A stretch of DNA of 64,000 bases from positions 21,067-85,066 of the forward strand of contig PLZG01000054.1 of assembly GCA_003152075.1 (NCBI GenBank), written 5' to 3'. This document shows positions 1 through 64,000 of the stretch, piece after piece. How positions within the stretch are numbered: position 1 is the first letter of the stretch; the number at the start of each line of letters is the position of its first letter. Made by a program: the position numbers and the translations under genes. The notes beneath the pieces were generated by a model. The model was not told the DNA's origin and made no database searches. It was given only the letters and a program-made list of their open reading frames with translations. The stretch comes from a candidate division FCPU426 bacterium. GTDB taxonomy: Bacteria > Oederibacteriota > Muellerivitia > Muellerivitales > Muellerivitaceae.

Positions 1-122
1 GTTGAATTCCCTGTTAAACCCCCCTAAAATGCCGCCTTAATTGACCGGGCACCTTGGTGAATGGTCGATTCGTGCCGAAAGAACAGTGGTTTAACCGCTG
101 TTTTAATTCAAGGAGGGTTTTA

Positions 123-338
123 ATGAAGCGTATTATTGCTGCGTTGATGACCGTGTTGTTCTTGGGTATGACCGGTATGGTCTTGGCTGATGAAGCTGCT
201 GCTCCGGCCACCACTCCGGCTGCTGCTGCCCCGGTGAAGGCTAAGAAGGCCAAGAAAGCCAAGAAGGCGAAGAAGGCTAAGAAGGCCAAGGCTGCTGCCG
301 CTGCTGATGCTCCGGCTGCTGCTCCTGCCGCCAAGTAA
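123..338 (+). CDS. small secreted Ala/Pro/Lys-rich protein with (AKK)n repeat
   Basis: In frame with track ORF 54..338. ATG at 123 sits 7 nt after AGGAGG. Hydrophobic signal-like N-terminus followed by AKKAKKAKKAKK repeats. Confidence 0.5.
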   Translation: MKRIIAALMTVLFLGMTGMVLADEAAAPATTPAAAAPVKAKKAKKAKKAKKAKKAKAAAAADAPAAAPAAK

Positions 339-395
339 TTTAGCAAAAGTTTCTTAAAGTTTTAGGTTGGTAACAGCCTGAAACTTCCTAATAAT

Positions 396-428
396 CGGGC
401 GGGCCTAATGGCCCGTCCGATTTTTTTT
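396..428 (+). terminator. rho-independent terminator (GGGCGGGCC-taat-GGCCCGTCC + T8)
   Basis: Perfect 9-bp stem followed by TTTTTTTT, directly after the small ORF. Confidence 0.7.
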
Positions 429-436
429 GTCCTTAA

Positions 437-478
437 ACAAAAAAACCGCCTTTTTAAAGGGCGGCTTTTTTATTTTCG
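437..478. terminator. bidirectional terminator (A-run, CCGCC..GGCGG hairpin, T-run)
   Basis: aaaaaaccgcctttttaaagggcggctttttt lies between convergent genes (small ORF on + and ilvD on -). Confidence 0.6.
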
Positions 479-484
479 GCCTGG

Positions 485-2167
485 TTAAAACTCATCAGTA
501 ACCGCGCCTTGGCTGGCGGATGAAACCAAATGGGCGTACTTGCCCAAGACCCCTTTGGGATAGGGGTTCGCGATAGGTTTCCACTTGGCCTTGCGCTTTT
601 TCAACTCTCCTGCCGACACATGAAGTTCTAATTTCTTTTTCTTTGCGTCGATCGTTATCTTATCGCCGTCTTTTATCAAACTGATAGGCCCGCCCACTTG
701 GGCCTCAGGCGCGATATGGCCAACCACCAGGCCGTGGGTGCCTCCACTGAAGCGGCCATCGGTGATCAGGCCGACCTTCTCGCCCAATCCCTGGCCCACC
801 AGCGCTGCCGTAATAGCTAGCATTTCCCGCATACCCGGCCCGCCTTTCGGACCCTCATAGCGGATCACCACGATATCTCCAGCTTTGATTTTCCTCTTTT
901 GGATAGCTTCGTAAGCCGCTTCCTCGCCATTGAAAACTTTGGCGGGGCCGGTCTGAGTTATGACCTTTAACCCTGAGATTTTAGCCACCGCGCCCTCGGG
1001 CGCCAGGTTGCCCCGCAGGATGACCATGGGGCCCGTCGGGTGAAGTGGATTATCCATCGGCCTAATAATGGGCTGGTTTTTCGAGAGGGGGGCGGCCAGT
1101 TTCAGGTTTTCTTTTACCGTCCGGCCAGTGACCGTCAGGCAGTCGCCGTGCAGCAGCTTGGCGTCAAGGAGGAGCTTCATGACGGCCGGGATGCCGCCGA
1201 TGCGGTCCAGGTCCGCCGCCACGTATTTACCGCTGGGTTTCAAGTCCGCCAGGTGGGGAACCTTATTGCTCAGGCGATCAAAATCATCAATGGTAAGCTT
1301 CACGCCCACAGCCTTGGCCATGGCAATCATGTGCAAGACCAGGTTGGTGGATCCGCCCAGGGCCATGCCCACGGTGATGCCATTCTCGAAGGCCTTCTTG
1401 GTCATGATGTCCTTGGGCCGGATATCCTTTTTGATGAGCTCGACCACGGCCTGGCCGGCGCGGTCGCACAAAAGCCGCTTGGGTTCGCCCACGGCGGGCT
1501 GACAGGAATCGTGGGGAAGGGCCATGCCTATGGCTTCGATGGCGGAGGCCATGGTGTTGGCCGTGTACATACCGCCGCAGGAGCCGGGCCCGGGGATGGC
1601 GCACTTTTCGATCTCGGTGAGCTTTTCGTGGCTGATCTTGTGGGAGCTGTATTGCCCAACGGCCTCGAAGACCGAAACGATGTCGATATCCTTACCGTCG
1701 CACCTTCCCGGCAGGATCGTTCCGCCGTAAACGAAGATGGCGGGAATGTTCAAGCGCCCAATGGCCATCAGGCATCCGGGCAGGTTCTTATCGCAGCCGC
1801 CGATGGCGACCAACCCATCGAAACGCTCGGCGGAGGAAACTACCTCGATGGAGTCGGCGATGACCTCGCGGGAAACCAGGGAAAACTTCATCCCTTCGTG
1901 GCCCATGGCGATACCGTCGGAAACGGTGATGGTTCCGAAAATCTGGCCGAAGCCCTCGGCGGAAATGACCCCGCCTTTCACGCGGTCCGCCAGCTCGTTC
2001 AAGTGGATGTTACAGGGGGTGACTTCGCTCCAGGCCGAGGCCACGCCGATGATGGGCTTCTTGAAGTCCTCATCCTTGAATCCCACGGCGCGTAGCATGG
2101 CGCGGTTGGGAGCCCTCTTGTCCCCCTCGGTCATCATGGAGGAGCGGTGTTTCATGTTGCTTTTCAT
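485..2167 (-). CDS. ilvD: dihydroxy-acid dehydratase
   Basis: 560 aa with CDKNLPG and [11 protein letters not shown] motifs typical of the IlvD/EDD family. Confidence 0.95.
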
Positions 2168-2318
2168 GGTCGTGCCTTTCGGTTGATGTGTGACTTCTGT
2201 AGGGTCGGCCCCCCGTGGCCGCCCTGGGCAGGCGCGGGGGCCTACCCCTACATTTCGTGAATTACGTTTGAACGGTTACGAAAATAGATGGGCATTGTAA
2301 TGCGATTAGGAAGGGGAC

Positions 2319-4667
2319 TCAAGCAACCAAGCGGCGGAAAAGGCTGAAGGTAAAGACCCCGAAAAAGACGAAAAAGAGGAAAAAACCAAGGCGAAGGCTA
2401 ACTGGTTCAAAATTTAACTCAACTTGATTGTCTCCTTTTACTAAGGGAACGGACATTAAAACCTCAAAGTCGCGTTTAATTTCAACCTTTTTGTTGTTAA
2501 CAACTGCCTTCCACCCAGGAAGAAAGGTTTTTTGAAGAAATAAAATATCTGTTTCAATTTCACTAGTCGGGTTATCTCGATTAGCTACCAAAGAAAGATT
2601 CGTTTCATTCCATTTCAAAATACGCAATTTGGATTCAAGCGAGTTTAATTCCATCGTTTTTTCATGTGTGATGCCGACATTAGCCTTTGGTATTGTTTCA
2701 GTGAGTAGATAAACATAAGGATATTTGTTCTGCAAGGTCAGAAAGGGTTTAGGAAGTTTTAAAGGTATGTCGGAAACGATCTGGTCTACTCCCAACATTT
2801 GAAGGTCCTCAACGTGGCGGGTAAATCCAAGCGGGTCTCGGTCCTTATAGACCCAGGAGAACCACCCGAGGTCAGCCAGGATTTTGAAGTAGCGGGGCAA
2901 GTGGGGATTGGCCACGAAGGCGATATTGGGGCGGTTGGAAAGGAAGTTCATGTTGGGGAAAGCCATTTCCCCGTATTGAGGAGGCAGGGGCGAGACATTA
3001 CCCGAAAGAAGAACCAGGGAACGGTTTTGAGGAGCGGGATAAGACGGCTGGGGAATATCGGCTGGGTTGTAAAAAGAATTTCCGACCGGCATTCGAAAGG
3101 CCATGAGGTCGGCGAAGAGTAATAAAAGCAGAAAACCTTTTTGGAAATTCAGGTTCCACTTCTGGCGGTTGAAGACACAGGTTGTTAATAAGCCAAGAAA
3201 AAGAAGCGGGAGAAACACTCTTGGTTGTCTGGGATCAAGGTTATAGGCCAGAGCATCCAGTTTCTCCGAAATCCGACCCAAGTAAACTGAGATGGGTTGG
3301 GTATGGATTCCATCGCCAGATATGAAATGCCCGATGGCCCAGGAAGCCATTCCTTGAAGTAAGGGCTTGCCAGGATTCAAAAAGAACCATCCCAGCAATA
3401 AGACACCCAGAGTGAAAGCGATGAGGCCCCAGCAAAGTTTCTGTCCGGCGGACACTAGCTTTATGTCCTTAAACCATTCGTCCCAAGCATAAGCTGCCCC
3501 CAGGCCAATGGCCCAAGTAATCAAAAACCAGTAACGGGCTGGGTCGCGGAAGAGGGAGAAAAAGGGAAGTCTTTGGACCAGGCTATAAACGAAAAAGAAT
3601 TTCCCGAAGGCCATCAAGAGGCCTAATAACCCGGTGATCTCAATCCATCGGCGCTGGGAGTTTTTATTCATGAAAAACAAAAGGATGAAAAAAAGCCCAA
3701 TAAGTCCGAAAGATACCTGCATCTCTACGAACTGATATTGCCACCAATAGTCCGTACCCGCTCGGTCGAACTGTTCCTTGCCGAAGAACCAAGGAAAAAC
3801 CAAGGTCAGGAAGTTCAGGGGTGTCCAGGAATGGAAAAAGCGGTCTGCTTCCCCCCATTGATTGAAACTCTCGCCTCCCTGGCACTCTAGGGTGAAAAGA
3901 AGTTGGGCTGAGGAGGTCGCCAAGGCTCCCAGAAAAAGGCCGCCTGAAGCTTTGAGCTTGTTCAACAGAGGGGAAGGATTGGAGAGGAAAATCCAGGCTA
4001 AGAAGAAGAGACCCTCCAGAAAAGCGATTTGAGGATGTCCTGAAAGGACATTCAGGCCGAACAGGAACCCGGAGAAGATCAACCACAGGGTCTTACCCGA
4101 CTTGAGATATTCCACTAATCCCAGGAAAGCCCATGGGAAGAAGGCATGGGCCCAGACCACATTCAAGTGGTCTAACTGGGCCATCTGGTGGCCGTTGTAG
4201 GTCCAAAGGAAAGCTAGGAGAAGCGATGCGGAACGGGACAGTCCTAAATGAAGGCCCAGGAAATAACTCCCTGAAAGATAAAGGGCCAGGGGGCATAGGA
4301 AAAGCAGGTTGAAATCGAGGTTGAAGGAAGGAAAGAGGTGTAAGAGCCAAAGGACGGGGGAGAGGATTCCGATCATCTCTACGGCTGCCACAGGTGCGCC
4401 GTTGTAGGCCAGGTCCGAGATCAAGGGAAGTTTCCCTTCCGCCAGGTGCTCGTGAACCCACTGGTAAAGGGGGTAATAGGCGAAGGTCATGTCTAGAGAG
4501 AGGAAAACTTTCGAGGTTAGATGAGAGAACCAATCCCAAAAGCAGATAAGGAAGGAGGCGGTTAAAACAAGATAAGGACCAGCTTTTTTCCAAGGGAAAG
4601 CCAGTTGAGGTGAGGGGGGATTAATTTTCTTGGGCTTTTTCGTAAATCCCCCTGGATTGAAAAGCAT
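2319..4667 (-). CDS. YfhO-like polytopic membrane protein, putative GT-C glycosyltransferase, paralog 1
   Basis: 782 aa with many TM helices. N-terminal ...YPLYQWVHEHLAEGKLPL... motif is shared with the two paralogs at 6596 and 8859. Large C-terminal extracytoplasmic domain. Confidence 0.5.
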   Translation of the reverse strand: MLFNPGGFTKKPKKINPPSPQLAFPWKKAGPYLVLTASFLICFWDWFSHLTSKVFLSLDMTFAYYPLYQWVHEHLAEGKLPLISDLAYNGAPVAAVEMIGILSPVLWLLHLFPSFNLDFNLLFLCPLALYLSGSYFLGLHLGLSRSASLLLAFLWTYNGHQMAQLDHLNVVWAHAFFPWAFLGLVEYLKSGKTLWLIFSGFLFGLNVLSGHPQIAFLEGLFFLAWIFLSNPSPLLNKLKASGGLFLGALATSSAQLLFTLECQGGESFNQWGEADRFFHSWTPLNFLTLVFPWFFGKEQFDRAGTDYWWQYQFVEMQVSFGLIGLFFILLFFMNKNSQRRWIEITGLLGLLMAFGKFFFVYSLVQRLPFFSLFRDPARYWFLITWAIGLGAAYAWDEWFKDIKLVSAGQKLCWGLIAFTLGVLLLGWFFLNPGKPLLQGMASWAIGHFISGDGIHTQPISVYLGRISEKLDALAYNLDPRQPRVFLPLLFLGLLTTCVFNRQKWNLNFQKGFLLLLLFADLMAFRMPVGNSFYNPADIPQPSYPAPQNRSLVLLSGNVSPLPPQYGEMAFPNMNFLSNRPNIAFVANPHLPRYFKILADLGWFSWVYKDRDPLGFTRHVEDLQMLGVDQIVSDIPLKLPKPFLTLQNKYPYVYLLTETIPKANVGITHEKTMELNSLESKLRILKWNETNLSLVANRDNPTSEIETDILFLQKTFLPGWKAVVNNKKVEIKRDFEVLMSVPLVKGDNQVELNFEPVSLRLGFFLFFVFFGVFTFSLFRRLVA

Positions 4668-4732
4668 ATTTAAACTGGGGTTGCCACGTCGTAACCGTCC
4701 CGCTATTCGCGGGGCACTTCTCGCAATGACAG

Positions 4733-5626
4733 CTATTTAGTTTTTTTCTCGAGGTATTGCAGCAGTTCTCCGGTAACGGTTCCCACGCAGATTTCCTCCA
4801 CCGGGCCCCGCATGTTCAGCTCAAAATCCTTGCTGACCTTTAAGGACAGGTCCCCGCCGGGCATGTGGATAGTCAGGTCGCCGTCGGTCTTTCCGGTTTT
4901 CACGCAAACGGCCGCGACGGCGCAGGAGGAGGAGCCGGAAGCCAGGGTATAGCCCGCGCCACGCTCCCAAATGCGGATGCTGACTTCTTGGCGGTTGTTC
5001 ACCACCGCGAATTGGACGTTGGTGCGTTTCGGAAAGAGGGGGTGATTTTCGATGATGGGGCCGAACTCGCGGGCAAAGGCCTCCGCCTTTTCGATAGTAT
5101 CCACGAAAATCACGCAATGGGGGTTGCCCATGGAAACGCAGTTGATCTTGAATCCCTCGCCGCCGTTGTTCAGTGGGATCATTTTGTCCAAGACTTCCGA
5201 CTCGCTCCTGGGAACATTGACGGGGATTTCCCCGGCGGTGAACAACGCCTTGCCCATGTCCACGGTCACCGCCACGGCCTTGCCCACCACCAGGTGAAGC
5301 TGGGCTTGCACCATGCCCCCCGCCGTCTCGATCTCAAAGAAGGATTTGGTGGTATAGCCGTGCTCGAACAAGAATTTGCAGAAGATCCGCAGGCCATTAC
5401 CGCTCTTTTCGGCCTCGCTTCCGTCCGGGTTATAGATTCTCAGCCGGGCCTCGGAATTCTTGGCCTTTTCTAAGGCCAGGATGCCGTCGGAGCCCACACC
5501 AGTGTTGCGGTTGCAGATCCGCACGATGTTTTGGGGGGTTAATTCAAAGGAAAGAGAAGCTGGATCCATCACGATATAGTCGTTGCCCAAGCCGTGGGAC
5601 CGGACAAATTGGTTTTTAGATAACAT
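4733..5626 (-). CDS. dapF: diaminopimelate epimerase
   Basis: 297 aa with GLGNDYIV and KSGNGLRIF motifs, duplicated DapF fold. Confidence 0.9.
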   Translation of the reverse strand: MLSKNQFVRSHGLGNDYIVMDPASLSFELTPQNIVRICNRNTGVGSDGILALEKAKNSEARLRIYNPDGSEAEKSGNGLRIFCKFLFEHGYTTKSFFEIETAGGMVQAQLHLVVGKAVAVTVDMGKALFTAGEIPVNVPRSESEVLDKMIPLNNGGEGFKINCVSMGNPHCVIFVDTIEKAEAFAREFGPIIENHPLFPKRTNVQFAVVNNRQEVSIRIWERGAGYTLASGSSSCAVAAVCVKTGKTDGDLTIHMPGGDLSLKVSKDFELNMRGPVEEICVGTVTGELLQYLEKKTK

Positions 5627-5636
5627 CTAACACTCC

Positions 5637-5733
5637 ATTTTCACCACGAAGTACACGAAGGTAAATCTTCTTTTAAAGAATTAACAAAAATATATGTTTC
5701 ACTTCGTGTGGCGCGAAGCGCCTTCGTGGTTAA
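5637..5733. repeat. family-B inverted-repeat element (ttttcaccacgaag ... cttcgtgg arms, AT-rich centre)
   Basis: Terminal inverted repeats flank an AT-rich spacer of about 40 nt. The GGTGAAAA end abuts the dapF RBS/start on the minus strand. Confidence 0.6.
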
Positions 5734-6593
5734 TGTTCTTTCACGCAGTACAGGTTCGTGTATTCGTCGTTTTCAACGGTATAACGGCTTAATAATTGAA
5801 GGGGCCGGACCGGCTTGATCGTCTTGTTCTTTTCGGAAATCTCCGAAATTTTGAACCCCATTGACTGAAGGGTCTTTAAATATTTGGCGGGGTCGCTTCC
5901 AAAGCGTTTAAGCCCCCCCGGCCAGAACTCCGTCACTAGCTTCAGGAACCTATTCTTCCGGACCAAGCCTTTCATTCCCTCCAGAGCCGCCATTTCCGCG
6001 CCTTGAATGTCCATTTTAATGAATTGAACTGCCTTGTCTCTATTTAAAAAGAACTTGTCCAGGGCGACGGTTTGGACCGTGATGGATTTCCGGCCGTCCT
6101 TGGAATTGTAAAGACGATGGTCTCCCTTGTTGGTTTCGCTAAGGAATAGGCGAGCGGTGTGGGTTTTGTTCGAGACGGCATCATTCAAGGGAATCACGTT
6201 GGTGTAACCATTTGCCAACACGTTCTTCAGGAGCAGTTTGAAATTGGCAGGGTCCGGTTCGAAAGCGTAAACCTTGCCCCCGTTTCCAGCCAATCGGGCC
6301 GCGATCAAGGTGTAATAACCGAGATTGGCCCCAATATCCAAAACCACATCCCCGGCGTGAATTTCCTTGAGGAAGAGATTCGTTTCCATCGGCTCGTAAA
6401 TGGTGTGGGTTCCCAATTCCAGGGTATCCCGGTCATCCAGCCATATCCGGTGGCCCTGGGCCACGACCGATTTGGGCCTCAAGAGGGTGAAGAAAAATTC
6501 GTAAAGCCACCGCAGGGGTTTGATCCGGCCCAGACCGTGACCGCCGATGGAGTAATAGGTTTTTTGAAGGAGGGTAAAGAGGTGGTTGGCCAT
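5730..6593 (-). CDS. FkbM-family SAM-dependent methyltransferase
   Basis: VLDIGANLGYYTL and IKMDIQGAE motifs. Start refined to ATG at 6593 (GGAG 12 nt upstream), 3 nt after the upstream stop; the track ORF extends to 6689. Confidence 0.75.
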   Translation of the reverse strand: MANHLFTLLQKTYYSIGGHGLGRIKPLRWLYEFFFTLLRPKSVVAQGHRIWLDDRDTLELGTHTIYEPMETNLFLKEIHAGDVVLDIGANLGYYTLIAARLAGNGGKVYAFEPDPANFKLLLKNVLANGYTNVIPLNDAVSNKTHTARLFLSETNKGDHRLYNSKDGRKSITVQTVALDKFFLNRDKAVQFIKMDIQGAEMAALEGMKGLVRKNRFLKLVTEFWPGGLKRFGSDPAKYLKTLQSMGFKISEISEKNKTIKPVRPLQLLSRYTVENDEYTNLYCVKEH

Positions 6594-6595
6594 GG

Positions 6596-8881
6596 TTAAT
6601 TTCTCCACATGCGAATGGGACCCAGGAAAAAGAATCCGAAGGTGATGAGAAGCCATAGTACCAGACCGATTTGAATGGGGTGAAGCCAATCGGGCTCAAA
6701 CCGAAACTCCACTTGGTGCTTCCCAGCCTCCATAAAAACCGACCTTAATAAATGGTCCGCGGTGAAGATGGCGGTGGGTTGGCCGTCCACCCAGGCCTTC
6801 CAGCCGGGAAACATGGTTTCGGAAAAAACCACAAGGCTGAATTGATCTAGGTTGATCCCGAATTGCTGGTAATCGGCATCGTCCCGCTCAAACTGGTAAT
6901 CGAGATGAGGATCATGCGCTTTTGAGATTCTTGGAAAATACTCGAAGAGTATCTTTTCGGTAAGGATTGCGGATATATGGGGGTCGAAACCAGGTTCGGA
7001 TAGAGTTTTGATCCTTTTCTCGAGTTCTGGGGTTTCCAATATGTAAGCGGGAGCAAAAACGTAAGGAAGGGGTTTCGCGTATTCGTACAAAATAAAGGGC
7101 GGATAGGATTCTTTTTTAAAGTTTGGTATTTCACCCAGATCCTGTTGGGTCACGATGCCCTTGATGGTCCCGACACCGACCATGGATTCCATTCCTAGAG
7201 TTCCCGTTTCCATTTTGGCCTGAAGAATCAAGGGGTTATACCCGCCAATATTTTTTATTTTCAAAGCGCAAGCCGCGTTTTGGGGGTAATTCAAAAGATA
7301 TTTTTGTCCCAGGACCTCGATGGGATAAAACATATGGATATTATCGAATTTAAGCCGGAAAGGTTTGATCCTCTGCCCGATTTCCACGAGGGTTTTTGAG
7401 TTTTTTTCATAATCAAAATTTGAAGAGGGACCGGGAATAAAATCCGCCCAGCCCCCTAATAAAAGGGAAAGGCCCAGGGCGGTTTGCATGAGGAGTGGGG
7501 CCGATTTTTTCCCTTTGGAAAACGCGAAAAAGGAGGCCATGCCTAAGGTCATGGCCACGATTTCACGCCAGTTCGCGGCGGGTTTAAAAAGCGCGACCAA
7601 GTTTAAGGACAGCCCGTAAATCAAGGGATACTTCAGCCCATCGAGGAGTTTTCCCTTGGCCGGTTTTTTGGAAAACCATTCCTCAAAACCTAATGCCGCC
7701 AGCAGGACGAGGGGGATAATGAAGAGATAAATAAAGCGGTAGGGAACGCGGATGAGGGAAACTCCCGGCAATACCGCGCATAAAAGGCGGTGGAGGGGGG
7801 TGAGCTGGCCGAAACAAAGGACCAGGGCGGCCAAGGCAAAAACCGAAAGAAACTTCACTAGCCCCTTATCTTTTCGGCGAAAGGCCGCCAGCGCGAAAAA
7901 GGGCGCCCAGACCCCCAGGAAACCCCAATTGCCAGCCAAGGGCATTTGGTCATCATTGCTCCTGGATTGCAGGGCCTCCGACATGGACTCCTTACCAGTT
8001 TGGGTAAAACGGGGAAGAAACAATTGGTAAAGGGAAAGGGGATTAAGTGGAAGGCGGCTATTGGCCTGCTCATAGGTTTGGCCTGGAGCTCCCCGGTCCG
8101 TCCGATTCGAAAATTCCAATGTGGGGATCAACTGGCCCAGGAGGGGCAAGGCACCCCAAAGGAAGAAAAAGGTTAAAAGTAAAAAAGTGTAAAAGTTCAA
8201 AGGTGAAACTTTTGAGAGCTTTTGATACAGGCGGTATAGAAAATAAGCCAATCCCCCGTAAAAAGCTCCCACCGTCACTTGAAAACTCCCGCAAAGGAAA
8301 AGCATGGCGAAACACAAGCCGGCGTAAAAGGCGTTTCGCGGTTTTGGGTTGAGGGCCAGTAGTTCCAACCGCCCGAACAGCCAGGGAAGCCAAGCGAAGG
8401 CGGCCACGACTGGTGGATGGATGATCTCTAGCCAGAAAAAATTGGAGAGGGAAAACAAGAGGGCTCCTGCAAGGCAGGCATTCTCGGAAAGCTTGATTGA
8501 CCGAAGCCACAAGTGCATCCCGGCCGCGGCGATGAACATGTGCAGGAAAAAGAAGAGGCTCATTCCATAGGGCAGGGAAAAGGGGAGAGTCAGGTAATTG
8601 ACCGGGTAAAGCATCATGTTTTGGAGGTCGGCGAAGAAGGGCTGGCCGCCCATGGAATAGGGGTTCCAGAGGGGGAAATGTCCTTGGGCCAGTTGGTCCC
8701 TTAAAAAAGCGCGCCAGGGGCCGAACTGGGCCAGCAAGTCATTGTCAAAGTAGGCTTGTCCCAGGACCAGGCAGGGGAAAAAGGCGACGAAGGATAAAAA
8801 GGCGTAAAGAACAAATGGAAAAAGGGGATGGGTCCAGAAATCCGCGGGAGAGGTTTTATTAGTTCGTTTGCGCAGGGGCAA
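6596..8881 (-). CDS. YfhO-like polytopic membrane protein, paralog 2
   Basis: 761 aa. N-terminus FFPCLVLGQAYFDNDL...GHFPLWNPYSMGGQPFFADLQNMMLYPVNYL is nearly identical in pattern to paralog 3. At least 12 TM segments plus a C-terminal soluble domain. Confidence 0.6.
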   Translation of the reverse strand: MPLRKRTNKTSPADFWTHPLFPFVLYAFLSFVAFFPCLVLGQAYFDNDLLAQFGPWRAFLRDQLAQGHFPLWNPYSMGGQPFFADLQNMMLYPVNYLTLPFSLPYGMSLFFFLHMFIAAAGMHLWLRSIKLSENACLAGALLFSLSNFFWLEIIHPPVVAAFAWLPWLFGRLELLALNPKPRNAFYAGLCFAMLFLCGSFQVTVGAFYGGLAYFLYRLYQKLSKVSPLNFYTFLLLTFFFLWGALPLLGQLIPTLEFSNRTDRGAPGQTYEQANSRLPLNPLSLYQLFLPRFTQTGKESMSEALQSRSNDDQMPLAGNWGFLGVWAPFFALAAFRRKDKGLVKFLSVFALAALVLCFGQLTPLHRLLCAVLPGVSLIRVPYRFIYLFIIPLVLLAALGFEEWFSKKPAKGKLLDGLKYPLIYGLSLNLVALFKPAANWREIVAMTLGMASFFAFSKGKKSAPLLMQTALGLSLLLGGWADFIPGPSSNFDYEKNSKTLVEIGQRIKPFRLKFDNIHMFYPIEVLGQKYLLNYPQNAACALKIKNIGGYNPLILQAKMETGTLGMESMVGVGTIKGIVTQQDLGEIPNFKKESYPPFILYEYAKPLPYVFAPAYILETPELEKRIKTLSEPGFDPHISAILTEKILFEYFPRISKAHDPHLDYQFERDDADYQQFGINLDQFSLVVFSETMFPGWKAWVDGQPTAIFTADHLLRSVFMEAGKHQVEFRFEPDWLHPIQIGLVLWLLITFGFFFLGPIRMWRN

Positions 8882-11183
8882 GAGGGGCTGTCCTTCTACC
8901 TCTTAATTGAAAAACAACGTAAGCGACCACTGAAAGGCACCAGGCTATCATGCCCCAAAGGAGAGGGGTTAGCCAAGCGGGAACGTAGCGGAATTCCACT
9001 TGATGGTCGCCGGCGGGAACAAATAGAGTCCGGAAGACGTGGTTGCCCGTGAGGATTTCGGCGGGGTTCCCATCCACCCAGGCCTTCCAGCCGGGAAAGA
9101 CATTCTCGGAAACGGTCACCAGGCTATTGGCGTCCAGTTGAACCTTGAAAAGCTGGTCGTCCACCTCGTCCCTGGAAATCTCATACTTGAGTTGGGCTTG
9201 TTTCCCCGAAAGCTGGGAAGTGATATTTGCTGGAAGGGGTTCGTTGAAAACGATCTGTTGGGCCGGGTTGAATTCAGGTTTGGCCATGGCTTCCAAATCC
9301 TTGCCGGGGTCTGGAATGACCTGGACCTGGGAAGGGGCGTGGAGGTACTCGATGGGATCGAGGGGCTGGTAAAAATGCACCGAGCCGGATACCTGATGGG
9401 AAAACATCTTCGAAAGTTCGGGCGTTTTCTGAAGGGGCTGTTGGAAAAGGAAACCCCGAATGGCCATTAACTGCTGGTAATTCTTAAAGGGGACCTTTTT
9501 GATTTCCATGGCTTTTTTCAGGACGATGGGGTTGTAACCCTCGTTCATCCGGATGCCGAAAACCATGGGGGCGTCCGCCGGAAAGGCCCCCGCAAAAGTT
9601 GAGGAACCCATCTTGACCGGGTAACTCAGGTTTGAATCGAAGTAATAACGGGAGCCTTTTGTTTGCGTTTTTAAAGTGGAAAACATGGGGAAGTTGGATT
9701 CCAGGTCGAAATTGGAAGCGGGACCCAGGCTATAGCCGCTCCATCCCCTTAAGAGCAGGGGCAGGAGGAGGGCGACCTGGAAAAACAGTTTGCCCAAAGG
9801 TTTCCACGATTCCGTCAAACCCCATAAAGCCAAACCGGCCCCGCCTAGGAAGAGGGCCAGCATTTCCGGCCAGGTTTGTCCCGGGTTGGCCAGGCATACC
9901 ACAAACAAGAGGAGGGCGAAGCCGCAGCCGGTCAGGACCAGGCCGGAATGACGACCTTTTTCCTGGAAGAACCTTTCCAGGGTTTGGTACCCGTAGGCCG
10001 ACAAGACCGAGCCGAACAGCACGTAAGCCAGGACATAGCGGAAGGGAGCCCGGCTTAAGTTGATGCCCGGCAGGATCGCGCAAAAAATCCGGTGCAGGGG
10101 AAAATACCTTCCCCAAGCGGTCAAAATGGCTAAAACCCCGAACCCCAATAAAAAATAAAGAAACTTTTTATCCTTCCGCTTAAAGGCCAGGAAGAAAAGG
10201 AAAGGTATCCAAACCCCTAAGTAACCCTCGGCCCCTAGGAAATCATTGTCCATGTTTTTCTGGTCGGTAATGCTTTGGATAGCGGATTCCATGGTGCCTC
10301 CCGAGGGAATCCCCAGGGCGGGAAAAAGGAACTCATAGGTGGTAAAAGGAACCATGGAAAAGGTCCCGGTGAAATTCTCGTAGGTTTGGGCAGGATCCCG
10401 GCGGTTGGACAGCTGGGAAAACTCGTTGGCTGGAATCAGCTGGGTCAGTAGGGGAAGCCCGCCCCAAAGTCCAAAAAGCAAAACGATCAGGAGTTTTTTC
10501 CAGAGGAAACGGTTTATGGTTTGGACGGTGGATGTCGAAGTTTCTTCCTCCCTTGTCCATAGCCGGAAGAGAAAATAAACCAATGAAGTGTATAAAACGC
10601 AGAGCGTGGTTTGGAAAGAACCCCCGCAAAAGACTACCGCGAAGCAAAGGCCTGAGAGAAAGCCCCAGCCTGGCGTCAATTTCTTGGAAAGATTTTCCAG
10701 GCAAGCCATCATCCAGGGAAAGAAGGCGAAAACCGCCAGGATAGGCGGATGGATGGTTTCCCACCAGAAGACGCCGCAACAAGCGAAGGTGAGGGCGCCC
10801 AGGCGGGCGGAATTTTCCGAAAGCCTCAGGGATTTCAGCCAGAAATACATACCCATGGCGGCTAAGGCCATGTGCAGGAACATGAAAAAACCCAGGTTGT
10901 AGGGGGTGGGGAAAAGCAGGGTCAGATAGTTCAAGGGATAACACATCATGGCGTCGGGGTCGGCGAAGAAGGGTTCGCCCCCGAAAAAGTAGGGGTTCCA
11001 AAGGGGGAAGTGGCCCGCGAAGAGCTGATCCCGCAGGAAAGTCCTCCAATGTCCATGGGAACTCATAAGGTCATTGGCGAAATAGGATTGGTTCAGGGCC
11101 AAACAGGGAAAGAAAGCCACGAAGGAGAAGGCCAGGAACAGCAGGCAGGCGTAGAGGGGCTTGAAAGCTGGCTTTTCCTCCAT
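8859..11183 (-). CDS. YfhO-like polytopic membrane protein, paralog 3
   Basis: 774 aa. FFPCLALNQSYFANDL...GHFPLWNPYFFGGEPFFADPDAMMCYPLNYL. Overlaps paralog 2 by 23 nt. Confidence 0.6.
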   Translation of the reverse strand: MEEKPAFKPLYACLLFLAFSFVAFFPCLALNQSYFANDLMSSHGHWRTFLRDQLFAGHFPLWNPYFFGGEPFFADPDAMMCYPLNYLTLLFPTPYNLGFFMFLHMALAAMGMYFWLKSLRLSENSARLGALTFACCGVFWWETIHPPILAVFAFFPWMMACLENLSKKLTPGWGFLSGLCFAVVFCGGSFQTTLCVLYTSLVYFLFRLWTREEETSTSTVQTINRFLWKKLLIVLLFGLWGGLPLLTQLIPANEFSQLSNRRDPAQTYENFTGTFSMVPFTTYEFLFPALGIPSGGTMESAIQSITDQKNMDNDFLGAEGYLGVWIPFLFFLAFKRKDKKFLYFLLGFGVLAILTAWGRYFPLHRIFCAILPGINLSRAPFRYVLAYVLFGSVLSAYGYQTLERFFQEKGRHSGLVLTGCGFALLLFVVCLANPGQTWPEMLALFLGGAGLALWGLTESWKPLGKLFFQVALLLPLLLRGWSGYSLGPASNFDLESNFPMFSTLKTQTKGSRYYFDSNLSYPVKMGSSTFAGAFPADAPMVFGIRMNEGYNPIVLKKAMEIKKVPFKNYQQLMAIRGFLFQQPLQKTPELSKMFSHQVSGSVHFYQPLDPIEYLHAPSQVQVIPDPGKDLEAMAKPEFNPAQQIVFNEPLPANITSQLSGKQAQLKYEISRDEVDDQLFKVQLDANSLVTVSENVFPGWKAWVDGNPAEILTGNHVFRTLFVPAGDHQVEFRYVPAWLTPLLWGMIAWCLSVVAYVVFQLRGRRTAPLAPAQTN

Positions 11184-12215
11184 TTACTTTTTCCCCGCGC
11201 GGACCGAAATAAATTTAAATTTGTTCCCACCCTTTTGAACCTTGTAAACCTGGACTTCCAAGGGGGGCTGGGGGATGGAAGTGAAGAAACCGGCGCTGAG
11301 GCCCAAACCGTAAAGGGAATGCCGTAGGAAAATGAGGATCGGTACCTTGAAGGCGTCCATGAAACGGCGGTGGTAGGAGGCGGCAGAAATGCCCGTGCCG
11401 ACAGCTCCCAAAAGGAAAAGGGCCAGGGGTATCCAACCGAGGGATTTGAGAAGGGATAAAAAAGGTTGCCAAGCTGGTCCCACCGTGACCACCCAGGGCA
11501 GGGGCAGTGAGAGCAGGTAAAGCACGAAGAAGAGCGGGGCCAGGTGGATGATGTCGGAGAGGCAGGGGTAGACCTTCATTTGCCGGGCACGGCCACGGCC
11601 ATAGCGGAAGGCCTGCCAACAGAAGGCGCCCAGAGACTTGCGGCGTGAGCGGAAAACCGCGCCCCGGGGATCGTAAACCAGCCGGAAGCCCTTGTGGAGC
11701 AGGCGGTTCAAAAACTCATTTTCCTCGTTGGGGTAAAGGTCGGTCCGGAACCCCCCCTCACTCAGGAAAGTGTCCCGGCGTACCATCATGTTGCAGAGGA
11801 TCAGGTCCTTCTCGGTAGCTTCCTTTACTGAGCCGATAGAAGCGTAACGGAAGCGCACGCTGAAACTGCCCATCCAGGAGGCCAGCACGGCATTGACCGT
11901 CTTTTCGAAAGAGATGGCATCGGGCGGCACCAGGTTGGGCCCACCCGCCACTGCGGTACGGCGGTCCTCGAAATGGGAAAGCAGGTCGGTAACCGTGCCT
12001 TCGGCTACTTGGCTGTCATCGTCCAGGAAATAAACCAGGGGAGTGGAACAACTTTTCACTCCCGCGTTTCTCTGGTTGGAAGGGTTTTTACCCACGCAGA
12101 CGAAAATCTCCCGCGTGCGTTCGCCCGCTCCCATTTTTTGGAGGGCTGGCAGGGCGCCAATCGGCCGGTCCAACCGGTCGATGACGATGACGACGCTATA
12201 GCTTGGTTTTTTCAT
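11184..12215 (-). CDS. family-2 glycosyltransferase with C-terminal TM helices (polyprenyl-phosphate sugar synthase-like, GtrB/CsbB-type)
   Basis: MKKPSYSVVIVI.. then a DxD-containing GT-A domain, then 3-4 C-terminal TM helices. Its stop abuts the YfhO paralog 3 start. The alternative upstream start at 12266 is less likely. Confidence 0.75.
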   Translation of the reverse strand: MKKPSYSVVIVIDRLDRPIGALPALQKMGAGERTREIFVCVGKNPSNQRNAGVKSCSTPLVYFLDDDSQVAEGTVTDLLSHFEDRRTAVAGGPNLVPPDAISFEKTVNAVLASWMGSFSVRFRYASIGSVKEATEKDLILCNMMVRRDTFLSEGGFRTDLYPNEENEFLNRLLHKGFRLVYDPRGAVFRSRRKSLGAFCWQAFRYGRGRARQMKVYPCLSDIIHLAPLFFVLYLLSLPLPWVVTVGPAWQPFLSLLKSLGWIPLALFLLGAVGTGISAASYHRRFMDAFKVPILIFLRHSLYGLGLSAGFFTSIPQPPLEVQVYKVQKGGNKFKFISVRAGKK

Positions 12216-13176
12216 GGGGATGCTTGAAGACTGAGAGGAGTTGGGTGGCGGCCGGGATACCGGCAAGGGAAACGAAGAGGGGCCCGACGATGACGATCAA
12301 TAGGGAAAAGGCCATCAGGGATTCCTTCGGAAGTTGGTCGGATGTAAAAAGTAAGAACATGGCGGCTTCCCTCGTTCCAAAGCCCATAATCGAAATGGGA
12401 AGCAATTCTACCATGATCATCACCGGGGCGAGTAAGGCGAATTTGAAAAAGCCCAGGGGCAGCCCCAGGGCCATGGCGCAAAAGTAGGCCCTCAAGATGG
12501 CGGTTTCCCAGGCTAAAAAGGAAAGGACGAAGGGGCCGAATATCCGGAAAGAAGGGATCAGTAGGGTGTGGAGCTTGTCGTAAAATTCCTTTCCATGGTG
12601 GGAAAGCTGTTCCCCCAATTTTTTGGACAGGAGCCCCATCACCAGGGGTTTCAAGAGGTATTTCATCCAGCGTGGGTTAAGAAAGATAAGAACCAGGAAC
12701 ATGCCCGCAAGCATCCCCAGGATGGCGGCCAGGGCAGGTCCCTGTTGCTGGGACCCCACCAGGAAGGAAATGAAGCCGATGATGGCCAGAACCAGGACGG
12801 CCGCCAGGTCGTAAATGCGGTCTGCCGCGTGAACCGCGAGGGCGGTTGGCATGGGCAAGCGGCAGAGACGGTTTAACAGGATGATGCGGGTAACATCCCC
12901 CAGCTTACCGGGCGTGACGGCGGCCAGGGGCTGGCCGGAAAGGAAGGCCCAAGCCGCGTTTTTGAGGGAGATATAGGAAGAAGCCCGGGCCACGAAGGAT
13001 TTCAAGCGCTGGGATTTAAAGAAGATCTCGGGGGCGGCGAAAAGAAAGGCTGGAAGGAACCAGCGGAAGTCCACCATCCTCAGGGTTTCCCAGGAAGCCC
13101 GAAGGTTCAACCTGCTGAGGATGAGCAGGAGGAGGGCAGGGCCGAAAAGGAAAGAAAAGGATTTCAGGTAACGCAA
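12196..13176 (-). CDS. flippase-like / lysylphosphatidylglycerol-synthase-TM-domain family membrane protein
   Basis: 326 aa, about 8 TM helices. N-terminal LLLLILSRLNLRASWETL.. resembles the UPF0104/TIGR00374 family, which is often adjacent to GT2 genes. Confidence 0.5.
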   Translation of the reverse strand: MRYLKSFSFLFGPALLLLILSRLNLRASWETLRMVDFRWFLPAFLFAAPEIFFKSQRLKSFVARASSYISLKNAAWAFLSGQPLAAVTPGKLGDVTRIILLNRLCRLPMPTALAVHAADRIYDLAAVLVLAIIGFISFLVGSQQQGPALAAILGMLAGMFLVLIFLNPRWMKYLLKPLVMGLLSKKLGEQLSHHGKEFYDKLHTLLIPSFRIFGPFVLSFLAWETAILRAYFCAMALGLPLGFFKFALLAPVMIMVELLPISIMGFGTREAAMFLLFTSDQLPKESLMAFSLLIVIVGPLFVSLAGIPAATQLLSVFKHPHEKTKL

Positions 13177-14264
13177 AGCTGTCGCAGCCTTTCTTCCAGG
13201 TCTTGAATACAGCGGGTCCAGTCCAATGTTTTTACCAGCAAAGCCGCTTCCCGTGGGGATTTTCTGGCCTTGAGGGCCCGTAAAACCGCCTTTGAGAAGG
13301 CGGCGGGGTTGGGCGGCGAGGGGAAAAGAGCTTTTTTAAAGAGGATTGTTTCGCCCACGTCCGCCGCCACCACCCGGCATCCGCAGGCGATGGCTTCCCG
13401 CAGTTTCATGGAGGCTCGGTATTGGTTCACCGAGCTGTCCTTGTAATAAACCAGGGCTGCGTCGGATAGTTTGAGGCAGGCCGCCACCTGCCGGGGTGTG
13501 AGGTAACCGGTGAAGTGGACAGCAGGCGCGATTCCCATATCCAAGGCCAGGCGCTTGAAGCGTCCCTCGTCAGGACCACCTCCGGCCACCAAAAGCTGAA
13601 CACCGGGAAGGGAGCGTTGGATCAACTTGAAGGATTCCATCAGGGGTTCCAGGTCGCAGGCCACGCTCAAGTGGGCGGTGAAGGTCAGGATGGGTCCCTT
13701 GCCATTGCGGTTTTTAAGAGCTGCTCCCGCGCGGGGAAGATCGTCCATCTTTAAGGGGCCTGGGTGGAAAAGGCCTCCGTCCACGCCTTGGGGAAGACAA
13801 ACCAGTTTTTTTGCCGGAACCTTGAAGACCTTTTGCAGCGGTTCCCGTAGGTGGGGATTGTGGTAGGTCACCAAGTCTGCCCACTTAGGCCAGGGTTCTT
13901 GGAGCCACTTGTGGAGCGCCCGAAACCAGCCGTGGCTGTAATCGTAATCCAGGTCATCCACGTCAATGGTTACCTTCGCACCTTTGCACTTTTGCACAAA
14001 GAGGCCGGGAACAACCGTAGGGTATGGTTTTATAGCGATAGCGACATCTGATTTAACCCATAAGGAAATCCAAAAATAGTAAAAGGCCGATAATACCATG
14101 TCGAACCAGAGGGGAAGGCTGGGAATGGGTTTGATGAAGTGAACTTGGTGACCTCTTTTCTCGAAGGCCTCAGCGATATAACGGGCTCGCAGGGCGCAGC
14201 CCGTTCCTCCGCCTTTAGCGGAAAGAACAAGGATTATCAAGGATTTGGGGGTGGTTGGCTTCAT
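13164..14264 (-). CDS. GT4-family (GT-B) glycosyltransferase
   Basis: 366 aa with the C-terminal E-x7-E-like GT4 motif region (..KLREAIACGCRVVAADVGE..). Confidence 0.75.
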   Translation of the reverse strand: MKPTTPKSLIILVLSAKGGGTGCALRARYIAEAFEKRGHQVHFIKPIPSLPLWFDMVLSAFYYFWISLWVKSDVAIAIKPYPTVVPGLFVQKCKGAKVTIDVDDLDYDYSHGWFRALHKWLQEPWPKWADLVTYHNPHLREPLQKVFKVPAKKLVCLPQGVDGGLFHPGPLKMDDLPRAGAALKNRNGKGPILTFTAHLSVACDLEPLMESFKLIQRSLPGVQLLVAGGGPDEGRFKRLALDMGIAPAVHFTGYLTPRQVAACLKLSDAALVYYKDSSVNQYRASMKLREAIACGCRVVAADVGETILFKKALFPSPPNPAAFSKAVLRALKARKSPREAALLVKTLDWTRCIQDLEERLRQLCVT

Positions 14265-14499
14265 AAGTTCTGGAAGATTGTAAAGGCCCGGTGGGGGAGG
14301 AGCTACCTGAAAAACGGATTAAGTGATTGTCATTCTGAGGCGCTTTCCGCCGAAGAATCTATGTTTTCCAAACAAAACAAAGATCCTTCGCTTCGCTCAG
14401 GATTATGTATTAAGCGTTTAAGAACAAAAAAAGCCCGGGGCTTGGGGCCCCGGGCTTATCAATTTGGCTTAGCTTAACGGCGCGTAGGCGCCCTAAGAC

Positions 14500-15999
14500 T
14501 TAAGGACAGGTCGTGGCGATGAAATTATCCACGTGCAAGGTGTTGGTCGTCACGATGTTGTAACTGCGGATTCCCGCGCCCCCGGTAGCGTAGAGGGGGG
14601 TCGTGAGGGGGTCAGGCACGCTGCTGAAGATTTGCGTGGTCGCACCATCCATCAGGCCGTCCCCCGATTCGGTCGTCACCCAACCGTTGAAACTGTTGCC
14701 CGAAGCGGTGGCTTTCAAGTGCACCCAGGTACCCAGGGTGTAGGGATTGGAGCTGTTGGTGCCGGGGTAGTAGTAAGTCCCCACCCCAGTTTGTTTCTCG
14801 ATCTCCCAGCGGCTGTTCAAGCCGTTCCACTGGAAGATATAGGCGTAGTAGGAGGCCGGGGTCGAGCGTAAAACCACCCCGAAAACGCCCTGGGCGACGG
14901 TATCCAGCTTGAAGTCGCCTTCCACCCTATAGTCCCCTAAGCTTTGAGAGAAATTGGCGTTGTTGACGATGTCATAGGAATAGGTGATGCCGGGATTGTG
15001 CTGGAACTCACCTCCGGTTACGCTCCAGCCCAAAGCCGCGGCGGTCGTGGGTGTCCAGGCCCCGTCGTAGTAGTCGTAGTTGCCGACGGTGTTGGAACTA
15101 TAATTATCCGAGTAAGTGGTGCCGGAGCAAGTGGGCGTGGGGGAGGGCGTCGCGGTCACCGCGCAGTTATAAGCCGTGAAATTTTTCACGTGCAGGGTGT
15201 TGGTCGACACGATGTTGTAACTGCGGATTCCCGCAGCTCCCGTCGAATAGGGTGTCGTGGTCCCCGGGTCAGTCACGTTGGTGAAAATCTGCACCGTCGG
15301 CCCACCGGCGGGGGTAATCCAAGCGTTCATCAGATTTCCCGGGCCAGCTGTCACTTTCAAGTGTACCCAAGTTCCCAGCGTGTAAGGCGAACTGGAATTG
15401 TTGCCGGGGTAATAATAGGTTCCTACAGCATACTGTTTCTCGATCTCCCAACGGCTGTTCAAGCCGTTCCATTGGAAGATATAGGCGTCGGGTGACCCTT
15501 GGGTGGCCCGGAACACGAGGCCGAATACGCCTTGCGCAACGGTGTCGAGTTTGAAATCGCCTTCCACCGAGTAATCACCCAGGGATTGACTGAACAGGGA
15601 GTTGGTCACCAGCTCGTAGGAATAGGTGATACCGGGGTTTTGTTGAAACTCCCCTCCGGTAACACTCCAGCCAAGCGCCGCGGCTGAGGACGGAGACCAG
15701 GCACCGTCGTAATAAACGTAATTGGCGAGGCTTAAGGAACTTCCGTAGCTGTCCGTAAACGAAGCGCAACCCGGTGTGGAGGTGCTGGTGGCGGTAGCCG
15801 AACCCGTGGGGGTTGAGGTGGGCGGTGTTTGGGTCGGCGAATGCGTGGTCGTTCCACCGGGTACAACGGTTGAGGTGTTTGCTGGCGTGGGGGTAGAAAA
15901 AACAGGGGGAAGGGTGATGCCCGTTGTTCCACAAGCGAAGGGACCTACCATCAAGATCAAACAAAGACTGGCGAAAAGAAAGGCTGAATATCGATTCAT
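14500..15999 (-). CDS. secreted lipoprotein with Thr/Pro linker and two tandem ~230-aa concanavalin-A-like (LamG/DUF1080-type) domains
   Basis: Lipobox-like signal (..MVGPFACG), then a TPTP linker, then an internal duplication (WSVTGGEFQ.NPGITYSY....GDF.LDTVAQGVFG...IFQWNGLNSRWEIEKQ). Domain assignment is tentative. Confidence 0.6.
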   Translation of the reverse strand: MNRYSAFLFASLCLILMVGPFACGTTGITLPPVFSTPTPANTSTVVPGGTTTHSPTQTPPTSTPTGSATATSTSTPGCASFTDSYGSSLSLANYVYYDGAWSPSSAAALGWSVTGGEFQQNPGITYSYELVTNSLFSQSLGDYSVEGDFKLDTVAQGVFGLVFRATQGSPDAYIFQWNGLNSRWEIEKQYAVGTYYYPGNNSSSPYTLGTWVHLKVTAGPGNLMNAWITPAGGPTVQIFTNVTDPGTTTPYSTGAAGIRSYNIVSTNTLHVKNFTAYNCAVTATPSPTPTCSGTTYSDNYSSNTVGNYDYYDGAWTPTTAAALGWSVTGGEFQHNPGITYSYDIVNNANFSQSLGDYRVEGDFKLDTVAQGVFGVVLRSTPASYYAYIFQWNGLNSRWEIEKQTGVGTYYYPGTNSSNPYTLGTWVHLKATASGNSFNGWVTTESGDGLMDGATTQIFSSVPDPLTTPLYATGGAGIRSYNIVTTNTLHVDNFIATTCP

Positions 16000-16134
16000 A
16001 TTACTCTCCCGAAATTTAAATAAACAACCACAGGCTTTTCAAATTGACCTGTACTAAATAATGTTTCTCAGGAGGCTATTATTCCATGAAATTTGAAGAA
16101 AATGGGGGCGATAAAGCCCATAAAAACATGGGTT

Positions 16135-16929
16135 TTAGGGACAGCCCGGGGTCTTCACGGAGAAATTGTCCAGGTGCAGAATGTTGCCGCCCAGGATGTT
16201 ATAGGCTCGGATACCCGCGCCTCCTGCGGTATAGGGAGCCGTGGTTCCGGGATCGCTCACTCCGTTAAAGATGGTCACCGTCGCGCCCAACCCAACGCCG
16301 GGACTTGTTTCAGGGGTCTCATAGCAGTTGAAATTGTTCCCCGATATCACCGCCTTCAAATGCACCCAAGTCCCAAGCGTGTAGGGAGAACCAGAATTCG
16401 TGCCAGGATAATAATAAGTGCCAACCCCGATTTGTTTTTCGATCTCCCAACGATTATTAAGCCCGTTCCATTGGAAAATATAGGCATGAAAGGAGGCCGG
16501 TGTCGCGCGACTGATCACCCCGAACACCCCCTGGCCCACCGTGCCAAGGTTAAAGTCGCCCTCAACCGTGTAATCTCCCAACGATTGGTTGAAAGTGGAG
16601 TTGTTGACGATGGCGTAAGAATAGGTAATGGTGCTAGGCGACCCCACTTGGAATTCCCCGGAAGTAATCTGAATGGACAGGGCCGCGGGGGTGGCAGCGG
16701 TCCAGGACTGATCATAGGTGTCATAGTTGGCCAGGGTGTTACTGCCGTAAGAATCCGTGTAGATGTAACAGGTTGGCGTGGCCGTAGGCGCGTTGGAATT
16801 GGGTAGATTCACAGGGCAGTTTTTCAAGGTGCAGTCGAGGGAAAGAACGGTCAAAAACAGGGACAAGAGGGGAAGGCCCCAGGCTAAAGTTCGCTTCAAT
16901 TTCCTCTCCAGGACATACTTTTGTCTCAT
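16135..16929 (-). CDS. secreted protein with one copy of the same concanavalin-A-like domain
   Basis: Paralog of 14500..15999 with signal peptide and the same IFQWNGLNNRWEIEKQ core. Confidence 0.6.
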   Translation of the reverse strand: MRQKYVLERKLKRTLAWGLPLLSLFLTVLSLDCTLKNCPVNLPNSNAPTATPTCYIYTDSYGSNTLANYDTYDQSWTAATPAALSIQITSGEFQVGSPSTITYSYAIVNNSTFNQSLGDYTVEGDFNLGTVGQGVFGVISRATPASFHAYIFQWNGLNNRWEIEKQIGVGTYYYPGTNSGSPYTLGTWVHLKAVISGNNFNCYETPETSPGVGLGATVTIFNGVSDPGTTAPYTAGGAGIRAYNILGGNILHLDNFSVKTPGCP

Positions 16930-17076
16930 GTATATGATGTTTTTGAAAGACGTTTTATTCCGAAAAAACCTAATTAAACTATTGGCACGGTCGAATTAAG
17001 TCTTTACCGCCCACATCCTAGTATGTTTTAATCAAGCCGACAAATTTTTTTAAAGAAAAATATTGGACATCAAACT

Positions 17077-17433
17077 ATGAAAAAAGCCATCCTTTTCCTC
17101 TATTTACTGGCGGTGATCGCTCCTTTTGGGGCCAATGCCCTCGACATACCCGACTCGGGAACTTCCTATTCCTACCCACTCCCGGCCAAGGCCGGTGGCT
17201 TGGTCAATATTGTTTACACCATGGCTAGTTCGGGGACGGTCCAGGTCCTGGCTTACAACGAATCAAGTGACTTGGTGATGAATTTCACAGATCTCAAAAC
17301 CGCCGGATTACAATCCAGTCAAGTGGACCTCTGTTGCCTGGCCCCTGGAATATATCTTTATTTGGTGATGATCAACTACGATTCGGGCAGTAAGGAAAAA
17401 CTGAAGCCCGCCAAATTCGTGGTTGTCCGCTAG
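17077..17433 (+). CDS. stand-alone FlgD-Ig / T9SS-CTD-like domain protein with signal peptide
   Basis: 118 aa. Signal peptide, then YPLPAKAGGLVNIVYTM..GTVQVLAYNESSDLV...GIYLYLVMINYDSGSKEKLKPAKFVVVR, matching the C-terminal domains of the large secreted proteins in this window. Confidence 0.6.
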   Translation: MKKAILFLYLLAVIAPFGANALDIPDSGTSYSYPLPAKAGGLVNIVYTMASSGTVQVLAYNESSDLVMNFTDLKTAGLQSSQVDLCCLAPGIYLYLVMINYDSGSKEKLKPAKFVVVR

Positions 17434-17508
17434 CGGACAACCCATGTTTACCTTGAAAACAAAATCCACCTGGAAGGAGTTCACTAAAAGTTATTTTATG
17501 AACCCAAA

Positions 17509-17547
17509 ACCCTCGCCCCTTGCGGGAGAGGGTAGGGTGATGGGTGT
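17509..17547. repeat. family-A GC-rich hairpin repeat (AACCCTCGCCCCTTGCGGGAGAGGGTAGGGTGAGGGG)
   Basis: Near-identical copies at 27519, 30311 and 57611 (reverse), plus variants at 20766 and 43518. Lies in the 5' leader of the gene at 17630. Confidence 0.8.
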
Positions 17548-17629
17548 GGAAAAACCGATTGTTGCAACCCTCCCCCCAACACACTTCCCTCGAGGGAGAA
17601 ATTGTAAAGCTATTAAAAGCATTGACGAA

Positions 17630-18994
17630 ATGACCTTTAAAAAATTTTCCCAAAGTCTCGCCTTTTGCTCGCTACTTCTAGCGGCCCCTGCTGTCTTTGC
17701 CGCCACCGAATTAGTCCCCCCGAGCGCCCAACTGGCTTTTCCCCTTGAAAACCAGGGCGGCTCGGCACGGGCCAACGCCATGGGGTCGGCCTTCGTGGCC
17801 GTGGGTGGCGACGTGTCCGCGCTTTCGTGGAATCCGGCGGGCCTTGCCAGCCTCACTTCCGCCCAATTGGCCCTCCACCATAATTTTTACCTGCAGGATT
17901 TAACGCAGGACACGCTCCTTTTCGCGACTCCGCAGGGGGATTTTGGCAGTTGGGGCCTTTCGGCCAGTTACCTTGGTTACGGCAGCCTGCAGGGCCGGGA
18001 TTCCAACGGCGTGGTGACAGGCAGTTACAACGCGGGAAGATGGGGCGGTGAAATCGCCTGGGCTCATGTCCTATTCCAGGGTTTTGCTATTGGACTGGGG
18101 TTGAAGGGGAACCTGCTGGATTTATCGGGGGCGGATTACTCGAATATCGCGGGGGATGTGGGAGCCTTGTGGGACGTCACTTCCACCTTCCACGTAGGCG
18201 CTTCTTATGACAATTGGGGCACGGATATCAGCGGAAACATCGCCAATTCGGTCATCCGTTTTGGGGGAGCCTATGACTGGGCTGTTTCTTTCAACAACCA
18301 GGCCCTACTCGCCGGGAGCCTTTTCTTGGAGCCTTTCGGCGTCGCCCGATTGAACATAGGGGCGGAAGATGTGTTCAACTCTTTCCTGTCCCTGCGCGCG
18401 GGCTATGTGGCGGGCTTATCCTCAACACTTCTTCAGGGCTTGACCGGCTTGACGGCCGGGTTGGGTTTAAAGCTGCAGGATTTCAATTTGGATTACGCCT
18501 ACTCCCCCTTCGGCGACCTGGGAACTTCCCAAAGGGTGAGTCTCACTTACCATTTCGAGGGGGCGGCCCCCAAAACCACACCAGTTCCCGGTTCCTCCAC
18601 CAAAAGCACGCAGACAAAAGCCACACCGACTCCGGCCAAAGCCATCCCGGTCACCGTTTATGCCACCCCACCGCCCGGCCCCACGGCTACTCCCGCTCCC
18701 GCGGAGCCAAAGAAGGATGTGGAAAAATTGAGGCTTTTATTCAGTCTTCCGGAAAATCAAAATGATTCCGCTGGGACATCCGACCTGGATTGGGACCAGA
18801 AGGTCCAAGCCGACAAGGACGCCATCGATAAGGACGCGAAGAACCTTTCGGCCTGGTATGAATTGGCTATGCTTTATTACCAAAAGGGCAAAAAAGAAGA
18901 CGCCATCCAATGTTTTGAGCAGACCTTACGCTTGAAACCCGACAATGAAAAGTTGAGGAATTGGCTCAAAAAATATAAAGAACGGCAACAATAG
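17630..18994 (+). CDS. FadL/PorV-like outer-membrane beta-barrel with Pro/Thr linker and C-terminal TPR tail
   Basis: Start refined to MTFKKFSQSLAFCSLLLAAPAVFA, a signal peptide; the track ORF 17423.. runs through repeat A1. GGSARANAMGSAFVAVGGDVSALSWNPAGL hatch-like motif. Ends with a TPR-like WYELAMLYYQKGKKEDAIQCFEQTLRLKPDN. Confidence 0.65.
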   Translation: MTFKKFSQSLAFCSLLLAAPAVFAATELVPPSAQLAFPLENQGGSARANAMGSAFVAVGGDVSALSWNPAGLASLTSAQLALHHNFYLQDLTQDTLLFATPQGDFGSWGLSASYLGYGSLQGRDSNGVVTGSYNAGRWGGEIAWAHVLFQGFAIGLGLKGNLLDLSGADYSNIAGDVGALWDVTSTFHVGASYDNWGTDISGNIANSVIRFGGAYDWAVSFNNQALLAGSLFLEPFGVARLNIGAEDVFNSFLSLRAGYVAGLSSTLLQGLTGLTAGLGLKLQDFNLDYAYSPFGDLGTSQRVSLTYHFEGAAPKTTPVPGSSTKSTQTKATPTPAKAIPVTVYATPPPGPTATPAPAEPKKDVEKLRLLFSLPENQNDSAGTSDLDWDQKVQADKDAIDKDAKNLSAWYELAMLYYQKGKKEDAIQCFEQTLRLKPDNEKLRNWLKKYKERQQ

Positions 18995-19057
18995 TGCAAT
19001 TATTTCATAAAGTTTGGAATAACTGGGCGGTCCAAATCATTATTTAAGTGAGGGGCC

Positions 19058-19624
19058 TTGAGCGAAACGGAGCTGATCCAACAAGTTTTAGCGGGGGATG
19101 AGGGGGCGAAGACCCGTCTCTATGAGGAACACACCCATCGGTTGAAGCCGATTTGCGTACATTTCTTGGGCTACCAGGATTCGGACATCGATGACATCGT
19201 CCAACAAACTTTCCTGATCGCCTTCCAAAAGCTTCCTGAATTTGAACCTCGAAGCACCCTCTACACCTGGCTTGCCCATATTTGCGTGAACCTTTGTTAC
19301 GAAAGGATCCGTCGGCGGAAAAAATTCCTGGTGAGCCTTCAGGAGGATTTGGAACAAATGACGGCGTCCCTGGTGCACTCGCGGGAACATGACAAAGGCG
19401 TGAAGGACGAAGATGGCAGGAAAATGCAGCTTCTGGAGAAGTTGATCCAGACGATGAGCGAGAAATGCCGGAAAATCATCGAGCTCAGGGACAAGTCGGG
19501 CGAGAGTTACGCCGACATTGGTAAGGTAATGAAGATTCCCATTGGAACAGTGATGTCCCAATTGGCCCGGTGCCGGGAAACGTTGAAACAGATGGTGCAG
19601 AGCAGCCTGAAGGAAGGTTTGTAA
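19058..19624 (+). CDS. ECF-family RNA polymerase sigma factor (sigma-70 regions 2 and 4)
   Basis: TTG start. YQDSDIDDIVQQTFLIAFQKLPEF (region 2) and SYADIGKVMKIPIGTVMSQLARCRE (region 4). Its TAATG overlaps the next gene. Confidence 0.85.
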   Translation: MSETELIQQVLAGDEGAKTRLYEEHTHRLKPICVHFLGYQDSDIDDIVQQTFLIAFQKLPEFEPRSTLYTWLAHICVNLCYERIRRRKKFLVSLQEDLEQMTASLVHSREHDKGVKDEDGRKMQLLEKLIQTMSEKCRKIIELRDKSGESYADIGKVMKIPIGTVMSQLARCRETLKQMVQSSLKEGL

Positions 19625-20382
19625 TGGCCGATTTATTGTTGGAATTTTTTAAGCGGGACTTAACCGAGGCCGAGGAACAACAGCTGGCGAACCTGATCGC
19701 GGGAGCGCCCCAGCAATCCTTGCGTTTCGCGGAACTGGCCCATGCCGCTTACCTTCAAACGGGCCTGCCCGATACGGGTGGGGGTAACGGAGGCAATGGC
19801 TCGGGCGGTTTTGGCGGCGGAGGAATGACCCATCTGATCGGCCCCATTCTCCTGAAAAGCGTGGTGCTATTGACGCTCACGGGCCTCACTGCTTATGGAA
19901 TATTCCGCTTGCTTCATGCGGCCCCGATTCCTTCCGTTTCCTTGCCTCCCGCGGTCATTCAAAATATTGCTCCCGCAAAACCACAACCTGTTATTCCCAA
20001 GGTGATTTCCGTTACGAAGCCGGCAAAGCCCGCGCCCCAGGCGCCCCTCCAAACCCTTCCCTTGAAGGCCTTGGCCAAGCCGGGCATGGTTAATCCGGTG
20101 GCCTATGATTCCGCTAAGAAATACGAGGGCCTGGACATTATGGTGGAACAGAAAACCTCCGGTTTGTTGACCGTGCGGGCCCTGGACAGCGGCAAAAACG
20201 AGGTGCGGTTGCTCTTCGCCGGCATGTTGAAGCCCGGCAAATGGGATTTCGTATGGGATGGAAAGACGGAAAATGGGGAACCGGCCCAGCCTGGAACCTA
20301 CCGGGTGGAAGTGCAGTCGGGCAAGGAAGTTTTGACCAAGGCAGTTGTGATCCGCGGTGAAGCCGTCGCCAGCCAGAAGTAA
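19624..20382 (+). CDS. anti-sigma-factor-like single-pass membrane protein with periplasmic FlgD-Ig/CTD-like domain
   Basis: Start MADLLLEFFKRDLTEAEEQQL, conserved with 48563 paralog. One TM segment, a Pro/Ala-rich linker, then C-terminal LLTVRALDSGKNEVRLLFAGMLKPGKWDFVWDG...GTYRVEVQSGKEVLTKAVVIRGE. Confidence 0.7.
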   Translation: MADLLLEFFKRDLTEAEEQQLANLIAGAPQQSLRFAELAHAAYLQTGLPDTGGGNGGNGSGGFGGGGMTHLIGPILLKSVVLLTLTGLTAYGIFRLLHAAPIPSVSLPPAVIQNIAPAKPQPVIPKVISVTKPAKPAPQAPLQTLPLKALAKPGMVNPVAYDSAKKYEGLDIMVEQKTSGLLTVRALDSGKNEVRLLFAGMLKPGKWDFVWDGKTENGEPAQPGTYRVEVQSGKEVLTKAVVIRGEAVASQK

Positions 20383-20412
20383 ATTCTTCTAAAAATCCTT
20401 CAAAAAAGACAA

Positions 20413-20513
20413 TTTGAACCACCAAGAAACCCGAACGGAAAGAATTTTGATTTATCTGGAAAAGATTGTGATTTTTCTTTCCTTGGTGACCTTGGTGTCT
20501 TGGTGGTGAAATG
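20413..20513. repeat. family-B inverted-repeat element
   Basis: tgaaccaccaagaaacc ... ccttggtgaccttggtgtcttggtggtgaaa arms around an AT-rich spacer. Confidence 0.6.
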
Positions 20514-20765
20514 GGGTTTTCTTGGGGTAAAAATATAAAGGCCCGGGGATTTGCCCCCGGGCCGCTATATGGTGCTTCTTAGATAACGCGCTGAATAAAG
20601 GTCTTTATACCGCCGGGAGTCTCTAGCGCATCCCGCGCTCATGTTTTCCCCGCTGACTAATAATGTTTTTCGGCGAAGGTTTATTCCAAAAATAATTTAA
20701 TTTTCGGGGAAATTTTAGGGTGGTTTTGAGCTCAAAATAAGGCAAGAACCGTAAATCAAAATAAT

Positions 20766-20800
20766 CCTCTCCCCTTGCGGGAGGGAGTAGGGTGAGGGGT
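20766..20800. repeat. family-A repeat variant
   Basis: cctctccccttgcgggagggagtagggtgaggggt. Confidence 0.6.
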
Positions 20801-20817
20801 AATTTGACCTTTCGGAG

Positions 20818-20837
20818 GGGCAAGGCATGCCTTGCCC
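20818..20837. promoter_or_regulatory. perfect 20-bp palindrome GGGCAAGGCATGCCTTGCCC upstream of 20866
   Basis: Self-complementary, about 28 nt before the ATG at 20866. Either an operator site or an RNA hairpin. Confidence 0.4.
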
Positions 20838-20865
20838 TTACAACCGCAGAGAGTAGAATCTAATT

Positions 20866-21369
20866 ATGCCCGAAACCATCCCCAAAACCTGCCCCCGATG
20901 CGACCAGCCCCTGACGGGTACGGAAAGAGTCTGCCCTTCCTGCCGGAAGCCGCTGGTTAAGACGGAGGGGTTAGCCTCTGTCGGGGCCAAGGGGCCTGTC
21001 TGCCCCATCTGCAAGATTCCCGTTTATCCCGCCACCCTGGACAGCCATGAGGTTATTCACTGCGCCGAATGTGAGGGGTTGGGAGTCAGCCGGGAAGTCA
21101 TGATGAAGCTACAGCCCCAGGGGAAGAAAGAAGTGCAGATCGGCCCCGAAGAGCGGGAACATAAGACTCCCGCTTTCTTTGAGCCCCGCAAGAAGCCGTC
21201 CTTTCTCATTTGCCCCTTTTGCGGAAAGCGGATGGAACCCGTGAAGCTGGGGAAGACGGAATTGGACGTTTGTGAAAAGTGCGCTGGCCTTTGGCTGGAA
21301 GGCCCCAAGTTAGAAATGTTTCAGGATATTATCGGGCCCTATAAGTGGAAGGTGATTAAGCAGAAGTAA
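20866..21369 (+). CDS. tandem zinc-ribbon protein (2x zf-TFIIB-like Cx2C-x17-Cx2C...GxWxDxxEL)
   Basis: CPICKIP..CAECEGLGVSREV and CPFCGKRM..CEKCAGLWLEGPKLE. Paralogous to the C-terminal tail of the M48 peptidase at 41614. Confidence 0.6.
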   Translation: MPETIPKTCPRCDQPLTGTERVCPSCRKPLVKTEGLASVGAKGPVCPICKIPVYPATLDSHEVIHCAECEGLGVSREVMMKLQPQGKKEVQIGPEEREHKTPAFFEPRKKPSFLICPFCGKRMEPVKLGKTELDVCEKCAGLWLEGPKLEMFQDIIGPYKWKVIKQK

Positions 21370-21527
21370 GGTTGTAATCTCTGAAAAATATTTTTGTAGG
21401 GGCGCGATTTATCGCGCCCGAGACGGAAACAATTGAAAACAAAGGCCGGGCGGGATGAATCCCGCCCCTACAACGGCAAAAACAGCGCCGATAGATGAGC
21501 TTTTCAGTGGTTACAGGTTTACTCCCC

Positions 21528-22679
21528 TCAATAACGAACCGAAAGCCCCAGTCCCGCGTCCCCTCCGGTGTAATCGATCGTGGCCCAGCGCAGGCCATTG
21601 GTTCCGATATAGGTGGTGGAGGCCGTTCCAATGTAATTGTTCTTATCCATGGCCAGACCCTCCTGTTGGATGTTACCGTTGGTATCCACGAATTGGCCCT
21701 GGATATTGGTGGTCGAGGCGACACGCCCTTCCGCGAACAGGCTCAGCATGAAGTCCCGGGTCAAGTAAATCTCAAAGCTCAGGTTCAGGCTGCCCCCAAA
21801 CCCAAACCCGGTCATGGGGCCTGTTATGACAACGTTGTTGTTGACGGCCTGCTCGACTTGCAGGTTGGTGACATAAAGCCCTGGGCCGGCCCCCACCCTC
21901 AAACGGTTTGGCCCGAAGGCGAAGAAGCGGGAGTATTTGACTTCCACGGCGCCCATGACGGGAGAAAAAGAATCGAGGCCGCTGTAGAAGCCTTGGGAGT
22001 ATTGATCTTTATAACCGTCAAATAACCCAATGTCGGCCGATAAGCTGATGGCGTTGTGGCTGTCAAAGGAATAGCCAGCCTCCACGCCCAACAGAACCCC
22101 CAGGTTGCCGTTGGTGGCGGTGCCTAAGTTAACGGCTTGGTTTTTTTTGACCGTATCCGCCCCGGTTTGAAGATCCCCTAGTGTGGCAAAAACGGGGGCC
22201 AAGTGAAAATTAACCCATTTTCCCTCCCCGAAGACGGTGATGGTTTCCTTGGCGGTTTTCACCGTGGGCGAGGAGGTGTTTTCGGAGCCAGGCGGAGGGG
22301 CGGTGGCCGAGGTTACGGGGGGCGGCATGGCAAGGGACGCGCGGATTTGGTCGGCGAAGTTTTTGAGGGGAAGGTTGTCGGGGTGGAGTAGGAGGCTTTG
22401 GTCAAAGGCCGCCAGCGCGGTTTGGCGGTCGTTGGTTTTGTAATAGGCGTAGCCCAAAATCTGGTAGGCCTGCCAATTGGAAGGGTCCACTTGCGTGGCG
22501 GCCTTGAGGTATTGGACGGCCCGGTTGTAATCTCCCGTTTGATAAAGGGATAGGCCGGCTCGGTAGTATTCCGCTGAGGTGGCGGCGAAAGAAGGGGCGG
22601 TGAGCCCACAAGCGAATAAAAGAGCAAGGAAGACCCAAAGCGAAGAAATACGAAGTTTCATATTAAGAACTTCTAACAA
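21528..22679 (-). CDS. outer-membrane beta-barrel protein with N-terminal TPR module
   Basis: Signal peptide, TPR-like YYRAGLSLYQTGDYNRAVQYL..., Pro/Thr linker, then alternating-hydrophobic beta-strands ending ..LGLSVRY. Confidence 0.5.
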   Translation of the reverse strand: MLEVLNMKLRISSLWVFLALLFACGLTAPSFAATSAEYYRAGLSLYQTGDYNRAVQYLKAATQVDPSNWQAYQILGYAYYKTNDRQTALAAFDQSLLLHPDNLPLKNFADQIRASLAMPPPVTSATAPPPGSENTSSPTVKTAKETITVFGEGKWVNFHLAPVFATLGDLQTGADTVKKNQAVNLGTATNGNLGVLLGVEAGYSFDSHNAISLSADIGLFDGYKDQYSQGFYSGLDSFSPVMGAVEVKYSRFFAFGPNRLRVGAGPGLYVTNLQVEQAVNNNVVITGPMTGFGFGGSLNLSFEIYLTRDFMLSLFAEGRVASTTNIQGQFVDTNGNIQQEGLAMDKNNYIGTASTTYIGTNGLRWATIDYTGGDAGLGLSVRY

Positions 22680-22971
22680 AATTCAAAGGCATTGAAACAG
22701 GGATGGACGCGGATAAACGCAGATTCAGAAGAAATAAGGTGTTTGAAGCTTTTTTATCAGCGTTCATCAGCGTTTATCACTGTTCCAAAGATTTTGTTAG
22801 AGCCTCTAAGAATCTTTTAATAGGTTCTGGATTTCGTTGGAGGGATTCTAACAAACCTTAAATGGGGACGCTATAACTAGGGCAATCCGGTTACGGAAAC
22901 GTAACTCCTTGCCTCTTTCCCCCGGAAGCCGTAATGATAGGGATGAATAAGGACAGTTAAGGAGAGTTCCC

Positions 22972-24006
22972 ATGAAAGCCAAATCAGCCGAAAGCACTAG
23001 TGTTGTGAAGCGGGTAATGAACCTGGGGTTCCCCTGGGAAACGGCCGATCCCTTTCTCTTTTGCGTCCACCATGATGACGCCTACCCAGCGGGCAACGAC
23101 CAACTGGGGCCCCAGGCTTCCCTCACGGACCGCAAAATGGGCAACGATTTCGCGGGCAAGGATGGCTGGCGAATGTACCACGGGGAAGTGGTCCCGGGTT
23201 TTCCCCAGCACCCGCACCGGGGCTTTGAGACCGTGACCATCGCTCGCCAGGGCTATATTGACCATTCGGATTCCCTGGGCGCCACCGCCCGGTTCGGCCA
23301 AGGCGACGCCCAATGGCTTACCGCCGGCAAGGGCATCAACCATTCGGAAATGTTCCCGTTGCTGGACCCCAAGAAACCCAACCCGCTCGAGCTTTTCCAA
23401 ATCTGGCTGAACCTGCCCAAGGCGGGGAAGATGGTCGCGCCTTATTTTTCAATGCAATGGGCGAATAAAATTCCGAAGGTGACTGCCACCGACGAGGCGG
23501 GAAGAAAGACGGAAGTGACTCTCATTGCAGGGCAATTGGGGGATGTGAAGGCCCTGGCCCCACCGCCAGATTCCTGGGCTTCCCGGCCTGAAAGCGACCT
23601 GGCCATTTGGACTTTGAAGATGGCTCCGAAGGCCCAATGGACTTTACCCAAGGCGAAGAAGGGAACGAACCGCACCCTTTATTTGTTCCGGGGGAACTCC
23701 ATCACCATCGGGGGCGAGGTGGTGAAAATTCGCCAAGGGGTCGAGTTGGAGCCCGATCAGGATGTGTTATTGGAGAACGGTGACCAGGAAGGCCAATTGC
23801 TTCTTCTGCAGGGCCGCCCCATCGGGGAGCCGGTGGCCCAGTACGGGCCTTTCGTCATGAACACCCCGGGGGAGATCGAACAGGCTTTCGAGGATTATCG
23901 CCGGACCCAATTCGGGGGTTGGCCCTGGAAGGCCGATGACCCGGTTCATCCCCGCGGGGAGACCCGCTTTGCCAAGCACGCCGACGGACGCGTCGAACGG
24001 CCTTGA
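22972..24006 (+). CDS. pirin-family cupin protein
   Basis: HPHRGFETVTI motif and bicupin length (344 aa). Confidence 0.85.
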   Translation: MKAKSAESTSVVKRVMNLGFPWETADPFLFCVHHDDAYPAGNDQLGPQASLTDRKMGNDFAGKDGWRMYHGEVVPGFPQHPHRGFETVTIARQGYIDHSDSLGATARFGQGDAQWLTAGKGINHSEMFPLLDPKKPNPLELFQIWLNLPKAGKMVAPYFSMQWANKIPKVTATDEAGRKTEVTLIAGQLGDVKALAPPPDSWASRPESDLAIWTLKMAPKAQWTLPKAKKGTNRTLYLFRGNSITIGGEVVKIRQGVELEPDQDVLLENGDQEGQLLLLQGRPIGEPVAQYGPFVMNTPGEIEQAFEDYRRTQFGGWPWKADDPVHPRGETRFAKHADGRVERP

Positions 24007-24409
24007 TCAAGTTGTCCAAGTGTCTGTAACTTTACTCCAACCCGCCGGGTAAAATGGATCAAGCCGAAAAGTCGGTAGTGCTCAGTTAAGTTTTGGATTT
24101 GGACTGTCATTGCGAGGAATGCACGCCGAATAGGCGGGCGGTCATGACGAAGCAACCCCAGTTTAAATATGCCGTTGAGGTGGATCCGGAACCAAGACTA
24201 GAACCACCTATGAACTTGAAGCCTGGTTGTAGTTGGCCTTCGGCCAACCACGGTCATCCGAAGTAAGGATGACCGCTTCAAGCCACCTCAAAATTCGAGG
24301 TTCGCAATGACATCTAAAAACGGCTAAACAATTAAAAAATTGGAAATGAAAACGGCGCTGGAAGTTAAGATTCCAGCGCCGCTCGTGCGAAGTCAGCTGC
24401 TTCGAAAAT

Positions 24410-24832
24410 CTATCTGTCGTTTTCCTTGTTGTCCCTATTATCCTTAGCTTTTCCGTTGTTCTCGTCCCCGTTGTCCCTTTGTTTCTTTTCCCGATTATCC
24501 ATCTTGGGCCCAGGGTGGTATTTCGTCATGAACTTTTCGTGGTTCGCGTAGGGCTTATCCGAATCTTCGTCCACAGTTTCATAGGGGGAATCGCCGGAGT
24601 ACATCGCGGGGAGCTGTTCGGACTGTTGCCAGCCGCCGTTTTCTGGGTAGAAATAAACCTTTCGCTCGTAATCGTAATAGACTTGGGTCTTGGGATAGTA
24701 CCAGTAGTGATACCTGACCGTCGTATCGTCATCAGAGGTGGTGATGATCCACGATCCCCTACGGAGCATGCAGGAAGACAGCAGGAAAGTAAAAGAAAAC
24801 GCTACCACCGCGAAAAGTAGAATTCGTTTCAT
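24410..24832 (-). CDS. hypothetical lipoprotein (Tyr-rich, charged C-terminus)
   Basis: Signal peptide with LSSC lipobox; no recognisable domain. Confidence 0.4.
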   Translation of the reverse strand: MKRILLFAVVAFSFTFLLSSCMLRRGSWIITTSDDDTTVRYHYWYYPKTQVYYDYERKVYFYPENGGWQQSEQLPAMYSGDSPYETVDEDSDKPYANHEKFMTKYHPGPKMDNREKKQRDNGDENNGKAKDNRDNKENDR

Positions 24833-25033
24833 GTTTGGTTCCTTTCAAATTAAAAAGTACGATTGGTTTTGCGTACAAAAAAGATGATAGACGCGGGTTT
24901 TTTTTGATTCAATGGCAAGGGCGACGTTAAGGAAGATTTATTTTTTTATCAAAATGATAGTTGGAACTATGTGTTTCCTTTAGTCTTGATGATATAAACA
25001 GTAAAGCTAAAATTAAAAAAATGGAGGCGCACT

Positions 25034-25771
25034 ATGGCGAAGATCAAGACTGTCAAAGGCGTGAAGGATCATAAAGTCGTGAGGTCCGAGGCGTGGTTGA
25101 AGGCCCGCAAGGCACTGCTTTTGAAAGAGAAAAAATTCACGAAGTTGCGCGACCAGTTGAACCAGCAAAGGCAGAACCTGCCCTGGGAAAAGGTGGAAAA
25201 GGACTATGGCTTTGACGGGTCCCAAGGCCGGGAAAGCCTGGCTGACCTGTTCGGGAACAAGAGCCAGCTCATCATTTGGCATTTTATGTTCGGGCCGGAC
25301 TGGAAAGAGGGCTGTTCCCATTGCTCCTTCTGGGCGGACAGTTTCAATGGCAACATCGTCCACATGGCGGCCCGGGATACCACCATGTTGGCCGTCTCCC
25401 GCGCCCCCTTGAAAAAGATCGAGCCTTTCCAAAAGCGCATGGGTTTGGACTTCAAGTGGGTCTCGTCCTTCAACACCGATTTCAACTACGACTACCAGGC
25501 TTCCTTCAGCCCGATGGACTTCAAACGGGGCAAAGCGGTCTATAACTACAAGGTCATCGAGCCTTTTTCCGACGAACTGCATGGGGTCAGCGTCTTTTAC
25601 AAGGATCCTCAGGGGGATATTTACCACACCTATTCCACCTACGGCCGGGGCGTGGACATGCTCAACAACGCCTACCAATATATCGACCTCACCGCGAAAG
25701 GCCGTGACGAGGACTTGTCGACCGACCATCCCTCGGGCTGGGTCCGCCACCACGACAAATACGCCAGGTGA
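25034..25771 (+). CDS. DUF899 thioredoxin-like family protein
   Basis: LIIWHFMFGPDWKEGCSHCSFWADSFNG..ARDTTMLAVSRAPLKKIEPFQKRMG matches the conserved DUF899 core. Confidence 0.8.
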   Translation: MAKIKTVKGVKDHKVVRSEAWLKARKALLLKEKKFTKLRDQLNQQRQNLPWEKVEKDYGFDGSQGRESLADLFGNKSQLIIWHFMFGPDWKEGCSHCSFWADSFNGNIVHMAARDTTMLAVSRAPLKKIEPFQKRMGLDFKWVSSFNTDFNYDYQASFSPMDFKRGKAVYNYKVIEPFSDELHGVSVFYKDPQGDIYHTYSTYGRGVDMLNNAYQYIDLTAKGRDEDLSTDHPSGWVRHHDKYAR

Positions 25772-26628
25772 TACGGCGTCTCAGCTGTTGCCCGCCGCCC
25801 GGCGGATCCTTCGGATCGTTGAGATTCCACCTCGTTACCGGCCTGGTGGTGGCCGTCAGCCTGGCCGCCACCTTTCATTATTGCCTCTCCATGGCCGGGG
25901 GAATGGACATGCCCGGGGATTGGCGGATGTCCATGATGTGGATGCCCATGCCGGGTCAAAGTCGCCTGGACTCGGCACTGATGTTCCTTTCTATTTGGAT
26001 TGCCATGATGGTGGCCATGATGCTTCCCTCGTTGGCCGCCAAACTTCTACTCTTCTATCGCTCCCTCGTCTGGAAAAGGGCTCACCACCCGGGCCCATCC
26101 ACGGCAATGGTGGCAGGAGGCTATTTCATGGTTTGGACCGCCGTCGGCGCGGGGGTATATGCCTTGGGGTTTCCCTGGGCAATGGCGACCATGACCTGGC
26201 CGGGCTTAAGCCGGATGGTTCCTTTCCTCACCGGACTCGCGCTGGTCCTGGCGGGTGCCTACCAATTCGGGAAATGGAAAAGGGAAAAGTTGGGCCGTTG
26301 CCGCAACCTGCTGGTCTATGGCATGGCTCCCAAACACCCGCAGAAGTTCAATAAGAAGGGGGAATTACTCCCTGAAATCATCGAGGACGCGGGCTTGTGG
26401 GCCTCCTTAGTGGTGGGGCTCCAGCAGGGTTTGTCCTGTGTCGTTTGCTGCGCGGGTTCCATGGTGGTGCTGGTGGCCCTGGGGGCGATGAACCTGTACG
26501 TCATGCTGGCGGTGGCGATGGTGATCGCCTTGGAAAAGCTTTTGCCCAACCCAAAACCCGTGCTTTACATGACCGGTTCCTTCGCGATTGGCCTTGGGAC
26601 AGTCATGGTGATCAGGTCGTTATTTTAG
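25768..26628 (+). CDS. DUF2182-like integral membrane protein (Met-rich, putative metal-binding)
   Basis: MSMMWMPMPGQ... followed by 6 TM helices; GTGA overlap with the DUF899 gene. Confidence 0.45.
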   Translation: MIRRLSCCPPPGGSFGSLRFHLVTGLVVAVSLAATFHYCLSMAGGMDMPGDWRMSMMWMPMPGQSRLDSALMFLSIWIAMMVAMMLPSLAAKLLLFYRSLVWKRAHHPGPSTAMVAGGYFMVWTAVGAGVYALGFPWAMATMTWPGLSRMVPFLTGLALVLAGAYQFGKWKREKLGRCRNLLVYGMAPKHPQKFNKKGELLPEIIEDAGLWASLVVGLQQGLSCVVCCAGSMVVLVALGAMNLYVMLAVAMVIALEKLLPNPKPVLYMTGSFAIGLGTVMVIRSLF

Positions 26629-26644
26629 TTGGGGGGAGCCCCTA

Positions 26645-27394
26645 TTAGTTTTTTTTGGACAAGCAGAACATTATTTTTCCCACGTAATCCTGAAGCTTCG
26701 GATCGATGCCAAGTTTTTTTAAAGCTTTTGGTTCTTTTTTATACATTTCCATAAAACTAAGGCTCAAGTCAATGTCGCCCTTCGTAATGGCGTTGGCCAG
26801 CTTCTTCCATTGTCTGGCGAGCCTTAGAGCCTTGGGGTTATTGGGATGGGTCCCCCGAATCATTTCAGCCCGCACGGCCTTGATCAGTTTTGGCCACTTG
26901 GCCTGAATGGCCTTTAATTTCTTTTCTCCCAAAGCTTTTCTTCTTTCGGAAAGCTTCTCGAGTTGTTTCTTCGTGAAATATTTTTTATACATGTTTTCGT
27001 ACATGGTAATTGCCTCCATCGTTTTAATCACTTCATCCATCGAAAGTTTCTTCTTTGCCGCCAAGGCTTTCTCAAGTCTTGAAAGAAGTCCATACAATTG
27101 ATCGACTTTAACTTTTTCCTCCTCAATCCGTTTCTTGTGCGCTTGGATAATTTGGATGGGAAATATCTTTTTTTCGTCAAGGCAAAGCTTGATGTTTTCC
27201 AATGGAAGGCCCAATTGCTTCAGCGAGAGGATTTGTTGAAGCCTTAGTAAATCTTTTTCGCCGTAGATTCGATGTCCTGATTCCGTGCGGGCGGAAGGGG
27301 CCAGTAGGCTGATTTCTTCATAAAAGTGCAGGGTCCGGATGCTCAGACCCGTTGACTTCGCCAGTTCCCCGACTTTCCAGGCTTTTGTATCCAT
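26645..27394 (-). CDS. MerR-family transcriptional regulator with C-terminal effector domain
   Basis: N-terminal HTH WKVGELAKSTGLSIRTLHFYEEISLL. Confidence 0.8.
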   Translation of the reverse strand: MDTKAWKVGELAKSTGLSIRTLHFYEEISLLAPSARTESGHRIYGEKDLLRLQQILSLKQLGLPLENIKLCLDEKKIFPIQIIQAHKKRIEEEKVKVDQLYGLLSRLEKALAAKKKLSMDEVIKTMEAITMYENMYKKYFTKKQLEKLSERRKALGEKKLKAIQAKWPKLIKAVRAEMIRGTHPNNPKALRLARQWKKLANAITKGDIDLSLSFMEMYKKEPKALKKLGIDPKLQDYVGKIMFCLSKKN

Positions 27395-27518
27395 GGGGTT
27401 GAGTATAGAACCTCACTTAACGTGAGGTTCAAGCGTTAATTTGGGAAAAAGAAAGATTATTTAGAAAGGGCTGTAACCTTGCCAAAGCCTGCCGGGTAGG
27501 ATGAGGCGATAAGTCTAA

Positions 27519-27558
27519 AACCCTCGCCCCTTGCGGGAGAGGGTAGGGTGAGGGGTGA
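27519..27558. repeat. family-A repeat copy
   Basis: aaccctcgccccttgcgggagagggtagggtgaggggtga. Confidence 0.8.
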
Positions 27559-27595
27559 TTTCTCAAATTGAAGACTACCCAATTTCGAGAAGGCG

Positions 27596-28072
27596 TTATT
27601 TCCCGTTCTTTGCGGCCTGTTTGAGTGTCTTGATGTCCAGTTTCTTCATAGGCATGAGAGCCTTCAGGACCCGGGCGGACCTTGCTTTGTCCTTGCCTTC
27701 CACAATCTTGCCCAGGAACGAGGGGACGATCTGCCAGCAAAGGCCGTATTTGTCCGTGAGCCAGCCGCATTGAATTTCCTTCCCGCCATCGGTGAGTTTT
27801 TCCCAGAGGGTGTCGATTTCTTTTTGGGCCTTGCAGGGCACCATGATAGAGACGGACATGTTGAATTGGTTTTGGGGGCCGGCGTTTAGGGCCAGGAATT
27901 CCTGCCCGTTGATTCGGAACCGCACGGTCAGCACTGACCCCGCGGGCTTGGGCATCCCCGGTCCGTAGTAGGCGATGTCCAGGATCTTGGACTTCTTGAA
28001 GACACCGCAATAAAAGCGCGCGGCGTCTTCCGCTTCGGTATCGAACCACAGGCAGGTCGTCATTTTCGGCAT
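27596..28072 (-). CDS. VOC/glyoxalase-fold protein, PhnB-like (3-demethylubiquinone-9 3-methyltransferase domain family)
   Basis: MPKMTTCLWFDTEAEDAARFY N-terminal signature; 158 aa. Confidence 0.75.
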   Translation of the reverse strand: MPKMTTCLWFDTEAEDAARFYCGVFKKSKILDIAYYGPGMPKPAGSVLTVRFRINGQEFLALNAGPQNQFNMSVSIMVPCKAQKEIDTLWEKLTDGGKEIQCGWLTDKYGLCWQIVPSFLGKIVEGKDKARSARVLKALMPMKKLDIKTLKQAAKNGK

Positions 28073-28093
28073 GGGGAACTCCTTTAATTAAAT

Positions 28094-28214
28094 TTTTCAC
28101 CACGGTGGTGCTTCGCGCCACACAGAGACACGGTTACGGCAGTAAAGAATTAAATTGATTAAAAATATCTTCTTTAACTGTGTCCTTGTGGTTCCGAAGG
28201 AACCTGTGGTGGAA
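28094..28214. repeat. family-B inverted-repeat element
   Basis: tttttcaccacggtggtgcttcgcgccacacag ... ccttgtggttccgaaggaacctgtggtgg arms with an AT-rich centre, about 20 nt upstream of the VOC gene start. Confidence 0.55.
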
Positions 28215-28361
28215 TTGGGTCTTAGTCTAAAAAGCATTCAAGCATGGGGAAAGTCACGGATGCAATAGCCGGAATAAAAGAACAAGGTTAAATCCGCGAT
28301 GGAAAGGAGAAAAGGTTTCGTAGGGGGCGGGCCTTAGCCCGCCCTGGTTCCCTTTATTTCT

Positions 28362-28787
28362 CTATTTAGTGAATTGTTTCTCGAGGTTTCCCATTAACCA
28401 GTTCCAGCCCTTCTCATGGCTCTTACCAAAGCTGTCATCGGGAAGGTTCGCGTGATGGACAGTCACCAGCGTATCCTTGCCCTGTTTCTGAAAGGTAACG
28501 GTCACCTTTGATTCGATGCCCCTGGTGTAGCGGGACATCCAGGTTTGCTGGATTCTTTTGCCGGGGGATAGGCTTAGGAATTGGCCATAGTGGGCGGTTT
28601 CCATACCTTCTTTTCTTGTCTTAAAGTAAAAGAGGCCTCCGAGTTTGGGCTTGTAAACATGGCTAATGGAAATGCTACAGGGATTGCAGGGGCTCTTGGG
28701 GTCCAGCCAAGCCTTATAGACCTGGGCGGGGGAGGCAGGGATGGTCCGCTTGAGGGTAACCCCCATGGTTTTCATGTGTTCTTTCAT
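28362..28787 (-). CDS. SRPBCC (AHSA1/Aha1-domain) family protein
   Basis: 141 aa; tandem paralog of the next gene. Confidence 0.7.
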   Translation of the reverse strand: MKEHMKTMGVTLKRTIPASPAQVYKAWLDPKSPCNPCSISISHVYKPKLGGLFYFKTRKEGMETAHYGQFLSLSPGKRIQQTWMSRYTRGIESKVTVTFQKQGKDTLVTVHHANLPDDSFGKSHEKGWNWLMGNLEKQFTK

Positions 28788-28799
28788 GATGGCTTCCCC

Positions 28800-29234
28800 C
28801 TATTTTCGCTTTTTGGTGAATTGTTTTAAGAGATTATCCAAATACCAGTTCCAGCCCCAATCGTGCATCCGGCCGAAGCTGTCATCGGGGAGGTTCGAGT
28901 GATGGACGGTTACCAGCGTATCCTTACCCTGTTTCTTGAAGGTCGTTGTCACCTTCGACTCGATGCCCCTGGTGTAGCGGCCAATCCAGGTTTGCTGGAT
29001 CATTTTGCCGGGGGACAGAGTAAGGAATTGGCCATAGTGGGGAATTTCCATTCCATCGTTCCTGGCCACAAAGTAAAAGAGGCCTTTGAGCTTGGGCTTG
29101 TAAACCATCCGAAGGGAGCCATTAGCGGGATTGCAGGGGCTTTTGGGATCCAACCATTCCTTATAGACCTGGGCGGGGGACGCTGGAATGGTTCGCTTCA
29201 AGGTTAAAGCCATGGTTTTCATGTGCTCTTTCAT
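28800..29234 (-). CDS. SRPBCC (AHSA1/Aha1-domain) family protein
   Basis: 144 aa, about 75% identical to 28362..28787. Confidence 0.7.
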   Translation of the reverse strand: MKEHMKTMALTLKRTIPASPAQVYKEWLDPKSPCNPANGSLRMVYKPKLKGLFYFVARNDGMEIPHYGQFLTLSPGKMIQQTWIGRYTRGIESKVTTTFKKQGKDTLVTVHHSNLPDDSFGRMHDWGWNWYLDNLLKQFTKKRK

Positions 29235-29602
29235 AATTTCTTCCTCCCTTTTTTCTTATTTTTAAAGTGTTTTTCCACTTTATCCAAATGCTCGCTCCAG
29301 AACTTCTCGTACTCGTGCAGCCAGGTCTTGACCAAACGCAGGGGCTCGGGCCTGACGGCGATGAGATGCTCCCGGCCCTGTTTTTCCCGGTGGACCAGCC
29401 CAGCCACCTCCAAAACCTTCAAATGCTTGGAAACGGCGTTCAGGGACATGTCAAAGGGCTCGGCGATTTCGGTGACCCTGGCGGGCCCCTCCACCAGCCT
29501 GAGGATAATTTCCCTCCGGGAGGGATCGGCAATCGCGGCTAGAACAGCGTTGAGGTTATCCATGGATTCATTCAACCATATGGTTGAATGAATTGCAAGC
29601 AC
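29231..29602 (-). CDS. ArsR/SmtB-family transcriptional regulator
   Basis: winged HTH LAAIADPSRREIILRLVEGPARVTEIAE...LKVLEVAGLV; an ArsR-SRPBCC operon. Confidence 0.85.
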   Translation of the reverse strand: MLAIHSTIWLNESMDNLNAVLAAIADPSRREIILRLVEGPARVTEIAEPFDMSLNAVSKHLKVLEVAGLVHREKQGREHLIAVRPEPLRLVKTWLHEYEKFWSEHLDKVEKHFKNKKKGRKKL

Positions 29603-29674
29603 TATTTTGTAATAAGTTTTGAGATGGGCAGGAAAAAATCCCTCGTGGGCTGATTGAGGGTCCTTGATTAGGGC

Positions 29675-30256
29675 CTAAGTTTTGCGGGTGCAGAGCACCA
29701 ACCCGGTCGACCAATTCATTTTACAAACATGAAAATCTTTTAACCCTTCTAATTTTCCGAGCAGTTCGTCGACCGATTGCTGATGCCCTTCCGGCCAATT
29801 GGGCTGGGGAAGCATATCATCCAAGATATAAAACCCGCCGGGAGCGACGAGGCGGAGTGTTTCCTCTAAGGTGTTATATTTTCCAGGCCATGAGTCGGCA
29901 AAAATGAAATCAAAGGTTTGGCCCGCCAATGACTTAATTAATTCAATGCCATCGGCAAATTGAAGGGTCAGCCTGGTGTCAGAACTTAGAAATTTCTTCG
30001 CTACGGAAACAAATTCAGGGTTGTTATCCACCGACAACAAAGTGGATTGGGAATCCATCCCGTTCAAGATCCATGCAGCCGATAATCCCGTACCCGTTCC
30101 GATCTCCAAAAACCTTCCCTTGGGTTTGGTGGCCGCCAAGGTTTGCAACAAATTACCCGTTAAGACGTCCGAAGCCATATTGAAATTCATGGACTTGGAC
30201 ACTTTCAACAGGTCAAAGTATTTGGCGGGATATCTAATCGTTGCTTCATTATTCAA
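29675..30256 (-). CDS. class I SAM-dependent O-methyltransferase
   Basis: FLEIGTGTGLSAAWIL motif I. Confidence 0.7.
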   Translation of the reverse strand: MNNEATIRYPAKYFDLLKVSKSMNFNMASDVLTGNLLQTLAATKPKGRFLEIGTGTGLSAAWILNGMDSQSTLLSVDNNPEFVSVAKKFLSSDTRLTLQFADGIELIKSLAGQTFDFIFADSWPGKYNTLEETLRLVAPGGFYILDDMLPQPNWPEGHQQSVDELLGKLEGLKDFHVCKMNWSTGLVLCTRKT

Positions 30257-30310
30257 AACAAAACTCCTTTTGTGATTCTATCTACTGTCCGCGATAGGCC
30301 ATTTTCTAGA

Positions 30311-30349
30311 AACCCTCGCCCCTTGCGGGAGAGGGTAGGGTGAGGGGGG
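30311..30349. repeat. family-A repeat copy
   Basis: aaccctcgccccttgcgggagagggtagggtgagggggg. Confidence 0.8.
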
Positions 30350-30358
30350 ATTCTTTCC

Positions 30359-30832
30359 TTATCGAATCTCAATCCATCCGATTTTATCCAACTTGCGATG
30401 TTTTCCATTCAAATCCATTCCATAGCCAAAGAGCCAGTAATCTTTAATCCCCTTTTGGGCCAACTTCTTATGATTGAGGCCCAATTCAATCCCGCAAAAG
30501 TCCACTGGCCCGCCATGGGACTTATATTTCTTTATGAAGACAGCAGTTTTTACCTCGGGAGCGCCTAAGCGGATTATTTCCTTTTTTAGGGTTTGGAGGG
30601 TTAATCCCGAATCCACCAGGTCGTCCACGATCAAAACAGGGAATTGACGGATTGTTTTTGGGTCCAGCTTGCCCATCTGCCACTTGCGGTTCTTTAAAAG
30701 TTTTGTTCCCTTTGTTCCAATGACTCGGATTTCATGTATTTTTATCTTAACTTCCGGCATCAACTTTTTGAGGCTTTGGACAAGGTCCCGAGTAAATTGA
30801 CGGGCGCCTTCCAGAACGGAAACAAAATTCAA
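30359..30832 (-). CDS. purine phosphoribosyltransferase (HPRT-like)
   Basis: VLIVDDLVDSGLTLQTL PRPP-binding motif; TTG start; lower GC than its neighbours. Confidence 0.65.
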   Translation of the reverse strand: MNFVSVLEGARQFTRDLVQSLKKLMPEVKIKIHEIRVIGTKGTKLLKNRKWQMGKLDPKTIRQFPVLIVDDLVDSGLTLQTLKKEIIRLGAPEVKTAVFIKKYKSHGGPVDFCGIELGLNHKKLAQKGIKDYWLFGYGMDLNGKHRKLDKIGWIEIR

Positions 30833-31025
30833 AGATTTTTTGTTGTAGTTTCGAAACCAAAGGGAGATTTGCTGGGCGATTCCTTTTACTTATGTTTGAA
30901 TCGCATCTTTATTGAAAATGATTTTTGGGGCTGGTGATGACATGGCGAAGATTTTAGCACAGGTGAGAAAATCGAGGTTGGGCCGATAAAGCTCTTCCAA
31001 TAAAAAGAAAAACGGCTCGAGTGCC

Positions 31026-31364
31026 CTAATATTTTTTTTGTCCTCTGCTTTTCCGTTCTTCTTGTTTTTCAAAAAAGTCCTTAAAAGCTCCTTTTGCACC
31101 TTCGAAATAACCAGTTTTTTCAAATTGAACTGTTGGGACGTTTACAGTGCCGTCTTTTTTGATTCGAATACCGAACAATTCTTCGGGGGTGCTTTGACCT
31201 TCCCCTTTTTCTTTAAATACATCGAAAGAAAAACCGCAACCATAAAAACTGATCATTTTAAAATTATGTGTGTAGTTGGTATTGTTATAAGGAAAAATTA
31301 GTAAGTCACTATATTCGCTTTTTAAAAATATTTTAAACCAGATTGGAAATGTTGAATCGTCCAA
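31026..31364 (-). CDS. hypothetical protein (AT-rich islet)
   Basis: ORF only; no motif recognised. Confidence 0.3.
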   Translation of the reverse strand: MDDSTFPIWFKIFLKSEYSDLLIFPYNNTNYTHNFKMISFYGCGFSFDVFKEKGEGQSTPEELFGIRIKKDGTVNVPTVQFEKTGYFEGAKGAFKDFFEKQEERKSRGQKKY

Positions 31365-31537
31365 CTTGGTGTCGTCTAAATAAATTTCCTTAAATTCGTT
31401 GTATTGTTTAGCGGTTAGAATAGCGTCAAGTTCTTTTGGGCGAGCTAAATGAGTTCTTATAATAATTCCAAAAACAAATTTTTGAATCTTCCGAAAATTC
31501 AGGCCTGACCAATTTAAAAATTCAAAGTGTTCATTTC

Positions 31538-31843
31538 TTATTGGAAGAAATATTTTTTTTTAGTGATGAATTTTCTTTCTTTGGAGTTCGGAGCGTCGTC
31601 GGTTAAAACTTTACTGGCGTAATTATCGTCGTCTGAAAAACCATCTTCGCAATTTTCACAAATAAAATCTTTTTTATAACCCTTTTGATGAATTCGTATC
31701 GTGCCTTCTTTCATGTTCATGAGATGTAATCTGCGTTTTCCGTTCATTTGTTTATAAAAGGGTTTATACATCCACTCAGGCACTACATGACTGTTTGTTT
31801 TGAGCTTGTTTACGGTTTTTTCACAAAATGCACAAACCGGCAT
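31538..31843 (-). CDS. small Cys4 protein, possible HNH-like nuclease
   Basis: CAFCEK..SHVVPEW...N..H...CENCEDG spacing is reminiscent of the HNH Cx2C..H..P..N..H..Cx2C pattern. Confidence 0.35.
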   Translation of the reverse strand: MPVCAFCEKTVNKLKTNSHVVPEWMYKPFYKQMNGKRRLHLMNMKEGTIRIHQKGYKKDFICENCEDGFSDDDNYASKVLTDDAPNSKERKFITKKKYFFQ

Positions 31844-31920
31844 AGTTTCCTCCTAGATGAAATGTCTTTGAGGTTTGAAAAGTTGGCAGTTGTTCGTTGT
31901 GAGGATAAAAATAGAATTTT

Positions 31921-32340
31921 TTATCTCGATAGAACGAATGTTGATTGTTCGACCCAACCCACTAATTTAAATGCGTAATAAACTCTTATCGAGTTATCAT
32001 TCTCTTTTTTGAAAATGAGTCTTTGGTAGGGCCTGAGATTGATGTTGATTTTATTTTCTGAAACAAACTTTTGTAATTCGTCTTTGTCATTGGGCCATCT
32101 GGAATATTTTTTCTGAAAAGACAGAATGAGCTCGTATAACGCAAGTCTGCCAACCGGCCCAGTATAGTTATCGTGATCGCCTAATAAGAGCTTTGAAGAA
32201 ATGTATCCGAGGAAAGCCAAAACTACGATAAGAAAAAGAATTGCTAGTATTGCTGAAATTCTTTCCTTCAAACTCATATTTAGAATATCAAGGATAAACT
32301 CACTGTGATTTTTTGGAGGTTTTTGCTTAGCGAACGTCAT
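31921..32340 (-). CDS. hypothetical membrane-anchored protein (AT-rich islet)
   Basis: Single TM helix; no motif recognised. Confidence 0.3.
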   Translation of the reverse strand: MTFAKQKPPKNHSEFILDILNMSLKERISAILAILFLIVVLAFLGYISSKLLLGDHDNYTGPVGRLALYELILSFQKKYSRWPNDKDELQKFVSENKININLRPYQRLIFKKENDNSIRVYYAFKLVGWVEQSTFVLSR

Positions 32341-33802
32341 GTCCCGTTAGGACAGCAGCGCCGCGTTTGGCGAGTTCCCAGCCGCCTTTTAGATTCCAAA
32401 GGGGGTCGGTGAGGCGGATTTTGGAGAGCAAATACTTGGGACGGAACAGTAGTTCCCGGTAGGCTTCCTTACGCATCTTGATAAGGTCTTCGCCCGTCAG
32501 GGCCTCGGTGCGCACCACCGGCTCGGGGGCTAGCGGGGAATAACGCGACCAGTCCTTGTGCAGTAAATAACCCTTCTCGTCATACCAGGGGTACATTTCC
32601 GTGTTCGGCCAGGGTGTGGAGAAGCAGATTTGTGTATAGAAGGGGTCGATATCCTTGATGAAATCAACGGTCTGGCGCCAGGTTTCGCGCGTTTCCCCGG
32701 GCAGGCCCAGGATGGTCATTCCATAAAAGAGGATGTCCGCTTCCTTGCAGGCCATGGCGCATTTGCGGATATCGTCCTTGGTTACGCCCTTGTTGATGTT
32801 TTCTAGGATGACTTCCGAGCCGCTCTCGATACCCACCGCCAGCTCACGGCAGCCCGAGTCGCGCATCAATTTCAGCGAGGCCACATCGGTCAGGTTGGCC
32901 CGGGTACAGCAGACCCATTCCATGTTCACTTCGTCCTTGATGAGCTCGGTGGCTAGTTCGGCGGTTTGATTGGAGTTCAAGGCCAGCAGGTCGTCGAAGA
33001 AAAGCACGTTCTTGGCGCCGAAGGACTTTTTCAACCACTTGAGTTCCTCAGCCACATGGGCATGGGGACGAGGACGGTATTTTTCCAAGGCGTAAGCGCA
33101 AAAGGTACAGCCAAAGGGACAGCCCCTGGAAGTTTGGATCATCACGAAGTGGTCATGGAAGACGCCGGTGTGGTAAGGGGCGATGGAAGGAAGCATGTCG
33201 TAAGCCGGGAAGGGCGCCAAGGAAACATCCATCAAGGCGAAGGGCGGTGTTTTCTGGAAGCCTTCTTTTTCATTGTAGTAGGTCAAGCCGGGGACACCGG
33301 AAAACCAGCCGGTGGACTTGGGGGGCAGTTTGCCCTCGGGGGTTAATTCGGATTCCAACCTCTTGGCCAGGGTGGGCAGGAGGGCGTCCAGCTCGCCCAT
33401 CAGGTAAAGGTCCACTTCGGGGCGGCGGGTGATGGTTTCCACGAACCAGGGCACTTCGGAGATCATCTTATTGCGGATGACGGTGACGCAATCGGGGTTG
33501 GTGGCCTTGGCCAACTGAAGAACTTTTAAATCCTCTTCCTGGCAGTCGAAGGCCATGCGGGCCACGACCATGTGGGGTTCCCAGGAGCTCATCGTGCGGG
33601 CGATATCTTCCAGTTTCAGGTCGAATCCGTTGGCGTCGATAACTTTTACGTCGAAACCGGCTTGGCGCAATGAAGCGGCGCCTTGGAGGATGGAAAGGGG
33701 AGGATAGACCGAGCCCACGTCGCGGTGCTCGTAACGTTCCTCACGCACGACCGGCAGGCCCTTAACCCGGGGAGGATTGACCAGCAAAATTCTTAGCTTC
33801 AT
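32327..33802 (-). CDS. class-B (B12-binding) radical SAM enzyme
   Basis: N-terminal B12-binding Rossmann-like region, then QTSRGCPFGCTFCAY (CxxxCxxC). Confidence 0.8.
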   Translation of the reverse strand: MKLRILLVNPPRVKGLPVVREERYEHRDVGSVYPPLSILQGAASLRQAGFDVKVIDANGFDLKLEDIARTMSSWEPHMVVARMAFDCQEEDLKVLQLAKATNPDCVTVIRNKMISEVPWFVETITRRPEVDLYLMGELDALLPTLAKRLESELTPEGKLPPKSTGWFSGVPGLTYYNEKEGFQKTPPFALMDVSLAPFPAYDMLPSIAPYHTGVFHDHFVMIQTSRGCPFGCTFCAYALEKYRPRPHAHVAEELKWLKKSFGAKNVLFFDDLLALNSNQTAELATELIKDEVNMEWVCCTRANLTDVASLKLMRDSGCRELAVGIESGSEVILENINKGVTKDDIRKCAMACKEADILFYGMTILGLPGETRETWRQTVDFIKDIDPFYTQICFSTPWPNTEMYPWYDEKGYLLHKDWSRYSPLAPEPVVRTEALTGEDLIKMRKEAYRELLFRPKYLLSKIRLTDPLWNLKGGWELAKRGAAVLTGHDVR

Positions 33803-33968
33803 TGTTCTCGATACTCCTGATGGGTAATTATACCAGTGCTCTTAAAAAGTTTTGCCATAGTTTTGAGTTCTAAGTTTTGAGTGTTGAGTTATGGTCATTT
33901 TTCATCGGTTTTTGATGAAAAATCTCATTAACTTAAAACTAAGAACTTAGAACTCAAAACTGTAGGGG

Positions 33969-34769
33969 TTAGTTGTTGGCGTCGAGGCGGTATTTGGCGA
34001 AGGCAGCCTGGGCATCCATATTGGTGGCGTCCCTCAAGTCCTGCCACCTTTGAAGCTTGCCCGAGTAGTTCAAGTCCCGCAGGGTCATTTCGGTCACGTT
34101 GTCGTTGAAATGCCATTCCTTCAAGTCAACATCGGCCCCCAGGGATTCGGCGCCTGTGGTGGTAGGGCGCTTCCATCGACGGAAATTATTGACCCAGTCC
34201 GTGAAAGAAAGCTTCTGCGCGTCGGCTCCATCCCAGGTGGTGGAAATGAAATAAAGCTTCTTATTCGGGATGAAAAAGAGCAGGTCCATGGAGCTGGCCC
34301 CCGACAGGCCGTTTAATACGGAAAGGGTGGTGATGCCGAATTGCGGGTCCCCATTGAAAGGGCGGAGGGTTGTCTTCATCTCTGGCAGTTTCTTCTTCAT
34401 GGCGGGATGCTTCTTAAGAATCTCCTCCAGGGTCTTACCGGGGTTATCCTTGAGCAATTCGCCCAGGTTCAGGAGGGGGTATTTTTCCATCACCTCATCC
34501 AGGGTCATTCCCAGCGAAAGGTTCACCACGTCGCGGGGAAGGGGGATCTTGGGGCCGGCGAACAGGCTTTGAAAGGCCCCGCCGCTCCAAAGGGCGAACA
34601 GGATCAGGACGCCGAAAATAAAGGCCAGTACTTTCCACTTCCATCCCGGGGTGGCGGGGGCGGAAGAGGAGGCTGGTTTTTCGCTGGGCGATTTAATGTG
34701 TTGTTGCGGCTTGGGGCGTGGCATTGCTTGTCGCGCTTTCTGGGAGTGGATCGCCGTAGTCTTGCACAT
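33969..34769 (-). CDS. hypothetical membrane-anchored periplasmic protein
   Basis: One TM helix (WKVLAFIFGVLILFALW). Confidence 0.4.
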   Translation of the reverse strand: MCKTTAIHSQKARQAMPRPKPQQHIKSPSEKPASSSAPATPGWKWKVLAFIFGVLILFALWSGGAFQSLFAGPKIPLPRDVVNLSLGMTLDEVMEKYPLLNLGELLKDNPGKTLEEILKKHPAMKKKLPEMKTTLRPFNGDPQFGITTLSVLNGLSGASSMDLLFFIPNKKLYFISTTWDGADAQKLSFTDWVNNFRRWKRPTTTGAESLGADVDLKEWHFNDNVTEMTLRDLNYSGKLQRWQDLRDATNMDAQAAFAKYRLDANN

Positions 34770-36228
34770 GACCTAAAAGAGACTTCAACCCGCGCCAGAG
34801 AAGGTTCACTTCCCTGAAAGAACGAACCGTGACCAACTGCCGAAACACAAAACTAGGGGTGTACATCAGGTTCCAAGTCTTGGTCGCCCACTCGCTGGCG
34901 TTGATGGGTGTCTTCAAGATGGGGTGGGACATGTCGTATCTCTCGTAATCTTTTTCGCCTACCAGGAGCCAACCCTTGTTGACCGACTCACGCCACAGGG
35001 GGGAACCGGGATAAGCCACGACTACCGAGGCCTGCATGCAATCCCCGGCGCGGACTTTATAGTTCAACAGTTCTTTCGTGACCGCGTAAGTCTTAGCCAC
35101 GTCTTCCTCGGTCTCCCAAGGATAGCCCATCATGGTGGTCAACAGAACGACCAGGCCCTTGTCCTTGGCCATTTTGACACCATTCGAAATCAAGTCCACG
35201 GTTTCGCATTTGGCCAGGTGCTTGATGCTGTAGTCCGACCCGGATTCCAGGCCGATCTTAAGTAACCGCCAGCCGCACTTCACCAGCAGGTCCACCACTT
35301 CCTCATTCAGGGTGTCGGCACGGCAGTTGGAGGAGAACTGGAAGCGGCCCAGAAGTTTGCGGGAGACGAGTTCCTTATAGAACTCCTTGAGCCAGTCGAT
35401 GTTATAGATGGGGCCGGATTCGTTGTCGTCGAAAAATTCCCAGATGTGGTGCTTCTCGATGCAGATTTGCATTTCTTCCGCTACGTTCTTGGGGGAACGG
35501 AGGCGCGCGGTTTTGCCCCAGAGGGCGTGCTGCCAGATACAGAAGGTGCAAACGCCTACACTGTTGGGGGAAGCGTCGGATGCGCCGCAGCCACGGCCCG
35601 TGAGGATGTAAGCGGTCGGGCGGAGCAAGTATGCTTCGCCGTAATCTTGCACACGGGTGAGGACCCGGTCAATAAAGGGAAGTGAATCAAGGGCTTCGGT
35701 TAGCTTGTGTGGGCCGGTGGACATGGTCTTTCCGGAAGGGTCGCGGTACCAGAGGCCGGGGCCCATGGGTTCTTTGCCAGCCAGGAACTGAACCAGGTTG
35801 CGGCCAACGATGTCGTAGTCCCCGCCGGTCATGACGTAATCGACCTTGGAGTTCAGGATGGATTCCTCAGGGAAGTAGCTGACGTGGTCGCCCATCAAGG
35901 CGATGATCATCTTCGGGAAACGGGCCTTCAGTTCCTCGATGTATTTCCAATGGCGCTTCACGACGGGGGCTTTGGTTTCCAGGAAAATCACTTCGGGAGC
36001 GAAGTCGGTGAGGTACTTATCGAATTCCTCGTCGCTCATGCGGCGGTTGATGCCGTCCAGCCAGAGGACCTCGTGACCCAGGGTTTTCAAGTTGGTGGCC
36101 AGGTGGCCGGGAACCAGGGGGAAAATGCGCACTTCGAGCGTCTTGGAGAATTTCAAATGGCGGTTCTGGGTTAAAAGGGGAAGCTCGCCATCTTTACGGA
36201 AAGGGGGATAAAGTACCGCTGTTTTCAT
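34693..36228 (-). CDS. class-B (B12-binding) radical SAM enzyme, paralog with non-canonical Cx12CxxC
   Basis: Start refined to MKTAVLYPP. B12-binding-like N-terminus, then GRGCGASDASPNSVGVCTFC. Confidence 0.7.
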   Translation of the reverse strand: MKTAVLYPPFRKDGELPLLTQNRHLKFSKTLEVRIFPLVPGHLATNLKTLGHEVLWLDGINRRMSDEEFDKYLTDFAPEVIFLETKAPVVKRHWKYIEELKARFPKMIIALMGDHVSYFPEESILNSKVDYVMTGGDYDIVGRNLVQFLAGKEPMGPGLWYRDPSGKTMSTGPHKLTEALDSLPFIDRVLTRVQDYGEAYLLRPTAYILTGRGCGASDASPNSVGVCTFCIWQHALWGKTARLRSPKNVAEEMQICIEKHHIWEFFDDNESGPIYNIDWLKEFYKELVSRKLLGRFQFSSNCRADTLNEEVVDLLVKCGWRLLKIGLESGSDYSIKHLAKCETVDLISNGVKMAKDKGLVVLLTTMMGYPWETEEDVAKTYAVTKELLNYKVRAGDCMQASVVVAYPGSPLWRESVNKGWLLVGEKDYERYDMSHPILKTPINASEWATKTWNLMYTPSFVFRQLVTVRSFREVNLLWRGLKSLLGHVQDYGDPLPESATSNATPQAATTH

Positions 36229-36298
36229 AGTTCCTCGTGTTAATAAATACGATGTGTTTCCGGGTGCTTCAAGGCTAAAAAGATACCTCAACCCGCAT

Positions 36299-37258
36299 CT
36301 ATATTCTACTGCGATACCAATTAATCGTCTGGTCCAGCCCCTCTTTTAAGGGGATTTCGGGGGACCAGCCGAGGTGTTTTTTAGCCTTGGAAATATCAGG
36401 CTTGCGCTTGATGGGGTCGTCCTGGGGAAGGGGTTTTTTTATGATTTTGGCTCCCGGCTTGCCGCAAAGCTCTTTGACCAGCTTGGCGAACTGAAGAATA
36501 GACGTCTCATGGGGGTTGCCAAGGTTAAATATCTCGCCCGCTGTGCGGGGAAGGGAGACGGCCTTCCACAAGCCCCTCACCAGGTCGCTCACATAACAAA
36601 AACTGCGGGTTTGGGAACCGTTGCCGTAAACAGTCAAGGCTTGGCCTTTCAAGGCCTGAGTGATCAGGTTGGAAACCACCCGGCCGTCGGCCTCGTTCAA
36701 GCGGGGGCCGTAAGTATTGAAGAGGCGGACGATCCTGGCGTTTACCTTGAACTTGTGGATGAATTCATAAACGAAGGTTTCGCCAAGGCGCTTGCTTTCA
36801 TCGTAGCAGGAGCGGGGTCCGAAGGGATTCACGTTGCCCCAGTAGGTTTCTTTCTGCGGGTGCTCAAGGGGTGTTCCGTAGACTTCGGAAGTGGAGGTAT
36901 ATAGGAAACGGGACCCGGTTTTTTGGCAGTACTCCAACAGGAGGCGGGTTCCAACCGTGTTTGCCTCGATGGTCTTGAGGGAGTGGGCCATGTAACCCTT
37001 GGAAGAATCCGCCGCGGGGGAAGCCGGGGAAGCCAGGTGGAAAACAAAATGGGCCTTGCCCAGGCTGGAAGGCAGGGGCTTGGCCACGTCCCGGTTGAGG
37101 AAACGGAAGTTCGGGTTCTTAGCCAGGTGGGCAATGTTTTCTTTGTGACCGGTAATCAGGTTGTCCAGGCAGGCGACCTGGTGGCCCTGGGCAATGAGGA
37201 AATCACAGAGGTGGGAGCCCAGGAAGCCGGCCCCGCCGGTGACGATGGAACGAGTCAT
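36299..37258 (-). CDS. uxs: UDP-glucuronate decarboxylase (UDP-xylose synthase)
   Basis: VTGGAGFLGSHLCD Rossmann motif and overall similarity to the UXS/ArnA-decarboxylase family. Confidence 0.8.
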   Translation of the reverse strand: MTRSIVTGGAGFLGSHLCDFLIAQGHQVACLDNLITGHKENIAHLAKNPNFRFLNRDVAKPLPSSLGKAHFVFHLASPASPAADSSKGYMAHSLKTIEANTVGTRLLLEYCQKTGSRFLYTSTSEVYGTPLEHPQKETYWGNVNPFGPRSCYDESKRLGETFVYEFIHKFKVNARIVRLFNTYGPRLNEADGRVVSNLITQALKGQALTVYGNGSQTRSFCYVSDLVRGLWKAVSLPRTAGEIFNLGNPHETSILQFAKLVKELCGKPGAKIIKKPLPQDDPIKRKPDISKAKKHLGWSPEIPLKEGLDQTINWYRSRI

Positions 37259-37353
37259 GCAAAACCCTTCAAAATTTTTTCTTTCGGAGGAGGGAGTTTA
37301 ACACAGCCTGGAGTGAGACGCCAAGAAGACTTCGGGAAACGGGATGGATCCGG

Positions 37354-38106
37354 TCAACGGGCATAAAGCGAGGCTTCGATGTTGCCGATTTGAACGCCCT
37401 CAAAGATTCCCGCGGCGGTTCCCACTTGGAGGCGCAGAAAGGCCTCCGGGCGGCCCGTAGGCAGGTCGAATTGGTAATGGCCGTTGTTGCTGGAGTCGTC
37501 GCCCACCGCAGTGAATTGGACACCATCGGAAGAAACGGATTTCATCAAATGACCGCCATCGCCCCCGAAGGCGATGACGTCAAAGGCCGCGGTGGAACCG
37601 GACTTGATCGTGGAGCCGTGAGGGGTCTTGAAGCGGAAAGTCACGTAAGTTCCCCGGCCATCGGTGAAATCCATGACCACTTTATTTTGAGGAACGATTT
37701 CACCGCCTATCCCGCCCTGGACGGTGATATCACGGTCCCTCAAGGTCAGGTGCCCGGAAGCGGTCGGCCGTTTCTCGTTGATGCTGGAGAAGGGGGAACT
37801 GAGGGTGGGGTCCGCCAATGTGGGAATATTCCTTCCCGCGTTGTAGTCGTCCTGAAAGTCGTTTTTTAACACGAAATCGGGCAAACCTTCAGGCCGGACA
37901 CTGTCCGCGTCCGGTTTGGAGGCGGGAGTAACGGGAGGATTGGGAGTTGGGACAGACACAGCCGGGGCGGGAACAGTGTAATCCTGGTAGTGATCCTTTT
38001 TAAGGATCACTACCAGGATTACAACCTGAAGGCCCAGGATCGCGAAGAGAAGCACTGTTGATAACCGGACGAAGGGTTGGGGCAGCTTGGTTTCGGGATA
38101 TTCCAT
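37354..38106 (-). CDS. hypothetical single-TM periplasmic protein
   Basis: TM helix, then a Pro-rich segment; no motif recognised. Confidence 0.35.
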   Translation of the reverse strand: MEYPETKLPQPFVRLSTVLLFAILGLQVVILVVILKKDHYQDYTVPAPAVSVPTPNPPVTPASKPDADSVRPEGLPDFVLKNDFQDDYNAGRNIPTLADPTLSSPFSSINEKRPTASGHLTLRDRDITVQGGIGGEIVPQNKVVMDFTDGRGTYVTFRFKTPHGSTIKSGSTAAFDVIAFGGDGGHLMKSVSSDGVQFTAVGDDSSNNGHYQFDLPTGRPEAFLRLQVGTAAGIFEGVQIGNIEASLYAR

Positions 38107-38139
38107 GGATGACTCCTTCAGATTCCTGAGTGAAGTGCC

Positions 38140-38808
38140 TTAAGGTTTGGGGGAACAGACATAAAGCCGGGCCGTGGCGAAGCGGTTGCCCCAGGGCAGG
38201 GTGGCCAGCTGGATATTGCCCCTCACTTCCTTCTCGACGGTAAAGCTTTTTTCCAGGAGCGCCCGGAACTGTCCCTCGGTCCAGCAATAGATGTGGGTGG
38301 GGTCCAACAAAAGGGTGCCGGGTTTTTTCAGGGCCGCCACGATTTGCAGGGGATGGTACATGTCGTCATAAACGAAAAAGATTTTACCCTTGGGCTTGAG
38401 CAGGAGGGGAAGGGTCTTGAACAGGAGTTTCCGGTCCCCATCGAAAAGGTGCTCGGCCACGTTCACGCAGGTGACGGCGTCGAACTTCCCGAACTTTTTC
38501 AAATCCGGGATGGCCTTGAAAAGGTGGAATTTCCGCTTGGGGTAAAGCTTGCGGGCCTGGGTGATGGCGCCCTTTTCCACGTCCGCTCCCTCGGCCTGGA
38601 GGAAATCCGTGATGTAACCCACGCCGCAGCCGAAATCCAATATCCTTTTCCGGGGGGAAGGCAGGTTGTCCTGGAGGGCCTTATAAATGCTCAGGACAGA
38701 CAGGTCCTTTTGCTCGATGAAGTGCTTGTAGTGCCAGTAGTAGCCTTTTTGCCGGAGGACGTAGGAAAAAATTTTTTTCCGGAAAGGGTAGAGAAGGCCG
38801 TGGTTCAT
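38140..38808 (-). CDS. class I SAM-dependent methyltransferase
   Basis: ILDFGCGVGYITDFL motif I. Start refined to MNHGLLYPF, directly after the stop of the upstream gene. Confidence 0.7.
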   Translation of the reverse strand: MNHGLLYPFRKKIFSYVLRQKGYYWHYKHFIEQKDLSVLSIYKALQDNLPSPRKRILDFGCGVGYITDFLQAEGADVEKGAITQARKLYPKRKFHLFKAIPDLKKFGKFDAVTCVNVAEHLFDGDRKLLFKTLPLLLKPKGKIFFVYDDMYHPLQIVAALKKPGTLLLDPTHIYCWTEGQFRALLEKSFTVEKEVRGNIQLATLPWGNRFATARLYVCSPKP

Positions 38809-39950
38809 CGGATGGGGAAGCCGTTTCCACCGTAAGGATTGTTGTCCAGTGGCGTAGGGGTCATGGTGGGCGGGGCGGGAGGTTCGGGGGCCTTCATGGG
38901 CTTGATGCGCACGATCTGGCTGTTTTGCAGGTCCGTCAGGTAAAGGCGGTTCTCGGCGTCGCAGGCGATGCCCCGGAAATGCGGGTTGTAGTTGGGGGTC
39001 ACTATGTCGTCCTTGGCGGACCATTGGCCGATGAATTCAAAGCGGTTGTTGAAAAACACGACTCGGCCCGTCGTGCCATCGGTCACGGCGATCATGCCGG
39101 ACTTGGCGATGACGATTCCACCCGGTTCCTTGAATTGGAAGGGGCCCTCGCCATACCACCCTTCCAGGGTGACGGGCACCCCTCCGCTATTTAAAACCTG
39201 AAAATGGAAATTGCCCGTGTCGGCGATCAGGGCCTGGTCGATATAGTTCAAGGTGAACCCCAGGGGCTGGTTCATAAAGGCGTTATTGGAGTTGGAAGTG
39301 GGATCCCCAAAGGCGCCCCAGCCGGAGAGGTACTCGCCCAAGCCGCTGAAAATTTGAATCCTCGAATTGCCCGAGTCTAGAACCCAAATTTTGTTGTAAT
39401 GGTCTTTCGCCACGGCCCGGGGAAGATTGAATTGACCCGGGCTGTTTCCTTGGGCGCCCCAGGTGGAAAGGACCAGGCCCTTCTCATCCAACACGACGAT
39501 CCGGTGGTTCTGGGTATCGGCCACGTAGGTTTTCTTGGAGGGAGCTACGAATACTCCGGCGGGGTGATTGAACTGGGGAGCGTCGCGCCAGTCGGCGCGG
39601 GTTCCGAAGGAACCCAGCACCGTGACGGGTTTGCCTTCGCTATCCCATACCACAATGCGGCTATTACCCGTGTCGGCGATCACCATTTTTCCGCTGGGGG
39701 CAATATCGATGCCTTCCGGCGCGTTGAGCTGGTCATTCCCAATGCCCTTGGAACCCCACATGGCGTCGAAGCTGTAAATCTTGGGGCCGGTATAGGGGAT
39801 GGGCGTGAAGGTGGCCGTGGCGGTGGGGGTATCGGTAAAGGTTTCAGTTGGGGTGGCCGTGGGGGTATGGTGTTTTTTCGCCCACAGGTTAGAGGGCAGG
39901 GAAGCTAAAAATAGAAAAAGAAGGATAAAGGTGATTCGGTGCGGGTTCAT
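38805..39950 (-). CDS. secreted NHL-repeat beta-propeller protein
   Basis: Signal peptide MNPHRITFILLFLFLASLPSNLWA, a TPT linker, and repeated ..IADTGNSRIVVWD.. NHL-like blades. Confidence 0.7.
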   Translation of the reverse strand: MNPHRITFILLFLFLASLPSNLWAKKHHTPTATPTETFTDTPTATATFTPIPYTGPKIYSFDAMWGSKGIGNDQLNAPEGIDIAPSGKMVIADTGNSRIVVWDSEGKPVTVLGSFGTRADWRDAPQFNHPAGVFVAPSKKTYVADTQNHRIVVLDEKGLVLSTWGAQGNSPGQFNLPRAVAKDHYNKIWVLDSGNSRIQIFSGLGEYLSGWGAFGDPTSNSNNAFMNQPLGFTLNYIDQALIADTGNFHFQVLNSGGVPVTLEGWYGEGPFQFKEPGGIVIAKSGMIAVTDGTTGRVVFFNNRFEFIGQWSAKDDIVTPNYNPHFRGIACDAENRLYLTDLQNSQIVRIKPMKAPEPPAPPTMTPTPLDNNPYGGNGFPIR

Positions 39951-40136
39951 TGAATAAATGCTATCACAAAAGCAATTATGAATTATGAATTTTAAATTTT
40001 GAATTGTGGTTATTTTCACCTTCGGTGAAAATTTCATTCATTCAAAATTCAACATTTTAAATTAAAAATTGGTGTTTTAAGCGCCCTTTTTCTCTTTTGA
40101 GAAAAAGGATTTCTTCGCCTTTTGAGGATGTGCGGC

Positions 40137-40640
40137 TCAGGCCCCTTCGGCTTTGCTTTGGCAGTTGATGCAGCGGGTCGCCCAGGGGATGGCTTTCAAG
40201 CGGGTCATGGGGATTCCCTTCCCGCAGACTTCGCATTTGCCATAGATGCCTTCCTCAATACTACGGATCGCCTTCTCGATTCTTTCCAACTCGATGCGGT
40301 CGTTTTCCATCAGGGTGACGGAAAGGTGCTGGCTCAGCTCGCCCGAACCGTGGTCCGCCATGTCGCCCGGAACGTTTTGGTTATCGGCGATCTCTTCCCG
40401 AAGGTCTTGCTCCAAATGATTGACCTGACCGGTGATTTCGTTACGGCGGGTTTGCAATTTCGCGAGAAGGGGTTGGAAGGCCGGATCGATGCGGACTTTT
40501 TTCTTGGGAGCCTTAGCGATCATGATGGCTTTTGACGCGGACTTGGCCATGGCTTTGGCGGTAATTTTTTTGACGGCGGTAAGCTTGATTTTTTTGTGAA
40601 CTTTTTTCGGGGGTGACTTTTTCTTGCTTTTGGGAGCCAT
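40137..40640 (-). CDS. DksA/TraR-family C4 zinc-finger protein with Lys-rich N-terminal tail
   Basis: CEVCGKGIPMTRLKAIPWATRCINCQ; the N-terminal 55 aa is KKKSPPKKVHKK..AKAMAKSASK. Confidence 0.7.
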   Translation of the reverse strand: MAPKSKKKSPPKKVHKKIKLTAVKKITAKAMAKSASKAIMIAKAPKKKVRIDPAFQPLLAKLQTRRNEITGQVNHLEQDLREEIADNQNVPGDMADHGSGELSQHLSVTLMENDRIELERIEKAIRSIEEGIYGKCEVCGKGIPMTRLKAIPWATRCINCQSKAEGA

Positions 40641-40767
40641 GGCTTCCTCCGGTTATGATTTTAAATGTCAGAGTTGTTCGTTAGGGCGTTGAAAAGGATG
40701 CAAGGTTAACGAAGGTGCCAAAAACTGTCAAGAATAAAGGTAATGAAGCCCACTAACCGAAACCTGA

Positions 40768-40902
40768 TTTACCGCCACGAGCGCCACGTTCGCTACGAGA
40801 GGCAAAACCAAAAACATATTGTTTTTTAAAATCTTGAAAAACCCTGGCATTTTCCGCCTTTCGTCTTTCTTGGCGAACTTGGCGTCTTGGCGGTGAAAAG
40901 TC
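40768..40902. repeat. family-B inverted-repeat element
   Basis: accgccacgagcgccacg ... cttggcgaacttggcgtcttggcggtgaaaag. Confidence 0.6.
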
Positions 40903-40981
40903 TTGGGTTTTGCCCCATTGAAGGCCCTGAAATTCATCCTAATACTATCACTGGTTTCATCAACGTCTAACGAGGTGCGGT

Positions 40982-41551
40982 ATGGCCATGGGAATCACTT
41001 TGATCGCGTTCCTGTTCATCTTGGGAATTCTCCTTTTGATCGCGATTTACTTCATCTCCGTTTACAACTCGCTGGTGCGATACCGGGTGGAAGTGGACAA
41101 TTCCTGGAGCCAGATCGACGTTCAATTAAAGCGCCGCCATGACCTGATTCCCAACCTGGTGGAAACGGTTAAGGGCGTCATGGATTTCGAGAAAGGCACG
41201 CTGACCCAAGTGATGCAGGCCCGTTCCGCGGCCATGGGGGCCACCAACCAGGCCGACCGGGTGAAGGCGGAAAATGACATCACTACCGGGCTTGGCCGTT
41301 TGCTGGCGGTCTGGGAAAATTATCCAACCTTGAAGTCCAACGAGAACGCCTCCCAATTACAAGAGGAACTGACCTCAACCGAAAACAAGATTGCCTACGT
41401 GCGAGGCCACTATAACGACGTGGTGGCCAACTTTAACGCGCTCACCCAGCAGTTTCCCTCGAACCTGGTCGCCGGGCCCTTTGGTTTCCAATCCAAGGAA
41501 TTCATGAAAGCCGCCGACTCGGACAAGGAAGTCCCGCAAGTTAAGTTGTAA
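40982..41551 (+). CDS. lemA: LemA-family protein
   Basis: N-terminal TM segment plus the LemA core NSLVRYRVEVDNSWSQIDVQLKRRHDLIPNLVE. Confidence 0.85.
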   Translation: MAMGITLIAFLFILGILLLIAIYFISVYNSLVRYRVEVDNSWSQIDVQLKRRHDLIPNLVETVKGVMDFEKGTLTQVMQARSAAMGATNQADRVKAENDITTGLGRLLAVWENYPTLKSNENASQLQEELTSTENKIAYVRGHYNDVVANFNALTQQFPSNLVAGPFGFQSKEFMKAADSDKEVPQVKL

Positions 41552-41580
41552 TCCATTGAGGAACGCCCAACAAAAACTTC

Positions 41581-41675
41581 TGACACGAAGACTCCAAGAC
41601 ACCAAGAGAGGCTTTGATTTTCCTTCAAAGGAAATCGTCCTTCTTCGTGCCTTTGTGTCTTAGTGTTGGCTTCGG
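41581..41675. repeat. family-B inverted-repeat element (degenerate copy)
   Basis: gacacgaagactccaagacaccaag ... cctttgtgtcttagtgttgg. Confidence 0.45.
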
Positions 41676-43365
41676 ATTTTTAATGTTTTACTCACTTCCG
41701 GCCGAAACGGTTTTTGAGGCTAAGGAACGTACCAAGCGGGCCACTTTTTACCTCTTCATTCTCCTTGTTGGGCTCTACATTATTTTTTTCAATTTGCTCC
41801 TGGTCTCGGGCGCCTTCATGCTCCGGGGCTTGACCCACAGCCCGGGTCCCATTGAGATTCCGCTTCTCATCGTGGTGGCTACCTTCTTTTCGACTGTCCT
41901 GGCTGTCTTTCATTTCCTCTACGCGCGAAGCAGATCCCTGGACGACCTTCTGGAACAAATCGGCACCCGACCGGCGGACCCAAAGGATTCCAACCACAAA
42001 CCCTTCATCGACATCGTTCAGGAAGCGGAGATGGCCACGGGTATTCATGACATTCGGGTTGTGGTATTGCCGAGCAACGGGTGTAACGCATTTTCCCTGC
42101 AGGATGGAAAGGGCCAGTCGGCTATTGGGGTCACGGAGGGGCTCCTAGGCAAACTCAACCGCCAGGAACTTTCCGCCGTGGTGGCCCATGAGGCCGCCCA
42201 CCTGGTGCACGAGGATTCAAGGCTGGTGACCACCGCTTGTTTTCTTTTTGGGGTCTTCGGCCAAATCAACGCCGTACTTGGGGGGATGATGCGCACCACC
42301 AACAATACTTACAGTTACTATGAACGCCGGTCCAGCGCGCGGAGCAGTAATTTAACCGGGGTCATCGTGGTTCTATGGATTATCTCGGGCGTGGGTTACC
42401 TCATTACCCGGCTGATCTCCATGGCCATCTCCCGGGAAAGGGAATACCTGGCCGACGCGGACGGGGTGGCCATGTGCAAGGATCCGCTTTCGCTGGCGGA
42501 AAGCCTCTATAAGATTTCCCGCCGTTACCGTGGGGACACCCCGCCCACCTATTCTTCCCTCTTTATCATGAATCCCTCTGACTCGGGATTGGACGAGCAG
42601 GAAAGTTTCTTCTCCAACCTTTTGAGTGATCACCCGCCTGTTTCCCAAAGGCTCAATAAGCTCCTGGTTTGGGCCAAGAGCGACCTGTCATCTCTCCAAG
42701 CGATTGATCAAAAAGAGGAAAAGGAGGAAGGCTCAAAAACCCCCGTTAAGACCGCGCTGCCCCCTACCGAGGGCCAAGGCTTTATGGCTTACCAGGGGGA
42801 TAAATGGGTGGGGCCCTATACACCTCCCCAGCTTTTGGCCATGGGTTTCATGACTCCCACCACCTGGGTTTGTCCCGCGGGCAGCCAGCAGGTGGGAAGG
42901 GCCACGGACATACCCGATCTTCTTCCTCTTTTCCAAAGCCAAGTCCAGGGAGCGGTTTCCAAAGGCTTTTGCCCGCGCTGTAAGGTGCCCCTACTCAGCC
43001 AACAGTACGAGGGGACCGAAGTGGAGCAATGTAGTTTTTGTAAGGGTTATTTGTTGCGGGCCGGGGTTTTGGAGAGGCTTATCAGCCGTGAGAAGTTTGA
43101 CTATACGGCCGAGGAAATCAAGAAGGCGAAGATCTGGCGGGATAGCCAAAGGGGGCCCTTGAAAGATCGGAACCATTTTCCGGAAATAAAATGCCCCTTT
43201 TGTCAAAGCCCCATGGATAAGGGAATCCATTCCATGCTGACCCAAGTGGTGATCGACCATTGCATCAACGACAAGTGCGGCGCCATTTGGTGCGACGGCG
43301 GGGAATTGGAAACCATTCTGATGATCATTGAGGACGCGCATAGGGTTCCGGTGGGTTCAAAATAA
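41614..43365 (+). CDS. M48-family (HtpX-like) zinc metallopeptidase with C-terminal GYF-like domain and two zf-TFIIB-like zinc ribbons
   Basis: HEAAHLVHED (HExxH) between TM helices. C-terminal CPRCKVP..CSFCKGYLL and CPFCQSP..CGAIWCDGGELE. The true start may be MFYSL at ~41683. Confidence 0.8.
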   Translation: MIFLQRKSSFFVPLCLSVGFGFLMFYSLPAETVFEAKERTKRATFYLFILLVGLYIIFFNLLLVSGAFMLRGLTHSPGPIEIPLLIVVATFFSTVLAVFHFLYARSRSLDDLLEQIGTRPADPKDSNHKPFIDIVQEAEMATGIHDIRVVVLPSNGCNAFSLQDGKGQSAIGVTEGLLGKLNRQELSAVVAHEAAHLVHEDSRLVTTACFLFGVFGQINAVLGGMMRTTNNTYSYYERRSSARSSNLTGVIVVLWIISGVGYLITRLISMAISREREYLADADGVAMCKDPLSLAESLYKISRRYRGDTPPTYSSLFIMNPSDSGLDEQESFFSNLLSDHPPVSQRLNKLLVWAKSDLSSLQAIDQKEEKEEGSKTPVKTALPPTEGQGFMAYQGDKWVGPYTPPQLLAMGFMTPTTWVCPAGSQQVGRATDIPDLLPLFQSQVQGAVSKGFCPRCKVPLLSQQYEGTEVEQCSFCKGYLLRAGVLERLISREKFDYTAEEIKKAKIWRDSQRGPLKDRNHFPEIKCPFCQSPMDKGIHSMLTQVVIDHCINDKCGAIWCDGGELETILMIIEDAHRVPVGSK

Positions 43366-43517
43366 AATCACAACCCAAGAACTAAAATTCACCCCTCGCC
43401 CTGGCCCATCTCCCTGAAAGAACTCATAGGGGAAAACCCCTATGTACCCATAAAACCGCAAAGCCCACAAAACCCAGGCCAAGGGGTGAGGGAAACTGGA
43501 TTTTATGCGATTCTTTC

Positions 43518-43544
43518 CTCCTCTCCCTTGAGGGGAGAGGGTGT
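43518..43544. repeat. family-A repeat variant (CCTCTCCC-ttgag-GGGAGAGG hairpin)
   Basis: Palindromic core shared with the 57552 variant. Confidence 0.5.
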
Positions 43545-43951
43545 ACCGACCATTTATAAATCTTATTATGTGGTCGGTATTATGCCTGTATCATTTTGGA
43601 TGAAAATCCAAAATTGGCATACGGTGAGGGTGAAAAGTAAATTTTTAAAGGTTCAAAAAAGAATCCACCCCATAACTACATATAGTGCCTAACCGATTGC
43701 CGTGACACTAGATGCATTGATTTACCTCATATTGATAGTCCCGAAGTGGTGCAAGTAAGCCGACAAGGTATAATTGACCTGCATTTGCTGCCCAGTTCTC
43801 TTTGTAAGCTTTTTTCAATGAAACTGGGCAAGTGCAAATTTCCATAGTTCAGGTAACTGGAAATTTTAGGTCATTTGCTGGGGGTTATTAAAAAGTAGTT
43901 AATCCCCGTTATTCAACAACACCTTTTCAACGCTTTTGGGGAAGCCGTAAC

Positions 43952-46900
43952 GTGAACAGCCGTATCTATCAAAATCCTATTGGTTTTTTATTCCGCCTCA
44001 TCCTCGTTTCCGGTTTGGGCTTTGTAATTACCGCCACGACCGCATCGGGCCAAATCACACTAACCAAATCGGTTAACGTGTCAAGCGCCTCACCCGGTGA
44101 CGCGGTCACTTACACCCTTTCCTATACCAACGCGAATGCCAACAGCACCTGCCCGGACAATTTCGAAGGTGACACGCTGGGGAATTTTCCCACGGGCTGG
44201 ACCCAATCCCAGGGGACTTGGTCGGTCGTCTCGGACAATGGGCCCACCTCGGCGGGAACCCAGGCCCTCCAGGGCGTGGCGGCGGCGAATAATTATCCCT
44301 ATCTCCTCAACAATTGCTCCACCCAGGTGGGGGACGGTTATATCCAAACCGACATGAAGATCGGCGCTGGCGGAACCCAAAACGGCGTTCTTCTTTTCCG
44401 TTTCAACGGCACAGGCACGGTGAACGGCTCGAATTACCAGGCCTTGATCGGGGTGGGCAACACCAACAACGTGTCGGAGGACTATTGGAACAACACCGCG
44501 GCCACTTTCAATACGGTCACCACGGGTAGCGCGGTGATCGCCGCGAACACCTGGTTCACCGCCAAATTCGAGGTTACGGGCTCGGGCCCGGTTACCCTAA
44601 AATTGTGGATCAACGGTACCCTGGCAGCCACAGGCACCACGGCTTTCGCCATTGGAACGGGGCAGGGTGGCCTGCAATCCAATAACAGCAGCACGGTCAG
44701 GTTCGACAACGTTTCCATCGTCAAGTATCCGCCCGCTTACAACGTGACCGTGACCGATACTCTGCCGGCGGGGTTGGCCTATTCCTCCTCCAGCGGTTCC
44801 CCAGCCGTGGCGGGGCAAAAGGTGGTTTGGACCTTGGGAAACCTTGTCGGCGGGGCCGCCGGAGCCCTGACCCTGGTGGGTACGATCAATAATTGCGGCG
44901 TCAACCTGATCAACACGGCTGAGGCGGATAGCGGGACACCCCAATTGGGCGTGAATTCCAACCCGGTAACAACCACCGTGATTGGCTGCACCCCGACGTC
45001 GACGAATAGTCCCACCTTCACCCTTACTCCCACCAAGACCGCCACGCCGACCCCGACCCCGACCCTGACGTCGACAAATTCCCCGACGTTAACCCCCACA
45101 AATACACCCTCAAACAGCCCGACGAGCACACCGACCAACAGTTACACGAACACTCCGACCGTTACCCCGACGAATTCGGCTACCAATACGTCATCCCCTA
45201 CGGGGACGAACACTCCTACCGGCACTCCAACGAAAACACCCACCAATACACCTAGCAACACTCCAACCAATACTTCCTCAAATTCGCCGACCAACAGTCC
45301 AACCACGACGCCGACCAATAGCCCAACGACAACGCCGAGCAATACACCGACCAATAGTCCTACGACCACGCCGTCCAACACCCCCACGAATAGCCCAACG
45401 ACCACACCTACCCAATCGCCCACGACGAGCCCCACCAATAGTCCAACCGCGACACCCTCTAATTCTCCGACCAATAGCCCCACCATTACCTCCACCAACT
45501 CCCCCACGGCCAGCCCCACCAATTCCCCCACCGTGACCCCTTCAAACACCCCGACCAATACGCCAACTTTGACGCCGACTAATACGTCAACGGCTTCACC
45601 GTCCAATACTCCTACGGGCACTCCGACTTTCACGCCGACGAATACGCCTTCTTATACCCCTACCAACAGCCCGACGGTGACGCCGACCACAACGCCCAGC
45701 AATACGCCGACCAATAGCCCCACGGCCACCCCTTCAAGCACACCCACGAATAGCACAACCACCACGCCTACCCATTCGCCAACGCCCAGCCCCACCAATA
45801 CCCCGACGTCGACACCCTCGAACACGCCGACCGAAAGCCCGACCATCACACCAACGTCTACCCCAACCAATAGCCCAACATTAACCCCGCCCAACACACC
45901 CACGCCAACCCCCACTATTACTCCTAGCTACTCACCTACTAATAGCCCGACGATCACTCCTTCCAACACCCCCACGAATAGCGCAACAACGACGCCTACC
46001 AATTCGCCCACGGCCAGCCCCACCCATACCCTGACCATGACTCCTTCGAACACGCCGACGGAAAGTCCGACAACTTCACCTACGTCTACCCCAACTAATA
46101 CTCCGACCTTGACGCCTCCTAATACGTCGTCCCCTACGGGGACGAGTACTCCTTCGGGCACACCCACCCCAACATCCACGAACAGCCCAAGCAATACGCC
46201 TACGAACACCCTCACCCATTCACCTACCCAAACCCCGACGCTTTCGCCGACCAATACTCCTTCCAATTCTCCGACCATAACTCCGACCGACACGCCCACC
46301 ACCACGACAAGTAATACTCATACTAATACCCCAACGAATACCCCCATTTCCACACCGACTAATAGCCCCACGACCACACCACCAAGCACTCCCACGAATA
46401 GCTCGACGACCACACCTACCAATTCGCCTACGGCTACCTCCACGAATAGTCAGACCGGGACACCCTCTAATACTCCCACCCATAGTCCGACGACTACTCC
46501 CACGAATTCACCTACCCAAACTTCGACAATTACGGCAACCAATACTCCCACCCATTCCCCAACCACTACGACGAGCAATACCCATACGAATACCCCGACG
46601 AATAGCCCCACTTCCACGCCGACTAACAGTCCCATCAACACGCCACCCTTGACCCCTACCCATACGTCGACGGCTTCGCCATCGAGTACTCCTACGGCCA
46701 GTCTGACCAGTTCGCCTACCTCAACGTCGACAAACTCGCCTACACTTTCACCTTCCAGCAGCCCAACGAATACCTCGGGCACCAGCACTTTCACTTACAC
46801 CAATACATCCTCTTACACCAACACTCCTCCTTTCACCCCCACGCCAACCTACACCGATACCCCGACCTATAGTTTTACTGCCACTCCCAGCCCGACCAAC

Positions 46901-47821
46901 ACATTACCGCCAGGAACCAATACCTATACGCCGGGGGGCACCAGCACCTTTACCTATAGTTACACTCCGACTTTCAGTTACACGCCGACTTATACCTACA
47001 CCCCCACTCTGACGCCGACCCTCACCCCGACTTATACCAACACCCTGCCTCCGGGGACCAATACCTACACCCCTGTTAATACGAACACCATTACTCCCTC
47101 CTACACTTCAACGCCGACCTACACTCGCACCATGACTTATACCCAGACCATTACCTTTAGCCCCACGCCCTCGGTAACGATAACTCCCGCCGTCACCGTT
47201 ATCGCCTCACCGGCCTGCGACCAGGAAGCCGTGAAAATTTTCGACGAGCGAGGGGAACTGGTCAAAACCCTTTGCGGTACCATGACCGCCCCCCAATCCG
47301 TGACCTTCACCTTCACGATGTCCCATTTCACGCCCAGTTCAACGGGGCAGGGCGGGACCCTCACCTTCTATGTAAACGGCCAGGCCATCGCCACTTGGGA
47401 CGCCACGGACAAGAATGGAAATAGGGTGCCAAACAGTTTCTACCACGTTGTTCTTGAACAAAGGGTTTTGGATGGGTCCCTGGCCCGACGGGAAAGGGAC
47501 ATCTTCATTTCAACCACCACCCAAACATCCGCCGTCCAACTTTTGGCTTATCCGAATATCGCCCACACCGGCGGTTCCATCAGCCTATCCGCTGCATTCG
47601 CGGGGAATCCGGCGGATAGCCGGAGCAACATTAAGATTTACGCAGTCAGCGGGGAACTGGTGAAAACAATGGAGTTGAACAGCGGCCAGGCTTCCTGGGA
47701 TTTGACCAACAGCCAGGGCTCGCTTGTTTCTTCCGGCGTGTACCTTATATTCCTGGATGGGGTGGACGTGAATACCGGTAATTCCGCCTCGAAGGTCATC
47801 AAAGTGGTTGTTCTGCGGTAA
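43952..47821 (+). CDS. giant secreted mucin-like protein: DUF11-like domains split by a LamG-like insert, ~730-aa Thr/Pro/Ser/Asn repeat region, two C-terminal FlgD-Ig/CTD-like domains
   Basis: 1289 aa. N-terminus [26 protein letters not shown] (DUF11-like). TPTNSPT-type repeats span about 45000..47200. C-terminal ...[28 protein letters not shown]. Confidence 0.8.
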
Positions 47822-47919
47822 AAAGGCAGGCAATCCGTAACCATAATTTTCATTGTGTTTCCTTATTTCCGTCAAACCTCCTAAATTCCCCTTGTAATAC
47901 AATGGTTTTAAAGTCTCAT

Positions 47920-47948
47920 GGAATAAAATCCCGGGTTCTCCCACTAAC
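47920..47948 (+). promoter_or_regulatory. putative ECF-type promoter GGAATAAAA-N8-TCTCCCACTAAC upstream of the sigma/anti-sigma operon
   Basis: The same motif with identical spacing is found at 54902..54930. It lies about 30 nt before the ATG at 47980. Confidence 0.45.
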
Positions 47949-47979
47949 AGTTGGAGCTAAATGATAGCCGGGTAAACCG

Positions 47980-48570
47980 ATGGGTCATGGAGGGCCTTTG
48001 GAAGACCGGCAACTGGTTGAAAAACTGTTGGCTGGGGACGCGGAAGCGGAGCGCGTTTTTTTCCATGCCCACCGGGACCGCCTTTACAAGGCCTGCGTCT
48101 ATCTCCTGGGTTACCAGGATCCGGACGCCGAGGATGTGACACAAGAAGCTTTTATCGTGGCCTTACGAAAACTCCCGGAATTTGAGTTCCGTTCCAGCCT
48201 TTTCACATGGCTTTACCGCATTTGCGTCAATCTTTGTTACGAACGAATAGATAAGCGTTGGAGGCTTGTGTCCCATTTGCAAGAGGAACTGGAGGACTTG
48301 GCAGGCCCCCTTTCGGGAGACCGACAGGAAAGGGAAGAAGAAAACGCCCTTAGGAATAAAAAATTGGAATTGTTGGATGGCCAAAAGAAATTGCTGGGTG
48401 CCCCCTGCCGGGACCTGTTGGATTTGAGGGATGTCCAAGGGAAAAGTTACGCCGAGGTTTCAAAATTATTAAAGGTTCCGATGGGAACGGTGATGTCCCG
48501 TTTAGCCCGATGTCGGGAATCCTTGAAGCAACTGGTTATGCAGGCTTTGGAAGGCAAAAAGAATGGCTGA
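47980..48570 (+). CDS. ECF-family sigma factor (paralog of 19058)
   Basis: YQDPDAEDVTQEAFIVALRKLPEF and SYAEVSKLLKVPMGTVMSRLARCRE. Confidence 0.85.
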   Translation: MGHGGPLEDRQLVEKLLAGDAEAERVFFHAHRDRLYKACVYLLGYQDPDAEDVTQEAFIVALRKLPEFEFRSSLFTWLYRICVNLCYERIDKRWRLVSHLQEELEDLAGPLSGDRQEREEENALRNKKLELLDGQKKLLGAPCRDLLDLRDVQGKSYAEVSKLLKVPMGTVMSRLARCRESLKQLVMQALEGKKNG

Positions 48571-49360
48571 TTTAATCGAAAAATTCTTCGAGAAAGACCT
48601 CGCCGAGGCCGAAAGGCAAGCTCTGCGTGAGGAGCTATTATCCAAAGATGGGGCCGCCGAAAAATTCGTGGAAAAAGCCGAGGCTTCCTATAAGGAATTC
48701 GGGTTGCCCGAACCGCGTTGGACAGGGCCGGATGTTTTCAGGCAATCCGCCGAACCGGGGCTTACACAATGGCTTTGGCTCTTTGTGCTCCTCGCTGGTG
48801 CCATTGGGGTTTCAATGTGGTGGTATTTCGCTAAAGGTAATCCAACCAACGAAAACTCGTTATCTTCCTTTGGCTCGGAACAAGCCGCGCCAATTGTTTC
48901 CCTTTCCCCCAAGCCCGTGAAAAAGAAACATGTCCCGGTTGCGAGTCAGCCTATAACTGTGGCTCAAATGCTTCCGGTGACAAAACTCAAAGCAAACGTT
49001 GAAGCGCCTCTAACGATCCAGCCTAGTTTGCCTGTCCAGGTTCAAACCACCTCCACTTTACCTTTGCTCGTCAGTCCCAAGTTTACACCGGTTAACGTGG
49101 ATCAAAATCCCAACAAGCCTTTTTCGAGCTTATCGGTGGTATTGCATCGGTCCACGCCGGGTTTCCTGAACGTACGATTGTTGGATTCGGCGGGGAGGGA
49201 GTTGGTGCCGCTTTATCGGGGTAATCTGCCTCCGGGCACCTGGGCTTTCGAGTGGAACGGTTTGTTAAAAGATGGCCGCTTAGCCCCGCCCGGCAAGTAC
49301 GGGATTGAAGTAAGGGCCGGCTCTTGGGCGCAGGTTAAAGAGGTTTTGATTCCAAAATAA
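48563..49360 (+). CDS. anti-sigma-like membrane protein with C-terminal FlgD-Ig/CTD-like domain (paralog of 19624)
   Basis: MADLIEKFFEKDLAEAERQAL.., TM segment, linker, then NVRLLDSAGRELVPLYRGNLPPGTWAFEWNG..GKYGIEVRAG. ATGgcTGA overlap with the sigma gene. Confidence 0.7.
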   Translation: MADLIEKFFEKDLAEAERQALREELLSKDGAAEKFVEKAEASYKEFGLPEPRWTGPDVFRQSAEPGLTQWLWLFVLLAGAIGVSMWWYFAKGNPTNENSLSSFGSEQAAPIVSLSPKPVKKKHVPVASQPITVAQMLPVTKLKANVEAPLTIQPSLPVQVQTTSTLPLLVSPKFTPVNVDQNPNKPFSSLSVVLHRSTPGFLNVRLLDSAGRELVPLYRGNLPPGTWAFEWNGLLKDGRLAPPGKYGIEVRAGSWAQVKEVLIPK

Positions 49361-49412
49361 TTATTGGAGTGTATTGGGCATTTAACCATTTATATGGCGG
49401 AGGAGAATAGGT

Positions 49413-50696
49413 ATGAAAAAGAAAAATATTTTTATCCGGTTCGCTGGTTGCCTTCTGTTCGCGATATTTTTCCAGGCCTGCAGTAAAAATTTTAGTTTGT
49501 CACCCAACGCCCCATTGGGTGCGCCGGCGGATACTTTTACGCCAACCGGCACCGTGGGAACAATGTTCCTTACTTCCACTGTTCCCACGGCCACCAATAG
49601 TCAAACGCCTGTAATATCGCTCACTTGCACTTTAACGCCGAGCAGCCCGGTTTATTCCCCTACCCCGCAAATCACCTCCACTTCAACAGCCACTTTTACC
49701 ACTACCTCAACACTGACATTTACACCAGTTTCGACTCCCACCTTTACGCCCACTTACGGGCATTACAGCTGGGCCAAGGCGGCCGCTTCTTCCCCTATGG
49801 GAGCCAGGATGTTCGCGGGGAACCTGGTTTATAACGGAAAAATGTGGATTGTTGCCGGCGGAAGCCCTTGTGTAGTGGAAGGTTGGTTTAAGTCCGATGT
49901 CTGGTCCTCAACGGAGGGAGCTTCCTGGACCCGAGCCACTGGCACGGCCGCCTTCGGCGTCCGGGAAGCCGCAGGTTGCGTTGTGTTCAACAACAAAATG
50001 TGGCTTATTGGCGGTGACAATGGATACAGCTGTTTTAATGACGTTTGGTCCTCAACGGACGGCGCCAATTGGACCTCCGTTTTAAGCAACGCGCCCTTTT
50101 CGGCCAGGAGCAGTTTCGGTTGCGTGGTTTTCAACAATAAAATTTGGGTCATCGGCGGGGATCAAGTCGATGGACAAAATCCACAGGCTGATATTTGGTG
50201 TTCCTCGGACGGGGTCAATTGGAACTTGGCGGGGAACCTTCCCGATTCCCGGGGGGAATTTGGCTGTGTGGTTTACAACGGTTCTATTTGGATCATCGCG
50301 GGGCATGACTACGGTTATCTTCTCAACGACGTTTGGTCTTCCGCTGACGGCATCAATTGGAACGAGATCACCGCTGGGGCGCCCTTTGGAGACAGGACCT
50401 GGGCGGCAACGACGGTTTTCAACGGATCCATTTGGGTGGTCGGCGGGGCGAACAGCAACGCCTGGAACTATATCTCCAGCACCTACACCGATGCCTGGTC
50501 CTCTTACGACGGGGTCAACTGGACCCAACCTCCCACCTCGACGCCCTTTTATCCCCGCTTCGGCGCGGAAAGCCTGGTGTATAACAACGAACTTTGGATG
50601 ATCGGGGGGGCGTGGTTCGCCAACCCAAGCCAGGTTTGGAACGGTGTGGGCGTGTCGGGGGCCCTTTACTTGAAAGACATCTGGCATACACAATAA
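49413..50696 (+). CDS. lipoprotein with Thr/Pro linker and 6 Kelch-like beta-propeller repeats
   Basis: Lipobox ..FFQACS. Repeats of DVWSS.DG.NWT......F..R...GCVVFNNK.W.IGGD. Confidence 0.6.
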   Translation: MKKKNIFIRFAGCLLFAIFFQACSKNFSLSPNAPLGAPADTFTPTGTVGTMFLTSTVPTATNSQTPVISLTCTLTPSSPVYSPTPQITSTSTATFTTTSTLTFTPVSTPTFTPTYGHYSWAKAAASSPMGARMFAGNLVYNGKMWIVAGGSPCVVEGWFKSDVWSSTEGASWTRATGTAAFGVREAAGCVVFNNKMWLIGGDNGYSCFNDVWSSTDGANWTSVLSNAPFSARSSFGCVVFNNKIWVIGGDQVDGQNPQADIWCSSDGVNWNLAGNLPDSRGEFGCVVYNGSIWIIAGHDYGYLLNDVWSSADGINWNEITAGAPFGDRTWAATTVFNGSIWVVGGANSNAWNYISSTYTDAWSSYDGVNWTQPPTSTPFYPRFGAESLVYNNELWMIGGAWFANPSQVWNGVGVSGALYLKDIWHTQ

Positions 50697-50746
50697 ATCA
50701 GCCCGGGAATTATTTTGAAGAGCAATGAATTTCAACCAATCTCATC

Positions 50747-53461
50747 GTGGACAAAGGTTTTGACATGAAAAAAATTGAAACTTTTTTCCTCAAAACCCCA
50801 GTTATTGGAACCATTACTCTTATGGGTTTAATTTTTTTGCAGTTGCTTGGTATAGAAATTTTCAAAAATTGGTTTAAGCCCTATCCTATTTTAAAGACGC
50901 AGTTGATTTCTCCCAATTCTGTGGCTGCCATGAAACGGGAATCATCCTACGGCCAACTTCCGCTTTGTTTTGAGCCCAACCAAGGTCAAACCGATCCACA
51001 AGTCAAATTTATTGCCCGAGGCAGTGGCTATAACCTTTTCTTAACTTCCGAAGAGACGGTTCTGGTTTTAAACCAACCGAATAAGGTTTCTTCGGACAAG
51101 TTGAAATTGTTTTGGCATTCCAAGGCCCATTCCATCCAGATGCAACCCCAAAACTCTACTGTTTTGAGAATGAAACTAGTCGGTTCTAATTCCCGCCCGA
51201 CTATGGAAGGTTTGGAAAAACTATCAGGTATCAGCAACTACTTCATCGGAAACGACTCGGCAAAGTGGCGTACTAATGTTCCCCAATACAAGAAGGTGGC
51301 GATGAAGAATGTTTATCCGGGAATCGATATGGTTTATTACGGCAACCAAAGGCATTTGGAATATGACTTCGTGGTAGCCCCGGGGGTAGACACGAAGGTG
51401 ATAAGACTGGCTTGGAATGGGCCTAAAGGGGCCAAAGTTGACACTAAAGGCAATTTGGTTTTTAAAACCAAAAATGGCCAAATTGTGTTCAAGGAACCGA
51501 TAATTTATCAAGTAAAAGACGGGGAACGAAAGATAATCCAGGGTCGATACGCCATGGCAGGGAATCATCAAGTTGGTTTCGAAGTGCGGGATTACGATTC
51601 CTCCCAACCTTTGGTTATTGATCCTCAATTGGACTATTCCACCTATTTGGGCGGGAGCGGAGAAAACTATGGTTTTAAAATTGCAGTGGACACAAATGGT
51701 GATGCGTATGTGACGGGATACACAAACTCCACTAACTTCCCCACGACGACAGGAACCTATCAGAATATTTTTGGTGGAACCTATGATGTCTTTGTGACCA
51801 AGTTGAATTCAATGGGTACGAGTTTAGTGTATTCCACATATTTGGGAGGAAGTAGTGAGGACTATGGCGAGGGTATCGCAGTAGACACAAGTGGTAATGT
51901 TTATATTACCGGGTGGGGCAATTCTACAAATTTTCCAACGACCTCCGGGGCTTATCAAACTACCTATGGTGGGGGGCCTTATACCACATTAATCACGAAA
52001 TTGAATTCAACCGGCACAGGTCTGGTTTATTCCACCTATCTAGGTGGAAGTGGCGAAAACGAAGGACACGATATTACTGTTGATTTATCTGGAAACGCCT
52101 ACATCACGGGCATTGCCTCTACTAATTTTTTAACAACGGTTGGAGCTTATCAAACCACTTATGGGGGCGGACTTTGGGATGCTTTTGTCGTGAAATTAAA
52201 TTCGTCAGGAACTGGCTTGTTTTATTCCACTTATCTGGGTGGAAATAGCGAAGACGAGGCATTTGGAATCGCCGTTGATGTATCTGGATACGCCTATGTG
52301 ACCGGAACTTGCGCCGCCACTTTCCCAACAACAGCTGGGGCTTATCAAACTGTGATAGGTGGATCTTATAACGCGTTTGTTGTGAAATTAAATTTGACAG
52401 GAACTGGCTTGGTTTTTTCCACTTATTTGGGAGGAATTAATCAAGACAATGGTTATGGAATTGCGGTGGACGCCAGTGGAAACGCTTTTGTAACTGGATA
52501 CACCTTTTCCCCGAACTTTCCCACCACCGCAGGTGCCTATCAGACGGTTTTTAGTGGTGTCGAAGATGCCTTTGTGGCCAAGCTGAACTCGACAGGGACC
52601 GGTTTAATCTATTCCACGTTTTTGGGAGGTAGCAGCCCAGGCAATGGTTATGGTATCGCGCTGGACACCAGTGGAAACGCCTATGTGACAGGGCAGACCA
52701 GCTCTACGAATTTTCCGATTACAAGTGGAGCTTATCAAACTACTAATAATGGGGGCATTAAGGCTTTTTTAACTAAATTAAATACAACGGGTTCAGCTTT
52801 GATTTATTCAACCTTCTTTGGTGGGAACGTGACTGATTATGGTAATGGAATCGCGGTTGATTCAACTGGATCCGCTTACATCACTGGATATACTGATTCC
52901 TCCAATTTTCCTACAACAGCTGGCGCTTATCAGACTAATTTGAATGGTTCATATGATGCTTTTGTAGCAAAGTTCGACGCTTCCGACTTTTACACGCCGA
53001 CCACTACTCCAACCAACACTTTAACCCATACCCCGACCAATACTCTAACGCCAACCATTACAAATACATCAACTCCTACAAGTACTTTGACCAATACTCC
53101 AACAATAACTTTCACCCCAACAATAACCCTGACTCCCACTTCTACACCCACCCCCAGCTATTTAGGCCCAAACCCACCAACACCCGGAACCTCCTTTGTT
53201 TATCCCTCGCCGGCCACGGGTGGGACGGTCAACATCGCTTATGACATGCAGGAAAGCGGTACGGTTCAAATTTTAGTTTGGAACGAGAGTGCGGAACTGG
53301 TGGCGGATATGAGTCGAAACCAATGGATCGGGACCCAAAAGATGAGCATTAACATCCAAGGTTGGGCAAGGGGTGTGTATTTTTACAAGGTCGTTTTTCA
53401 CTATGCCTCCGGCAAGGTCGAAAGACTCACCCCCGGTAAATTCCTGATTGGCTGGTGGTAG
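50747..53461 (+). CDS. secreted SBBP (beta-propeller repeat) protein with Thr/Pro linker and C-terminal FlgD-Ig/CTD-like domain
   Basis: At least 10 repeats of YSTYLGGS..D.G.GIAVD.SGNAYVTG.T.S.NFPTT.GAYQ. C-terminal YPSPATGGTVNIAYDM..GTVQILVWNESAELV...GVYFYKVVF...KFLIGWW. Confidence 0.75.
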   Translation: MDKGFDMKKIETFFLKTPVIGTITLMGLIFLQLLGIEIFKNWFKPYPILKTQLISPNSVAAMKRESSYGQLPLCFEPNQGQTDPQVKFIARGSGYNLFLTSEETVLVLNQPNKVSSDKLKLFWHSKAHSIQMQPQNSTVLRMKLVGSNSRPTMEGLEKLSGISNYFIGNDSAKWRTNVPQYKKVAMKNVYPGIDMVYYGNQRHLEYDFVVAPGVDTKVIRLAWNGPKGAKVDTKGNLVFKTKNGQIVFKEPIIYQVKDGERKIIQGRYAMAGNHQVGFEVRDYDSSQPLVIDPQLDYSTYLGGSGENYGFKIAVDTNGDAYVTGYTNSTNFPTTTGTYQNIFGGTYDVFVTKLNSMGTSLVYSTYLGGSSEDYGEGIAVDTSGNVYITGWGNSTNFPTTSGAYQTTYGGGPYTTLITKLNSTGTGLVYSTYLGGSGENEGHDITVDLSGNAYITGIASTNFLTTVGAYQTTYGGGLWDAFVVKLNSSGTGLFYSTYLGGNSEDEAFGIAVDVSGYAYVTGTCAATFPTTAGAYQTVIGGSYNAFVVKLNLTGTGLVFSTYLGGINQDNGYGIAVDASGNAFVTGYTFSPNFPTTAGAYQTVFSGVEDAFVAKLNSTGTGLIYSTFLGGSSPGNGYGIALDTSGNAYVTGQTSSTNFPITSGAYQTTNNGGIKAFLTKLNTTGSALIYSTFFGGNVTDYGNGIAVDSTGSAYITGYTDSSNFPTTAGAYQTNLNGSYDAFVAKFDASDFYTPTTTPTNTLTHTPTNTLTPTITNTSTPTSTLTNTPTITFTPTITLTPTSTPTPSYLGPNPPTPGTSFVYPSPATGGTVNIAYDMQESGTVQILVWNESAELVADMSRNQWIGTQKMSINIQGWARGVYFYKVVFHYASGKVERLTPGKFLIGWW

Positions 53462-53530
53462 GAATAACATCAATTTTAAATTTTGAGTTTTGAATTAACG
53501 GATTAAACCGAGAGGCAAAAGCAAAGAACA

Positions 53531-54835
53531 ATGATGAATCGAAATTCGTCTGAATTTATGGCAATCACAAATTTGTTGGTTCTGACGACGGTTGGCTTGC
53601 TTCACGCCCAACCCTCGTCTTTGTTACAGCCGTTGGATGACACGGGCGGGTCGGCCAGGGCCGCCGCGATGGGGTCCGCTTTTGTGGCGGTGGCGGATGA
53701 TTCCTCGGCATTGTTATGGAATCCGGCGGGATTGGGAAAACTTCAAACGGGCCAACTGGCTCTTCATCACAATTCCTGGTTGGTGGATACCCTTCAAGAA
53801 TCCTTTACCGTTGGTATACCCATGGGAGATGCCGGTGGCATTGGAGTCATGGCGACTTTCCTGGATTACGGTACTTTCCAGGGACGGGATCCCAATGGAG
53901 CGATTACTCCCAATTACAACGCCAACAAATGGGGTTTCATGCTGGGGTGGGGCAAGGAATGGGCCCCTGGGTTTTCCGCTGGTTTGGCATTGCGAGGGGG
54001 TTTTCAATCGGCCTTGGGCAACTCCTACAGTTTGTGGAGCGGCGATGTGGGCTTTTTGTATAGCCCAGACCCCCAATTGCGGTTTGGCGCGGCCCTCGTT
54101 AACTTTGGGGGGAACCAATCCGGGGGATGGGTGGCTTCCGCCATTCGGGCGGGAGTTTCCTATAAACCAGAATGGAAAGGCCCCCATGGTCTTTTGTTTT
54201 CGTTGGATGGCACAGTGGAACCCCAAGGGGTAAATCGCGTGGGGTTGGGAGTCGAATACTCGTTCCAATCTAAATATTTCCTTCGGGCGGGGTACCAGGT
54301 TTACGAACAGAACAACGAAATCCAAGGGCTTCAAGGACTAACTGCCGGGGCTGGTATCCAATGGAATGGTTTTGAGTTGGACTATGCCTTCCTACCTTAC
54401 GGGGATTTGGGAACTTCTCATCGTGTTAGTTTGAGTTATATGTTTCCCTCTTCAAAAGCTAATTCCCAACCTGCCGTGGGTTCTTCAACAGCTTCCCCCA
54501 GCCTGAGTGGCCCTCCGATTACTTTTAAGCCGGAGCCGGGGTCGGGGACTAACAAGAATACTTTGACCCTCCAATTTGACATACCGCCCGATTTTGTCGC
54601 CCAAGGCCAAACCTTAGAAGCCCAGGGGCACCGGGTGGAAGCCATGCGGCTTTATCAAGAAGCCATTATTAAGGACTCTCAAGACTTGATGGCATGGGAG
54701 GCTTTGGGAATGAGCTATTACCAATTGGGACAGAAAGTTTACGCAATTCAGTGTTTTGAGCAGGTTTTGAAACTTCGGCCTGAGGATAAAGCCTTTTCCA
54801 GTTGGTTTGAGAAATATAAGGCATCCACCCCCTGA
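53531..54835 (+). CDS. FadL/PorV-like outer-membrane beta-barrel with C-terminal TPR tail (paralog of 17630)
   Basis: GGSARAAAMGSAFVAVADDSSALLWNPAGL, and C-terminal YYQLGQKVYAIQCFEQVLKLRPED. Confidence 0.65.
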   Translation: MMNRNSSEFMAITNLLVLTTVGLLHAQPSSLLQPLDDTGGSARAAAMGSAFVAVADDSSALLWNPAGLGKLQTGQLALHHNSWLVDTLQESFTVGIPMGDAGGIGVMATFLDYGTFQGRDPNGAITPNYNANKWGFMLGWGKEWAPGFSAGLALRGGFQSALGNSYSLWSGDVGFLYSPDPQLRFGAALVNFGGNQSGGWVASAIRAGVSYKPEWKGPHGLLFSLDGTVEPQGVNRVGLGVEYSFQSKYFLRAGYQVYEQNNEIQGLQGLTAGAGIQWNGFELDYAFLPYGDLGTSHRVSLSYMFPSSKANSQPAVGSSTASPSLSGPPITFKPEPGSGTNKNTLTLQFDIPPDFVAQGQTLEAQGHRVEAMRLYQEAIIKDSQDLMAWEALGMSYYQLGQKVYAIQCFEQVLKLRPEDKAFSSWFEKYKASTP

Positions 54836-54901
54836 GAAAAGTCGGCCTTCTGATCCATTCGCTAACCCCTTAAAACCTTATTTTTAGCCCTCATTTTCAA
54901 G

Positions 54902-54930
54902 GGAATAAAACCGAGCTTTCTCCCACTAAC
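54902..54930 (+). promoter_or_regulatory. putative ECF-type promoter GGAATAAAA-N8-TCTCCCACTAAC upstream of the NHL lipoprotein gene
   Basis: 21 of 29 positions identical to 47920..47948 with identical spacing; about 40 nt before the ATG at 54971. Confidence 0.45.
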
Positions 54931-54970
54931 TCATGAGACTAAAAAACTTTTAAAAATTTAGGGGTCCATT

Positions 54971-56236
54971 ATGAAATTTCGGGGTTTTTCAAGATTCTTT
55001 TTGACGATGACTTTTGCGGGCATGATCATTAATGCTTGTAGTACAGGTTTCACTTTGCCCCCTTTGGCCCCTACGCCCACCGCGACCCCTATTTCATCAA
55101 CACCTTCTTCCACCCCAACGGTTACGGGATTAAGCGCGGCCACGAACACCCCGACTAAAAATCTAACCCTTACACCAACCATAACCCTTACTTTCGCGCC
55201 AACAAATACCGTGACGGCTACCTCCACCAGCACCCCGACTTCAACTTCCTCATGCAACAACGGCGGATTGGTGACGACCTGGGCAGGGTCGGGGGCAACT
55301 GGGTCCGCCAATGGAACTGGAACCGCCGCGTCGTTCAATTTGGTCTATGGAGTCGCGGTCGATGCCTCCGGAAACGTTTATGTCGCGGAAGCGGGTAACG
55401 AGGATATCCGCAAAATTAATCCCGGGGCAGTAGTGACGACGCTGGCCGGGTCAGCTGGGGTTACGGGGTCCGCCAATGGAACCGGAACAGCCGCGTCGTT
55501 TAATGGCCCGTCCGCCGTCGCGGTCGATGCCTTTGGGAACGTTTACGTCGCGGATGTATGGAACGAACTCATCCGCAAAATCACACCGGGGGGATTGGTG
55601 TCGACGCTGGCGGGGTCGGGGGCCATCGGGTCCGCCAATGGAACCGGAAACGCCGCGTCGTTCTATTATCCCCTCGGAGTCGCGGTCGATGCCTCCGGGA
55701 ACGTTTACGTGGGGGATGCCGCCAACAACTTGGTCCGTAAAATTACCCCCGGGGGAGTGGTGACGACCCTGGCGGGGTCAGGGGCGATTGGGTCGGCGAA
55801 CGGTAACGGCACTTCCGCGTCCTTCTACGGACCCGCAGGAGTCGCGGTCGACTCATCGGGAAATGTTTATGTCGCGGACCGCAACAACAACATGATCCGT
55901 AAAATTACTCCCGGCGGGGTAGTCACCACCTTCGCGGGGTCAACCTCCTCAGGGTCGTCCGACGGGACGGGAACCGCCGCGTCGTTCAGTAATCCTCATG
56001 ATGTTGCTGTCGATTCATCGGGGAATGTTTACGTCGCGGATACTTACAACAACCTGATTCGTAAAATTACCCCTGGGGGAGTGGTGACGACCTTGGCGGG
56101 AGGAGGGGTTTGTTGTTACACCGACGGAACCGGAACTGCCGCGTCGTTCAGTTTGCCCTATTCGGTCGCGGTTGATTCCTTCTGTAGTGTCTACGTTGCG
56201 GATACGGGTAACCACGTTATTCGGAAAATTCAATGA
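54971..56236 (+). CDS. lipoprotein with Thr/Pro linker and 6 NHL repeats
   Basis: Lipobox ..IINACS. Repeats of GSANGTGTAASF..P.GVAVD.SGNVYVAD..NN.IRKITPGGVVTTLAG. Confidence 0.7.
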   Translation: MKFRGFSRFFLTMTFAGMIINACSTGFTLPPLAPTPTATPISSTPSSTPTVTGLSAATNTPTKNLTLTPTITLTFAPTNTVTATSTSTPTSTSSCNNGGLVTTWAGSGATGSANGTGTAASFNLVYGVAVDASGNVYVAEAGNEDIRKINPGAVVTTLAGSAGVTGSANGTGTAASFNGPSAVAVDAFGNVYVADVWNELIRKITPGGLVSTLAGSGAIGSANGTGNAASFYYPLGVAVDASGNVYVGDAANNLVRKITPGGVVTTLAGSGAIGSANGNGTSASFYGPAGVAVDSSGNVYVADRNNNMIRKITPGGVVTTFAGSTSSGSSDGTGTAASFSNPHDVAVDSSGNVYVADTYNNLIRKITPGGVVTTLAGGGVCCYTDGTGTAASFSLPYSVAVDSFCSVYVADTGNHVIRKIQ

Positions 56237-56445
56237 TAGGGTGAATCATACATTGTTTCGAGCAGCTCAAAAAACCTCAATCTGATGATAAAAGTCTTTG
56301 AGGATTAGCTGAAAAGTAAAGGGCCACAAAATAGTTGGGCCCAACCCAAAGATTATCAAAATGATTGTTCGGCGATAATCTTTGGGCTTTTGGCAACAAA
56401 TAAGCCTTTCTTCCTCTTCTTGCTTTCCATTACCATGCTCTCGCT

Positions 56446-57489
56446 ATGGAAATACTCCTCCTTCGGCTCGACCGCATCGGCGATTTTATGCTCGGTGTTC
56501 CCGCTTTCCGGGCTTTGCGGAAAGCCTATCCCGACGACCGTATCACGGTCGTGGTTCCCTCCGACGTGGCCGAACTGGCCAAGGCCTGCCCCTACTTTGA
56601 CGAAGTTTACCTTTACGACGCCATGTGGCTTTTACCGGGCCACTCGCCCCTGGACCGGTGGAAATCGGCTTGGAAGCTCATCAAATTTCTTCGCTCCAAG
56701 AAAGCGGACATGGTTCTCGACTTCCGCTACCAGAGCCGGTTGGATCCCCTCGTGACCGGTCTTTCCGGCGGCTCCAAGCGGGTGGGGTTCGACCTAGGCT
56801 GGGTGAGCCAATGCCTAACTCAAAAAGTTTCCAAGCCCGCCCCGGAACTTCACCAAGTGGACCGCAACCTGCATCTTTTGCAGGCGATCGGGATCACCGC
56901 ATCCAGCCGCCAATTGGAAATGTGGTTCGACGAACACGATAGGAAAACCGCTGAGAACCACTTGCCCACCCAGGAACTTTTGCCAGGTATGCCCCGTTTG
57001 GCCGTTCATATCGGTGCCGCGACGCCTTCCAAAAGGTGGCGGGGAGAAAGTTTCGAGGTGCTCATCCATGAGCTTCATGCCTTAACCCAAGCCGACATTC
57101 TGGTCCTGGGCGGGGAAAAGGATTTGGATTTCGCCCATGAGGTGTTGGACGGCCTGGAATGCCCGGTGATCAACCTAGTGGGGAAGCTGAGCCTGCGACA
57201 AATGGCAGCAGTATTGAAGCATTGCCAGGTCTTTATCGGTTGTGATTCGGGGGCCACCCACGTGGCGGCGGCGGTTGGTGTGCCGGTGGTGAGCCTTTTT
57301 TCGGCGGCCAATGAGGTGGAGGTTTGGAAACCCTGGGCCCAGAAGGTGAAGGTTCTCACGAAACATCCGGCTTGTTCCCCTTGCCATAGTTTTGAATGCA
57401 CCCGCACCGACGGTTATTTCTGCATGGCGGAAATCAAAGTGGAAGATGTAGTGGCGGAGGTGAAGACTTTTTTGGAAGAGCACCACTGA
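56446..57489 (+). CDS. GT9-family glycosyltransferase (LPS heptosyltransferase-like)
   Basis: ILLLRLDRIGDFMLGVPAFRALRKAYP N-terminal signature of the heptosyltransferase family. Confidence 0.75.
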   Translation: MEILLLRLDRIGDFMLGVPAFRALRKAYPDDRITVVVPSDVAELAKACPYFDEVYLYDAMWLLPGHSPLDRWKSAWKLIKFLRSKKADMVLDFRYQSRLDPLVTGLSGGSKRVGFDLGWVSQCLTQKVSKPAPELHQVDRNLHLLQAIGITASSRQLEMWFDEHDRKTAENHLPTQELLPGMPRLAVHIGAATPSKRWRGESFEVLIHELHALTQADILVLGGEKDLDFAHEVLDGLECPVINLVGKLSLRQMAAVLKHCQVFIGCDSGATHVAAAVGVPVVSLFSAANEVEVWKPWAQKVKVLTKHPACSPCHSFECTRTDGYFCMAEIKVEDVVAEVKTFLEEHH

Positions 57490-57551
57490 AAGAAATGGAA
57501 ATTATTTACTTTGCAAAGCATTCAAATAGTTAAGTCTGGTTTTCGATATTT

Positions 57552-57648
57552 CCCCCTCTCCCTAGAAGGGAGAGGGCCGGGGTGAGGGTGGTAACCACTG
57601 GCTGACAACACCCCTCACCCTACCCTCTCCCGCAAGGGGCGAGGGTTT
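57552..57648. repeat. pair of family-A repeats in inverted orientation (long hairpin) between convergent genes
   Basis: The forward variant at 57552..57590 and the reverse canonical copy at 57611..57648 can pair. They sit between the GT9 stop and the pseudouridine synthase stop, so probably act as a bidirectional terminator. Confidence 0.7.
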
Positions 57649-57686
57649 TTCGGTGTGCTTTGCCAAACGCGTAGTCTCGAAAGAAA

Positions 57687-58259
57687 TTAAACCAGTAGCA
57701 ACTCGTCATCGGGCGTGAGGAAGCGCCACTTACCCGATTCCACATCCAGGTTCAACCCACCGATCCGAATCCGTTTCAATTCCAGAACCTTCAAGGCTGT
57801 TTTGAATTTTGTGTCCTTGAGGCTGCCAAATAATCGGCGGATATGGCGGTTCTTGCCTTCGGCCAATACCACTTCCAGCTTGGTTTTGTGCCCGGCCCCG
57901 CCGGTGATGCTGACCTGAAAAGCTTTCAACACTTCTCCCGAGTTTTCCACGCCCTTCAAAGCTTGTTTAATGTGGGCGTCGGTGACCAGGCCCCTCACCC
58001 AAACCTCGTAGGTCTTTCGGCATCCTCCTGGTTTGTTGATCTGGTCGGCCAGCTTGCCATTGCGGGTGAAGAGAAGAAGGCCCTTGGAATCCAGGTCCAA
58101 GCGACCCACGGGCTTCCAATTGTCCTGATAGGCCCATTCGGGCAGAAGGGCGTAAACGGTCTTGCGGTCCTTCTCGTCGGAGCGGGTGACCACATAGCCC
58201 TTGGGTTTGTTCAGCATGAGGAATTTCGCGTTGGTGTTTGGGGTTTTTTCAGTTGTCAT
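57687..58259 (-). CDS. pseudouridine synthase, RsuA/RluE family (no S4 domain)
   Basis: GRLDLDSKGLLLFTRNG catalytic motif; 190 aa. Confidence 0.8.
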   Translation of the reverse strand: MTTEKTPNTNAKFLMLNKPKGYVVTRSDEKDRKTVYALLPEWAYQDNWKPVGRLDLDSKGLLLFTRNGKLADQINKPGGCRKTYEVWVRGLVTDAHIKQALKGVENSGEVLKAFQVSITGGAGHKTKLEVVLAEGKNRHIRRLFGSLKDTKFKTALKVLELKRIRIGGLNLDVESGKWRFLTPDDELLLV

Positions 58260-59665
58260 TGGATTCCTTGAAATATTTTTTCGGCGGCGGCCTGCCCCGC
58301 CGCGATGCAGTCGGGAATTCCAACACCCTTAAGCCCGTTGCCTGCCAGGTAAAGGCCCTTGGTTTCGGTGGCCTTTTGTTCGATCCGGGAAACCTGGCTC
58401 AAGTGGCCGGGCCTGAAGTATGACATGGAAGCATTATAGGTAGCCAGGTGGTGAACGACCGGCCTGTCGCGCAAATTCAAGATTGGTTTTAACTCCTCCA
58501 ACACTTTCTCTAATACGGCCGATTCCCCTTGGGCCTTGACCTGTTCCACCGCCTCTTGCCCGAGGAATGCTCTTAACAGAACGTAGCCCTCGGGCGCGCG
58601 GCCCTCGAACTTTTGGCTGGCGAAGGTACAGCCCACGACCAGCTTCTTCTCACGCGAAGGCACCACGAATCCAAAGCCGTCCAGGGGATGGTTCACGTCC
58701 TGGCGGCGGAATCCCAGGTTCAGGGTGGCGGAGTCATGGGCGGGAATGCCTGACAAGAGCTTGTCCCATTCCTTGTCCAGGGCACCGATCAAGGGCCTAA
58801 TCTTGGCGGGTTGGATGGCCAAGATAACCGCATCCACTTCCTGGGACCGACTGTTGGCTGAAACTTCCCAGGTCCCATGGTCGGTGGGCTTCAAGGAATC
58901 CACGGGACTTTGGAGCCACATGGATTCGGAGGGGATTTGAGAAACCAGGGCATTGGCGAAACTTTCCATTCCTTTTTTGAAACTCACGAAGAGGGAATAG
59001 CGGGCGCCCGAAACCTGGGCCTGTTTTTTGATGCGGTTGGCCGCCATTGCTTTAAGCAGGGAGCCAAACTTTTTTTCCATTTCCTTGAAACGGGGCATGC
59101 AGGCGGAAAGGCTCAGGTCATCGGGGTCGGCGTTATAGACGCCGCCGATCAAGGGTTGGGCCAGGTTATCCAACACCTCACGGCCCAAGCGACGCCTGAC
59201 GAATTGGCCCACGCTTTCGTCCTGGGGGTCCTTGCGGACCTTAATAAAGGGTTCCATCGCCGCGCGCAACTTGCCCAAGGGGGAAAGAAGGGGGGTGGTC
59301 ATGAGTGGCCAAAGGCGGGAAGGGGCCAAAAGGTAGAAACCCTCGGGGATAGGGAATAAACGGTGACCCTTTAATATGAAGGACTGCTTGAGGGTCTGGT
59401 TCGTTTTGATGAGCTGGTCTTCCAGACCCAGTTTCTTGCAAAGTTCCAGGCCCGCGGGCTTTTCGGTGATGAAGCAGTCCGGGCCTTCTTCCATGAGAAA
59501 GCCGTTGTTCTCAATGGTGCTCAGGGTGCCGCCCGCTTTGTTGCCGGCGTCCAGGATGTTCAACTCAAGGGGAATTTGCTTTTCCTTGGAGAGCTCCAAA
59601 AGGCGGTGGGCGGCGGCGAGGCCGCTGATTCCCGCCCCAATGACCGTAACACGTAAGGGGTTCAT
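58256..59665 (-). CDS. hemY: protoporphyrinogen/coproporphyrinogen III oxidase, HemY (CgoX)-type
   Basis: VTVIGAGISGLAAA FAD motif; ..IPLELNILDAG.., ..LLRAFLGQE.., ..GVGIPDCIAAGQAA.. resemble Bacillus HemY. Confidence 0.85.
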   Translation of the reverse strand: MNPLRVTVIGAGISGLAAAHRLLELSKEKQIPLELNILDAGNKAGGTLSTIENNGFLMEEGPDCFITEKPAGLELCKKLGLEDQLIKTNQTLKQSFILKGHRLFPIPEGFYLLAPSRLWPLMTTPLLSPLGKLRAAMEPFIKVRKDPQDESVGQFVRRRLGREVLDNLAQPLIGGVYNADPDDLSLSACMPRFKEMEKKFGSLLKAMAANRIKKQAQVSGARYSLFVSFKKGMESFANALVSQIPSESMWLQSPVDSLKPTDHGTWEVSANSRSQEVDAVILAIQPAKIRPLIGALDKEWDKLLSGIPAHDSATLNLGFRRQDVNHPLDGFGFVVPSREKKLVVGCTFASQKFEGRAPEGYVLLRAFLGQEAVEQVKAQGESAVLEKVLEELKPILNLRDRPVVHHLATYNASMSYFRPGHLSQVSRIEQKATETKGLYLAGNGLKGVGIPDCIAAGQAAAEKIFQGIQ

Positions 59666-59750
59666 TTAAAGTCCAATTTTGAATGACTGAAAATTCTCGA
59701 TGGTTTAGCCATCGAGAATTTACCACAATTCATAATTATAAATTCATAAT

Positions 59751-60734
59751 TCATAATTGCTGGCCTCCCTGGTCGATGCCTTCCTCGACAAGGGAGGCCA
59801 GCATGGCGATAAAAGAAGGGTGGGTGCCCACGGTTTTAGCCCGCACCATATGCAGCCCCTTCCACTTGGCCTTGTCGGCGGCTAGCACATCGATGTCGTA
59901 AAGCACTTCCACGTGGTCCACCAGGAAACCAATGGGTGCCACCACGCAAGCGGCCAAGGTCTCGTAAGTGCGCCGGTCGAGGAATCCGGTGAGGTCGGGT
60001 TCCAGCCAAACCTCCTCAGGCCGGCCGCTGCGGCTGGTGAAGGCGGTCTGGTAATAGGGCATCCCCACCTTTTGGGTCACCAGCTGGCAGGTTTCCTCGA
60101 ACTGGTGGGAATAGGGGGACTTATGGGCCATGGCCTTTGGAATACTGTGGGCCACCAGGATTAACTCGGCCCGGTGACGGGACTTTTCTTCCTCGCTTAA
60201 CTGGGCGTAGGCCTCTTGGACATGCTGGGCGATGGCATTGATGAAGCCCGGGCGGTTATGCCATTCGGGGGTATAGGTGATTTCGGGCACAGGTAACCCC
60301 TGGCCCTTGATTGACTCAAGTGCTTCGTCCACCCTTGTGACATATTTATCGTAAGACGCCGGACTGCGGTGGGGAGCCATGACGATGGCGAATATTTTGG
60401 TTTTGCCCTGCTTGGCCAGCTCGGTCAGGGTGTCAGCGATACGGGGAGCGTAATGGGCAAAGCCTACCTGAACCGGGATTTCGAGGCCCCGTGAAGACAA
60501 AAGTTTCTCCAGGGCCTGGGCTTGTTCCTTGGTGAGACGGTTATAGGGGGAAACACCGCCGATTTTTTCGTATTGCTTGGCCACCAGCTTCAGGCGCTCG
60601 GGAGGAATATCCTTGCCCCGGGTGACGTCCTCTAGGAAGGGAATGACATCCTCGGGCTTTTCAGGTCCACCATAACCGATGAGTAGGACAGCGTCGTAAT
60701 TCAAAACAAACCTTTCACAGAGTTTTACCGCCAA
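59751..60734 (-). CDS. hemH: ferrochelatase, Bacillus/CpfC-like
   Basis: LLIGYGGPE, ILVAHSIPK, PIGFLVDHVEVLYDID. The real start is probably the TTG at ~60704, preceded by GAAAGG. Confidence 0.85.
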   Translation of the reverse strand: MAVKLCERFVLNYDAVLLIGYGGPEKPEDVIPFLEDVTRGKDIPPERLKLVAKQYEKIGGVSPYNRLTKEQAQALEKLLSSRGLEIPVQVGFAHYAPRIADTLTELAKQGKTKIFAIVMAPHRSPASYDKYVTRVDEALESIKGQGLPVPEITYTPEWHNRPGFINAIAQHVQEAYAQLSEEEKSRHRAELILVAHSIPKAMAHKSPYSHQFEETCQLVTQKVGMPYYQTAFTSRSGRPEEVWLEPDLTGFLDRRTYETLAACVVAPIGFLVDHVEVLYDIDVLAADKAKWKGLHMVRAKTVGTHPSFIAMLASLVEEGIDQGGQQL

Positions 60735-60865
60735 GACGCCAAGTTCGCCAAGAAAGGCGAAATAATAAATATGTTTTCTCGCACATTGATGTTAACAAAA
60801 CATTTAATATTTTGTGTTTTTCCGGTTATTACTTGGCGATCTTGGCGTCTTGGCGGTGAAAAGCC
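60727..60865. repeat. family-B inverted-repeat element between hemDE stop and hemH start
   Basis: accgccaagacgccaagttcgccaag ... cttggcgatcttggcgtcttggcggtgaaaag, a nearly perfect IR around an AT-rich spacer. Confidence 0.65.
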
Positions 60866-62794
60866 TTAGGGTTTCCATGCCTTTACCGTTTCGATCAACG
60901 AGTGCACGTTATCTACCGGGGTTTGGGGCAGGATGCCGTGGCCCAGGTTAAAGATATGGCCAGGCTTGCCGCCCGCCATCCGCAGGATTTTCTCGGCTTC
61001 CACCTTAATCTTATCCGGATTGGTCAAAAGCACGGTGGGGTCCAGGTTGCCTTGGATAGCTACATTGCCCAGCTGTTTCCAGGCCTTGTCCAGGTCCACG
61101 TGCCAATCCACGCCGATGACCGTCGCGCCCGTATCCTTCAACCAGGGGAAGAAAGGCTCGGTTTGGGTGCCGAAGTAAATAATGGGAACACCAGGTTTCA
61201 AACCTTTAATAAGGGCTTTCAAATAGGGCAGCACCAGTCTTTGGAACTCGTCGGGCGCGAGGATGCCCACCCAGGAATCAAATAACTGGATGGCCTGGGC
61301 TCCGGCGGTTATCTGGGCATTCAGGTAGGAAATCGTGGAAGCCACCAGCCGCTTCATCAACTCGTCCCAAAGGACAATATCGCCCAGGACAGCCCTTGTA
61401 TGGAAGTAATCCTTGGAGCCGCCCCCTTCTATGACATAAGAGGCCAAGGTGAAAGGCGCGCCCGCGAAACCGATGAGGGGAATGTCCGGCTTCAAGCGCG
61501 CCCGGATTTGATGGATCGCTTCCATCACATAACCAAGTTCTTCCTCGGCGTCAAAATCCCTCATTCGTTTCATGTCGGAGGCCACTCGGAAGGGATTGCG
61601 GATGACGGGTCCCCCGCTTTCCACGAATTCCAATTGAAAGCCCATCGGTTCAGTAATTAGGAGAATGTCGGCGAAGAGAATGGCGGCATCCACACCCAAC
61701 TCTTGTTGGGCATGCACGGTTACCTCGGCGGCCAGGTCGGGGTTTTTGCAGAGGTCCAGGAAAGAAACCATGGCGCGGATTTGACGGTACTGGGGCATGT
61801 AACGGCCCGCCTGGCGCATAATCCAAATCGGCGTGCGGGGTACGGCCTCACGTCGGCAAGCCTTTAAGAACAAGCTGTCCTGAAGAAGGGTAACGGGGTT
61901 TTTGAGGGTGGGGGTGGAAACGCGAATGGGGGTGGAATCTTTCTTTTTTAAAAGATCCTGGCTCTTCTCGGCGGCTTCCCTGACCAAGAAACCCATTTTG
62001 GGATGCTCTGGTTCGAAGTCCGGGGTGACTCCCTCGCTTTTGAGCGCCTCGGTCGTCACGGGACCAATGGAGCCGATCACCATTTTCGAGAAGGCTTCCC
62101 TTAATTCCGTCTCCCGGTGTAATTCCTGGGCCACTTGGATTACGTTGTGGATCTGTTGGCCGCTGGTGAAAAGGGCCACTTGAACATCGCCCCGCATGAT
62201 GTTTTGAATGAGGCTCATGAGGGGTTTGGTATCTTCCGGCAGGGCCCAGCGGTAAACGGGAACGCTGGTGACATCCTTCGCCCCACGGTCCTTGAGGGCC
62301 TGGATCAACTCGGGATTGGGAACGCCGTATTCCTGGACGGCGACTTTGAGTTTCTTAATGGACTTGTAATCATCCAGGGTTGTCAGGACTTCACGCCAGG
62401 TATTGGGCTCGGGAACGATGACCGAGGCTTTTAATCCGTAATCGCTCAGGGCCTTCACCGTTTTGGGGCCGCGGGCGACCATGGTTAATAACTTAAAGGC
62501 CTTGTTGATGTGACTCTTGGGATACTTGGACTCAATGGCCTGGAATAGGGTGGTGGTGCCGACACCGGTCATGAAAATGACTACGTCCAGATACCCTTGC
62601 TGAAGGTTTTCAAAAAAATCGAAGGCGGCTTTGTTTTGGTAGAGGGGAATTTCCCTCATGGAAGGGGCCACCTGGGGTTTGCCCCCATGGCGGGTAATCA
62701 GGTCTTCCATTTCCTTGGTCTTGCGGCTCTCGAAGGCTGCGACAGTTAGGCCTTCCAGGCCGTGGCTTTCGATTTCATTAAGGGTGGGGGGCAT
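60866..62794 (-). CDS. hemDE: fused uroporphyrinogen-III synthase / uroporphyrinogen decarboxylase
   Basis: 642 aa. The first ~300 aa have the HemD-like repeated flavodoxin-like halves. The C-terminal ~340 aa have PIWIMRQAGRYMPQY and the HemE (URO-D) fold. Confidence 0.8.
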   Translation of the reverse strand: MPPTLNEIESHGLEGLTVAAFESRKTKEMEDLITRHGGKPQVAPSMREIPLYQNKAAFDFFENLQQGYLDVVIFMTGVGTTTLFQAIESKYPKSHINKAFKLLTMVARGPKTVKALSDYGLKASVIVPEPNTWREVLTTLDDYKSIKKLKVAVQEYGVPNPELIQALKDRGAKDVTSVPVYRWALPEDTKPLMSLIQNIMRGDVQVALFTSGQQIHNVIQVAQELHRETELREAFSKMVIGSIGPVTTEALKSEGVTPDFEPEHPKMGFLVREAAEKSQDLLKKKDSTPIRVSTPTLKNPVTLLQDSLFLKACRREAVPRTPIWIMRQAGRYMPQYRQIRAMVSFLDLCKNPDLAAEVTVHAQQELGVDAAILFADILLITEPMGFQLEFVESGGPVIRNPFRVASDMKRMRDFDAEEELGYVMEAIHQIRARLKPDIPLIGFAGAPFTLASYVIEGGGSKDYFHTRAVLGDIVLWDELMKRLVASTISYLNAQITAGAQAIQLFDSWVGILAPDEFQRLVLPYLKALIKGLKPGVPIIYFGTQTEPFFPWLKDTGATVIGVDWHVDLDKAWKQLGNVAIQGNLDPTVLLTNPDKIKVEAEKILRMAGGKPGHIFNLGHGILPQTPVDNVHSLIETVKAWKP

Positions 62795-62861
62795 TCCACT
62801 TTACCTTTGAACTGGGATGGGGTATGAGAGGTTAAGTATAAAAGCTCTCGAGGGTTTTTAA

Positions 62862-63437
62862 TTGAAAAAATTCATCGGATTATTCGTCCAAGGAATTGGG
62901 CTCGGATTGGGCCTCGGTCTTTGCCTTGCCGGGCTGGTGGCCTTGATATACAGGGCGGCCCACAGCGGGGAAGTGAACCTTCATTTTGAGCACACCGCCA
63001 TTTACTTCCTGGTGGTAGGCGGCTTGATGGGTGTAATCGGGGGATGGTGCCTGTCCCTTCAGATGATCCTGGGGGGCCTGCTATCCACGTTATTCCTCAA
63101 AATAGCCGAGCTGGTTCCCATGCCCGCCCAAGTGGTGGGAGAGGAATGGGCGAAAAAAATGGAAACCTTCTTCCGCGAAATCATCCAACCTTTTCCCGGC
63201 TTCTTCCGGAAATTCATCGAGTGGATTTTCATCCTGCGTTTTGAGGATTTCGGGCGAATCAACCGAGCCTTGGACAAGGCGAAGAGAAAAGGGGACACGG
63301 AAAGGGCCAACACCCAGTGGATGTCGATGGTAGTTCTGCATTACCTCTTGGAGCCTTTGTGGCTCTTCTTTTACGCGGCCTATGTTATTCTTTTACTGAT
63401 CAGTTGTGTTTTCTGGAGTTTTCCGTTTTTCGGATAA
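62862..63437 (+). CDS. hypothetical integral membrane protein
   Basis: 4-5 TM helices; no motif recognised. Confidence 0.4.
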   Translation: MKKFIGLFVQGIGLGLGLGLCLAGLVALIYRAAHSGEVNLHFEHTAIYFLVVGGLMGVIGGWCLSLQMILGGLLSTLFLKIAELVPMPAQVVGEEWAKKMETFFREIIQPFPGFFRKFIEWIFILRFEDFGRINRALDKAKRKGDTERANTQWMSMVVLHYLLEPLWLFFYAAYVILLLISCVFWSFPFFG

Positions 63438-63451
63438 AGACAAAGGAAGTT

Positions 63452-63560
63452 TGAACCACCAAGGCACCAAGGGCACCAAGAACTGCGAAAGTAAAAATCT
63501 TTATGGTTTTCAGAAAAAAATCCTTCCTTGGTGCCCTTGGTGCCTTGGTGGTGAAAAAGG
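63452..63560. repeat. family-B inverted-repeat element
   Basis: tgaaccaccaaggcaccaagggcaccaag ... ccttggtgcccttggtgccttggtggtgaaaaagg; ends 7 nt before the ATG at 63567. Confidence 0.65.
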
Positions 63561-63566
63561 TTTTGA

Positions 63567-64000
63567 ATGTCTGATCTTTACCAAAAATGGAAGTCCCTGC
63601 AGTCCCATTGGGATGACGACGAGTTTCTCAAATCCCTCACGTCTTTAATGAAACTTCGCTATCGCAGGCTGGACGAGAAGGCGGCGGGAATATTTGAAGA
63701 TGCCTTTAAGAGCTTAGAAAAACCATTCTTAGTAGATGTGGGTTGTGGCCGGGCGGAGTTCGCGGCCTTCTTGCGGGAACGTTGGAGGGATGTTGCGAGT
63801 AACCAAAGTGACATTTGGAACTATCTGGGCATTGAGCCATCGGCGGAACAATTAAAGCAAAGGGATATTCCTAATATGGGGCTAGGCGTTGTCCAGGCCA
63901 CGGCGGAAGCCCTTCCTCTACCCGATATGATGGCCCATGGTGTCTTAATAAAAGAAGCCATCGACCACTGTTACGATCCGGCCAAGGTTTTTCAGGAAGC
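63567..64000 (+). CDS. class I SAM-dependent methyltransferase (5' part, runs off the window)
   Basis: ATG at 63567 and an open frame to the window end; LVDVGCGRAEFAAFL motif I. Confidence 0.6.
   Translation, partial: MSDLYQKWKSLQSHWDDDEFLKSLTSLMKLRYRRLDEKAAGIFEDAFKSLEKPFLVDVGCGRAEFAAFLRERWRDVASNQSDIWNYLGIEPSAEQLKQRDIPNMGLGVVQATAEALPLPDMMAHGVLIKEAIDHCYDPAKVFQE

Follow-up and report, generated by a model that had tools for sequence, protein, structure and literature searches.

What would a bacterium make with three large paralogous membrane proteins, two glycosyltransferases, a flippase-like protein, and a methyltransferase encoded side by side? The locus that raises this question lies within a window of 64,000 nucleotides, the whole stretch of DNA analyzed here, from an uncultured bacterium of soil or peat that belongs to candidate division FCPU426. 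All eight of its open reading frames are located on the minus strand, at the coordinates assigned by the initial annotation. Most likely, a sugar is assembled on a lipid, and possibly methylated, on the cytoplasmic side by products of the cluster; it is then flipped to the outside, where three related membrane enzymes link it to their targets. The combination of GT2, flippase-like protein, and GT-C had been proposed to form a known module, and this architecture is indeed described in the literature (PMC8035078, PMC5898192); the three component types (GT-A, flippase, and GT-C) are co-encoded, with their linkage kept, in ~30 loci. The cluster is a variant of this transmembrane glycosylation architecture, which an ExoA-like GT2, a UPF0104 translocator, and an FkbM methyltransferase coupled to a GT-C set apart from the Firmicutes systems.

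Gene order and its conservation

The genes had been described as overlapping or abutting throughout, which holds for five of the seven junctions, from GT4 to FkbM (GT4/flippase, flippase/GT2, GT2/Y3, Y3/Y2, and Y2/FkbM), while dapF and Y1 follow after gaps of 103 bp (fkbM-dapF) and 65 bp (dapF-Y1). The close packing of the six genes from GT4 to FkbM is compatible with a single transcript. Upstream of GT4, the first gene in this tight block, a terminator-like hairpin (14431–14457, minus strand), with an 11-bp stem containing 9 G-C pairs and followed by the T-run TTTTTGTT, closes a Thr/Pro-rich gene (14500–15999) and separates it from GT4. The hairpin marks the 5′ boundary of the cluster, and the Thr/Pro-rich gene forms a transcription unit of its own.

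The order flippase-like gene, GT2, Y3, Y2, fkbM, dapF, Y1 is kept in ~30 FCPU426-type MAG loci (annotated examples: L078 and L079), at protein identities of 35–76%. The region upstream of the cluster is variable, while the flippase-like gene, GT2, and one GT-C remain together across this same range of identities, and the flippase-like gene adjoins GT2 in every related locus in which both were detected. The shared synteny runs past the cluster to ilvD. It also includes dapF (4733–5626, minus strand), encoding diaminopimelate epimerase (TIGR00652, 241 bits; cut-off 114.65), which separates fkbM from Y1 in most related loci and is probably a housekeeping gene inside the conserved order but outside the mechanism. 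With dapF inside the cluster and synteny extending to ilvD, part of the gene order may be plain phylum-level synteny. Within the cluster, we found no nucleotide-sugar gene and no initiating phosphoglycosyltransferase.

Three divergent YfhO-family GT-C paralogs

The three large proteins, Y3 (774 aa, 8859–11183), Y2 (761 aa, 6596–8881), and Y1 (782 aa, 2319–4667), all encoded on the minus strand, are paralogs as originally stated: Y2 and Y3 share 39% identity over 748 aa (E = 1.5e-179), and Y1 and Y2 share 24% over 758 aa (E = 5e-15). The suggested scan with the Pfam YfhO profile (PF09586, gathering cut-off 28.5 bits) places only Y1 above the threshold (34.4 bits), with Y2 (24.7 bits) and Y3 (23.3 bits) below it; all three matches are weak and confined to the last 40–66 positions. 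In a profile-profile alignment with hhalign, the FCPU426 clade aligns to YfhO-type proteins over 708 columns at a probability of 100% (E = 6e-82). The partner set here consisted of 11 relatives, of which the five that were scanned pass PF09586 and two are named YfhO by their sources. The clade aligns over its full length with proteins that pass the Pfam YfhO model in their N-terminal or C-terminal parts, among them P0094 and P0097, which match profile positions 76–474 at 71–93 bits. A phmmer search with Y3 as the query likewise reaches YfhO-type relatives (E = 1e-23 to 1e-31).

An AlphaFold check for a GT-C fold had also been suggested, and the AF2 model of Y3 (pLDDT 92.7, pTM 0.92) agrees with that assignment. 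The model comprises ~13 helices, a beta-rich domain (aa 486–733), and a terminal TM helix, and its Foldseek PDB matches at ranks 1–32 are GT-C enzymes without exception, including AftD (4e-8), PglB, ArnT, AglB, STT3, Emb, AftA, PMT, DPY19, and ALG3. AftD gives the best E-value and ArnT the best TM-score (TMt 0.58). Taken together, remote homology and the predicted fold of Y3 identify the three proteins as divergent YfhO-family GT-Cs and not as the transporters that the initial annotation had considered as an alternative outcome; for Y1 and Y2, we infer the GT-C fold from sequence.

In the first loop following TM1, one aspartate is conserved without exception in 34 sequences, all three paralogs included (Y3 D38, Y2 D48, and Y1 D59). 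This residue is putatively catalytic, and the predicted topology would place its loop on the extracytoplasmic side. Y1 keeps D59, H167, R374, and R378 and lacks R47, W62, H104, R261, D704, and R718 of the Y2/Y3 clade; its sole NCBIfam match is PgfM1, far under the cut-off. The view that the three GT-Cs are differentiated is upheld by three separate orthogroups kept across the phylum. In related loci, the first GT-C always best matches Y3 and the second Y2, with the Y2 orthogroup at 45–58% identity across most of them.

Cytoplasmic enzymes and the flippase-like protein

The membrane-anchored GT2 (343 aa, 11184–12215, minus strand; PF13632/PF00535) carries an FLDDD motif and C-terminal TM helices. 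Its AF2 model (pLDDT 92, pTM 0.86) predicts a GT-A domain, interface helices, and ~4 C-terminal helices, and the 343-aa start is backed by a homolog (P0121) with 92% identity at 100% coverage. Among 31 homologs, F63-L64-D65-x-D67, P162-N-E-E-N166, and Y205-G-x-G-R209 are invariant; the DxD motif, whose loss had been named as a refuting point, is therefore retained, with both D65 and D67 invariant. The proposed resemblance to GtrB is not borne out. Profile searches return PF13632 and MftF, EpsD, and ExoA-type models as the best families, and the top structural matches in Foldseek are BcsA, PcManGT (6yv7), and hyaluronan synthase (HAS), with neither GtrB nor DPMS among the top 50. The best PDB profile match is PglI, and the match to AglG is weak. 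Since its nearest relatives in sequence and structure are not of the GtrB, DPMS, or ArnC type, we rejected a GtrB/CsbB/DPM1-type assignment; the protein is an ExoA-like or "minimal cellulose-synthase-like" membrane GT2. One family member (P0318) is fused to a SAM methyltransferase. Relatives outside the phylum stand alone: nearly all of the best 150 are single-domain, and the two whose surroundings were examined have no UPF0104 or GT-C neighbor.

The flippase-like gene (12196–13176, minus strand) shares 13 bp with GT4 and 20 bp with GT2 and encodes a 326-aa UPF0104/LPG_synthase_TM membrane protein (MprF-flippase-type, "PplT") with ~8 hydrophobic segments, which matches PF03706 over residues 10–306 (126.1 bits; cut-off 33.4) and TIGR00374 (67.5 bits; cut-off 43.2). 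Its length, the number of hydrophobic segments, and a match to PF03706 only rule out a small GtrA/GtcA flippase (3–4 TM), so that the earlier comparison with GtcA falls away. The protein is presumed to be a lipid translocator. Flippase activity has been demonstrated for MprF, where the substrate is a phospholipid, but it has yet to be demonstrated for stand-alone UPF0104 proteins, even GpgF (PMC12713373).

GT4 (366 aa, 13164–14264, minus strand; PF00534, 56 bits; PF13692, 55 bits) is a cytoplasmic glycosyltransferase of the GT-B fold with no TM helices. In most related loci, an ortholog with 46–67% identity precedes the flippase-like gene; none was detected at this position in L007, L010, L011, L014, L019, or L030.

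The SAM-dependent methyltransferase of the FkbM family (5730–6593, minus strand) scores 83.8 bits against PF05050 (cut-off 22.7) and 105.8 bits against TIGR01444 (cut-off 37.7). We rejected the longer listed reading frame (5730–6689, TTG start), which overlaps Y2 and whose homolog alignments start at residue 33 or later, in favor of an ATG start at 6593, which immediately follows the Y2 stop (6596–6598); this yields 287 aa, in agreement with the public gene call. In three homologs (P0073–P0075), the Y2 ortholog is fused to FkbM at its cytoplasmic C-terminus via read-through of the abutting stop. The FkbM domain of P0073 lies right behind the last GT-C TM helix, after a basic tail, and so resides on the cytoplasmic side, where SAM is available. 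The fusion shows that at least the GT-C and FkbM are functionally coupled.

Proposed route, alternatives, and acceptors

We propose that, at the cytoplasmic face, the GT2 draws on a nucleotide sugar to load a lipid carrier in the membrane, most likely either polyprenyl phosphate or a glycan linked to a polyprenyl, and that GT4 may help in lipid loading where it is present. FkbM would O-methylate the lipid-carried sugar in the cytoplasm, and the UPF0104 protein would shift the loaded lipid to the outer leaflet. There, Y3, Y2, and Y1 could transfer the sugar via the invariant Asp of their first extracytoplasmic loop to three different acceptors or acceptor positions. Gene content, motifs, gene order, the GT-C-FkbM and GT2-methyltransferase fusions, and homology of all three large proteins to YfhO-type proteins form the observed base of this scheme, whereas the carrier lipid and its sugar, the flipping direction, the methylation target, and the acceptors are inferred; the folds, GT-C for Y3 and GT-A for GT2, come from predicted models. 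We assign the scheme as a whole a probability of roughly 55%. Several observations weigh against it: the GT2 is unlike known polyprenyl-phosphate sugar synthases (GtrB, CsbB, DPMS, and ArnC) and instead resembles processive enzymes or those extending lipid-linked glycans, its out-group relatives stand alone, flipping by stand-alone UPF0104 proteins is undemonstrated, Y1 and GT4 are missing from some loci, genes for nucleotide-sugar synthesis or initiating phosphoglycosyl transfer are lacking, and dapF and the synteny to ilvD belong to the same gene order.

The lipid handled by the cluster could alternatively be an acceptor instead of a donor, as in a lipoglycan or glycolipid pathway like that of mycobacterial LM/LAM. 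GT4 and/or GT2 would then glycosylate a phospholipid or diacylglycerol in the cytoplasm, UPF0104 would flip the glycolipid, and the three GT-Cs would extend it outside with polyprenyl-phosphate sugars from a synthase encoded elsewhere. The pairing of GT4 with UPF0104 matches the gpgSDF architecture, which makes GlcN-phosphatidylglycerol, and UPF0104 shares ancestry with the MprF domain that flips phospholipids (PMC12713373, PMC5898192). This reading also fits a GT2 that is not of the polyprenyl-phosphate synthase type and the extra Y2/Y3-like paralogs that the same genomes carry in L025, L027–L029, L031, and L034–L037, which are unlinked and have no GT2 or flippase-like neighbor, suggesting a donor supplied in trans. 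The best fold matches of Y3 include AftD and the Emb proteins, but such matches mirror only the shared GT-C core. GT4, moreover, went undetected upstream in the six loci named above, which retain the flippase-like gene, GT2, and GT-Cs; it scores a negligible 15.5 bits against the GlcNAc-PG synthase model (cut-off 480), and the cluster has no deacetylase. On balance, we regard this pathway as unlikely.

En bloc transfer, in which GT4 and GT2 would extend a polyprenyl-linked oligosaccharide primed elsewhere and, after flipping, the GT-Cs would act like PglB, AglB, or STT3 to move the whole glycan to proteins, appears more improbable still. In characterized YfhO-family enzymes, the unit transferred from C55-P-sugar is a single sugar (PMC8035078, PMC12041528), the cluster encodes neither a priming phosphoglycosyltransferase nor a Wzx- or PglK-type flippase, and no WWDxG-type motif was noticed among the conserved columns of the GT-C alignment. 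These points outweigh the kinship of GT2 with PglI, its nearest solved sequence relative and an extender of Und-PP-heptasaccharide, the weak match to AglG, whose substrate is a Dol-P-linked glycan, the presence of PglB, AglB, and STT3 among the Y3 fold matches, and a Wzy_C-TPR protein encoded between YfhO-like paralogs in L025. We give just as slim a chance to there being no single pathway but inherited synteny of separate envelope genes, with the donors and partners of the GT-Cs encoded elsewhere. The membership of dapF and ilvD in the conserved order would fit this explanation, as would the position of Y1 behind a 65-bp gap, its absence from L079 (it is duplicated in L023 and L024), and the solitary GT2 relatives of other phyla. 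It accounts poorly for six overlapping or abutting genes, for the persistent linkage of the flippase-like gene, GT2, and a GT-C at 35–76% identity next to a variable upstream region, and for the GT-C-FkbM fusion.

The favored route, from cytoplasmic loading to extracytoplasmic transfer, has close counterparts in the Firmicutes CsbB/GtcA/YfhO systems, in which a GT-A, a flippase, and a GT-C glycosylate LTA and WTA (PMC8035078, PMC5836110). Both combine a membrane GT-A, a small-lipid translocator, and a GT-C of the YfhO family whose C-terminal domain is extracytoplasmic, and both allow several GT-C paralogs per genome. In contrast to those systems, the GT2 here is not GtrB/CsbB-like, the translocator is of the UPF0104/MprF type and not GtrA/GtcA, FkbM is coupled to a GT-C (fused in some genomes), the GT-Cs mostly fall under the Pfam YfhO cut-off, and the envelope genes of the host are of the diderm type, with no obvious teichoic acids. 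A predicted archaeal neighborhood of arCOG00899 (UPF0104), arCOG00897 (AglD-like GT2; AglD itself is a GT2-UPF0104 fusion), and arCOG00563 (distant PMT/STT3-like GT-C) follows the same three-part logic, with a predicted UPF0104 flippase beside a GT2 and a GT-C (PMC5898192); our cluster differs in its bacterial host, its YfhO-type GT-C, and a GT2 that is not of the AglD/DPM1 type. The gpgSDF genes of Pseudomonas aeruginosa likewise place a GT4 next to a UPF0104 flippase-like protein in one predicted operon (PMC12713373). Compared with gpgSDF, the cluster lacks the deacetylase, adds three GT-Cs, a GT2, and a methyltransferase, and has a GT4 without a match to the GpgS model. Cytoplasmic lipid-carrier loading, flipping, and periplasmic GT-C transfer are also shared with lipid A modification by ArnC/ArnEF/ArnT and with mycobacterial lipoglycan assembly by Ppm1, PimA-B, and GT-Cs (PimE, Mpt, Emb, and Aft), although sequence kinship ends at the GT-C core and the partners belong to different families.

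As to what is glycosylated, an envelope glycan or lipid is our leading candidate, at somewhat less than even odds. Thr/Pro-rich linkers, carried by surface lipoproteins and by secreted proteins, are a more doubtful possibility, suggested by analogy, and the remaining probability goes to something else. Such linkers are plausible because two streptococcal members of the YfhO family, PgtC2 and PgfM1, O-glycosylate disordered regions rich in Ser/Thr (PMC12041528), which is a nearer precedent than PMT. Like our cluster, the streptococcal GtrB/PgtC2 and PgfS/PgfM1/PgfM2 systems involve YfhO-family GT-Cs, and in both genomes numerous membrane-associated and secreted proteins bear disordered extracytoplasmic linkers rich in Ser/Thr(/Pro) (PMC12041528). 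The GT2 partner type differs, however, the epimerase is missing here, and the candidate linkers are Thr/Pro-rich and not Ser/Thr-rich. Genetic linkage gave no signal for these linkers as acceptors: we found no homolog of the separately transcribed 14500–15999 gene beside the cluster in related loci and no enrichment of Thr/Pro-rich open reading frames near the clusters, where their density is no higher.

All five Thr/Pro/Ser-rich proteins listed by the initial annotation exist, and several look like lipoproteins. The gene at 14500–15999 (minus strand) encodes a secreted candidate acceptor, probably a lipoprotein, with two ConA-like domains (weak PF06439) and rich stretches at aa 25–82 and 282–304. 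Those of the other four span aa 336–1079 (gene at 43952), aa 65–117 (49413), aa 745–818 (50747), and aa 24–63 and 68–103 (54971). A sixth protein, encoded at 38805–40037, carries a shorter rich stretch (aa 57–81).

Gene content and the large membrane proteins

The cluster consists of eight ORFs on the minus strand, at the coordinates assigned in the initial annotation. From its upstream end, these encode a GT4 (13164-14264; PF00534, 56 bits), a flippase-like protein (12196-13176), a GT2 with the motif FLDDD and hydrophobic helices at its C terminus (11184-12215; PF13632/PF00535), the large membrane proteins Y3 (8859-11183; 774 aa) and Y2 (6596-8881; 761 aa), an FkbM methyltransferase (5730-6593; PF05050, 84 bits; TIGR01444, 106 bits), DapF (4733-5626; TIGR00652, 241 bits), and a third large membrane protein, Y1 (2319-4667; 782 aa). 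All genes had been described as overlapping or abutting, which is the case at five of the seven junctions but not between fkbM and dapF (gap of 103 bp) or dapF and Y1 (65 bp). The start of fkbM is the ATG at 6593, immediately 3' of the Y2 stop codon, a position on which the public 287-aa gene call and the beginning of homolog alignments agree. A strong terminator-like hairpin (14457-14431) separates GT4 from the gene for a Thr/Pro-rich protein upstream, making the latter a separate transcription unit. The window's own Y1, DapF, and IlvD are present in public metagenome assemblies. The public Y1 call (P0241; 723 aa, 100% identical) begins at Met60, so that TM1 and the invariant Asp59 directly before this residue, encoded at the 5' end of the gene (window 4490-4667), are missing from it; the 782-aa ORF is supported by ortholog alignments, which begin at residues 9-45.

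The proposal that the three large proteins are differentiated paralogs is borne out by their sequences, with 39% identity between Y2 and Y3 over 748 aa (E 1.5e-179) and 24% between Y1 and Y2 over 758 aa (E 5e-15). Matches to the Pfam YfhO profile are confined to the last 40-66 residues, with Y1 alone passing the cut-off, and an NCBIfam scan gives a single Y1 match, to PgfM1, far below threshold. A search with Y3 retrieves a discrete clade of ~90 full-length relatives (E < 1e-87) and, beyond it, proteins labeled "YfhO family" by their sources (E 1e-23 to 1e-32), several of which score 71-93 bits against the Pfam YfhO profile over its N-terminal positions 76-474. Profile-profile comparison of the Y3 clade with this distant YfhO-type group yields a probability of 100% (E 6e-82, 708 columns). 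Judged by sequence, this remote homology settles the question, and the large proteins can be assigned to the YfhO family.

The AlphaFold2 model of Y3, for which 34 sequences were used, is confident (pLDDT 92.7, pTM 0.92) and displays ~13 membrane helices and a beta-rich domain (aa 486-733), then the last TM helix. The anticipated GT-C fold is recovered by Foldseek: the best 32 PDB matches of the model are all GT-C glycosyltransferases, including AftD, PglB, ArnT, AglB, STT3, EmbA/B/C, AftA, PMT, DPY19, and ALG3, and unrelated folds appear from rank 33 onward at probabilities of at most 0.12. On the basis of these fold matches, we rejected transporters as an identity for the large proteins. In GT-C enzymes, the catalytic acid is located just after TM1, and an Asp just C-terminal of TM1 is present in 34/34 aligned sequences (D38 in Y3, D48 in Y2, D59 in Y1). 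Besides this invariant Asp, Y1 retains a His, two Arg, and the GW at its C terminus, and it lacks six further residues that are almost invariant in the Y2/Y3 clade, losses that fit a different specificity. Sequence searches of the PDB with Y1, Y3, and the family profile gave no match, leaving no solved structure detectable by sequence.

Conservation, fusions, and partner proteins

A genome scan with one genome per species located relatives in metagenome-assembled genomes (MAGs) labeled candidate division FCPU426, with a few labeled proteobacterium, Firestonebacteria, or "bacterium"; the highest identity to Y3 was 60%. When the window proteins were compared with 77 loci by tblastn, ~30 loci were found to carry genes for the flippase-like protein, GT2, Y3-type, Y2-type, fkbM, dapF, and Y1-type proteins in this order at 35-76% identity, usually preceded by GT4. 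In the related loci, Y3 is invariably the best match for the first GT-C and Y2 for the second, so the paralogs are old orthogroups that have been conserved separately. Variants of the arrangement have a single Y2/Y3-type copy (loci L008, L021, L026, and L033) or three (L006, L017, and L020), Y1 in two copies (L023 and L024) or absent (L079), or GT4 undetected upstream (L007, L010, L011, L014, L019, and L030), and orphan Y2/Y3-like paralogs occur elsewhere in the same genomes (L025, L027-L029, L031, and L034-L037). In L025 (9923-19838), from a related FCPU426 MAG, such orphans lie on both sides of a TPR-containing Wzy_C protein of 998 aa that resembles O-antigen ligases, a hint that this GT-C clade may be connected with the ligation of surface glycans or protein O-glycans. 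Gene content upstream of the cluster varies, with VapBC found in L078 and a Thr/Pro-rich protein in the window. On the downstream side, synteny runs on to ilvD, so that dapF is most readily understood as a housekeeping passenger; a mechanistic role for it was ruled out, given that it encodes a full DapF equivalog within a shared order extending to ilvD.

The Y2 ortholog and FkbM form a single fusion protein in three relatives (P0073-P0075), through what amounts to a simple read-through of the abutting stop. The fused methyltransferase comes straight after the final TM helix and a basic tail, which would place it, by this inferred topology, on the cytoplasmic side, where SAM is available. Among the GT2 relatives, a 535-aa metagenomic protein (P0318) is fused with a class I SAM methyltransferase (Methyltransf_25/11), which independently connects the pathway with methylation for a second time.

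The GT2 had been described as GtrB-like, an assignment that did not hold: the family models that fit it best are PF13632, MftF, and EpsD, and its relatives are labeled ExoA or cellulose-synthase-like by their sources. The catalytic DxD, whose absence would have counted against the initial annotation, is invariant among aligned homologs. The protein also bears a QxxRY-G-x-G-R motif, which we take to resemble the Q(Q/R)xRW motif of synthase-type GT2s. Structural matches of its model (pLDDT 92) are BcsA, the archaeal "minimal cellulose-synthase-like" mannosyltransferase PcManGT (6yv7), and hyaluronan synthases, with GtrB and DPMS absent from the top 50. A profile search of the PDB gave PglI, an enzyme extending Und-PP-linked glycan, as the best match, aligned over only 32 residues. 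Among the best 150 of 920 relatives found by exhaustive profile search (E <= 1e-30), nearly all are stand-alone proteins of 310-350 aa; besides P0318, these include one double-GT2 fusion and no GT2-UPF0104 Rosetta-stone fusion. Neither UPF0104 nor GT-C neighbors were found at the two out-group GT2 relatives examined.

As initially suspected, the flippase-like protein matches PF03706 (LPG_synthase_TM; 126 bits, cut-off 33.4), and it also matches TIGR00374 (67.5 bits), making it a UPF0104/MprF-flippase-type protein and not the GtcA-type flippase of the suggested comparison. Translocation of lipid-linked sugars has been predicted for the UPF0104 family, whose archaeal members occur fused to the GT2 AglD and also adjoin AglD-like GT2s and distant PMT/STT3-like GT-Cs (PMC5898192). 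Another member, GpgF, is a predicted but unproven flippase encoded beside the GT4 GpgS in a GlcN-phosphatidylglycerol operon (PMC12713373).

Candidate acceptors and proposed pathway

The five secreted Thr/Pro-rich proteins singled out as potential acceptors are real, and a sixth is present. Those at 14500, 49413, and 54971 have a lipobox-like Cys with the Thr/Pro-rich stretch immediately after it or within ~40 residues, and in that at 50747 the stretch precedes a C-terminal Por_Secre_tail domain. The gene at 43952-47821 (plus strand) encodes a 1289-aa protein with a 744-aa Thr/Pro-rich region (aa 336-1079) followed by a C-terminal FlgD_ig-like domain; it contains degenerate 24-, 36-, and 84-bp repeats within this region (45285-45560) and explains why GC skew is strongly negative at 44-48 kb (-0.30 to -0.35). 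The linkers are retained by orthologs in related MAGs and are thus a trait of the phylum. The organism is probably diderm, since the window also encodes a GT9 heptosyltransferase as well as proteins that resemble those of outer membranes.

By analogy, a closer precedent for linker acceptors than the protein O-mannosyltransferases first invoked is found in streptococci: the YfhO-family enzymes PgtC2 and PgfM1 act together with GtrB and PgfS in the O-glycosylation of membrane-associated proteins, at disordered regions rich in Ser/Thr (PMC12041528). None of the results ties the linkers to the cluster. Per 100 kb, FCPU426-type loci have 2.2 Thr/Pro-rich ORFs, compared with 7.8 for the window and 4.1 for the surroundings of YfhO genes in other phyla, and these ORFs are therefore not enriched near the clusters relative to the window at large or to the other phyla. 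The Thr/Pro-rich gene adjoining GT4 is separately terminated, and no homolog of it was detected beside the cluster in related loci. Unrelated Thr/Pro-rich lipoproteins do lie immediately upstream of GT4 in L013, L022, and the window, which is within chance at the observed ORF densities. The analogy makes the Thr/Pro-rich linkers possible, if rather doubtful, acceptors of the cluster.

In the pathway we propose, the GT2, together with GT4 where present, would load or extend a lipid-linked sugar at the inner membrane face, FkbM would then methylate it in the cytoplasm, the UPF0104 protein would flip it across the membrane, and the three GT-Cs Y3, Y2, and Y1 would transfer the sugar on the outside. 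What the analysis shows comprises the folds of Y3 and the GT2 (as predicted models), the homology of all three paralogs, and the motifs, gene linkage, and fusions; the carrier, sugar, flipping, and acceptors are what we infer. On a bolder reading, the cluster would carry out protein O-glycosylation in a diderm candidate phylum and place a methylated sugar on the Thr/Pro-rich tethers of two kinds of protein, surface lipoproteins and secreted proteins whose C-terminal domains are T9SS-like. The GT-C orthogroups, three in number, would then differ in acceptor class or add sugars one after another, UPF0104 would be the long-sought polyprenyl-phosphate-sugar flippase, and the cellulose-synthase-like GT2 a previously unrecognized type of polyprenyl-phosphate sugar synthase. 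We put the probability of this joint claim at about 0.2.

The main rival of the proposed pathway takes the lipid made by the cluster as the acceptor, with an LM/LAM-like lipoglycan assembled on the flipped glycolipid. This finds favor in the precedent of a GT4 paired with a UPF0104 protein, the non-GtrB type of the GT2, and the existence of orphan GT-Cs, and we still judge it unlikely. An en bloc oligosaccharyltransferase reading strikes us as improbable, and to the same degree so does one in which the conserved arrangement is mere synteny.

Studies of YfhO-type GT-Cs in Firmicutes have shown teichoic acids to be their acceptors (PMC8035078, PMC5836110) and, in recent work, Ser/Thr-rich protein regions as well (PMC12041528). 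All component families and the overall logic are already known. In contrast to Firmicutes-type systems, UPF0104 here replaces GtrA, and an ExoA-like or minimal cellulose-synthase-like GT2 replaces GtrB. What is new is this combination of partners, including FkbM coupled to a GT-C and in some genomes fused to it, along with a deeply diverged YfhO clade mostly missed by Pfam, three conserved GT-C orthogroups within one locus, and the host phylum, which is uncultured and has diderm-type envelope genes. For the Thr/Pro-rich linkers that are abundant in environmental bacteria, the cluster is a concrete candidate for the glycosylating machinery. If the proposed pathway holds, it would offer a route to methylated surface glycans and a tractable test of glycolipid-carrier flipping by stand-alone UPF0104 proteins, which has been predicted since 2015 and, to our knowledge, never shown.

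Other features of the window

Two similar arrangements are found on the plus strand (17077-20382 and 47980-56236). Each has an ECF sigma factor (19058-19624 and, probably, 47980-48570, by its similar N-terminal sequence) adjoining a possible anti-sigma-like protein, with UPF0164/TPR proteins resembling outer-membrane proteins nearby (17423-18994 and 53531-54835). The 47980-56236 block also encodes Thr/Pro-linker lipoproteins with Kelch, SBBP, or NHL beta-propellers, and one of these beta-propeller proteins (50747-53461) has the Por_Secre_tail sorting domain. On the minus strand, 14500-15999 and 16135-16929 are tandem paralogs with a common ConA-like/Laminin_G_3-type domain, in two copies and one copy, respectively, each preceded by a Thr/Pro-rich stretch and a Cys.

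At the window edge, a minus-strand ORF (14-346) whose translation (AAGAAAGASAAAAALAFLAFFAFLAFLAF...) is of low complexity and rich in Ala, Leu, and Phe is unlikely to be a real gene. A low-GC island (30001-32000; GC 0.39 compared with ~0.52 elsewhere), which may be foreign or degraded DNA, holds a truncated-looking phosphoribosyltransferase (30359-30832) and short ORFs without Pfam matches (31026-31364, 31538-31843, and 31921-32340). An ArsR-type regulator (29231-29602) is followed on the minus strand (28362-29602) by two tandem AHSA1/SRPBCC-like paralogs with near-identical N termini, one assigned by scan (28362-28787) and the other from its sequence (28800-29234). Finally, two B12-binding radical SAM enzymes (32327-33802 and 34693-36291, minus strand) adjoin an NAD-dependent sugar epimerase/dehydratase (36299-37258, minus strand), and this region (32327-37258) may constitute a second sugar- or lipid-modifying locus.

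Follow-up and report, generated by a model that had tools for sequence, protein, structure and literature searches.

Eight hairpin elements of one general form

The 64-kb stretch of FCPU426-like DNA analysed here (the window, at its whole length) carries a series of intergenic inverted repeats, which raises the question of whether these are mobile DNA, structures that serve the host as RNA, or binding sites for a protein. An earlier note had described seven such loci sharing one architecture; all seven lie where it placed them and all are long hairpins, with folding z-scores of −2.7 to −10.4 (Table 1). The arms are inverted tandem arrays of 8–9-nt units, C-R-C-N-R-A-G plus a 1–2-nt spacer, and the core between them is poorly conserved. 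Tandem C-R-C-N-R-A-G units gave 17 matches in the window versus 1.7 in shuffles. The termini are TTTnACC ... GGTnAAA in six of the seven copies, the degenerate copy 41581 being without them. The right arms of CTTGGYG units that the earlier note had assigned to the family hold exactly for four copies (20413, 40768, 60727 and 63452), which have two to three such units and the right end CTTGGYGGTGAAA with 0 mismatches; copy 5637 has CTTCGTG, copy 28094 has CTGTGG-like units, and copy 41581 is degenerate and lacks the GGTGAAAA end. At two mismatches or fewer, CTTGGYGGTGAAA had 17 matches against 4.65 expected.

A tandem-unit search added an eighth element of a sister type, 22694–22786, built of the units ACGCGGATAA, ACGCAGATTC / ATCAGCGTTC, ATCAGCGTTT, in which each unit's central base is mismatched between the arms. 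Systematic mismatch was also seen in copy 40768, whose three left-arm units are all CGCCACG or CGCTACG and so oppose C to T throughout. Smaller hairpins are nested within copies 5637 (GGCGCGAAGCGCC, within one arm) and 28094 (GGTTCCGAAGGAACC and GTGGCGCGAAGCACCAC). Copy 20413 has a short, degenerate left arm and a right arm of three units plus GGTGAAAT; element 60723–60865 is followed on its hemH side by CTCTGTGAAAGGTTT, which resembles the remnant end of a CACAGAG-type element.

Table 1. Hairpin features in the window
Feature	Position	Strand	Score or search
Hairpin, CACGAAG/CTTCGTG units	5637..5733	-	z -5.2
Hairpin, CACCAAG/CTTGGTG units	20413..20513	+	z -3.5
Eighth element, sister type, 10-nt ACGCRGATRA units	22694..22786		tandem-unit search
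Hairpin, CACGG/CTGTGG-like units	28094..28214	-	z -4.3
Minimal termini-only hairpin, TTTTCACC-TTCG-GGTGAAAA, no units	40012..40032		E about 0.07
Hairpin, three CTTGGCG units in right arm	40768..40902	+	z -6.9
Old degenerate element without TTTCACC/GGTGAAA ends (GGTGAAAA missing)	41581..41675	+	z -2.7
Hairpin, CGCCAAG/CTTGGCG, 3+3 units, 30-bp stem	60723..60865		z -9.1
Hairpin, CACCAAG/CTTGGTG, 3+3 units, perfect 26-bp stem	63450..63560	+	z -10.4

Other repeats were observed in the same DNA. Period-7 inverted arrays lie at 33859–33961 and 39974–40070, and the termini-only hairpin of Table 1 is the centre of the second, a separate (AATTATG) hairpin. A separate GC-rich hairpin (20533–20570) lies 3′ of element 20413–20513, and a genuine GTAG-type REP-like doublet, which looks unlike the hairpin elements, lies at 21394–21473.

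Position relative to stop codons and ribosome-binding sites

Five or more of the seven copies occupy the spacer of a co-directional gene pair and adjoin stop codon and Shine-Dalgarno (SD) sequence; of the remaining contexts, one is behind a gene end and one between divergent promoters. The gene contexts agreed with those in the earlier note, its "VOC gene" being a PF06983 gene. Element 5637–5733 occupies the spacer between an FkbM-type methyltransferase gene and dapF, with its TTAACC end overlapping the stop codon of the preceding gene and 10 nt separating GGTGAAAA from the dapF ATG. Element 28094–28214 has an AHSA1-family gene on one side and the PF06983 (3-dmu-9_3-mt family) gene on the other, and its GGTGAAAAA stands about 21 nt before the latter's ATG. 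The GGTGAAAAAGG of 63450–63560 provides the SD sequence of the methyltransferase gene, 7 nt ahead of the ATG at 63567. Element 60723–60865 separates a fused hemD-hemE gene from hemH, both on the minus strand, and orthologues support the TTG start that had been proposed for hemH. Element 41581–41675 sits at the junction of LemA and M48-peptidase genes, 20413–20513 downstream of a FlgD_ig-domain gene, and 40768–40902 between divergent dksA-like and LemA genes, where a promoter-like TTGAAG-N17-TAATAC motif downstream of the element is a candidate promoter.

Co-directional junctions bearing elements in other phyla include trpE|trpG, fabD|fabG, radA|FAD-protein and livH|livM. The left end often touches or overlaps the stop codon of the preceding gene, and the next gene often takes its ribosome-binding site from the right end, GGTGAAA(A)GG. 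The merging of this end with the ribosome-binding site was correctly noted before and recurs in other phyla. Perfect arms were oriented toward a gene start in 51 cases and a gene end in 57, indicating no strand or orientation bias. A conserved structured 5′ leader, as the earlier note had suggested, is thus not a general description of elements that fill spacers, follow gene ends or lie between divergent promoters.

We also considered whether the elements could be bidirectional intrinsic terminators or attenuators, given their strong stems and the GGTTTT or T-run behind the right end in some relatives. A terminator scan of 60000–64000, which contains two elements, called neither of them; the loops are 40–80 nt, and an A-rich stem end stands between the stem and any T-run. 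Intrinsic terminators were rejected on the loop length and the scan. Moreover, elements split tightly coupled genes of the same pathway (hemDE-hemH; trpE-trpG in L124), and together these data make a terminator or attenuator role extremely improbable.

Gain, loss and replacement at orthologous junctions

Comparison with relatives indicated that the same junctions can be filled in different ways. The hemDE|hemH junction is empty in L130 and L131, where the genes overlap as TAATG; the filled versions differ in unit type, which is CGCCAAG in the window, CACGGAG in L126 and CACAGAG in L127. Five relatives have no element at the LemA|M48 junction; among the others it bears four or more unit types, and the 10-nt type of 22694–22786 occupies it in L148, L155, L151 and L137. 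Upstream of LemA, the element of a 96%-identical relative (L163) keeps the boundaries of the window copy but is built of CACCAAG units around an unrelated core, between flanks about 90% identical to those of the window. At empty orthologous junctions, stop and start codons overlap or lie 5 nt apart. Sites that are empty, hold another unit type or enclose an unrelated core in relatives point to gain, loss and replacement. Comparisons of filled with empty junctions revealed no target-site duplication, the flanks being too diverged for exact junctions, and no clean recent insertion junction.

The orthologues of copy 41581 are conserved in relatives with 76–94% LemA identity, and their arms are far better kept than the neighbouring spacer; the unit sequence is conserved, and one unit position, which is unpaired, is free to vary. 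On sequence comparison, this arm conservation could reflect host-level selection rather than selfish persistence. It is one of the observations that favour a host-selected structured RNA, in which REP-like cis elements would stabilise or process polycistronic mRNA or tune downstream translation and GxxExxY genes (see below) would be occasional loop passengers. The high stability of the hairpins, their intra-operon position and a right end that forms or abuts the SD sequence fit this reading as well. However, orthologous junctions are perfectly functional when empty, close relatives swap unit type and core wholesale, and every unit is systematically mismatched in copies 40768, 41581 and 22694. 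The lack of strand or orientation bias also speaks against selection for an RNA, and vertical conservation does not easily account for arms that are identical across more than 10 phyla. The Rfam search that the earlier note had proposed returned no family at the gathering score, and the sub-threshold matches were only generic miRNA-precursor hairpins. We therefore consider a host-selected RNA fairly unlikely as the reason for these elements.

Spread of the arms across phyla

Further copies, for which the earlier note had proposed a scan, are abundant beyond the eighth element. A 21-nt arm pattern was found at 119 loci or more in more than 10 phyla, where by our own estimate about 4 would be expected by chance. 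The taxa include Alpha-, Beta-, Gamma- and Deltaproteobacteria, Acidobacteriota, Planctomycetota, Verrucomicrobiota, FCPU426, Chloroflexota, Cyanobacteria, Bacteroidota, Armatimonadota and others, with cultured isolates (Azospirillum, Propionivibrio) among the matches. Among the matches listed, 86 of 134 arms had a good inverted partner, which for about 75 of those 86 lay within about 180 nt.

Short direct repeats at 8–9-nt spacing, in both direct and inverted orientation, might also be read as iteron-like arrays or ribbon-helix-helix-type operator repeats, cooperatively bound by a regulator or partition-type protein, and the conserved unit sequence of the 41581 orthologues, with its one freely varying unpaired position, would suit such binding. 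Among the matches listed, however, no regulator is consistently adjacent and at most 10 of the 119 loci share any one protein family, which leaves the response-regulator or iteron array suggested earlier without support. Within one genome the unit sequence varies widely and the arms stay complementary, and most copies lie inside operons, not at promoters. A protein-binding array is very unlikely on these grounds.

A predicted nuclease gene between the arms

In full-length copies, two arms bracket a gene of ~130 aa of the GxxExxY family (TIGR04256 / PF13366, PDDEXK_3), an arrangement seen in a Rhodocyclaceae MAG, a Burkholderiales MAG, Terriglobia, Bacteroides, Sphingomonas and Bernardetia. The bracketed ORF at L046, L067, L009 and L056 matched TIGR04256 / PF13366 with E about 1e-40, and at L056 the arms TTTTTCACCACCAAG...CTTGGTGGTGAAAAA flank the TIGR04256 ORF. 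The gene was present at 4 of the 119 arm-selected loci among the matches listed, gene-less copies being far more numerous. We also examined eight further GxxExxY loci picked via the protein and not via arms. Arms flank the gene at six of them (L120, L124, Sphingomonas, Bacteroides finegoldii, Bernardetia and Treponema, the last with a single unit); in Gemmatirosa the gene has no arms and a complete gene-less hairpin lies immediately downstream, and the Prevotella locus had no inverted arms. We found no published description of this association between arms and GxxExxY.

The left arm often encodes the N-terminus of the protein. In most of the 120 closest homologues the first residues, MHQE... 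or MNHQDTK..., are arm units in translation, and about one quarter of the family-wide representatives show further arm types translated in this way (TEDTE, AEDAE and HRGTE, for example). GxxExxY proteins of about 60% identity carry differing unit types, making a simple specificity of one nuclease for one arm doubtful. The residues D73, E83 and K85 are invariant and the D...ExK motif is intact; an AF2 model (pLDDT 94) gave weak fold matches, the best being Cas4, lambda exonuclease and the AddAB nuclease domain, with I-Bth0305I also among them. GxxExxY is thus a predicted PD-(D/E)XK nuclease, from a family with 33,461 cluster representatives (50% identity) at E <= 1e-3. Neither the window nor about 0.2 Mb of related contigs had a match to the GxxExxY profile, and the window copies are accordingly filed as gene-less derivatives. 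In some gene-less copies the left arm still has ATGCACCAAG at its inner end, identical to the ORF start in L046; this points to deletion derivatives.

The order of events could also be the reverse, with hairpins primary and older and the GxxExxY gene homing into their loops in the manner of the ORFs of 23S rRNA intervening sequences. The dominance of gene-less copies would follow readily from that order, as would related nucleases within arms of differing unit types and the Gemmatirosa hairpin adjoining an armless gene. The retention of ATGCACCAAG in gene-less copies and the many family members whose coding sequence includes the left arm argue against it, and we judge this order distinctly unlikely. 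It overlaps with the explanation that we prefer, direction being the sole difference.

Our best reading is that the elements are MITE/REPIN-like and sited at gene junctions. The seven loci and 22694–22786 are probably gene-less, non-autonomous copies of a widespread GxxExxY-associated hairpin element. Compensatory changes, which the earlier note had proposed to look for, count in favour of this reading: 17 of 24 arm pairs had changes on both sides, and one pair had 20 A-U, 14 G-C and 0 unpaired. The earlier description as MITE-like and repeatedly used came close, in that the elements are dispersed, are present or absent at orthologous sites and have arms that bracket a nuclease gene elsewhere. 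The spread across phyla and the nuclease gene carried between the arms, which proved decisive, lay beyond that note's view.

Relationship to known repeat systems

REP/REPIN-RAYT systems are the nearest in habit: both are short dispersed intergenic palindromes whose single strands form a hairpin, with presence/absence polymorphism, many gene-less doublets and a few copies flanking a small nuclease-type gene. Unlike REPs, in which a conserved 5′ GTAG (or GTGG) precedes an imperfect palindrome of 20–40 nt, the window elements have no GTAG tetranucleotide but end in TTTnACC/GGTnAAA, their arms are tandem arrays of 8–9-nt units common to many phyla, and the arm-flanked gene encodes a predicted PD-(D/E)XK protein rather than a Y1 HUH transposase. 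As in MITEs, 95–140 bp of non-coding DNA with terminal inverted repeats looks like an internally deleted gene-bearing element. The differences are that no target-site duplication was seen for the window elements, whose flanks are too diverged for exact junctions; that their gene-bearing relatives encode only the predicted nuclease and no DDE transposase; that the inverted repeats make up nearly the whole element and are internally repetitive; and that insertion is strikingly restricted to gene junctions, where it leaves stop codon and SD intact.

The intervening sequences of bacterial 23S rRNA are long hairpins that RNase III excises and whose loop can hold a small ORF, the ORF family being a four-helix-bundle protein. 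They share with the present elements a long stem with or without a small loop ORF, in a transcribed region and with host function intact, but the window elements lie between protein-coding genes and not in rRNA. Cyanobacterial STRR sequences consist of head-to-tail heptamer units with an exact 7-nt period; to our knowledge they are not defined by inverted arms or nuclease cargo. Both have tandem intergenic units on the heptamer scale and small hairpins nested in larger ones, and the window also has period-7 arrays, whereas its main family is spaced at 8–9 nt with defined termini. Free-standing and intron-borne homing endonuclease genes, PD-(D/E)XK types such as I-Ssp6803I among them, are likewise small nuclease genes within host transcription units that spread between genomes with a mixed phylogeny. 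In contrast to these, GxxExxY elements have no intron or intein, their gene-less copies are abundant, and their flanks are repetitive hairpin arms instead of a unique target site.

Proposed route of spread and its meaning

Spread and turnover alike would, as we infer, stem from events in the DNA itself, at the hairpin or cruciform. The most likely agent would be the predicted GxxExxY nuclease cleaving in trans, with repair or gene conversion from another copy then using the arms as homology, a process that would resemble homing or the REPIN-RAYT relationship. We know of no PD-(D/E)XK nuclease that acts alone as a transposase. Replication slippage may make unit number drift. Once transcribed, an inserted hairpin would be expected to form a long stem of double-stranded RNA within the operon mRNA. 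This stem might be recognised by RNase III and might affect the neighbouring start site; such RNA effects would be a consequence of insertion and not the reason for the element's existence.

It is possible, if somewhat short of probable, that GxxExxY proteins are the nucleases of an unrecognised, cross-phylum class of mobile hairpins that insert at operon junctions with their own stop and ribosome-binding-site context and spread mostly as gene-less copies. If so, this 64-kb window from an uncultured FCPU426-like genome would hold eight mobile hairpins, and GxxExxY, an uncharacterised family of more than 30,000 clusters, would gain a role as a PD-(D/E)XK analogue of REPIN-RAYT or homing systems.

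Anatomy of the hairpin elements

All seven loci described in the earlier note were found in the window, and they share a common anatomy. The left end reads TTT(n)ACC and the right end GGT(n)AAA, and each arm is built from two or three C-R-C-N-R-A-G units spaced by 1-2 nt, with reverse-complement units in the opposite arm and an A+T-rich core of about 40-80 nt between the unit arrays. The exact CTTGGYGGTGAAA end is present in four window copies; copy 41581 is degenerate and has no conserved ends. Tandem units were about 10-fold over-represented in the window (17 matches vs 1.7 in shuffles), and each of the seven copies folded as a long hairpin (z-scores -2.7 to -10.4). The unit sequence varies by copy (CACCAAG, CGCCAAG, CACGAAG, CACGG-like), and both arms agree within each copy. 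In copy 40768, one identical mismatch is repeated in all three left-arm units. Pfam agreed with the gene context previously proposed, both for dapF, LemA with its M48 peptidase and the methyltransferase, and for the hem locus, where a fused hemD-hemE gene is followed by hemH.

Some elements enclose a nested mini-hairpin, also seen in L087, a locus from another genome, and the elements holding it come from different phyla. It contains GCGAAGC, an unusually stable DNA mini-hairpin, which hints at, and does not prove, single-stranded DNA biology.

Several other features were observed in the window. The second repeat family, of about 75 nt, shows 83-91% identity between its two window copies and FCPU426 MAG contigs and gave no tRNA call (ARAGORN) and no Rfam match. 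Nucleotide-level conservation of the intergenic GGGCGTTGAAAAGGATAGAAGATTA block extends over LemA relatives with 73-96% identity; the block may be a promoter/operator or a small RNA belonging to the divergent dksA-like gene.

Elements and other features in the window, with related copies elsewhere (window positions unless another locus is named)
Position	Feature	Description
5637-5733	Main family, copy 1	Nested mini-hairpin GGCGCGAAGCGCC (or complement) at 5709-5721
20413-20513	Main family, copy 2	Preceding gene also carries FlgD_ig
28094-28214	Main family, copy 3	Nested mini-hairpin GGCGCGAAGCGCC (or complement) at 28109-28125
40768-40902	Main family, copy 4	Upstream of LemA
41581-41675	Main family, copy 5	LemA/M48 junction
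60727-60865	Main family, copy 6	hemDE/hemH junction
63452-63560	Main family, copy 7	
22694-22786	Eighth element	10-nt units
L056 4596-4608, 5037-5051	Nested mini-hairpins	GGCGCGAAGCGCC (or complement)
4654-4731 (+), 24095-24167 (-)	Second repeat family	About 75 nt, TATTTAAACTGGGGTTGCCACGTC...CTCGCAATGACA
L047 3837-3914; L035 2352-2424	Second repeat family	Copies outside the window
21394-21473	Inverted doublet	TTGTAGGGGCGCGATTTATCGCGCCCG / CGGGCGGGATGAATCCCGCCCCTACAA, GTAG start, GC-rich palindrome
33859-33961	Hairpin	48-nt arms of tandem 7-nt units AGTTTTG / AGTTCTA; between two minus-strand genes; main-family architecture with exact 7-nt period
39974-40070	Hairpin	AATTATG / AATTTTA 7-nt units; centre (40012-40032) TTTTCACC-TTCG-GGTGAAAA, the main family's two conserved termini joined via a UUCG-type loop
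40660-40760; L136-L167 upstream of LemA	Intergenic block, about 60 nt	GGGCGTTGAAAAGGATAGAAGATTA.CGAAGG....AAAAACTGTCAAGAATAAAGG, upstream of CCTATACT motif
59675-59737	Hairpin, not heptamer type	29-nt arms, 79% complementary; in 85-nt spacer from hemH to downstream amino-oxidase (hemY-like) gene
43952-47821	1289-aa ORF	GC skew strongly negative (-0.30 to -0.35); C-terminal FlgD_ig the only domain recognised
30000-32000	Low-GC island	0.39 vs about 0.52 elsewhere; several small ORFs, no Pfam match

Gain, loss and replacement at orthologous junctions

The closest hemH homologues, at 72-93% identity, come from an uncultured lineage, and one is encoded on a contig of an FCPU426 MAG. Among these relatives, the hemDE stop and hemH start codons overlap (TAATG) in L130 and L131, with no element between them, and in L129 they are separated by 91 nt in which no element is obvious; the junction is filled by a CGCCAAG-type element in the window, a CACGGAG-type element in L126 and a CACAGAG-type element in L127. 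Where an element is present, the hemH start codon is TTG or GTG and follows GGTnAAA(A)GG. After the window element comes CTCTGTGAAAGGTTT, apparently what remains of the end of a CACAGAG-type element like that in L127.

A set of 80 metagenome relatives of LemA yielded two more junction sites. At the LemA/M48 junction, five relatives have spacers of 2-5 nt, and elements of CACCAAG, CACAGAG or 10-nt-unit type occupy the spacer in others. Copy 41581 has conserved orthologues in four relatives; their arms hardly vary, which left almost no covariation to be seen. The stretch upstream of LemA lacks such an element in most relatives. L163, a relative at 96% identity, carries one with the same boundaries as copy 40768 and flanks about 90% identical, with CACCAAG at all six unit positions and a core unrelated to that in the window; L160 carries an element of CACGAAG type, and the corresponding stretch in L159, closely related to it, is degenerate. 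Target-site duplications, raised as a check in the earlier note, were not seen in comparisons of filled with empty sites, where divergence of the flanks prevents exact placement of the junctions.

Spread across phyla and co-variation of the arms

An exact pattern scan with CTTGGYGNCTTGGYGGTGAAA, using one genome per species, matched at least 119 loci, where we estimate about 4 by chance ((1/4)^18 x (1/2)^2 x 1.2e12 positions). The matches fell in four proteobacterial classes, Acidobacteriota, Planctomycetota, Verrucomicrobiota, FCPU426, Chloroflexota, Cyanobacteria, Bacteroidota, Armatimonadota, Sumerlaeota and others, and included the cultured isolates Azospirillum and Propionivibrio. Among the matches listed, 86 of 134 arms had a good inverted partner, mainly at a distance of 9-180 nt, and a second group of distances lay at 400-520 nt. 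The cores were unconserved, and their base composition tracked the host.

Comparing 34 arm pairs with various unit types, we found that 17 of the 24 stem positions had changed on both sides, the compensatory pattern that had been suggested as a sign of RNA structure; one position was A-U in 20 pairs, G-C in 14 and unpaired in none. These data show that the arms co-vary, as is expected either of a folded nucleic acid or of one protein reading both ends. A covariance model (R1) trained on 34 artificial minimal hairpins, in which GAAA links the outermost 24 nt of the two arms, missed the real elements, whose long interiors it does not tolerate; it gave only weak matches, such as 40014-40030, and was left out of the counts. 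BLASTN with the full element against plasmids gave no match, probably owing to masking of the repeats by the low-complexity filter.

In full-length copies the arms flank a predicted nuclease gene

We compared the ORFs of the at least 119 loci all-against-all for enriched neighbours. This revealed no recurrent transposase, and the sole small ORF at a fixed position between the arms encoded a protein of about 130 aa, bracketed in L046, L067, L009 and L056, that matches TIGR04256 'GxxExxY protein' / PF13366 PDDEXK_3 (E about 1e-40), a predicted PD-(D/E)XK nuclease. The L009 gene is a pseudogene. In L046 and L067 the ATG sits within the last left-arm unit, and the L009 ORF opens ATG AAC CAC CAA GAC ACG AAG. 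Most of the 120 nearest homologues open with MHQE..., MNHQDTK... or NRQDAK..., and about a quarter of family-wide representatives start with other translated unit types (TEDTE, AEDAE, HRGTE, HEDTK). As a separate observation, the L009 pseudogene is interrupted by a GTAGGGGCGAGGCGCCGCCTCGCCCCTAC unit similar to the 21394-21473 doublet.

Eight more loci were picked via the protein, not via the arms, and six of them had flanking inverted arms. Arms were present at P0114, between two ABC permease genes, and P0064, between trpE and trpG; in Sphingomonas parapaucimobilis (fabD / GxxExxY / fabG) they were of CGCGAAG type, and in Bernardetia and Bacteroides finegoldii of CACAGAG type, the latter lying between radA and a FAD protein gene with ends GTTCACC...GGTGAAAAAATATG. 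Treponema had one 11-bp inverted repeat, Prevotella direct repeats only, and Gemmatirosa no flanking arms, with a complete gene-less hairpin directly downstream. Neither the window nor the related contigs searched yielded a GxxExxY gene.

D73, E83 and K85 are invariant in the protein, and its AF2 model is confident (pLDDT 94). We found no solved structure related by sequence; fold matches were weak, the best being Cas4, lambda exonuclease, AddAB/AdnAB nuclease domains and splicing endonuclease. Counted at E <= 1e-3, the family comprises 33,461 clusters of 50% identity, and the one literature source that we found (PMC3424549) gives its function as unknown and its phylogeny as mixed. Related nucleases were found within arms of differing unit types. 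Some members (P0241-P0250 and others; 270-295 aa) carry two complete domains in tandem.

Interpretation and comparison with known systems

Together, the hairpin architecture, the occurrence in many phyla, the nuclease gene of full-length copies, the position at gene junctions with stop-codon and SD context and the turnover at fixed sites are consistent with a mobile or selfish element, present mostly as gene-less copies like REPINs and MITEs. Counting against this reading are the lack of a GxxExxY gene in the window and the related contigs searched, the lack of visible target-site duplications, and the occurrence of related nucleases in arms of different unit types. As the most likely mechanism, we propose that the nuclease acts at the hairpin or cruciform and that the break is then repaired from another copy, the arms serving as homology. 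Unit number may have changed through replication slippage, which would also explain why all units of one arm can be mutated alike when those of the other are not.

The strong arm conservation in the old copy 41581 leaves room for a host-level role. The perfect arm lay toward a gene start 51 times and toward a gene end 57 times, and this absence of bias, a weak test with strands inferred from the longest ORFs, is a mild argument against a strand-specific RNA function. Rfam gave no family at gathering score, and permissive thresholds returned only noise-level matches to miRNA-precursor hairpins. Intrinsic terminators were considered and rejected, as a terminator scan was silent on both elements in 60-64 kb.

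The mobile-element reading resembles REPIN-RAYT and MITE-IS pairs in logic but differs in enzyme fold and in the unusual repetitive arms. The window elements fail the defining tests for REP/RAYT, having no GTAG and no Y1 transposase. As classical MITEs they fail for want of a recognised transposase, and no target-site duplication was seen between the diverged flanks. By its sequence, the doublet at 21394-21473 is a classical REP/REPIN-like element and does not belong to the main hairpin family.

In the searchable literature we found no description of the association between hairpin and GxxExxY, which database curators or papers in subscription journals may have noted. The association accounts for recurrent annotation oddities, such as low-complexity N-termini (MNHQDTKDTK, TEDTEDTE), spurious small ORFs and non-ATG starts adjoining GGTGAAAGG. 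If true, it would give the very large orphan family GxxExxY / PDDEXK_3 its first functional context and would add a new enzyme class to the few systems by which palindromic repeats spread through bacterial genomes. A nuclease that recognises a structure or a repeat is predicted, testable in cultured hosts such as Azospirillum, B. finegoldii and S. parapaucimobilis, and insertion at operon junctions with the flanking genes unbroken would represent an unusual and testable form of coexistence between element and host.

Follow-up and report, generated by a model that had tools for sequence, protein, structure and literature searches.

The window analysed here, a stretch of 64,000 nucleotides from a candidate division FCPU426 bacterium, holds two ECF sigma/anti-sigma pairs, and raises the question of what signal such a pair might receive from a PorV-like outer-membrane barrel encoded nearby. 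A preliminary description had proposed that the sensor is a cargo-type C-terminal sorting domain (CTD) on the anti-sigma factor, acting as a decoy. The open reading frames it listed were all borne out, and its link of the sigma pair to the barrel and the CTD protein is supported; for a cargo-type sorting domain as decoy sensor no support was found.

Two paralogous sigma/anti-sigma pairs

The first pair consists of a 188-aa ECF sigma factor (sigma 1; 19058..19624, + strand) with Sigma70_r2 and r4_2 domains, and a 252-aa anti-sigma factor (anti-sigma 1; 19624..20382, + strand). Sigma 1 scores 77.8 bits on TIGR02937 (cut-off 42.9) and reaches none of the equivalog cut-offs. In the second pair, a 196-aa sigma factor, recognized as a paralogue by comparison with sigma 1 (sigma 2; 47980..48570, + strand), is followed by a 265-aa protein with the architecture of anti-sigma 1 (anti-sigma 2; 48563..49360, + strand; 104 bits on the family HMM). 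As described previously, the pairs are paralogous (44% identity between the sigma factors, E 1e-60; 32% between the anti-sigma factors, E 5e-30), and stop and start codons overlap in both, by 1 nt (TAATG) in pair 1 and by 8 nt (ATGGCTGA) in pair 2. The same overlap is seen computationally in other loci where the coordinates of the reading frames resolve it.

We infer that the protein encoded 3′ of sigma acts as its anti-sigma factor. The plan previously attributed to both such proteins was recovered: a common N-terminal motif is followed by a single TM helix and then by a disordered linker rich in Pro, and the C-terminus is a beta-sandwich. In anti-sigma 1 these correspond to a three-helix domain (residues 1-46), a TM helix (74-98), a tether (about 99-165) and a FlgD-type Ig domain (170-243; about 20131-20352). 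The N-terminal domain gave no sequence match to Pfam or PDB anti-sigma families, and FecR and DUF4880 domains are absent, with single weak matches only (E 0.04-0.1).

Three types of Ig-fold domain

One and the same domain had been assigned to five proteins of the window, which fails at the family level: there are three types that have a single Ig fold in common. The tails of a 118-aa protein and of an SBBP protein, both described below, form a separate Por_Secre_tail-type subfamily, which we named CTD* and in which a YP(S/L)P start is conserved. The terminal domain of a giant protein, with 47 bits on FlgD_ig and a Por_Secre_tail score under threshold, is a third type, besides CTD* and the anti-sigma Ig domain.

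The FlgD_ig model matched the C-terminus of anti-sigma 1 at 38.9 bits, over the cut-off of 27, and that of anti-sigma 2 at 26.2 bits, slightly under it. Of the two models suggested earlier for these C-termini, it was thus FlgD_ig that matched (20 of 20 family members tested) and not Por_Secre_tail (0 of 20). Family-specific HMMs for the anti-sigma Ig domain and for CTD* gave no cross-hits, the local CTDs have a YPxP-type start that the anti-sigma domain lacks, and the nearest neighbours of the anti-sigma domain, in both sequence and structure, are true FlgD proteins. Domains of the anti-sigma type also occur as 8-20 tandem copies within giant proteins, and therefore behave as a generic Ig module rather than a terminal signal. 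The anti-sigma domain is a FlgD_ig member, unlike the conserved cognate CTD encoded next to the barrel. Two features are nevertheless reminiscent of a CTD, namely the position of the domain at the extreme C-terminus and a remote, colinear profile-profile match to the CTD* of the small protein (P 4e-5, probability 69%).

PorV-like barrels and their cognate CTD proteins

HMM searches, AF2 modelling and Foldseek identified barrel 1 (17630..18994, + strand) as a PorV/PorQ-family 14-strand outer-membrane barrel followed by a linker and a TPR domain. It scores 114.7 bits on NF033709 (the NCBIfam PorV/PorQ family; cut-off 90), and 86 and 50 on the PorQ and PorV models, each under its equivalog cut-off. 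All 14 strands are present in the AF2 model with pLDDT >90, and its top Foldseek matches are the F. johnsoniae PorV chains 8gl6_F (E 5e-13), which is PorV within the type IX translocon, and 6h3i_F (E 3e-12), with FadL ranking behind (E 4e-9). Barrel 2 (53531..54835, + strand), again with linker and TPR, scores 135.6 bits against the same cut-off of 90 and shares 41% identity with barrel 1 over 422 aa (E 1e-98), so the earlier call of PorV-like barrels is upheld for both by HMM and for barrel 1 also by fold. The linker of barrel 1 (residues 315-383) is disordered and Pro/Thr-rich and holds a conserved beta-strand motif, EKLRLLFSLP; the C-terminus (residues 386-452; about 18785-18985) is a two-repeat TPR domain. 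TPR and linker strand are conserved in 15-16 of 16 barrels. In other relatives an OmpA domain replaces the TPR, which shows the barrel tail to be periplasmic and modular.

Directly 5′ of each barrel lies a gene for a CTD* protein. The one before barrel 1 encodes a 118-aa small secreted protein (17077..17433, + strand), which has a Sec signal peptide and a CTD* of the Por_Secre_tail type, and nothing else. Its own PF18962 score of 16 bits is below the cut-off; 12 of 13 orthologues match Por_Secre_tail (best E 4e-9). Its resemblance to the C-terminus of the SBBP protein was confirmed (44.6% identity, E 6e-22), but it is not merely another bearer of that domain: a stand-alone CTD* gene is found in 13 other loci, always directly 5′ of the barrel gene, and the closest 16 homologues are all 107-162 aa long. 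The 118-aa protein is the cognate partner of barrel 1, belongs to the conserved core of the module, and suits the role of CTD ligand better than the anti-sigma Ig domain does. Barrel 2 has a full-size cognate partner, a DUF7948-SBBP beta-propeller protein with a C-terminal CTD* (50747..53461, + strand; Por_Secre_tail 32.2 bits, cut-off 27; CTD* HMM 123 bits).

A recurrent four-gene cassette

About 20 distinct loci, most of them from FCPU426 genomes, have the order CTD* gene, barrel-TPR, sigma, anti-sigma. Given this recurrence the linkage is real and beyond chance; it persists among relatives down to about 30% identity. The gene directly 5′ of the barrel always ends in CTD* (90-137 bits on the family HMM), encodes either a 107-142-aa stub or a 409-904-aa protein, and in several loci overlaps the barrel gene by 4 nt. 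The CTD*/barrel pair in turn adjoins the ECF sigma and anti-sigma genes, although one locus (L019) has sigma and anti-sigma and no barrel within 10 kb.

Every barrel that adjoins a sigma/anti-sigma pair carries the TPR tail, and sigma and anti-sigma are absent from the loci of three TPR-less relatives (L025, L026 and L027). This co-occurrence, found computationally, is only partly independent, because the TPR-bearing loci were mostly retrieved through anti-sigma searches. The TPR-less barrels of L025 and L026 keep the CTD* gene, and the neighbour in L027 is a faint Por_Secre_tail match. One of these three loci retains merely a FlgD_ig fragment.

Mirror-tree analysis revealed co-divergence of CTD* with the barrel (r 0.91); the anti-sigma Ig domain co-diverges both with the barrel (r 0.87) and with CTD* (r 0.83). 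Partial correlations, conditioned on sigma, ranged from 0.36 to 0.77, and shared descent is known to inflate the partial Mantel test; for the Ig domain the values were 0.57 with the barrel core, 0.56 with CTD* and 0.36 with the TPR. The lower value for the TPR favours direct contact of the Ig domain with the barrel or CTD, although the TPR is a short and nearly invariant domain. Taken together, the data support a functional link of the sigma/anti-sigma pair to the PorV-like barrel and the CTD protein.

Promoters and the predicted regulon

Nearly all loci have the motif GGAATAA-N15-CAyTAT upstream of the sigma gene. A PWM, for which <0.02 sites are expected per window at a score of at least 18 bits, found four strong sites in the window (27.7-34.1 bits). 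One of them, GGAATAACTGGGCGGTCCAAATCATTAT (19016..19043, + strand; 27.7 bits), ends 14 nt ahead of the start codon of sigma 1, for which it predicts autoregulation. The top site (34.1 bits) is the promoter (20687-20660) of a candidate sigma-dependent small RNA of about 120 nt (20530..20687, - strand), which has a terminator hairpin of 10 pairs, 9/10 G-C (20563-20540), followed by TTTATATTTT. Conservation of both elements extends to L005, L006 and L007, and an Rfam search matched no family. The remaining two sites, of 30.5 bits each, precede predicted regulon members on the - strand: a 264-aa lipoprotein (16135..16961; promoter 16961-16934) with a sub-threshold ConA-like lectin domain (Laminin_G_3 22.8 bits, cut-off 27.6), and a 499-aa lipoprotein (14500..16085; promoter 16085-16058) with two copies of that domain and 65% identity to the former over 206 aa. 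Other loci likewise have the motif in front of divergent, predicted lipoprotein genes, among which those of L005, L006, L007 and L010 are homologues of the window lipoproteins. At locus 1 it is absent before the small-protein and barrel genes.

A sigma-2-type promoter, GGAATAA-N15-CACTAA (47920..47947, + strand), stops 32 nt short of the start codon of sigma 2. The only other exact match in the window (two found, 0.09 expected) lies at 54902-54929, before an NHL-repeat lipoprotein gene at 54971-56236 (54902..56236 together, + strand).

Discussion

We tentatively propose, with somewhat less than even confidence, that the four parts make up a trans-envelope signalling module, with the barrel/CTD* pair reporting to the anti-sigma factor. 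By analogy, the PorV/PorQ-type barrel would hold the CTD* of the protein encoded directly upstream, be it a full-size surface protein or, as in most loci, a signal peptide plus CTD* stub. The barrel contributes a long flexible periplasmic tether with the beta-strand motif and the two-repeat TPR, and the anti-sigma factor a long Pro-rich periplasmic tether ending in the FlgD-type Ig domain. We infer that the signal is the state of the barrel/CTD* complex, which the TPR tail would pass to the Ig domain; this contact would control the stability of the anti-sigma factor or its hold on its partner. The released ECF sigma would then transcribe from GGAATAA-N15-CAyTAT its own operon, the lectin-like and NHL lipoprotein genes and the small RNA. 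Such a module looks like an undescribed route by which the state of the cell surface could reach the transcription machinery. Several observations weigh against it: the Ig domain co-diverges less with the TPR than with the barrel core or CTD*, the TPR co-occurrence is only partly independent, the ECF motif is absent before the small-protein and barrel genes of locus 1, L019 has its sigma pair and no barrel within 10 kb, and the N-terminal domain of the anti-sigma factor lacks a sequence match to known anti-sigma families in Pfam and PDB.

Other readings have to be weighed. That the second protein is an unrelated membrane-anchored Ig protein, co-translated with sigma by chance, would suit the failure to match anti-sigma domains in Pfam and PDB; it is highly improbable given the N-in single-pass architecture and the stop/start overlap, which each window pair shows and which recurs in all further loci where it can be resolved. 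The decoy proposal, in which the Ig domain mimics a CTD and vies with cargo CTDs for binding to the barrel, whose occupancy sets sigma activity, could draw on the remote profile match, the extreme C-terminal position and the co-divergence with the barrel core. We consider it improbable, since the domain belongs with FlgD by HMM and by nearest neighbours, shares neither cross-hits nor the YP(S/L)P start with CTD*, and is found in tandem inside giant proteins. The encounter of PorV with CTDs takes place on the outer side, at the translocon.

Alternatively, the Ig domain could sense, for instance, envelope stress or polysaccharide, with sigma regulating only the nearby surface-protein genes and the neighbourhood reflecting co-regulation. 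FlgD_ig is indeed a widespread generic module, local lipoproteins make up the predicted regulon, and sigma 2 precedes the CTD* protein and barrel of locus 2, which may share its operon. At locus 1 and in most loci, however, the sigma promoter follows the CTD*/barrel genes, which themselves lack an ECF motif, and co-regulation requires neither strict gene order, nor TPR co-occurrence, nor co-divergence, which makes this reading unlikely. A little less unlikely is that free periplasmic CTD*, from a stub or unexported cargo, is itself the ligand of the Ig domain and the barrel serves as a sink, so that build-up of unbound CTD* reports a saturated or failing sorting route and releases sigma. PorA of P. 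gingivalis has a CTD that binds PorV and, in the periplasm, activates PorY-PorX-SigP (PMC12152298). The reduction of the partner to a bare CTD in most loci implies that the CTD itself is the functional part, and the Ig domain co-diverges with CTD*, albeit in a test inflated by shared descent. This scheme leaves unexplained why the TPR is present exactly where sigma and anti-sigma occur.

Among known systems, SigmaE-RseA also has a single-pass anti-sigma factor that holds an ECF sigma factor, takes its signal from outer-membrane protein traffic and includes a sigma-dependent small RNA in its regulon, as predicted for the FCPU426 module. The cassette differs from it in the absence of a DegS/RseB-type sensor, in the periplasmic domain and in having a dedicated outer-membrane partner. 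The Ig-like domain of the FlgD hook cap (PF13860) is shared with the anti-sigma factors, where it is membrane-tethered, without the tudor-like part of FlgD and outside any flagellar context.

The Fec/Pup systems, composed of a TonB-dependent transducer, a FecR-like anti-sigma and a FecI-like ECF sigma, resemble the cassette in a barrel whose extra periplasmic signalling extension is present only beside a sigma/anti-sigma pair, in a single-pass anti-sigma factor with a periplasmic C-terminal domain and in an autoregulated ECF sigma (predicted here). Their receptor, however, is a 22-strand TonB-dependent barrel with an N-terminal STN domain, whereas the FCPU426 barrel is a 14-strand FadL/PorV-type one with a C-terminal TPR extension, and the anti-sigma factor has no FecR or DUF4880 domain.

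In type IX secretion (T9SS), genes for CTD substrates are genetically linked to those for cognate shuttle barrels (PMC12618676), as in PorZ-PorQ, PorU-PorV, SprB-SprF and other type B CTD/PorP-like pairs (PMC12618676, PMC9143113). Here, too, a CTD-protein gene adjoins that of a dedicated PorV/PorP-type barrel, whose PorQ-model score exceeds its PorV-model score. Known linked pairs join a type B CTD to PorP/SprF, whereas the FCPU426 pairs join a type-A-like CTD to a PorV/PorQ-like barrel. We know of no T9SS shuttle with a TPR tail, nor of one to which a sigma/anti-sigma pair is attached.

Among working precedents, the PorA-PorV-PorXY-SigP circuit of Porphyromonas gingivalis comes closest, where the PorA CTD binds PorV and activates PorY-PorX-SigP (PMC7712824, PMC12152298), and where membrane-tethered PorA still works as an activator (PMC12152298). 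By analogy, the two would have in common a small CTD protein with a PorV barrel, the CTD as signalling ligand, an ECF sigma as output and the proposed monitoring of the sorting route. The FCPU426 cassette is set apart by the TPR tail on its barrel, by a membrane Ig anti-sigma factor placed directly beside sigma, with no PorY/PorX two-component step in between, and by a CTD protein that is often the CTD alone, whereas PorA has a FimH-like domain. Unlike in the Porphyromonas circuit, all four genes form one cassette, in a lineage outside the Bacteroidota.

A conserved gene cassette

The main result of this analysis is a conserved gene neighbourhood. Across about 20 distinct loci, genes for a barrel with a TPR tail, an ECF sigma factor and a putative anti-sigma factor follow a gene whose product ends in a C-terminal domain (CTD) of one Por_Secre_tail-type subfamily, here called the cassette CTD. 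The loci come from metagenomes and species-representative genomes, and anti-sigma identity among them goes down to about 30%. In locus 1 of the window, all on the plus strand, the order is a 118-aa protein (17077-17433), barrel 1 (17630-18994), sigma 1 (19058-19624) and anti-sigma 1 (19624-20382). Locus 2, also on the plus strand, has the alternative order with the sigma pair first, as does one locus elsewhere (L021): sigma 2 (47980-48570), anti-sigma 2 (48563-49360), an SBBP propeller (50747-53461) and barrel 2 (53531-54835). All ORFs named in the preliminary description were found at the coordinates given there, and the proximity of sigma pairs to PorV-like barrels that it had pointed out in this stretch recurs across the whole set of loci. 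The host belongs to the candidate phylum FCPU426, alias "Ca. Luxamiota".

Immediately preceding the barrel gene there is always a gene that ends in the cassette CTD (90-137 bits with the family HMM); in several loci the two genes share 4 nt (ATGA). In 14 loci this preceding gene encodes a signal peptide and the cassette CTD only (107-142 aa); elsewhere it is of full size, being an SBBP propeller (904 aa), an NHL protein (411 aa) or a protein of 409 or 545 aa. This constancy argues that the 118-aa protein is, as far as sequence can tell, a minimal form of the barrel's cognate partner and not a by-stander. A single related locus (L019, sigma and anti-sigma genes at 9436-10671) has no barrel or cassette CTD gene within 10 kb; its anti-sigma frame is apparently split into two ORFs, making it a possible pseudogene.

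Sigma factors and putative anti-sigma factors

Paralogy runs through the whole of both loci: it includes the barrels, with 41% identity over 422 residues (E 1e-98), and the relation already proposed for the sigma pairs is borne out by identities of 44% between the sigma factors (E 1e-60) and 32% between the anti-sigma proteins (E 5e-30). Both sigma proteins consist only of regions 2 and 4, match Sigma70_r2 and r4_2, and pass the general ECF model TIGR02937 (77.8 and 82.6 bits, cut-off 42.9). Since neither reached the cut-off of any equivalog model, we assign them to no named ECF group.

The anti-sigma gene lies directly downstream of the sigma gene. The stop and start codons overlap as had been described, by 1 nt (TAATG) in pair 1 and by 8 nt in pair 2; a 4-nt overlap is seen in other loci with resolved gene calls, and in L007-L009 the choice of start codon gives either an 8-nt gap or 4 nt of overlap. 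Aligning 20 relatives of the anti-sigma proteins brings out conservation at both ends: a 50-residue N-terminus (invariant F9, D12, L13, E17, L21 and G47-L48-P49) and a C-terminal domain, with a hydrophobic helix and then a variable, Pro-rich stretch between them. The AlphaFold2 model has three helices at residues 3-46 (pLDDT 80-90), a transmembrane helix at 74-98, disorder at about 104-151 and a beta-sandwich at 170-243 (pLDDT 84-91). Alignment and model thus agree with the shared N-terminus, transmembrane helix and Pro-rich linker noted earlier. No Pfam or PDB sequence match to known anti-sigma domains (zf-HC2, RskA, RseA_N, DUF4880) was found, and DUF4880 appears in single family members only (E 0.04-0.1). 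The four-part architecture, the structural model and the recurring gene overlap with an ECF sigma factor together make "anti-sigma factor" a strong inference for the downstream membrane protein.

A word-indexed search had returned 21 matches and made the family look tiny, a picture overturned by an exhaustive profile search that recovered more than 200 clusters (203 representatives at 50% identity, E<=1e-30, nearly all full-length).

Three families of C-terminal Ig-like domains

The preliminary description had assigned one and the same sorting domain to the C-termini of five proteins: the two anti-sigma factors, the 118-aa protein, the SBBP propeller and a giant protein. What they have in common is an Ig-like sandwich superfold; at the family level they fall into three distinct families, that of the anti-sigma factors being of the FlgD type. 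FlgD_ig (PF13860, cut-off 27) scores 38.9 bits in anti-sigma 1 and 26.2 bits, marginally under the cut-off, in anti-sigma 2. It is matched by 20/20 members of the anti-sigma family (best E 2e-12). Por_Secre_tail (TIGR04183 / PF18962), by contrast, matched neither anti-sigma protein of the window in Pfam or NCBIfam searches, nor any of the 20 family members at E<=1. Of the two assignments that had been envisaged for these C-termini, the FlgD_ig one thus stands and the Por_Secre_tail one does not.

The 118-aa protein family shows the opposite pattern, with Por_Secre_tail in 12/13 orthologues (best E 4e-9) and FlgD_ig in 1/13, and the window's own member scores 16 bits on Por_Secre_tail. The SBBP tail reaches 32.2 bits with the Pfam model (cut-off 27) and 20.5 with TIGR04183 (cut-off 23). 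Family HMMs draw the same line: in the window, the anti-sigma HMM finds only the two anti-sigma proteins (134 and 104 bits), and the small-protein HMM only the 118-aa protein (137 bits) and the SBBP tail (123 bits); on these two models the giant protein has E 0.23 and E 2.1, respectively. BLASTP found no significant similarity of the anti-sigma domains to the tails of the cargo proteins (best E about 6). Profile-profile comparison of the anti-sigma and small-protein families gave a colinear, weak similarity (P 4e-5, probability 69%; controls P about 0.56).

The anti-sigma domain is an Ig-like beta-sandwich at the extreme C-terminus, and the protein lacks a signal peptide, so it is not a Sec-exported soluble protein. 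In the exhaustive profile search its FlgD-type domain recurred as 8-20 tandem copies within giant proteins, which is how a generic Ig module behaves. Judged by its profile matches, the periplasmic domain of the anti-sigma factors is not, at family level, a cargo-type sorting domain.

The window's giant protein (43952-47821, plus strand; 1289 aa), directly upstream of sigma 2, has a DUF11-type region at its N-terminus and contains, besides Pro/Thr/Ser/Asn repeats of about 700 residues, three domains of the FlgD_ig type. Of these, the last resembles the CTDs of PorZ and PorU (47 and 23 bits). No ECF motif was found before its gene and no cognate barrel was identified.

PorV/PorQ-family barrels with a TPR tail

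The barrels had been called FadL/PorV-like. Both pass the PorV/PorQ family model NF033709 (114.7 and 135.6 bits, cut-off 90), and a 66%-identical relative is named PorV/PorQ family protein by NCBI. Neither reaches an equivalog: scores were 86-95 bits against a cut-off of 220 for PorQ and about 50 against 250 for PorV, so that the PorQ model outscores the PorV model on both. AlphaFold2 models barrel 1 as a FadL-like barrel of 14 strands, mostly at pLDDT above 90, from which a disordered Pro/Thr linker (315-383) leads to four C-terminal helices that make up two TPR repeats (386-452). The best Foldseek matches of this model were the PorV chains of the F. johnsoniae type IX translocon (8gl6_F, E 5e-13; 6h3i_F, E 3e-12; TM-score 0.63-0.64), with FadL ranking behind (E 4e-9).

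The TPR, with a QCFE motif, is present in 16/16 barrels. An alternating hydrophobic strand motif, EKLRLLFSLP (v.V.l.F.lP), is found in the linker of 15/16; in barrel 1 it lies at 18700-18780 of the window (residues about 368-382), inside the low-complexity periplasmic linker and just before the TPR. It could serve as a donor strand for an Ig-like partner. A 383-aa protein encoded nearby (21528-22679, minus strand) has an N-terminal TPR with BamD/YfiO-like matches and a C-terminal region weakly similar to barrel 1 (E 2e-5), and may represent a TPR and a beta-barrel in reverse domain order. No type IX core genes were found in the 64-kb window.

Promoters and a candidate small RNA

At nearly every locus, the sigma start codon is preceded, at a distance of 14-46 nt, by the motif GGAATAA-N15-CA(T/C)TAT, and we infer that this motif is an autoregulatory promoter read by the locus's own sigma factor. 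Copies on the other strand precede predicted lipoprotein genes that are transcribed divergently. Scanning the window with a weight matrix gave four sites of 27.7-34.1 bits, where fewer than 0.02 sites of at least 18 bits are expected. One precedes sigma 1, two precede the genes of two predicted paralogous lipoproteins of 499 aa (14500-15999, minus strand) and 264 aa (16135-16929, minus strand), and one is at 20687-20660 on the minus strand. The same scan found no ECF-type motif in front of the locus 1 genes for the small protein and the barrel.

The two lipoproteins are 65% identical over 206 aa. Both have a Pro/Thr linker after the lipobox, a sub-threshold ConA-like lectin or 3-keto-disaccharide-hydrolase-like domain, and an end of the form N(F/L)S(V).TCP. 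Their homologues are motif targets in four other loci (L005, L006, L007 and L010).

The minus-strand site at 20687 is the strongest ECF site of the window. About 100 nt past it lies a strong terminator, whose hairpin has 10 pairs (9 of them G-C) and is followed by a T run. Three further loci (L005, L006 and L007) have kept both the promoter and the terminator, and no Rfam family matched. We read this unit (20530-20687, minus strand), convergent with the anti-sigma 1 gene, as a candidate sigma-dependent small RNA of about 120 nt, the RNA itself at 20530-20652. RNAduplex predictions of its targets among the translation start regions of the window had implausible, unranked energies and were discarded.

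The motif before sigma 2 is a variant ending in CACTAA. The variant promoter GGAATAAAA-N13-CCCACTAA has two exact sites in the window (0.09 expected), at 47920-47947 before sigma 2 and at 54902-54929 before an NHL-repeat lipoprotein gene (54971-56236), all on the plus strand. Because the variant occurs exactly twice, before these two genes, it suggests that the paralogous sigma factors read slightly different -10 elements.

Other genes in the window

Upstream of locus 1, the minus-strand stretches 2319-11183 and 11184-14264 carry genes for three large tandem paralogous membrane proteins of about 770 aa, each with only a weak YfhO-like C-terminal match, and neighbouring GT2, lysyl-PG-synthase-TM-like and GT1 genes. 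This content suggests that the region (2319-14264) is a surface glycan or lipid modification cluster. Locus 1 is followed by a gene for a 167-aa multi-CxxC zinc-ribbon protein (20866-21369, plus strand), and about 2 kb upstream of the giant protein is a gene (41614-43365, plus strand) for an HtpX-like M48 protease to which zinc-ribbon repeats of a similar kind are fused. A link of these genes to anti-sigma proteolysis is conceivable.

How the barrel might signal to the sigma factor

Relatives of the barrels carry a TPR tail, an OmpA domain or no tail. Every barrel found adjoining a sigma pair has the TPR, an association that is only partly independent as a test, since the TPR loci were mostly retrieved via the anti-sigma protein. 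Three TPR-less barrels (L025, 7001-9096; L026, 3628-7777; L027, 4970-7942) have no sigma or anti-sigma neighbour. The tail-less barrels of L025 and L026 neighbour an ice-binding-like protein and an SBBP protein, both with the cassette CTD; that of L027 neighbours a 672-aa protein with a faint Por_Secre_tail match only. The L026 locus, from a 2.88-Mb genome, adjoins integrase and toxin-antitoxin genes, has kept only a FlgD_ig fragment and looks like a decayed cassette of the locus 2 type. The presence pattern of the TPR tail is that of the signalling domain in TonB-dependent transducers, and by this analogy the tail appears to mark signalling competence.

CTDs are bound by PorV-type barrels in type IX secretion. 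The barrel and its cassette CTD partner would form the outer-membrane sensor. The co-occurrence of TPR and sigma pair leads us to favour, tentatively, a model in which the barrel's TPR tail contacts the anti-sigma Ig domain; the barrel tail and the anti-sigma protein each have a tether of about 70 residues, enough to meet in the periplasm. Close behind, though in itself rather unlikely, comes an arrangement in which the free cassette CTD is the ligand of the anti-sigma Ig domain. The preliminary description had instead proposed that the anti-sigma domain is a decoy competing with cargo CTDs for the barrel. We consider this improbable: the domain belongs to another family than the cargo CTDs, it lacks the YPxP start, and the anti-sigma protein is tethered in the inner membrane.

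Distance-matrix correlations, a kind of test inflated by shared descent, show all parts to co-diverge and do not separate these three contacts: r was 0.91 for cassette CTD and barrel (partial r given sigma 0.77), and for the anti-sigma Ig domain it was 0.87 with the barrel core (0.57), 0.83 with the cassette CTD (0.56), 0.75 with the TPR (0.36) and 0.66 with its own N-terminal domain (0.15). These figures fit a contact of the anti-sigma protein with the outer-membrane partners.

Taken further, contact through the TPR tail would make the PorV-like TPR barrel a new class of transducer in the outer membrane, one that has no relation to the TonB-dependent kind and makes an ECF sigma factor respond to the occupancy of a sorting-domain receptor. 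The protein that consists of a CTD alone would then be a dedicated signalling ligand or dummy cargo, and the same sigma factor would drive the small RNA, giving a sigmaE-like homeostatic loop for CTD-based surface sorting outside Bacteroidota. We regard this full scheme as possible, if doubtful. If true, a secretion signal domain would have been turned into a pure signal.

Relation to known systems

Literature searches turned up no paper that brings anti-sigma factors and FlgD_ig or FlgD Ig-like domains together. We came across no account of a FlgD-type anti-sigma factor, a TPR-tailed PorV-like barrel or this cassette, and papers on FCPU426 yielded nothing on secretion. With the cassette, the use of PorV/PorQ-type barrels and CTD-type domains extends to a little-known soil and peat phylum, and the periplasmic tails of barrels in this family (TPR, OmpA or none) prove to be interchangeable.

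How CTD-based surface sorting is monitored is barely understood, PorA-PorXY-SigP being the one worked case. In P. gingivalis, PorV is bound by the CTD of the small protein PorA, and the periplasmic PorA CTD signals through PorY-PorX to the ECF sigma factor SigP, thereby reporting on the secretion route (PMC7712824, PMC12152298). The authors of these papers, published in 2020 and 2025, expected PorA equivalents in other organisms. The cognate shuttle barrel is often genetically linked to genes of CTD substrates (PMC12618676). The cassette would be a PorA equivalent of the expected kind, wired more simply and complete in itself: an operon-sized unit would provide the ligand, the receptor barrel and the sigma/anti-sigma pair, with the PorA-type logic apparently hard-wired into it. 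This self-containment and the clear promoter motif make it suited to reconstitution in a model host.

The other close parallel is Fec-type signalling, where a TonB-dependent transducer with an N-terminal signalling domain acts on a FecR-family anti-sigma factor. Here, however, the barrel is of the PorV/FadL type and the anti-sigma protein has no significant FecR or DUF4880 match, so the likeness is functional only. On the evidence of its sequences, the cassette is best described as a new variant of ECF trans-envelope signalling, not as a new kind of system.
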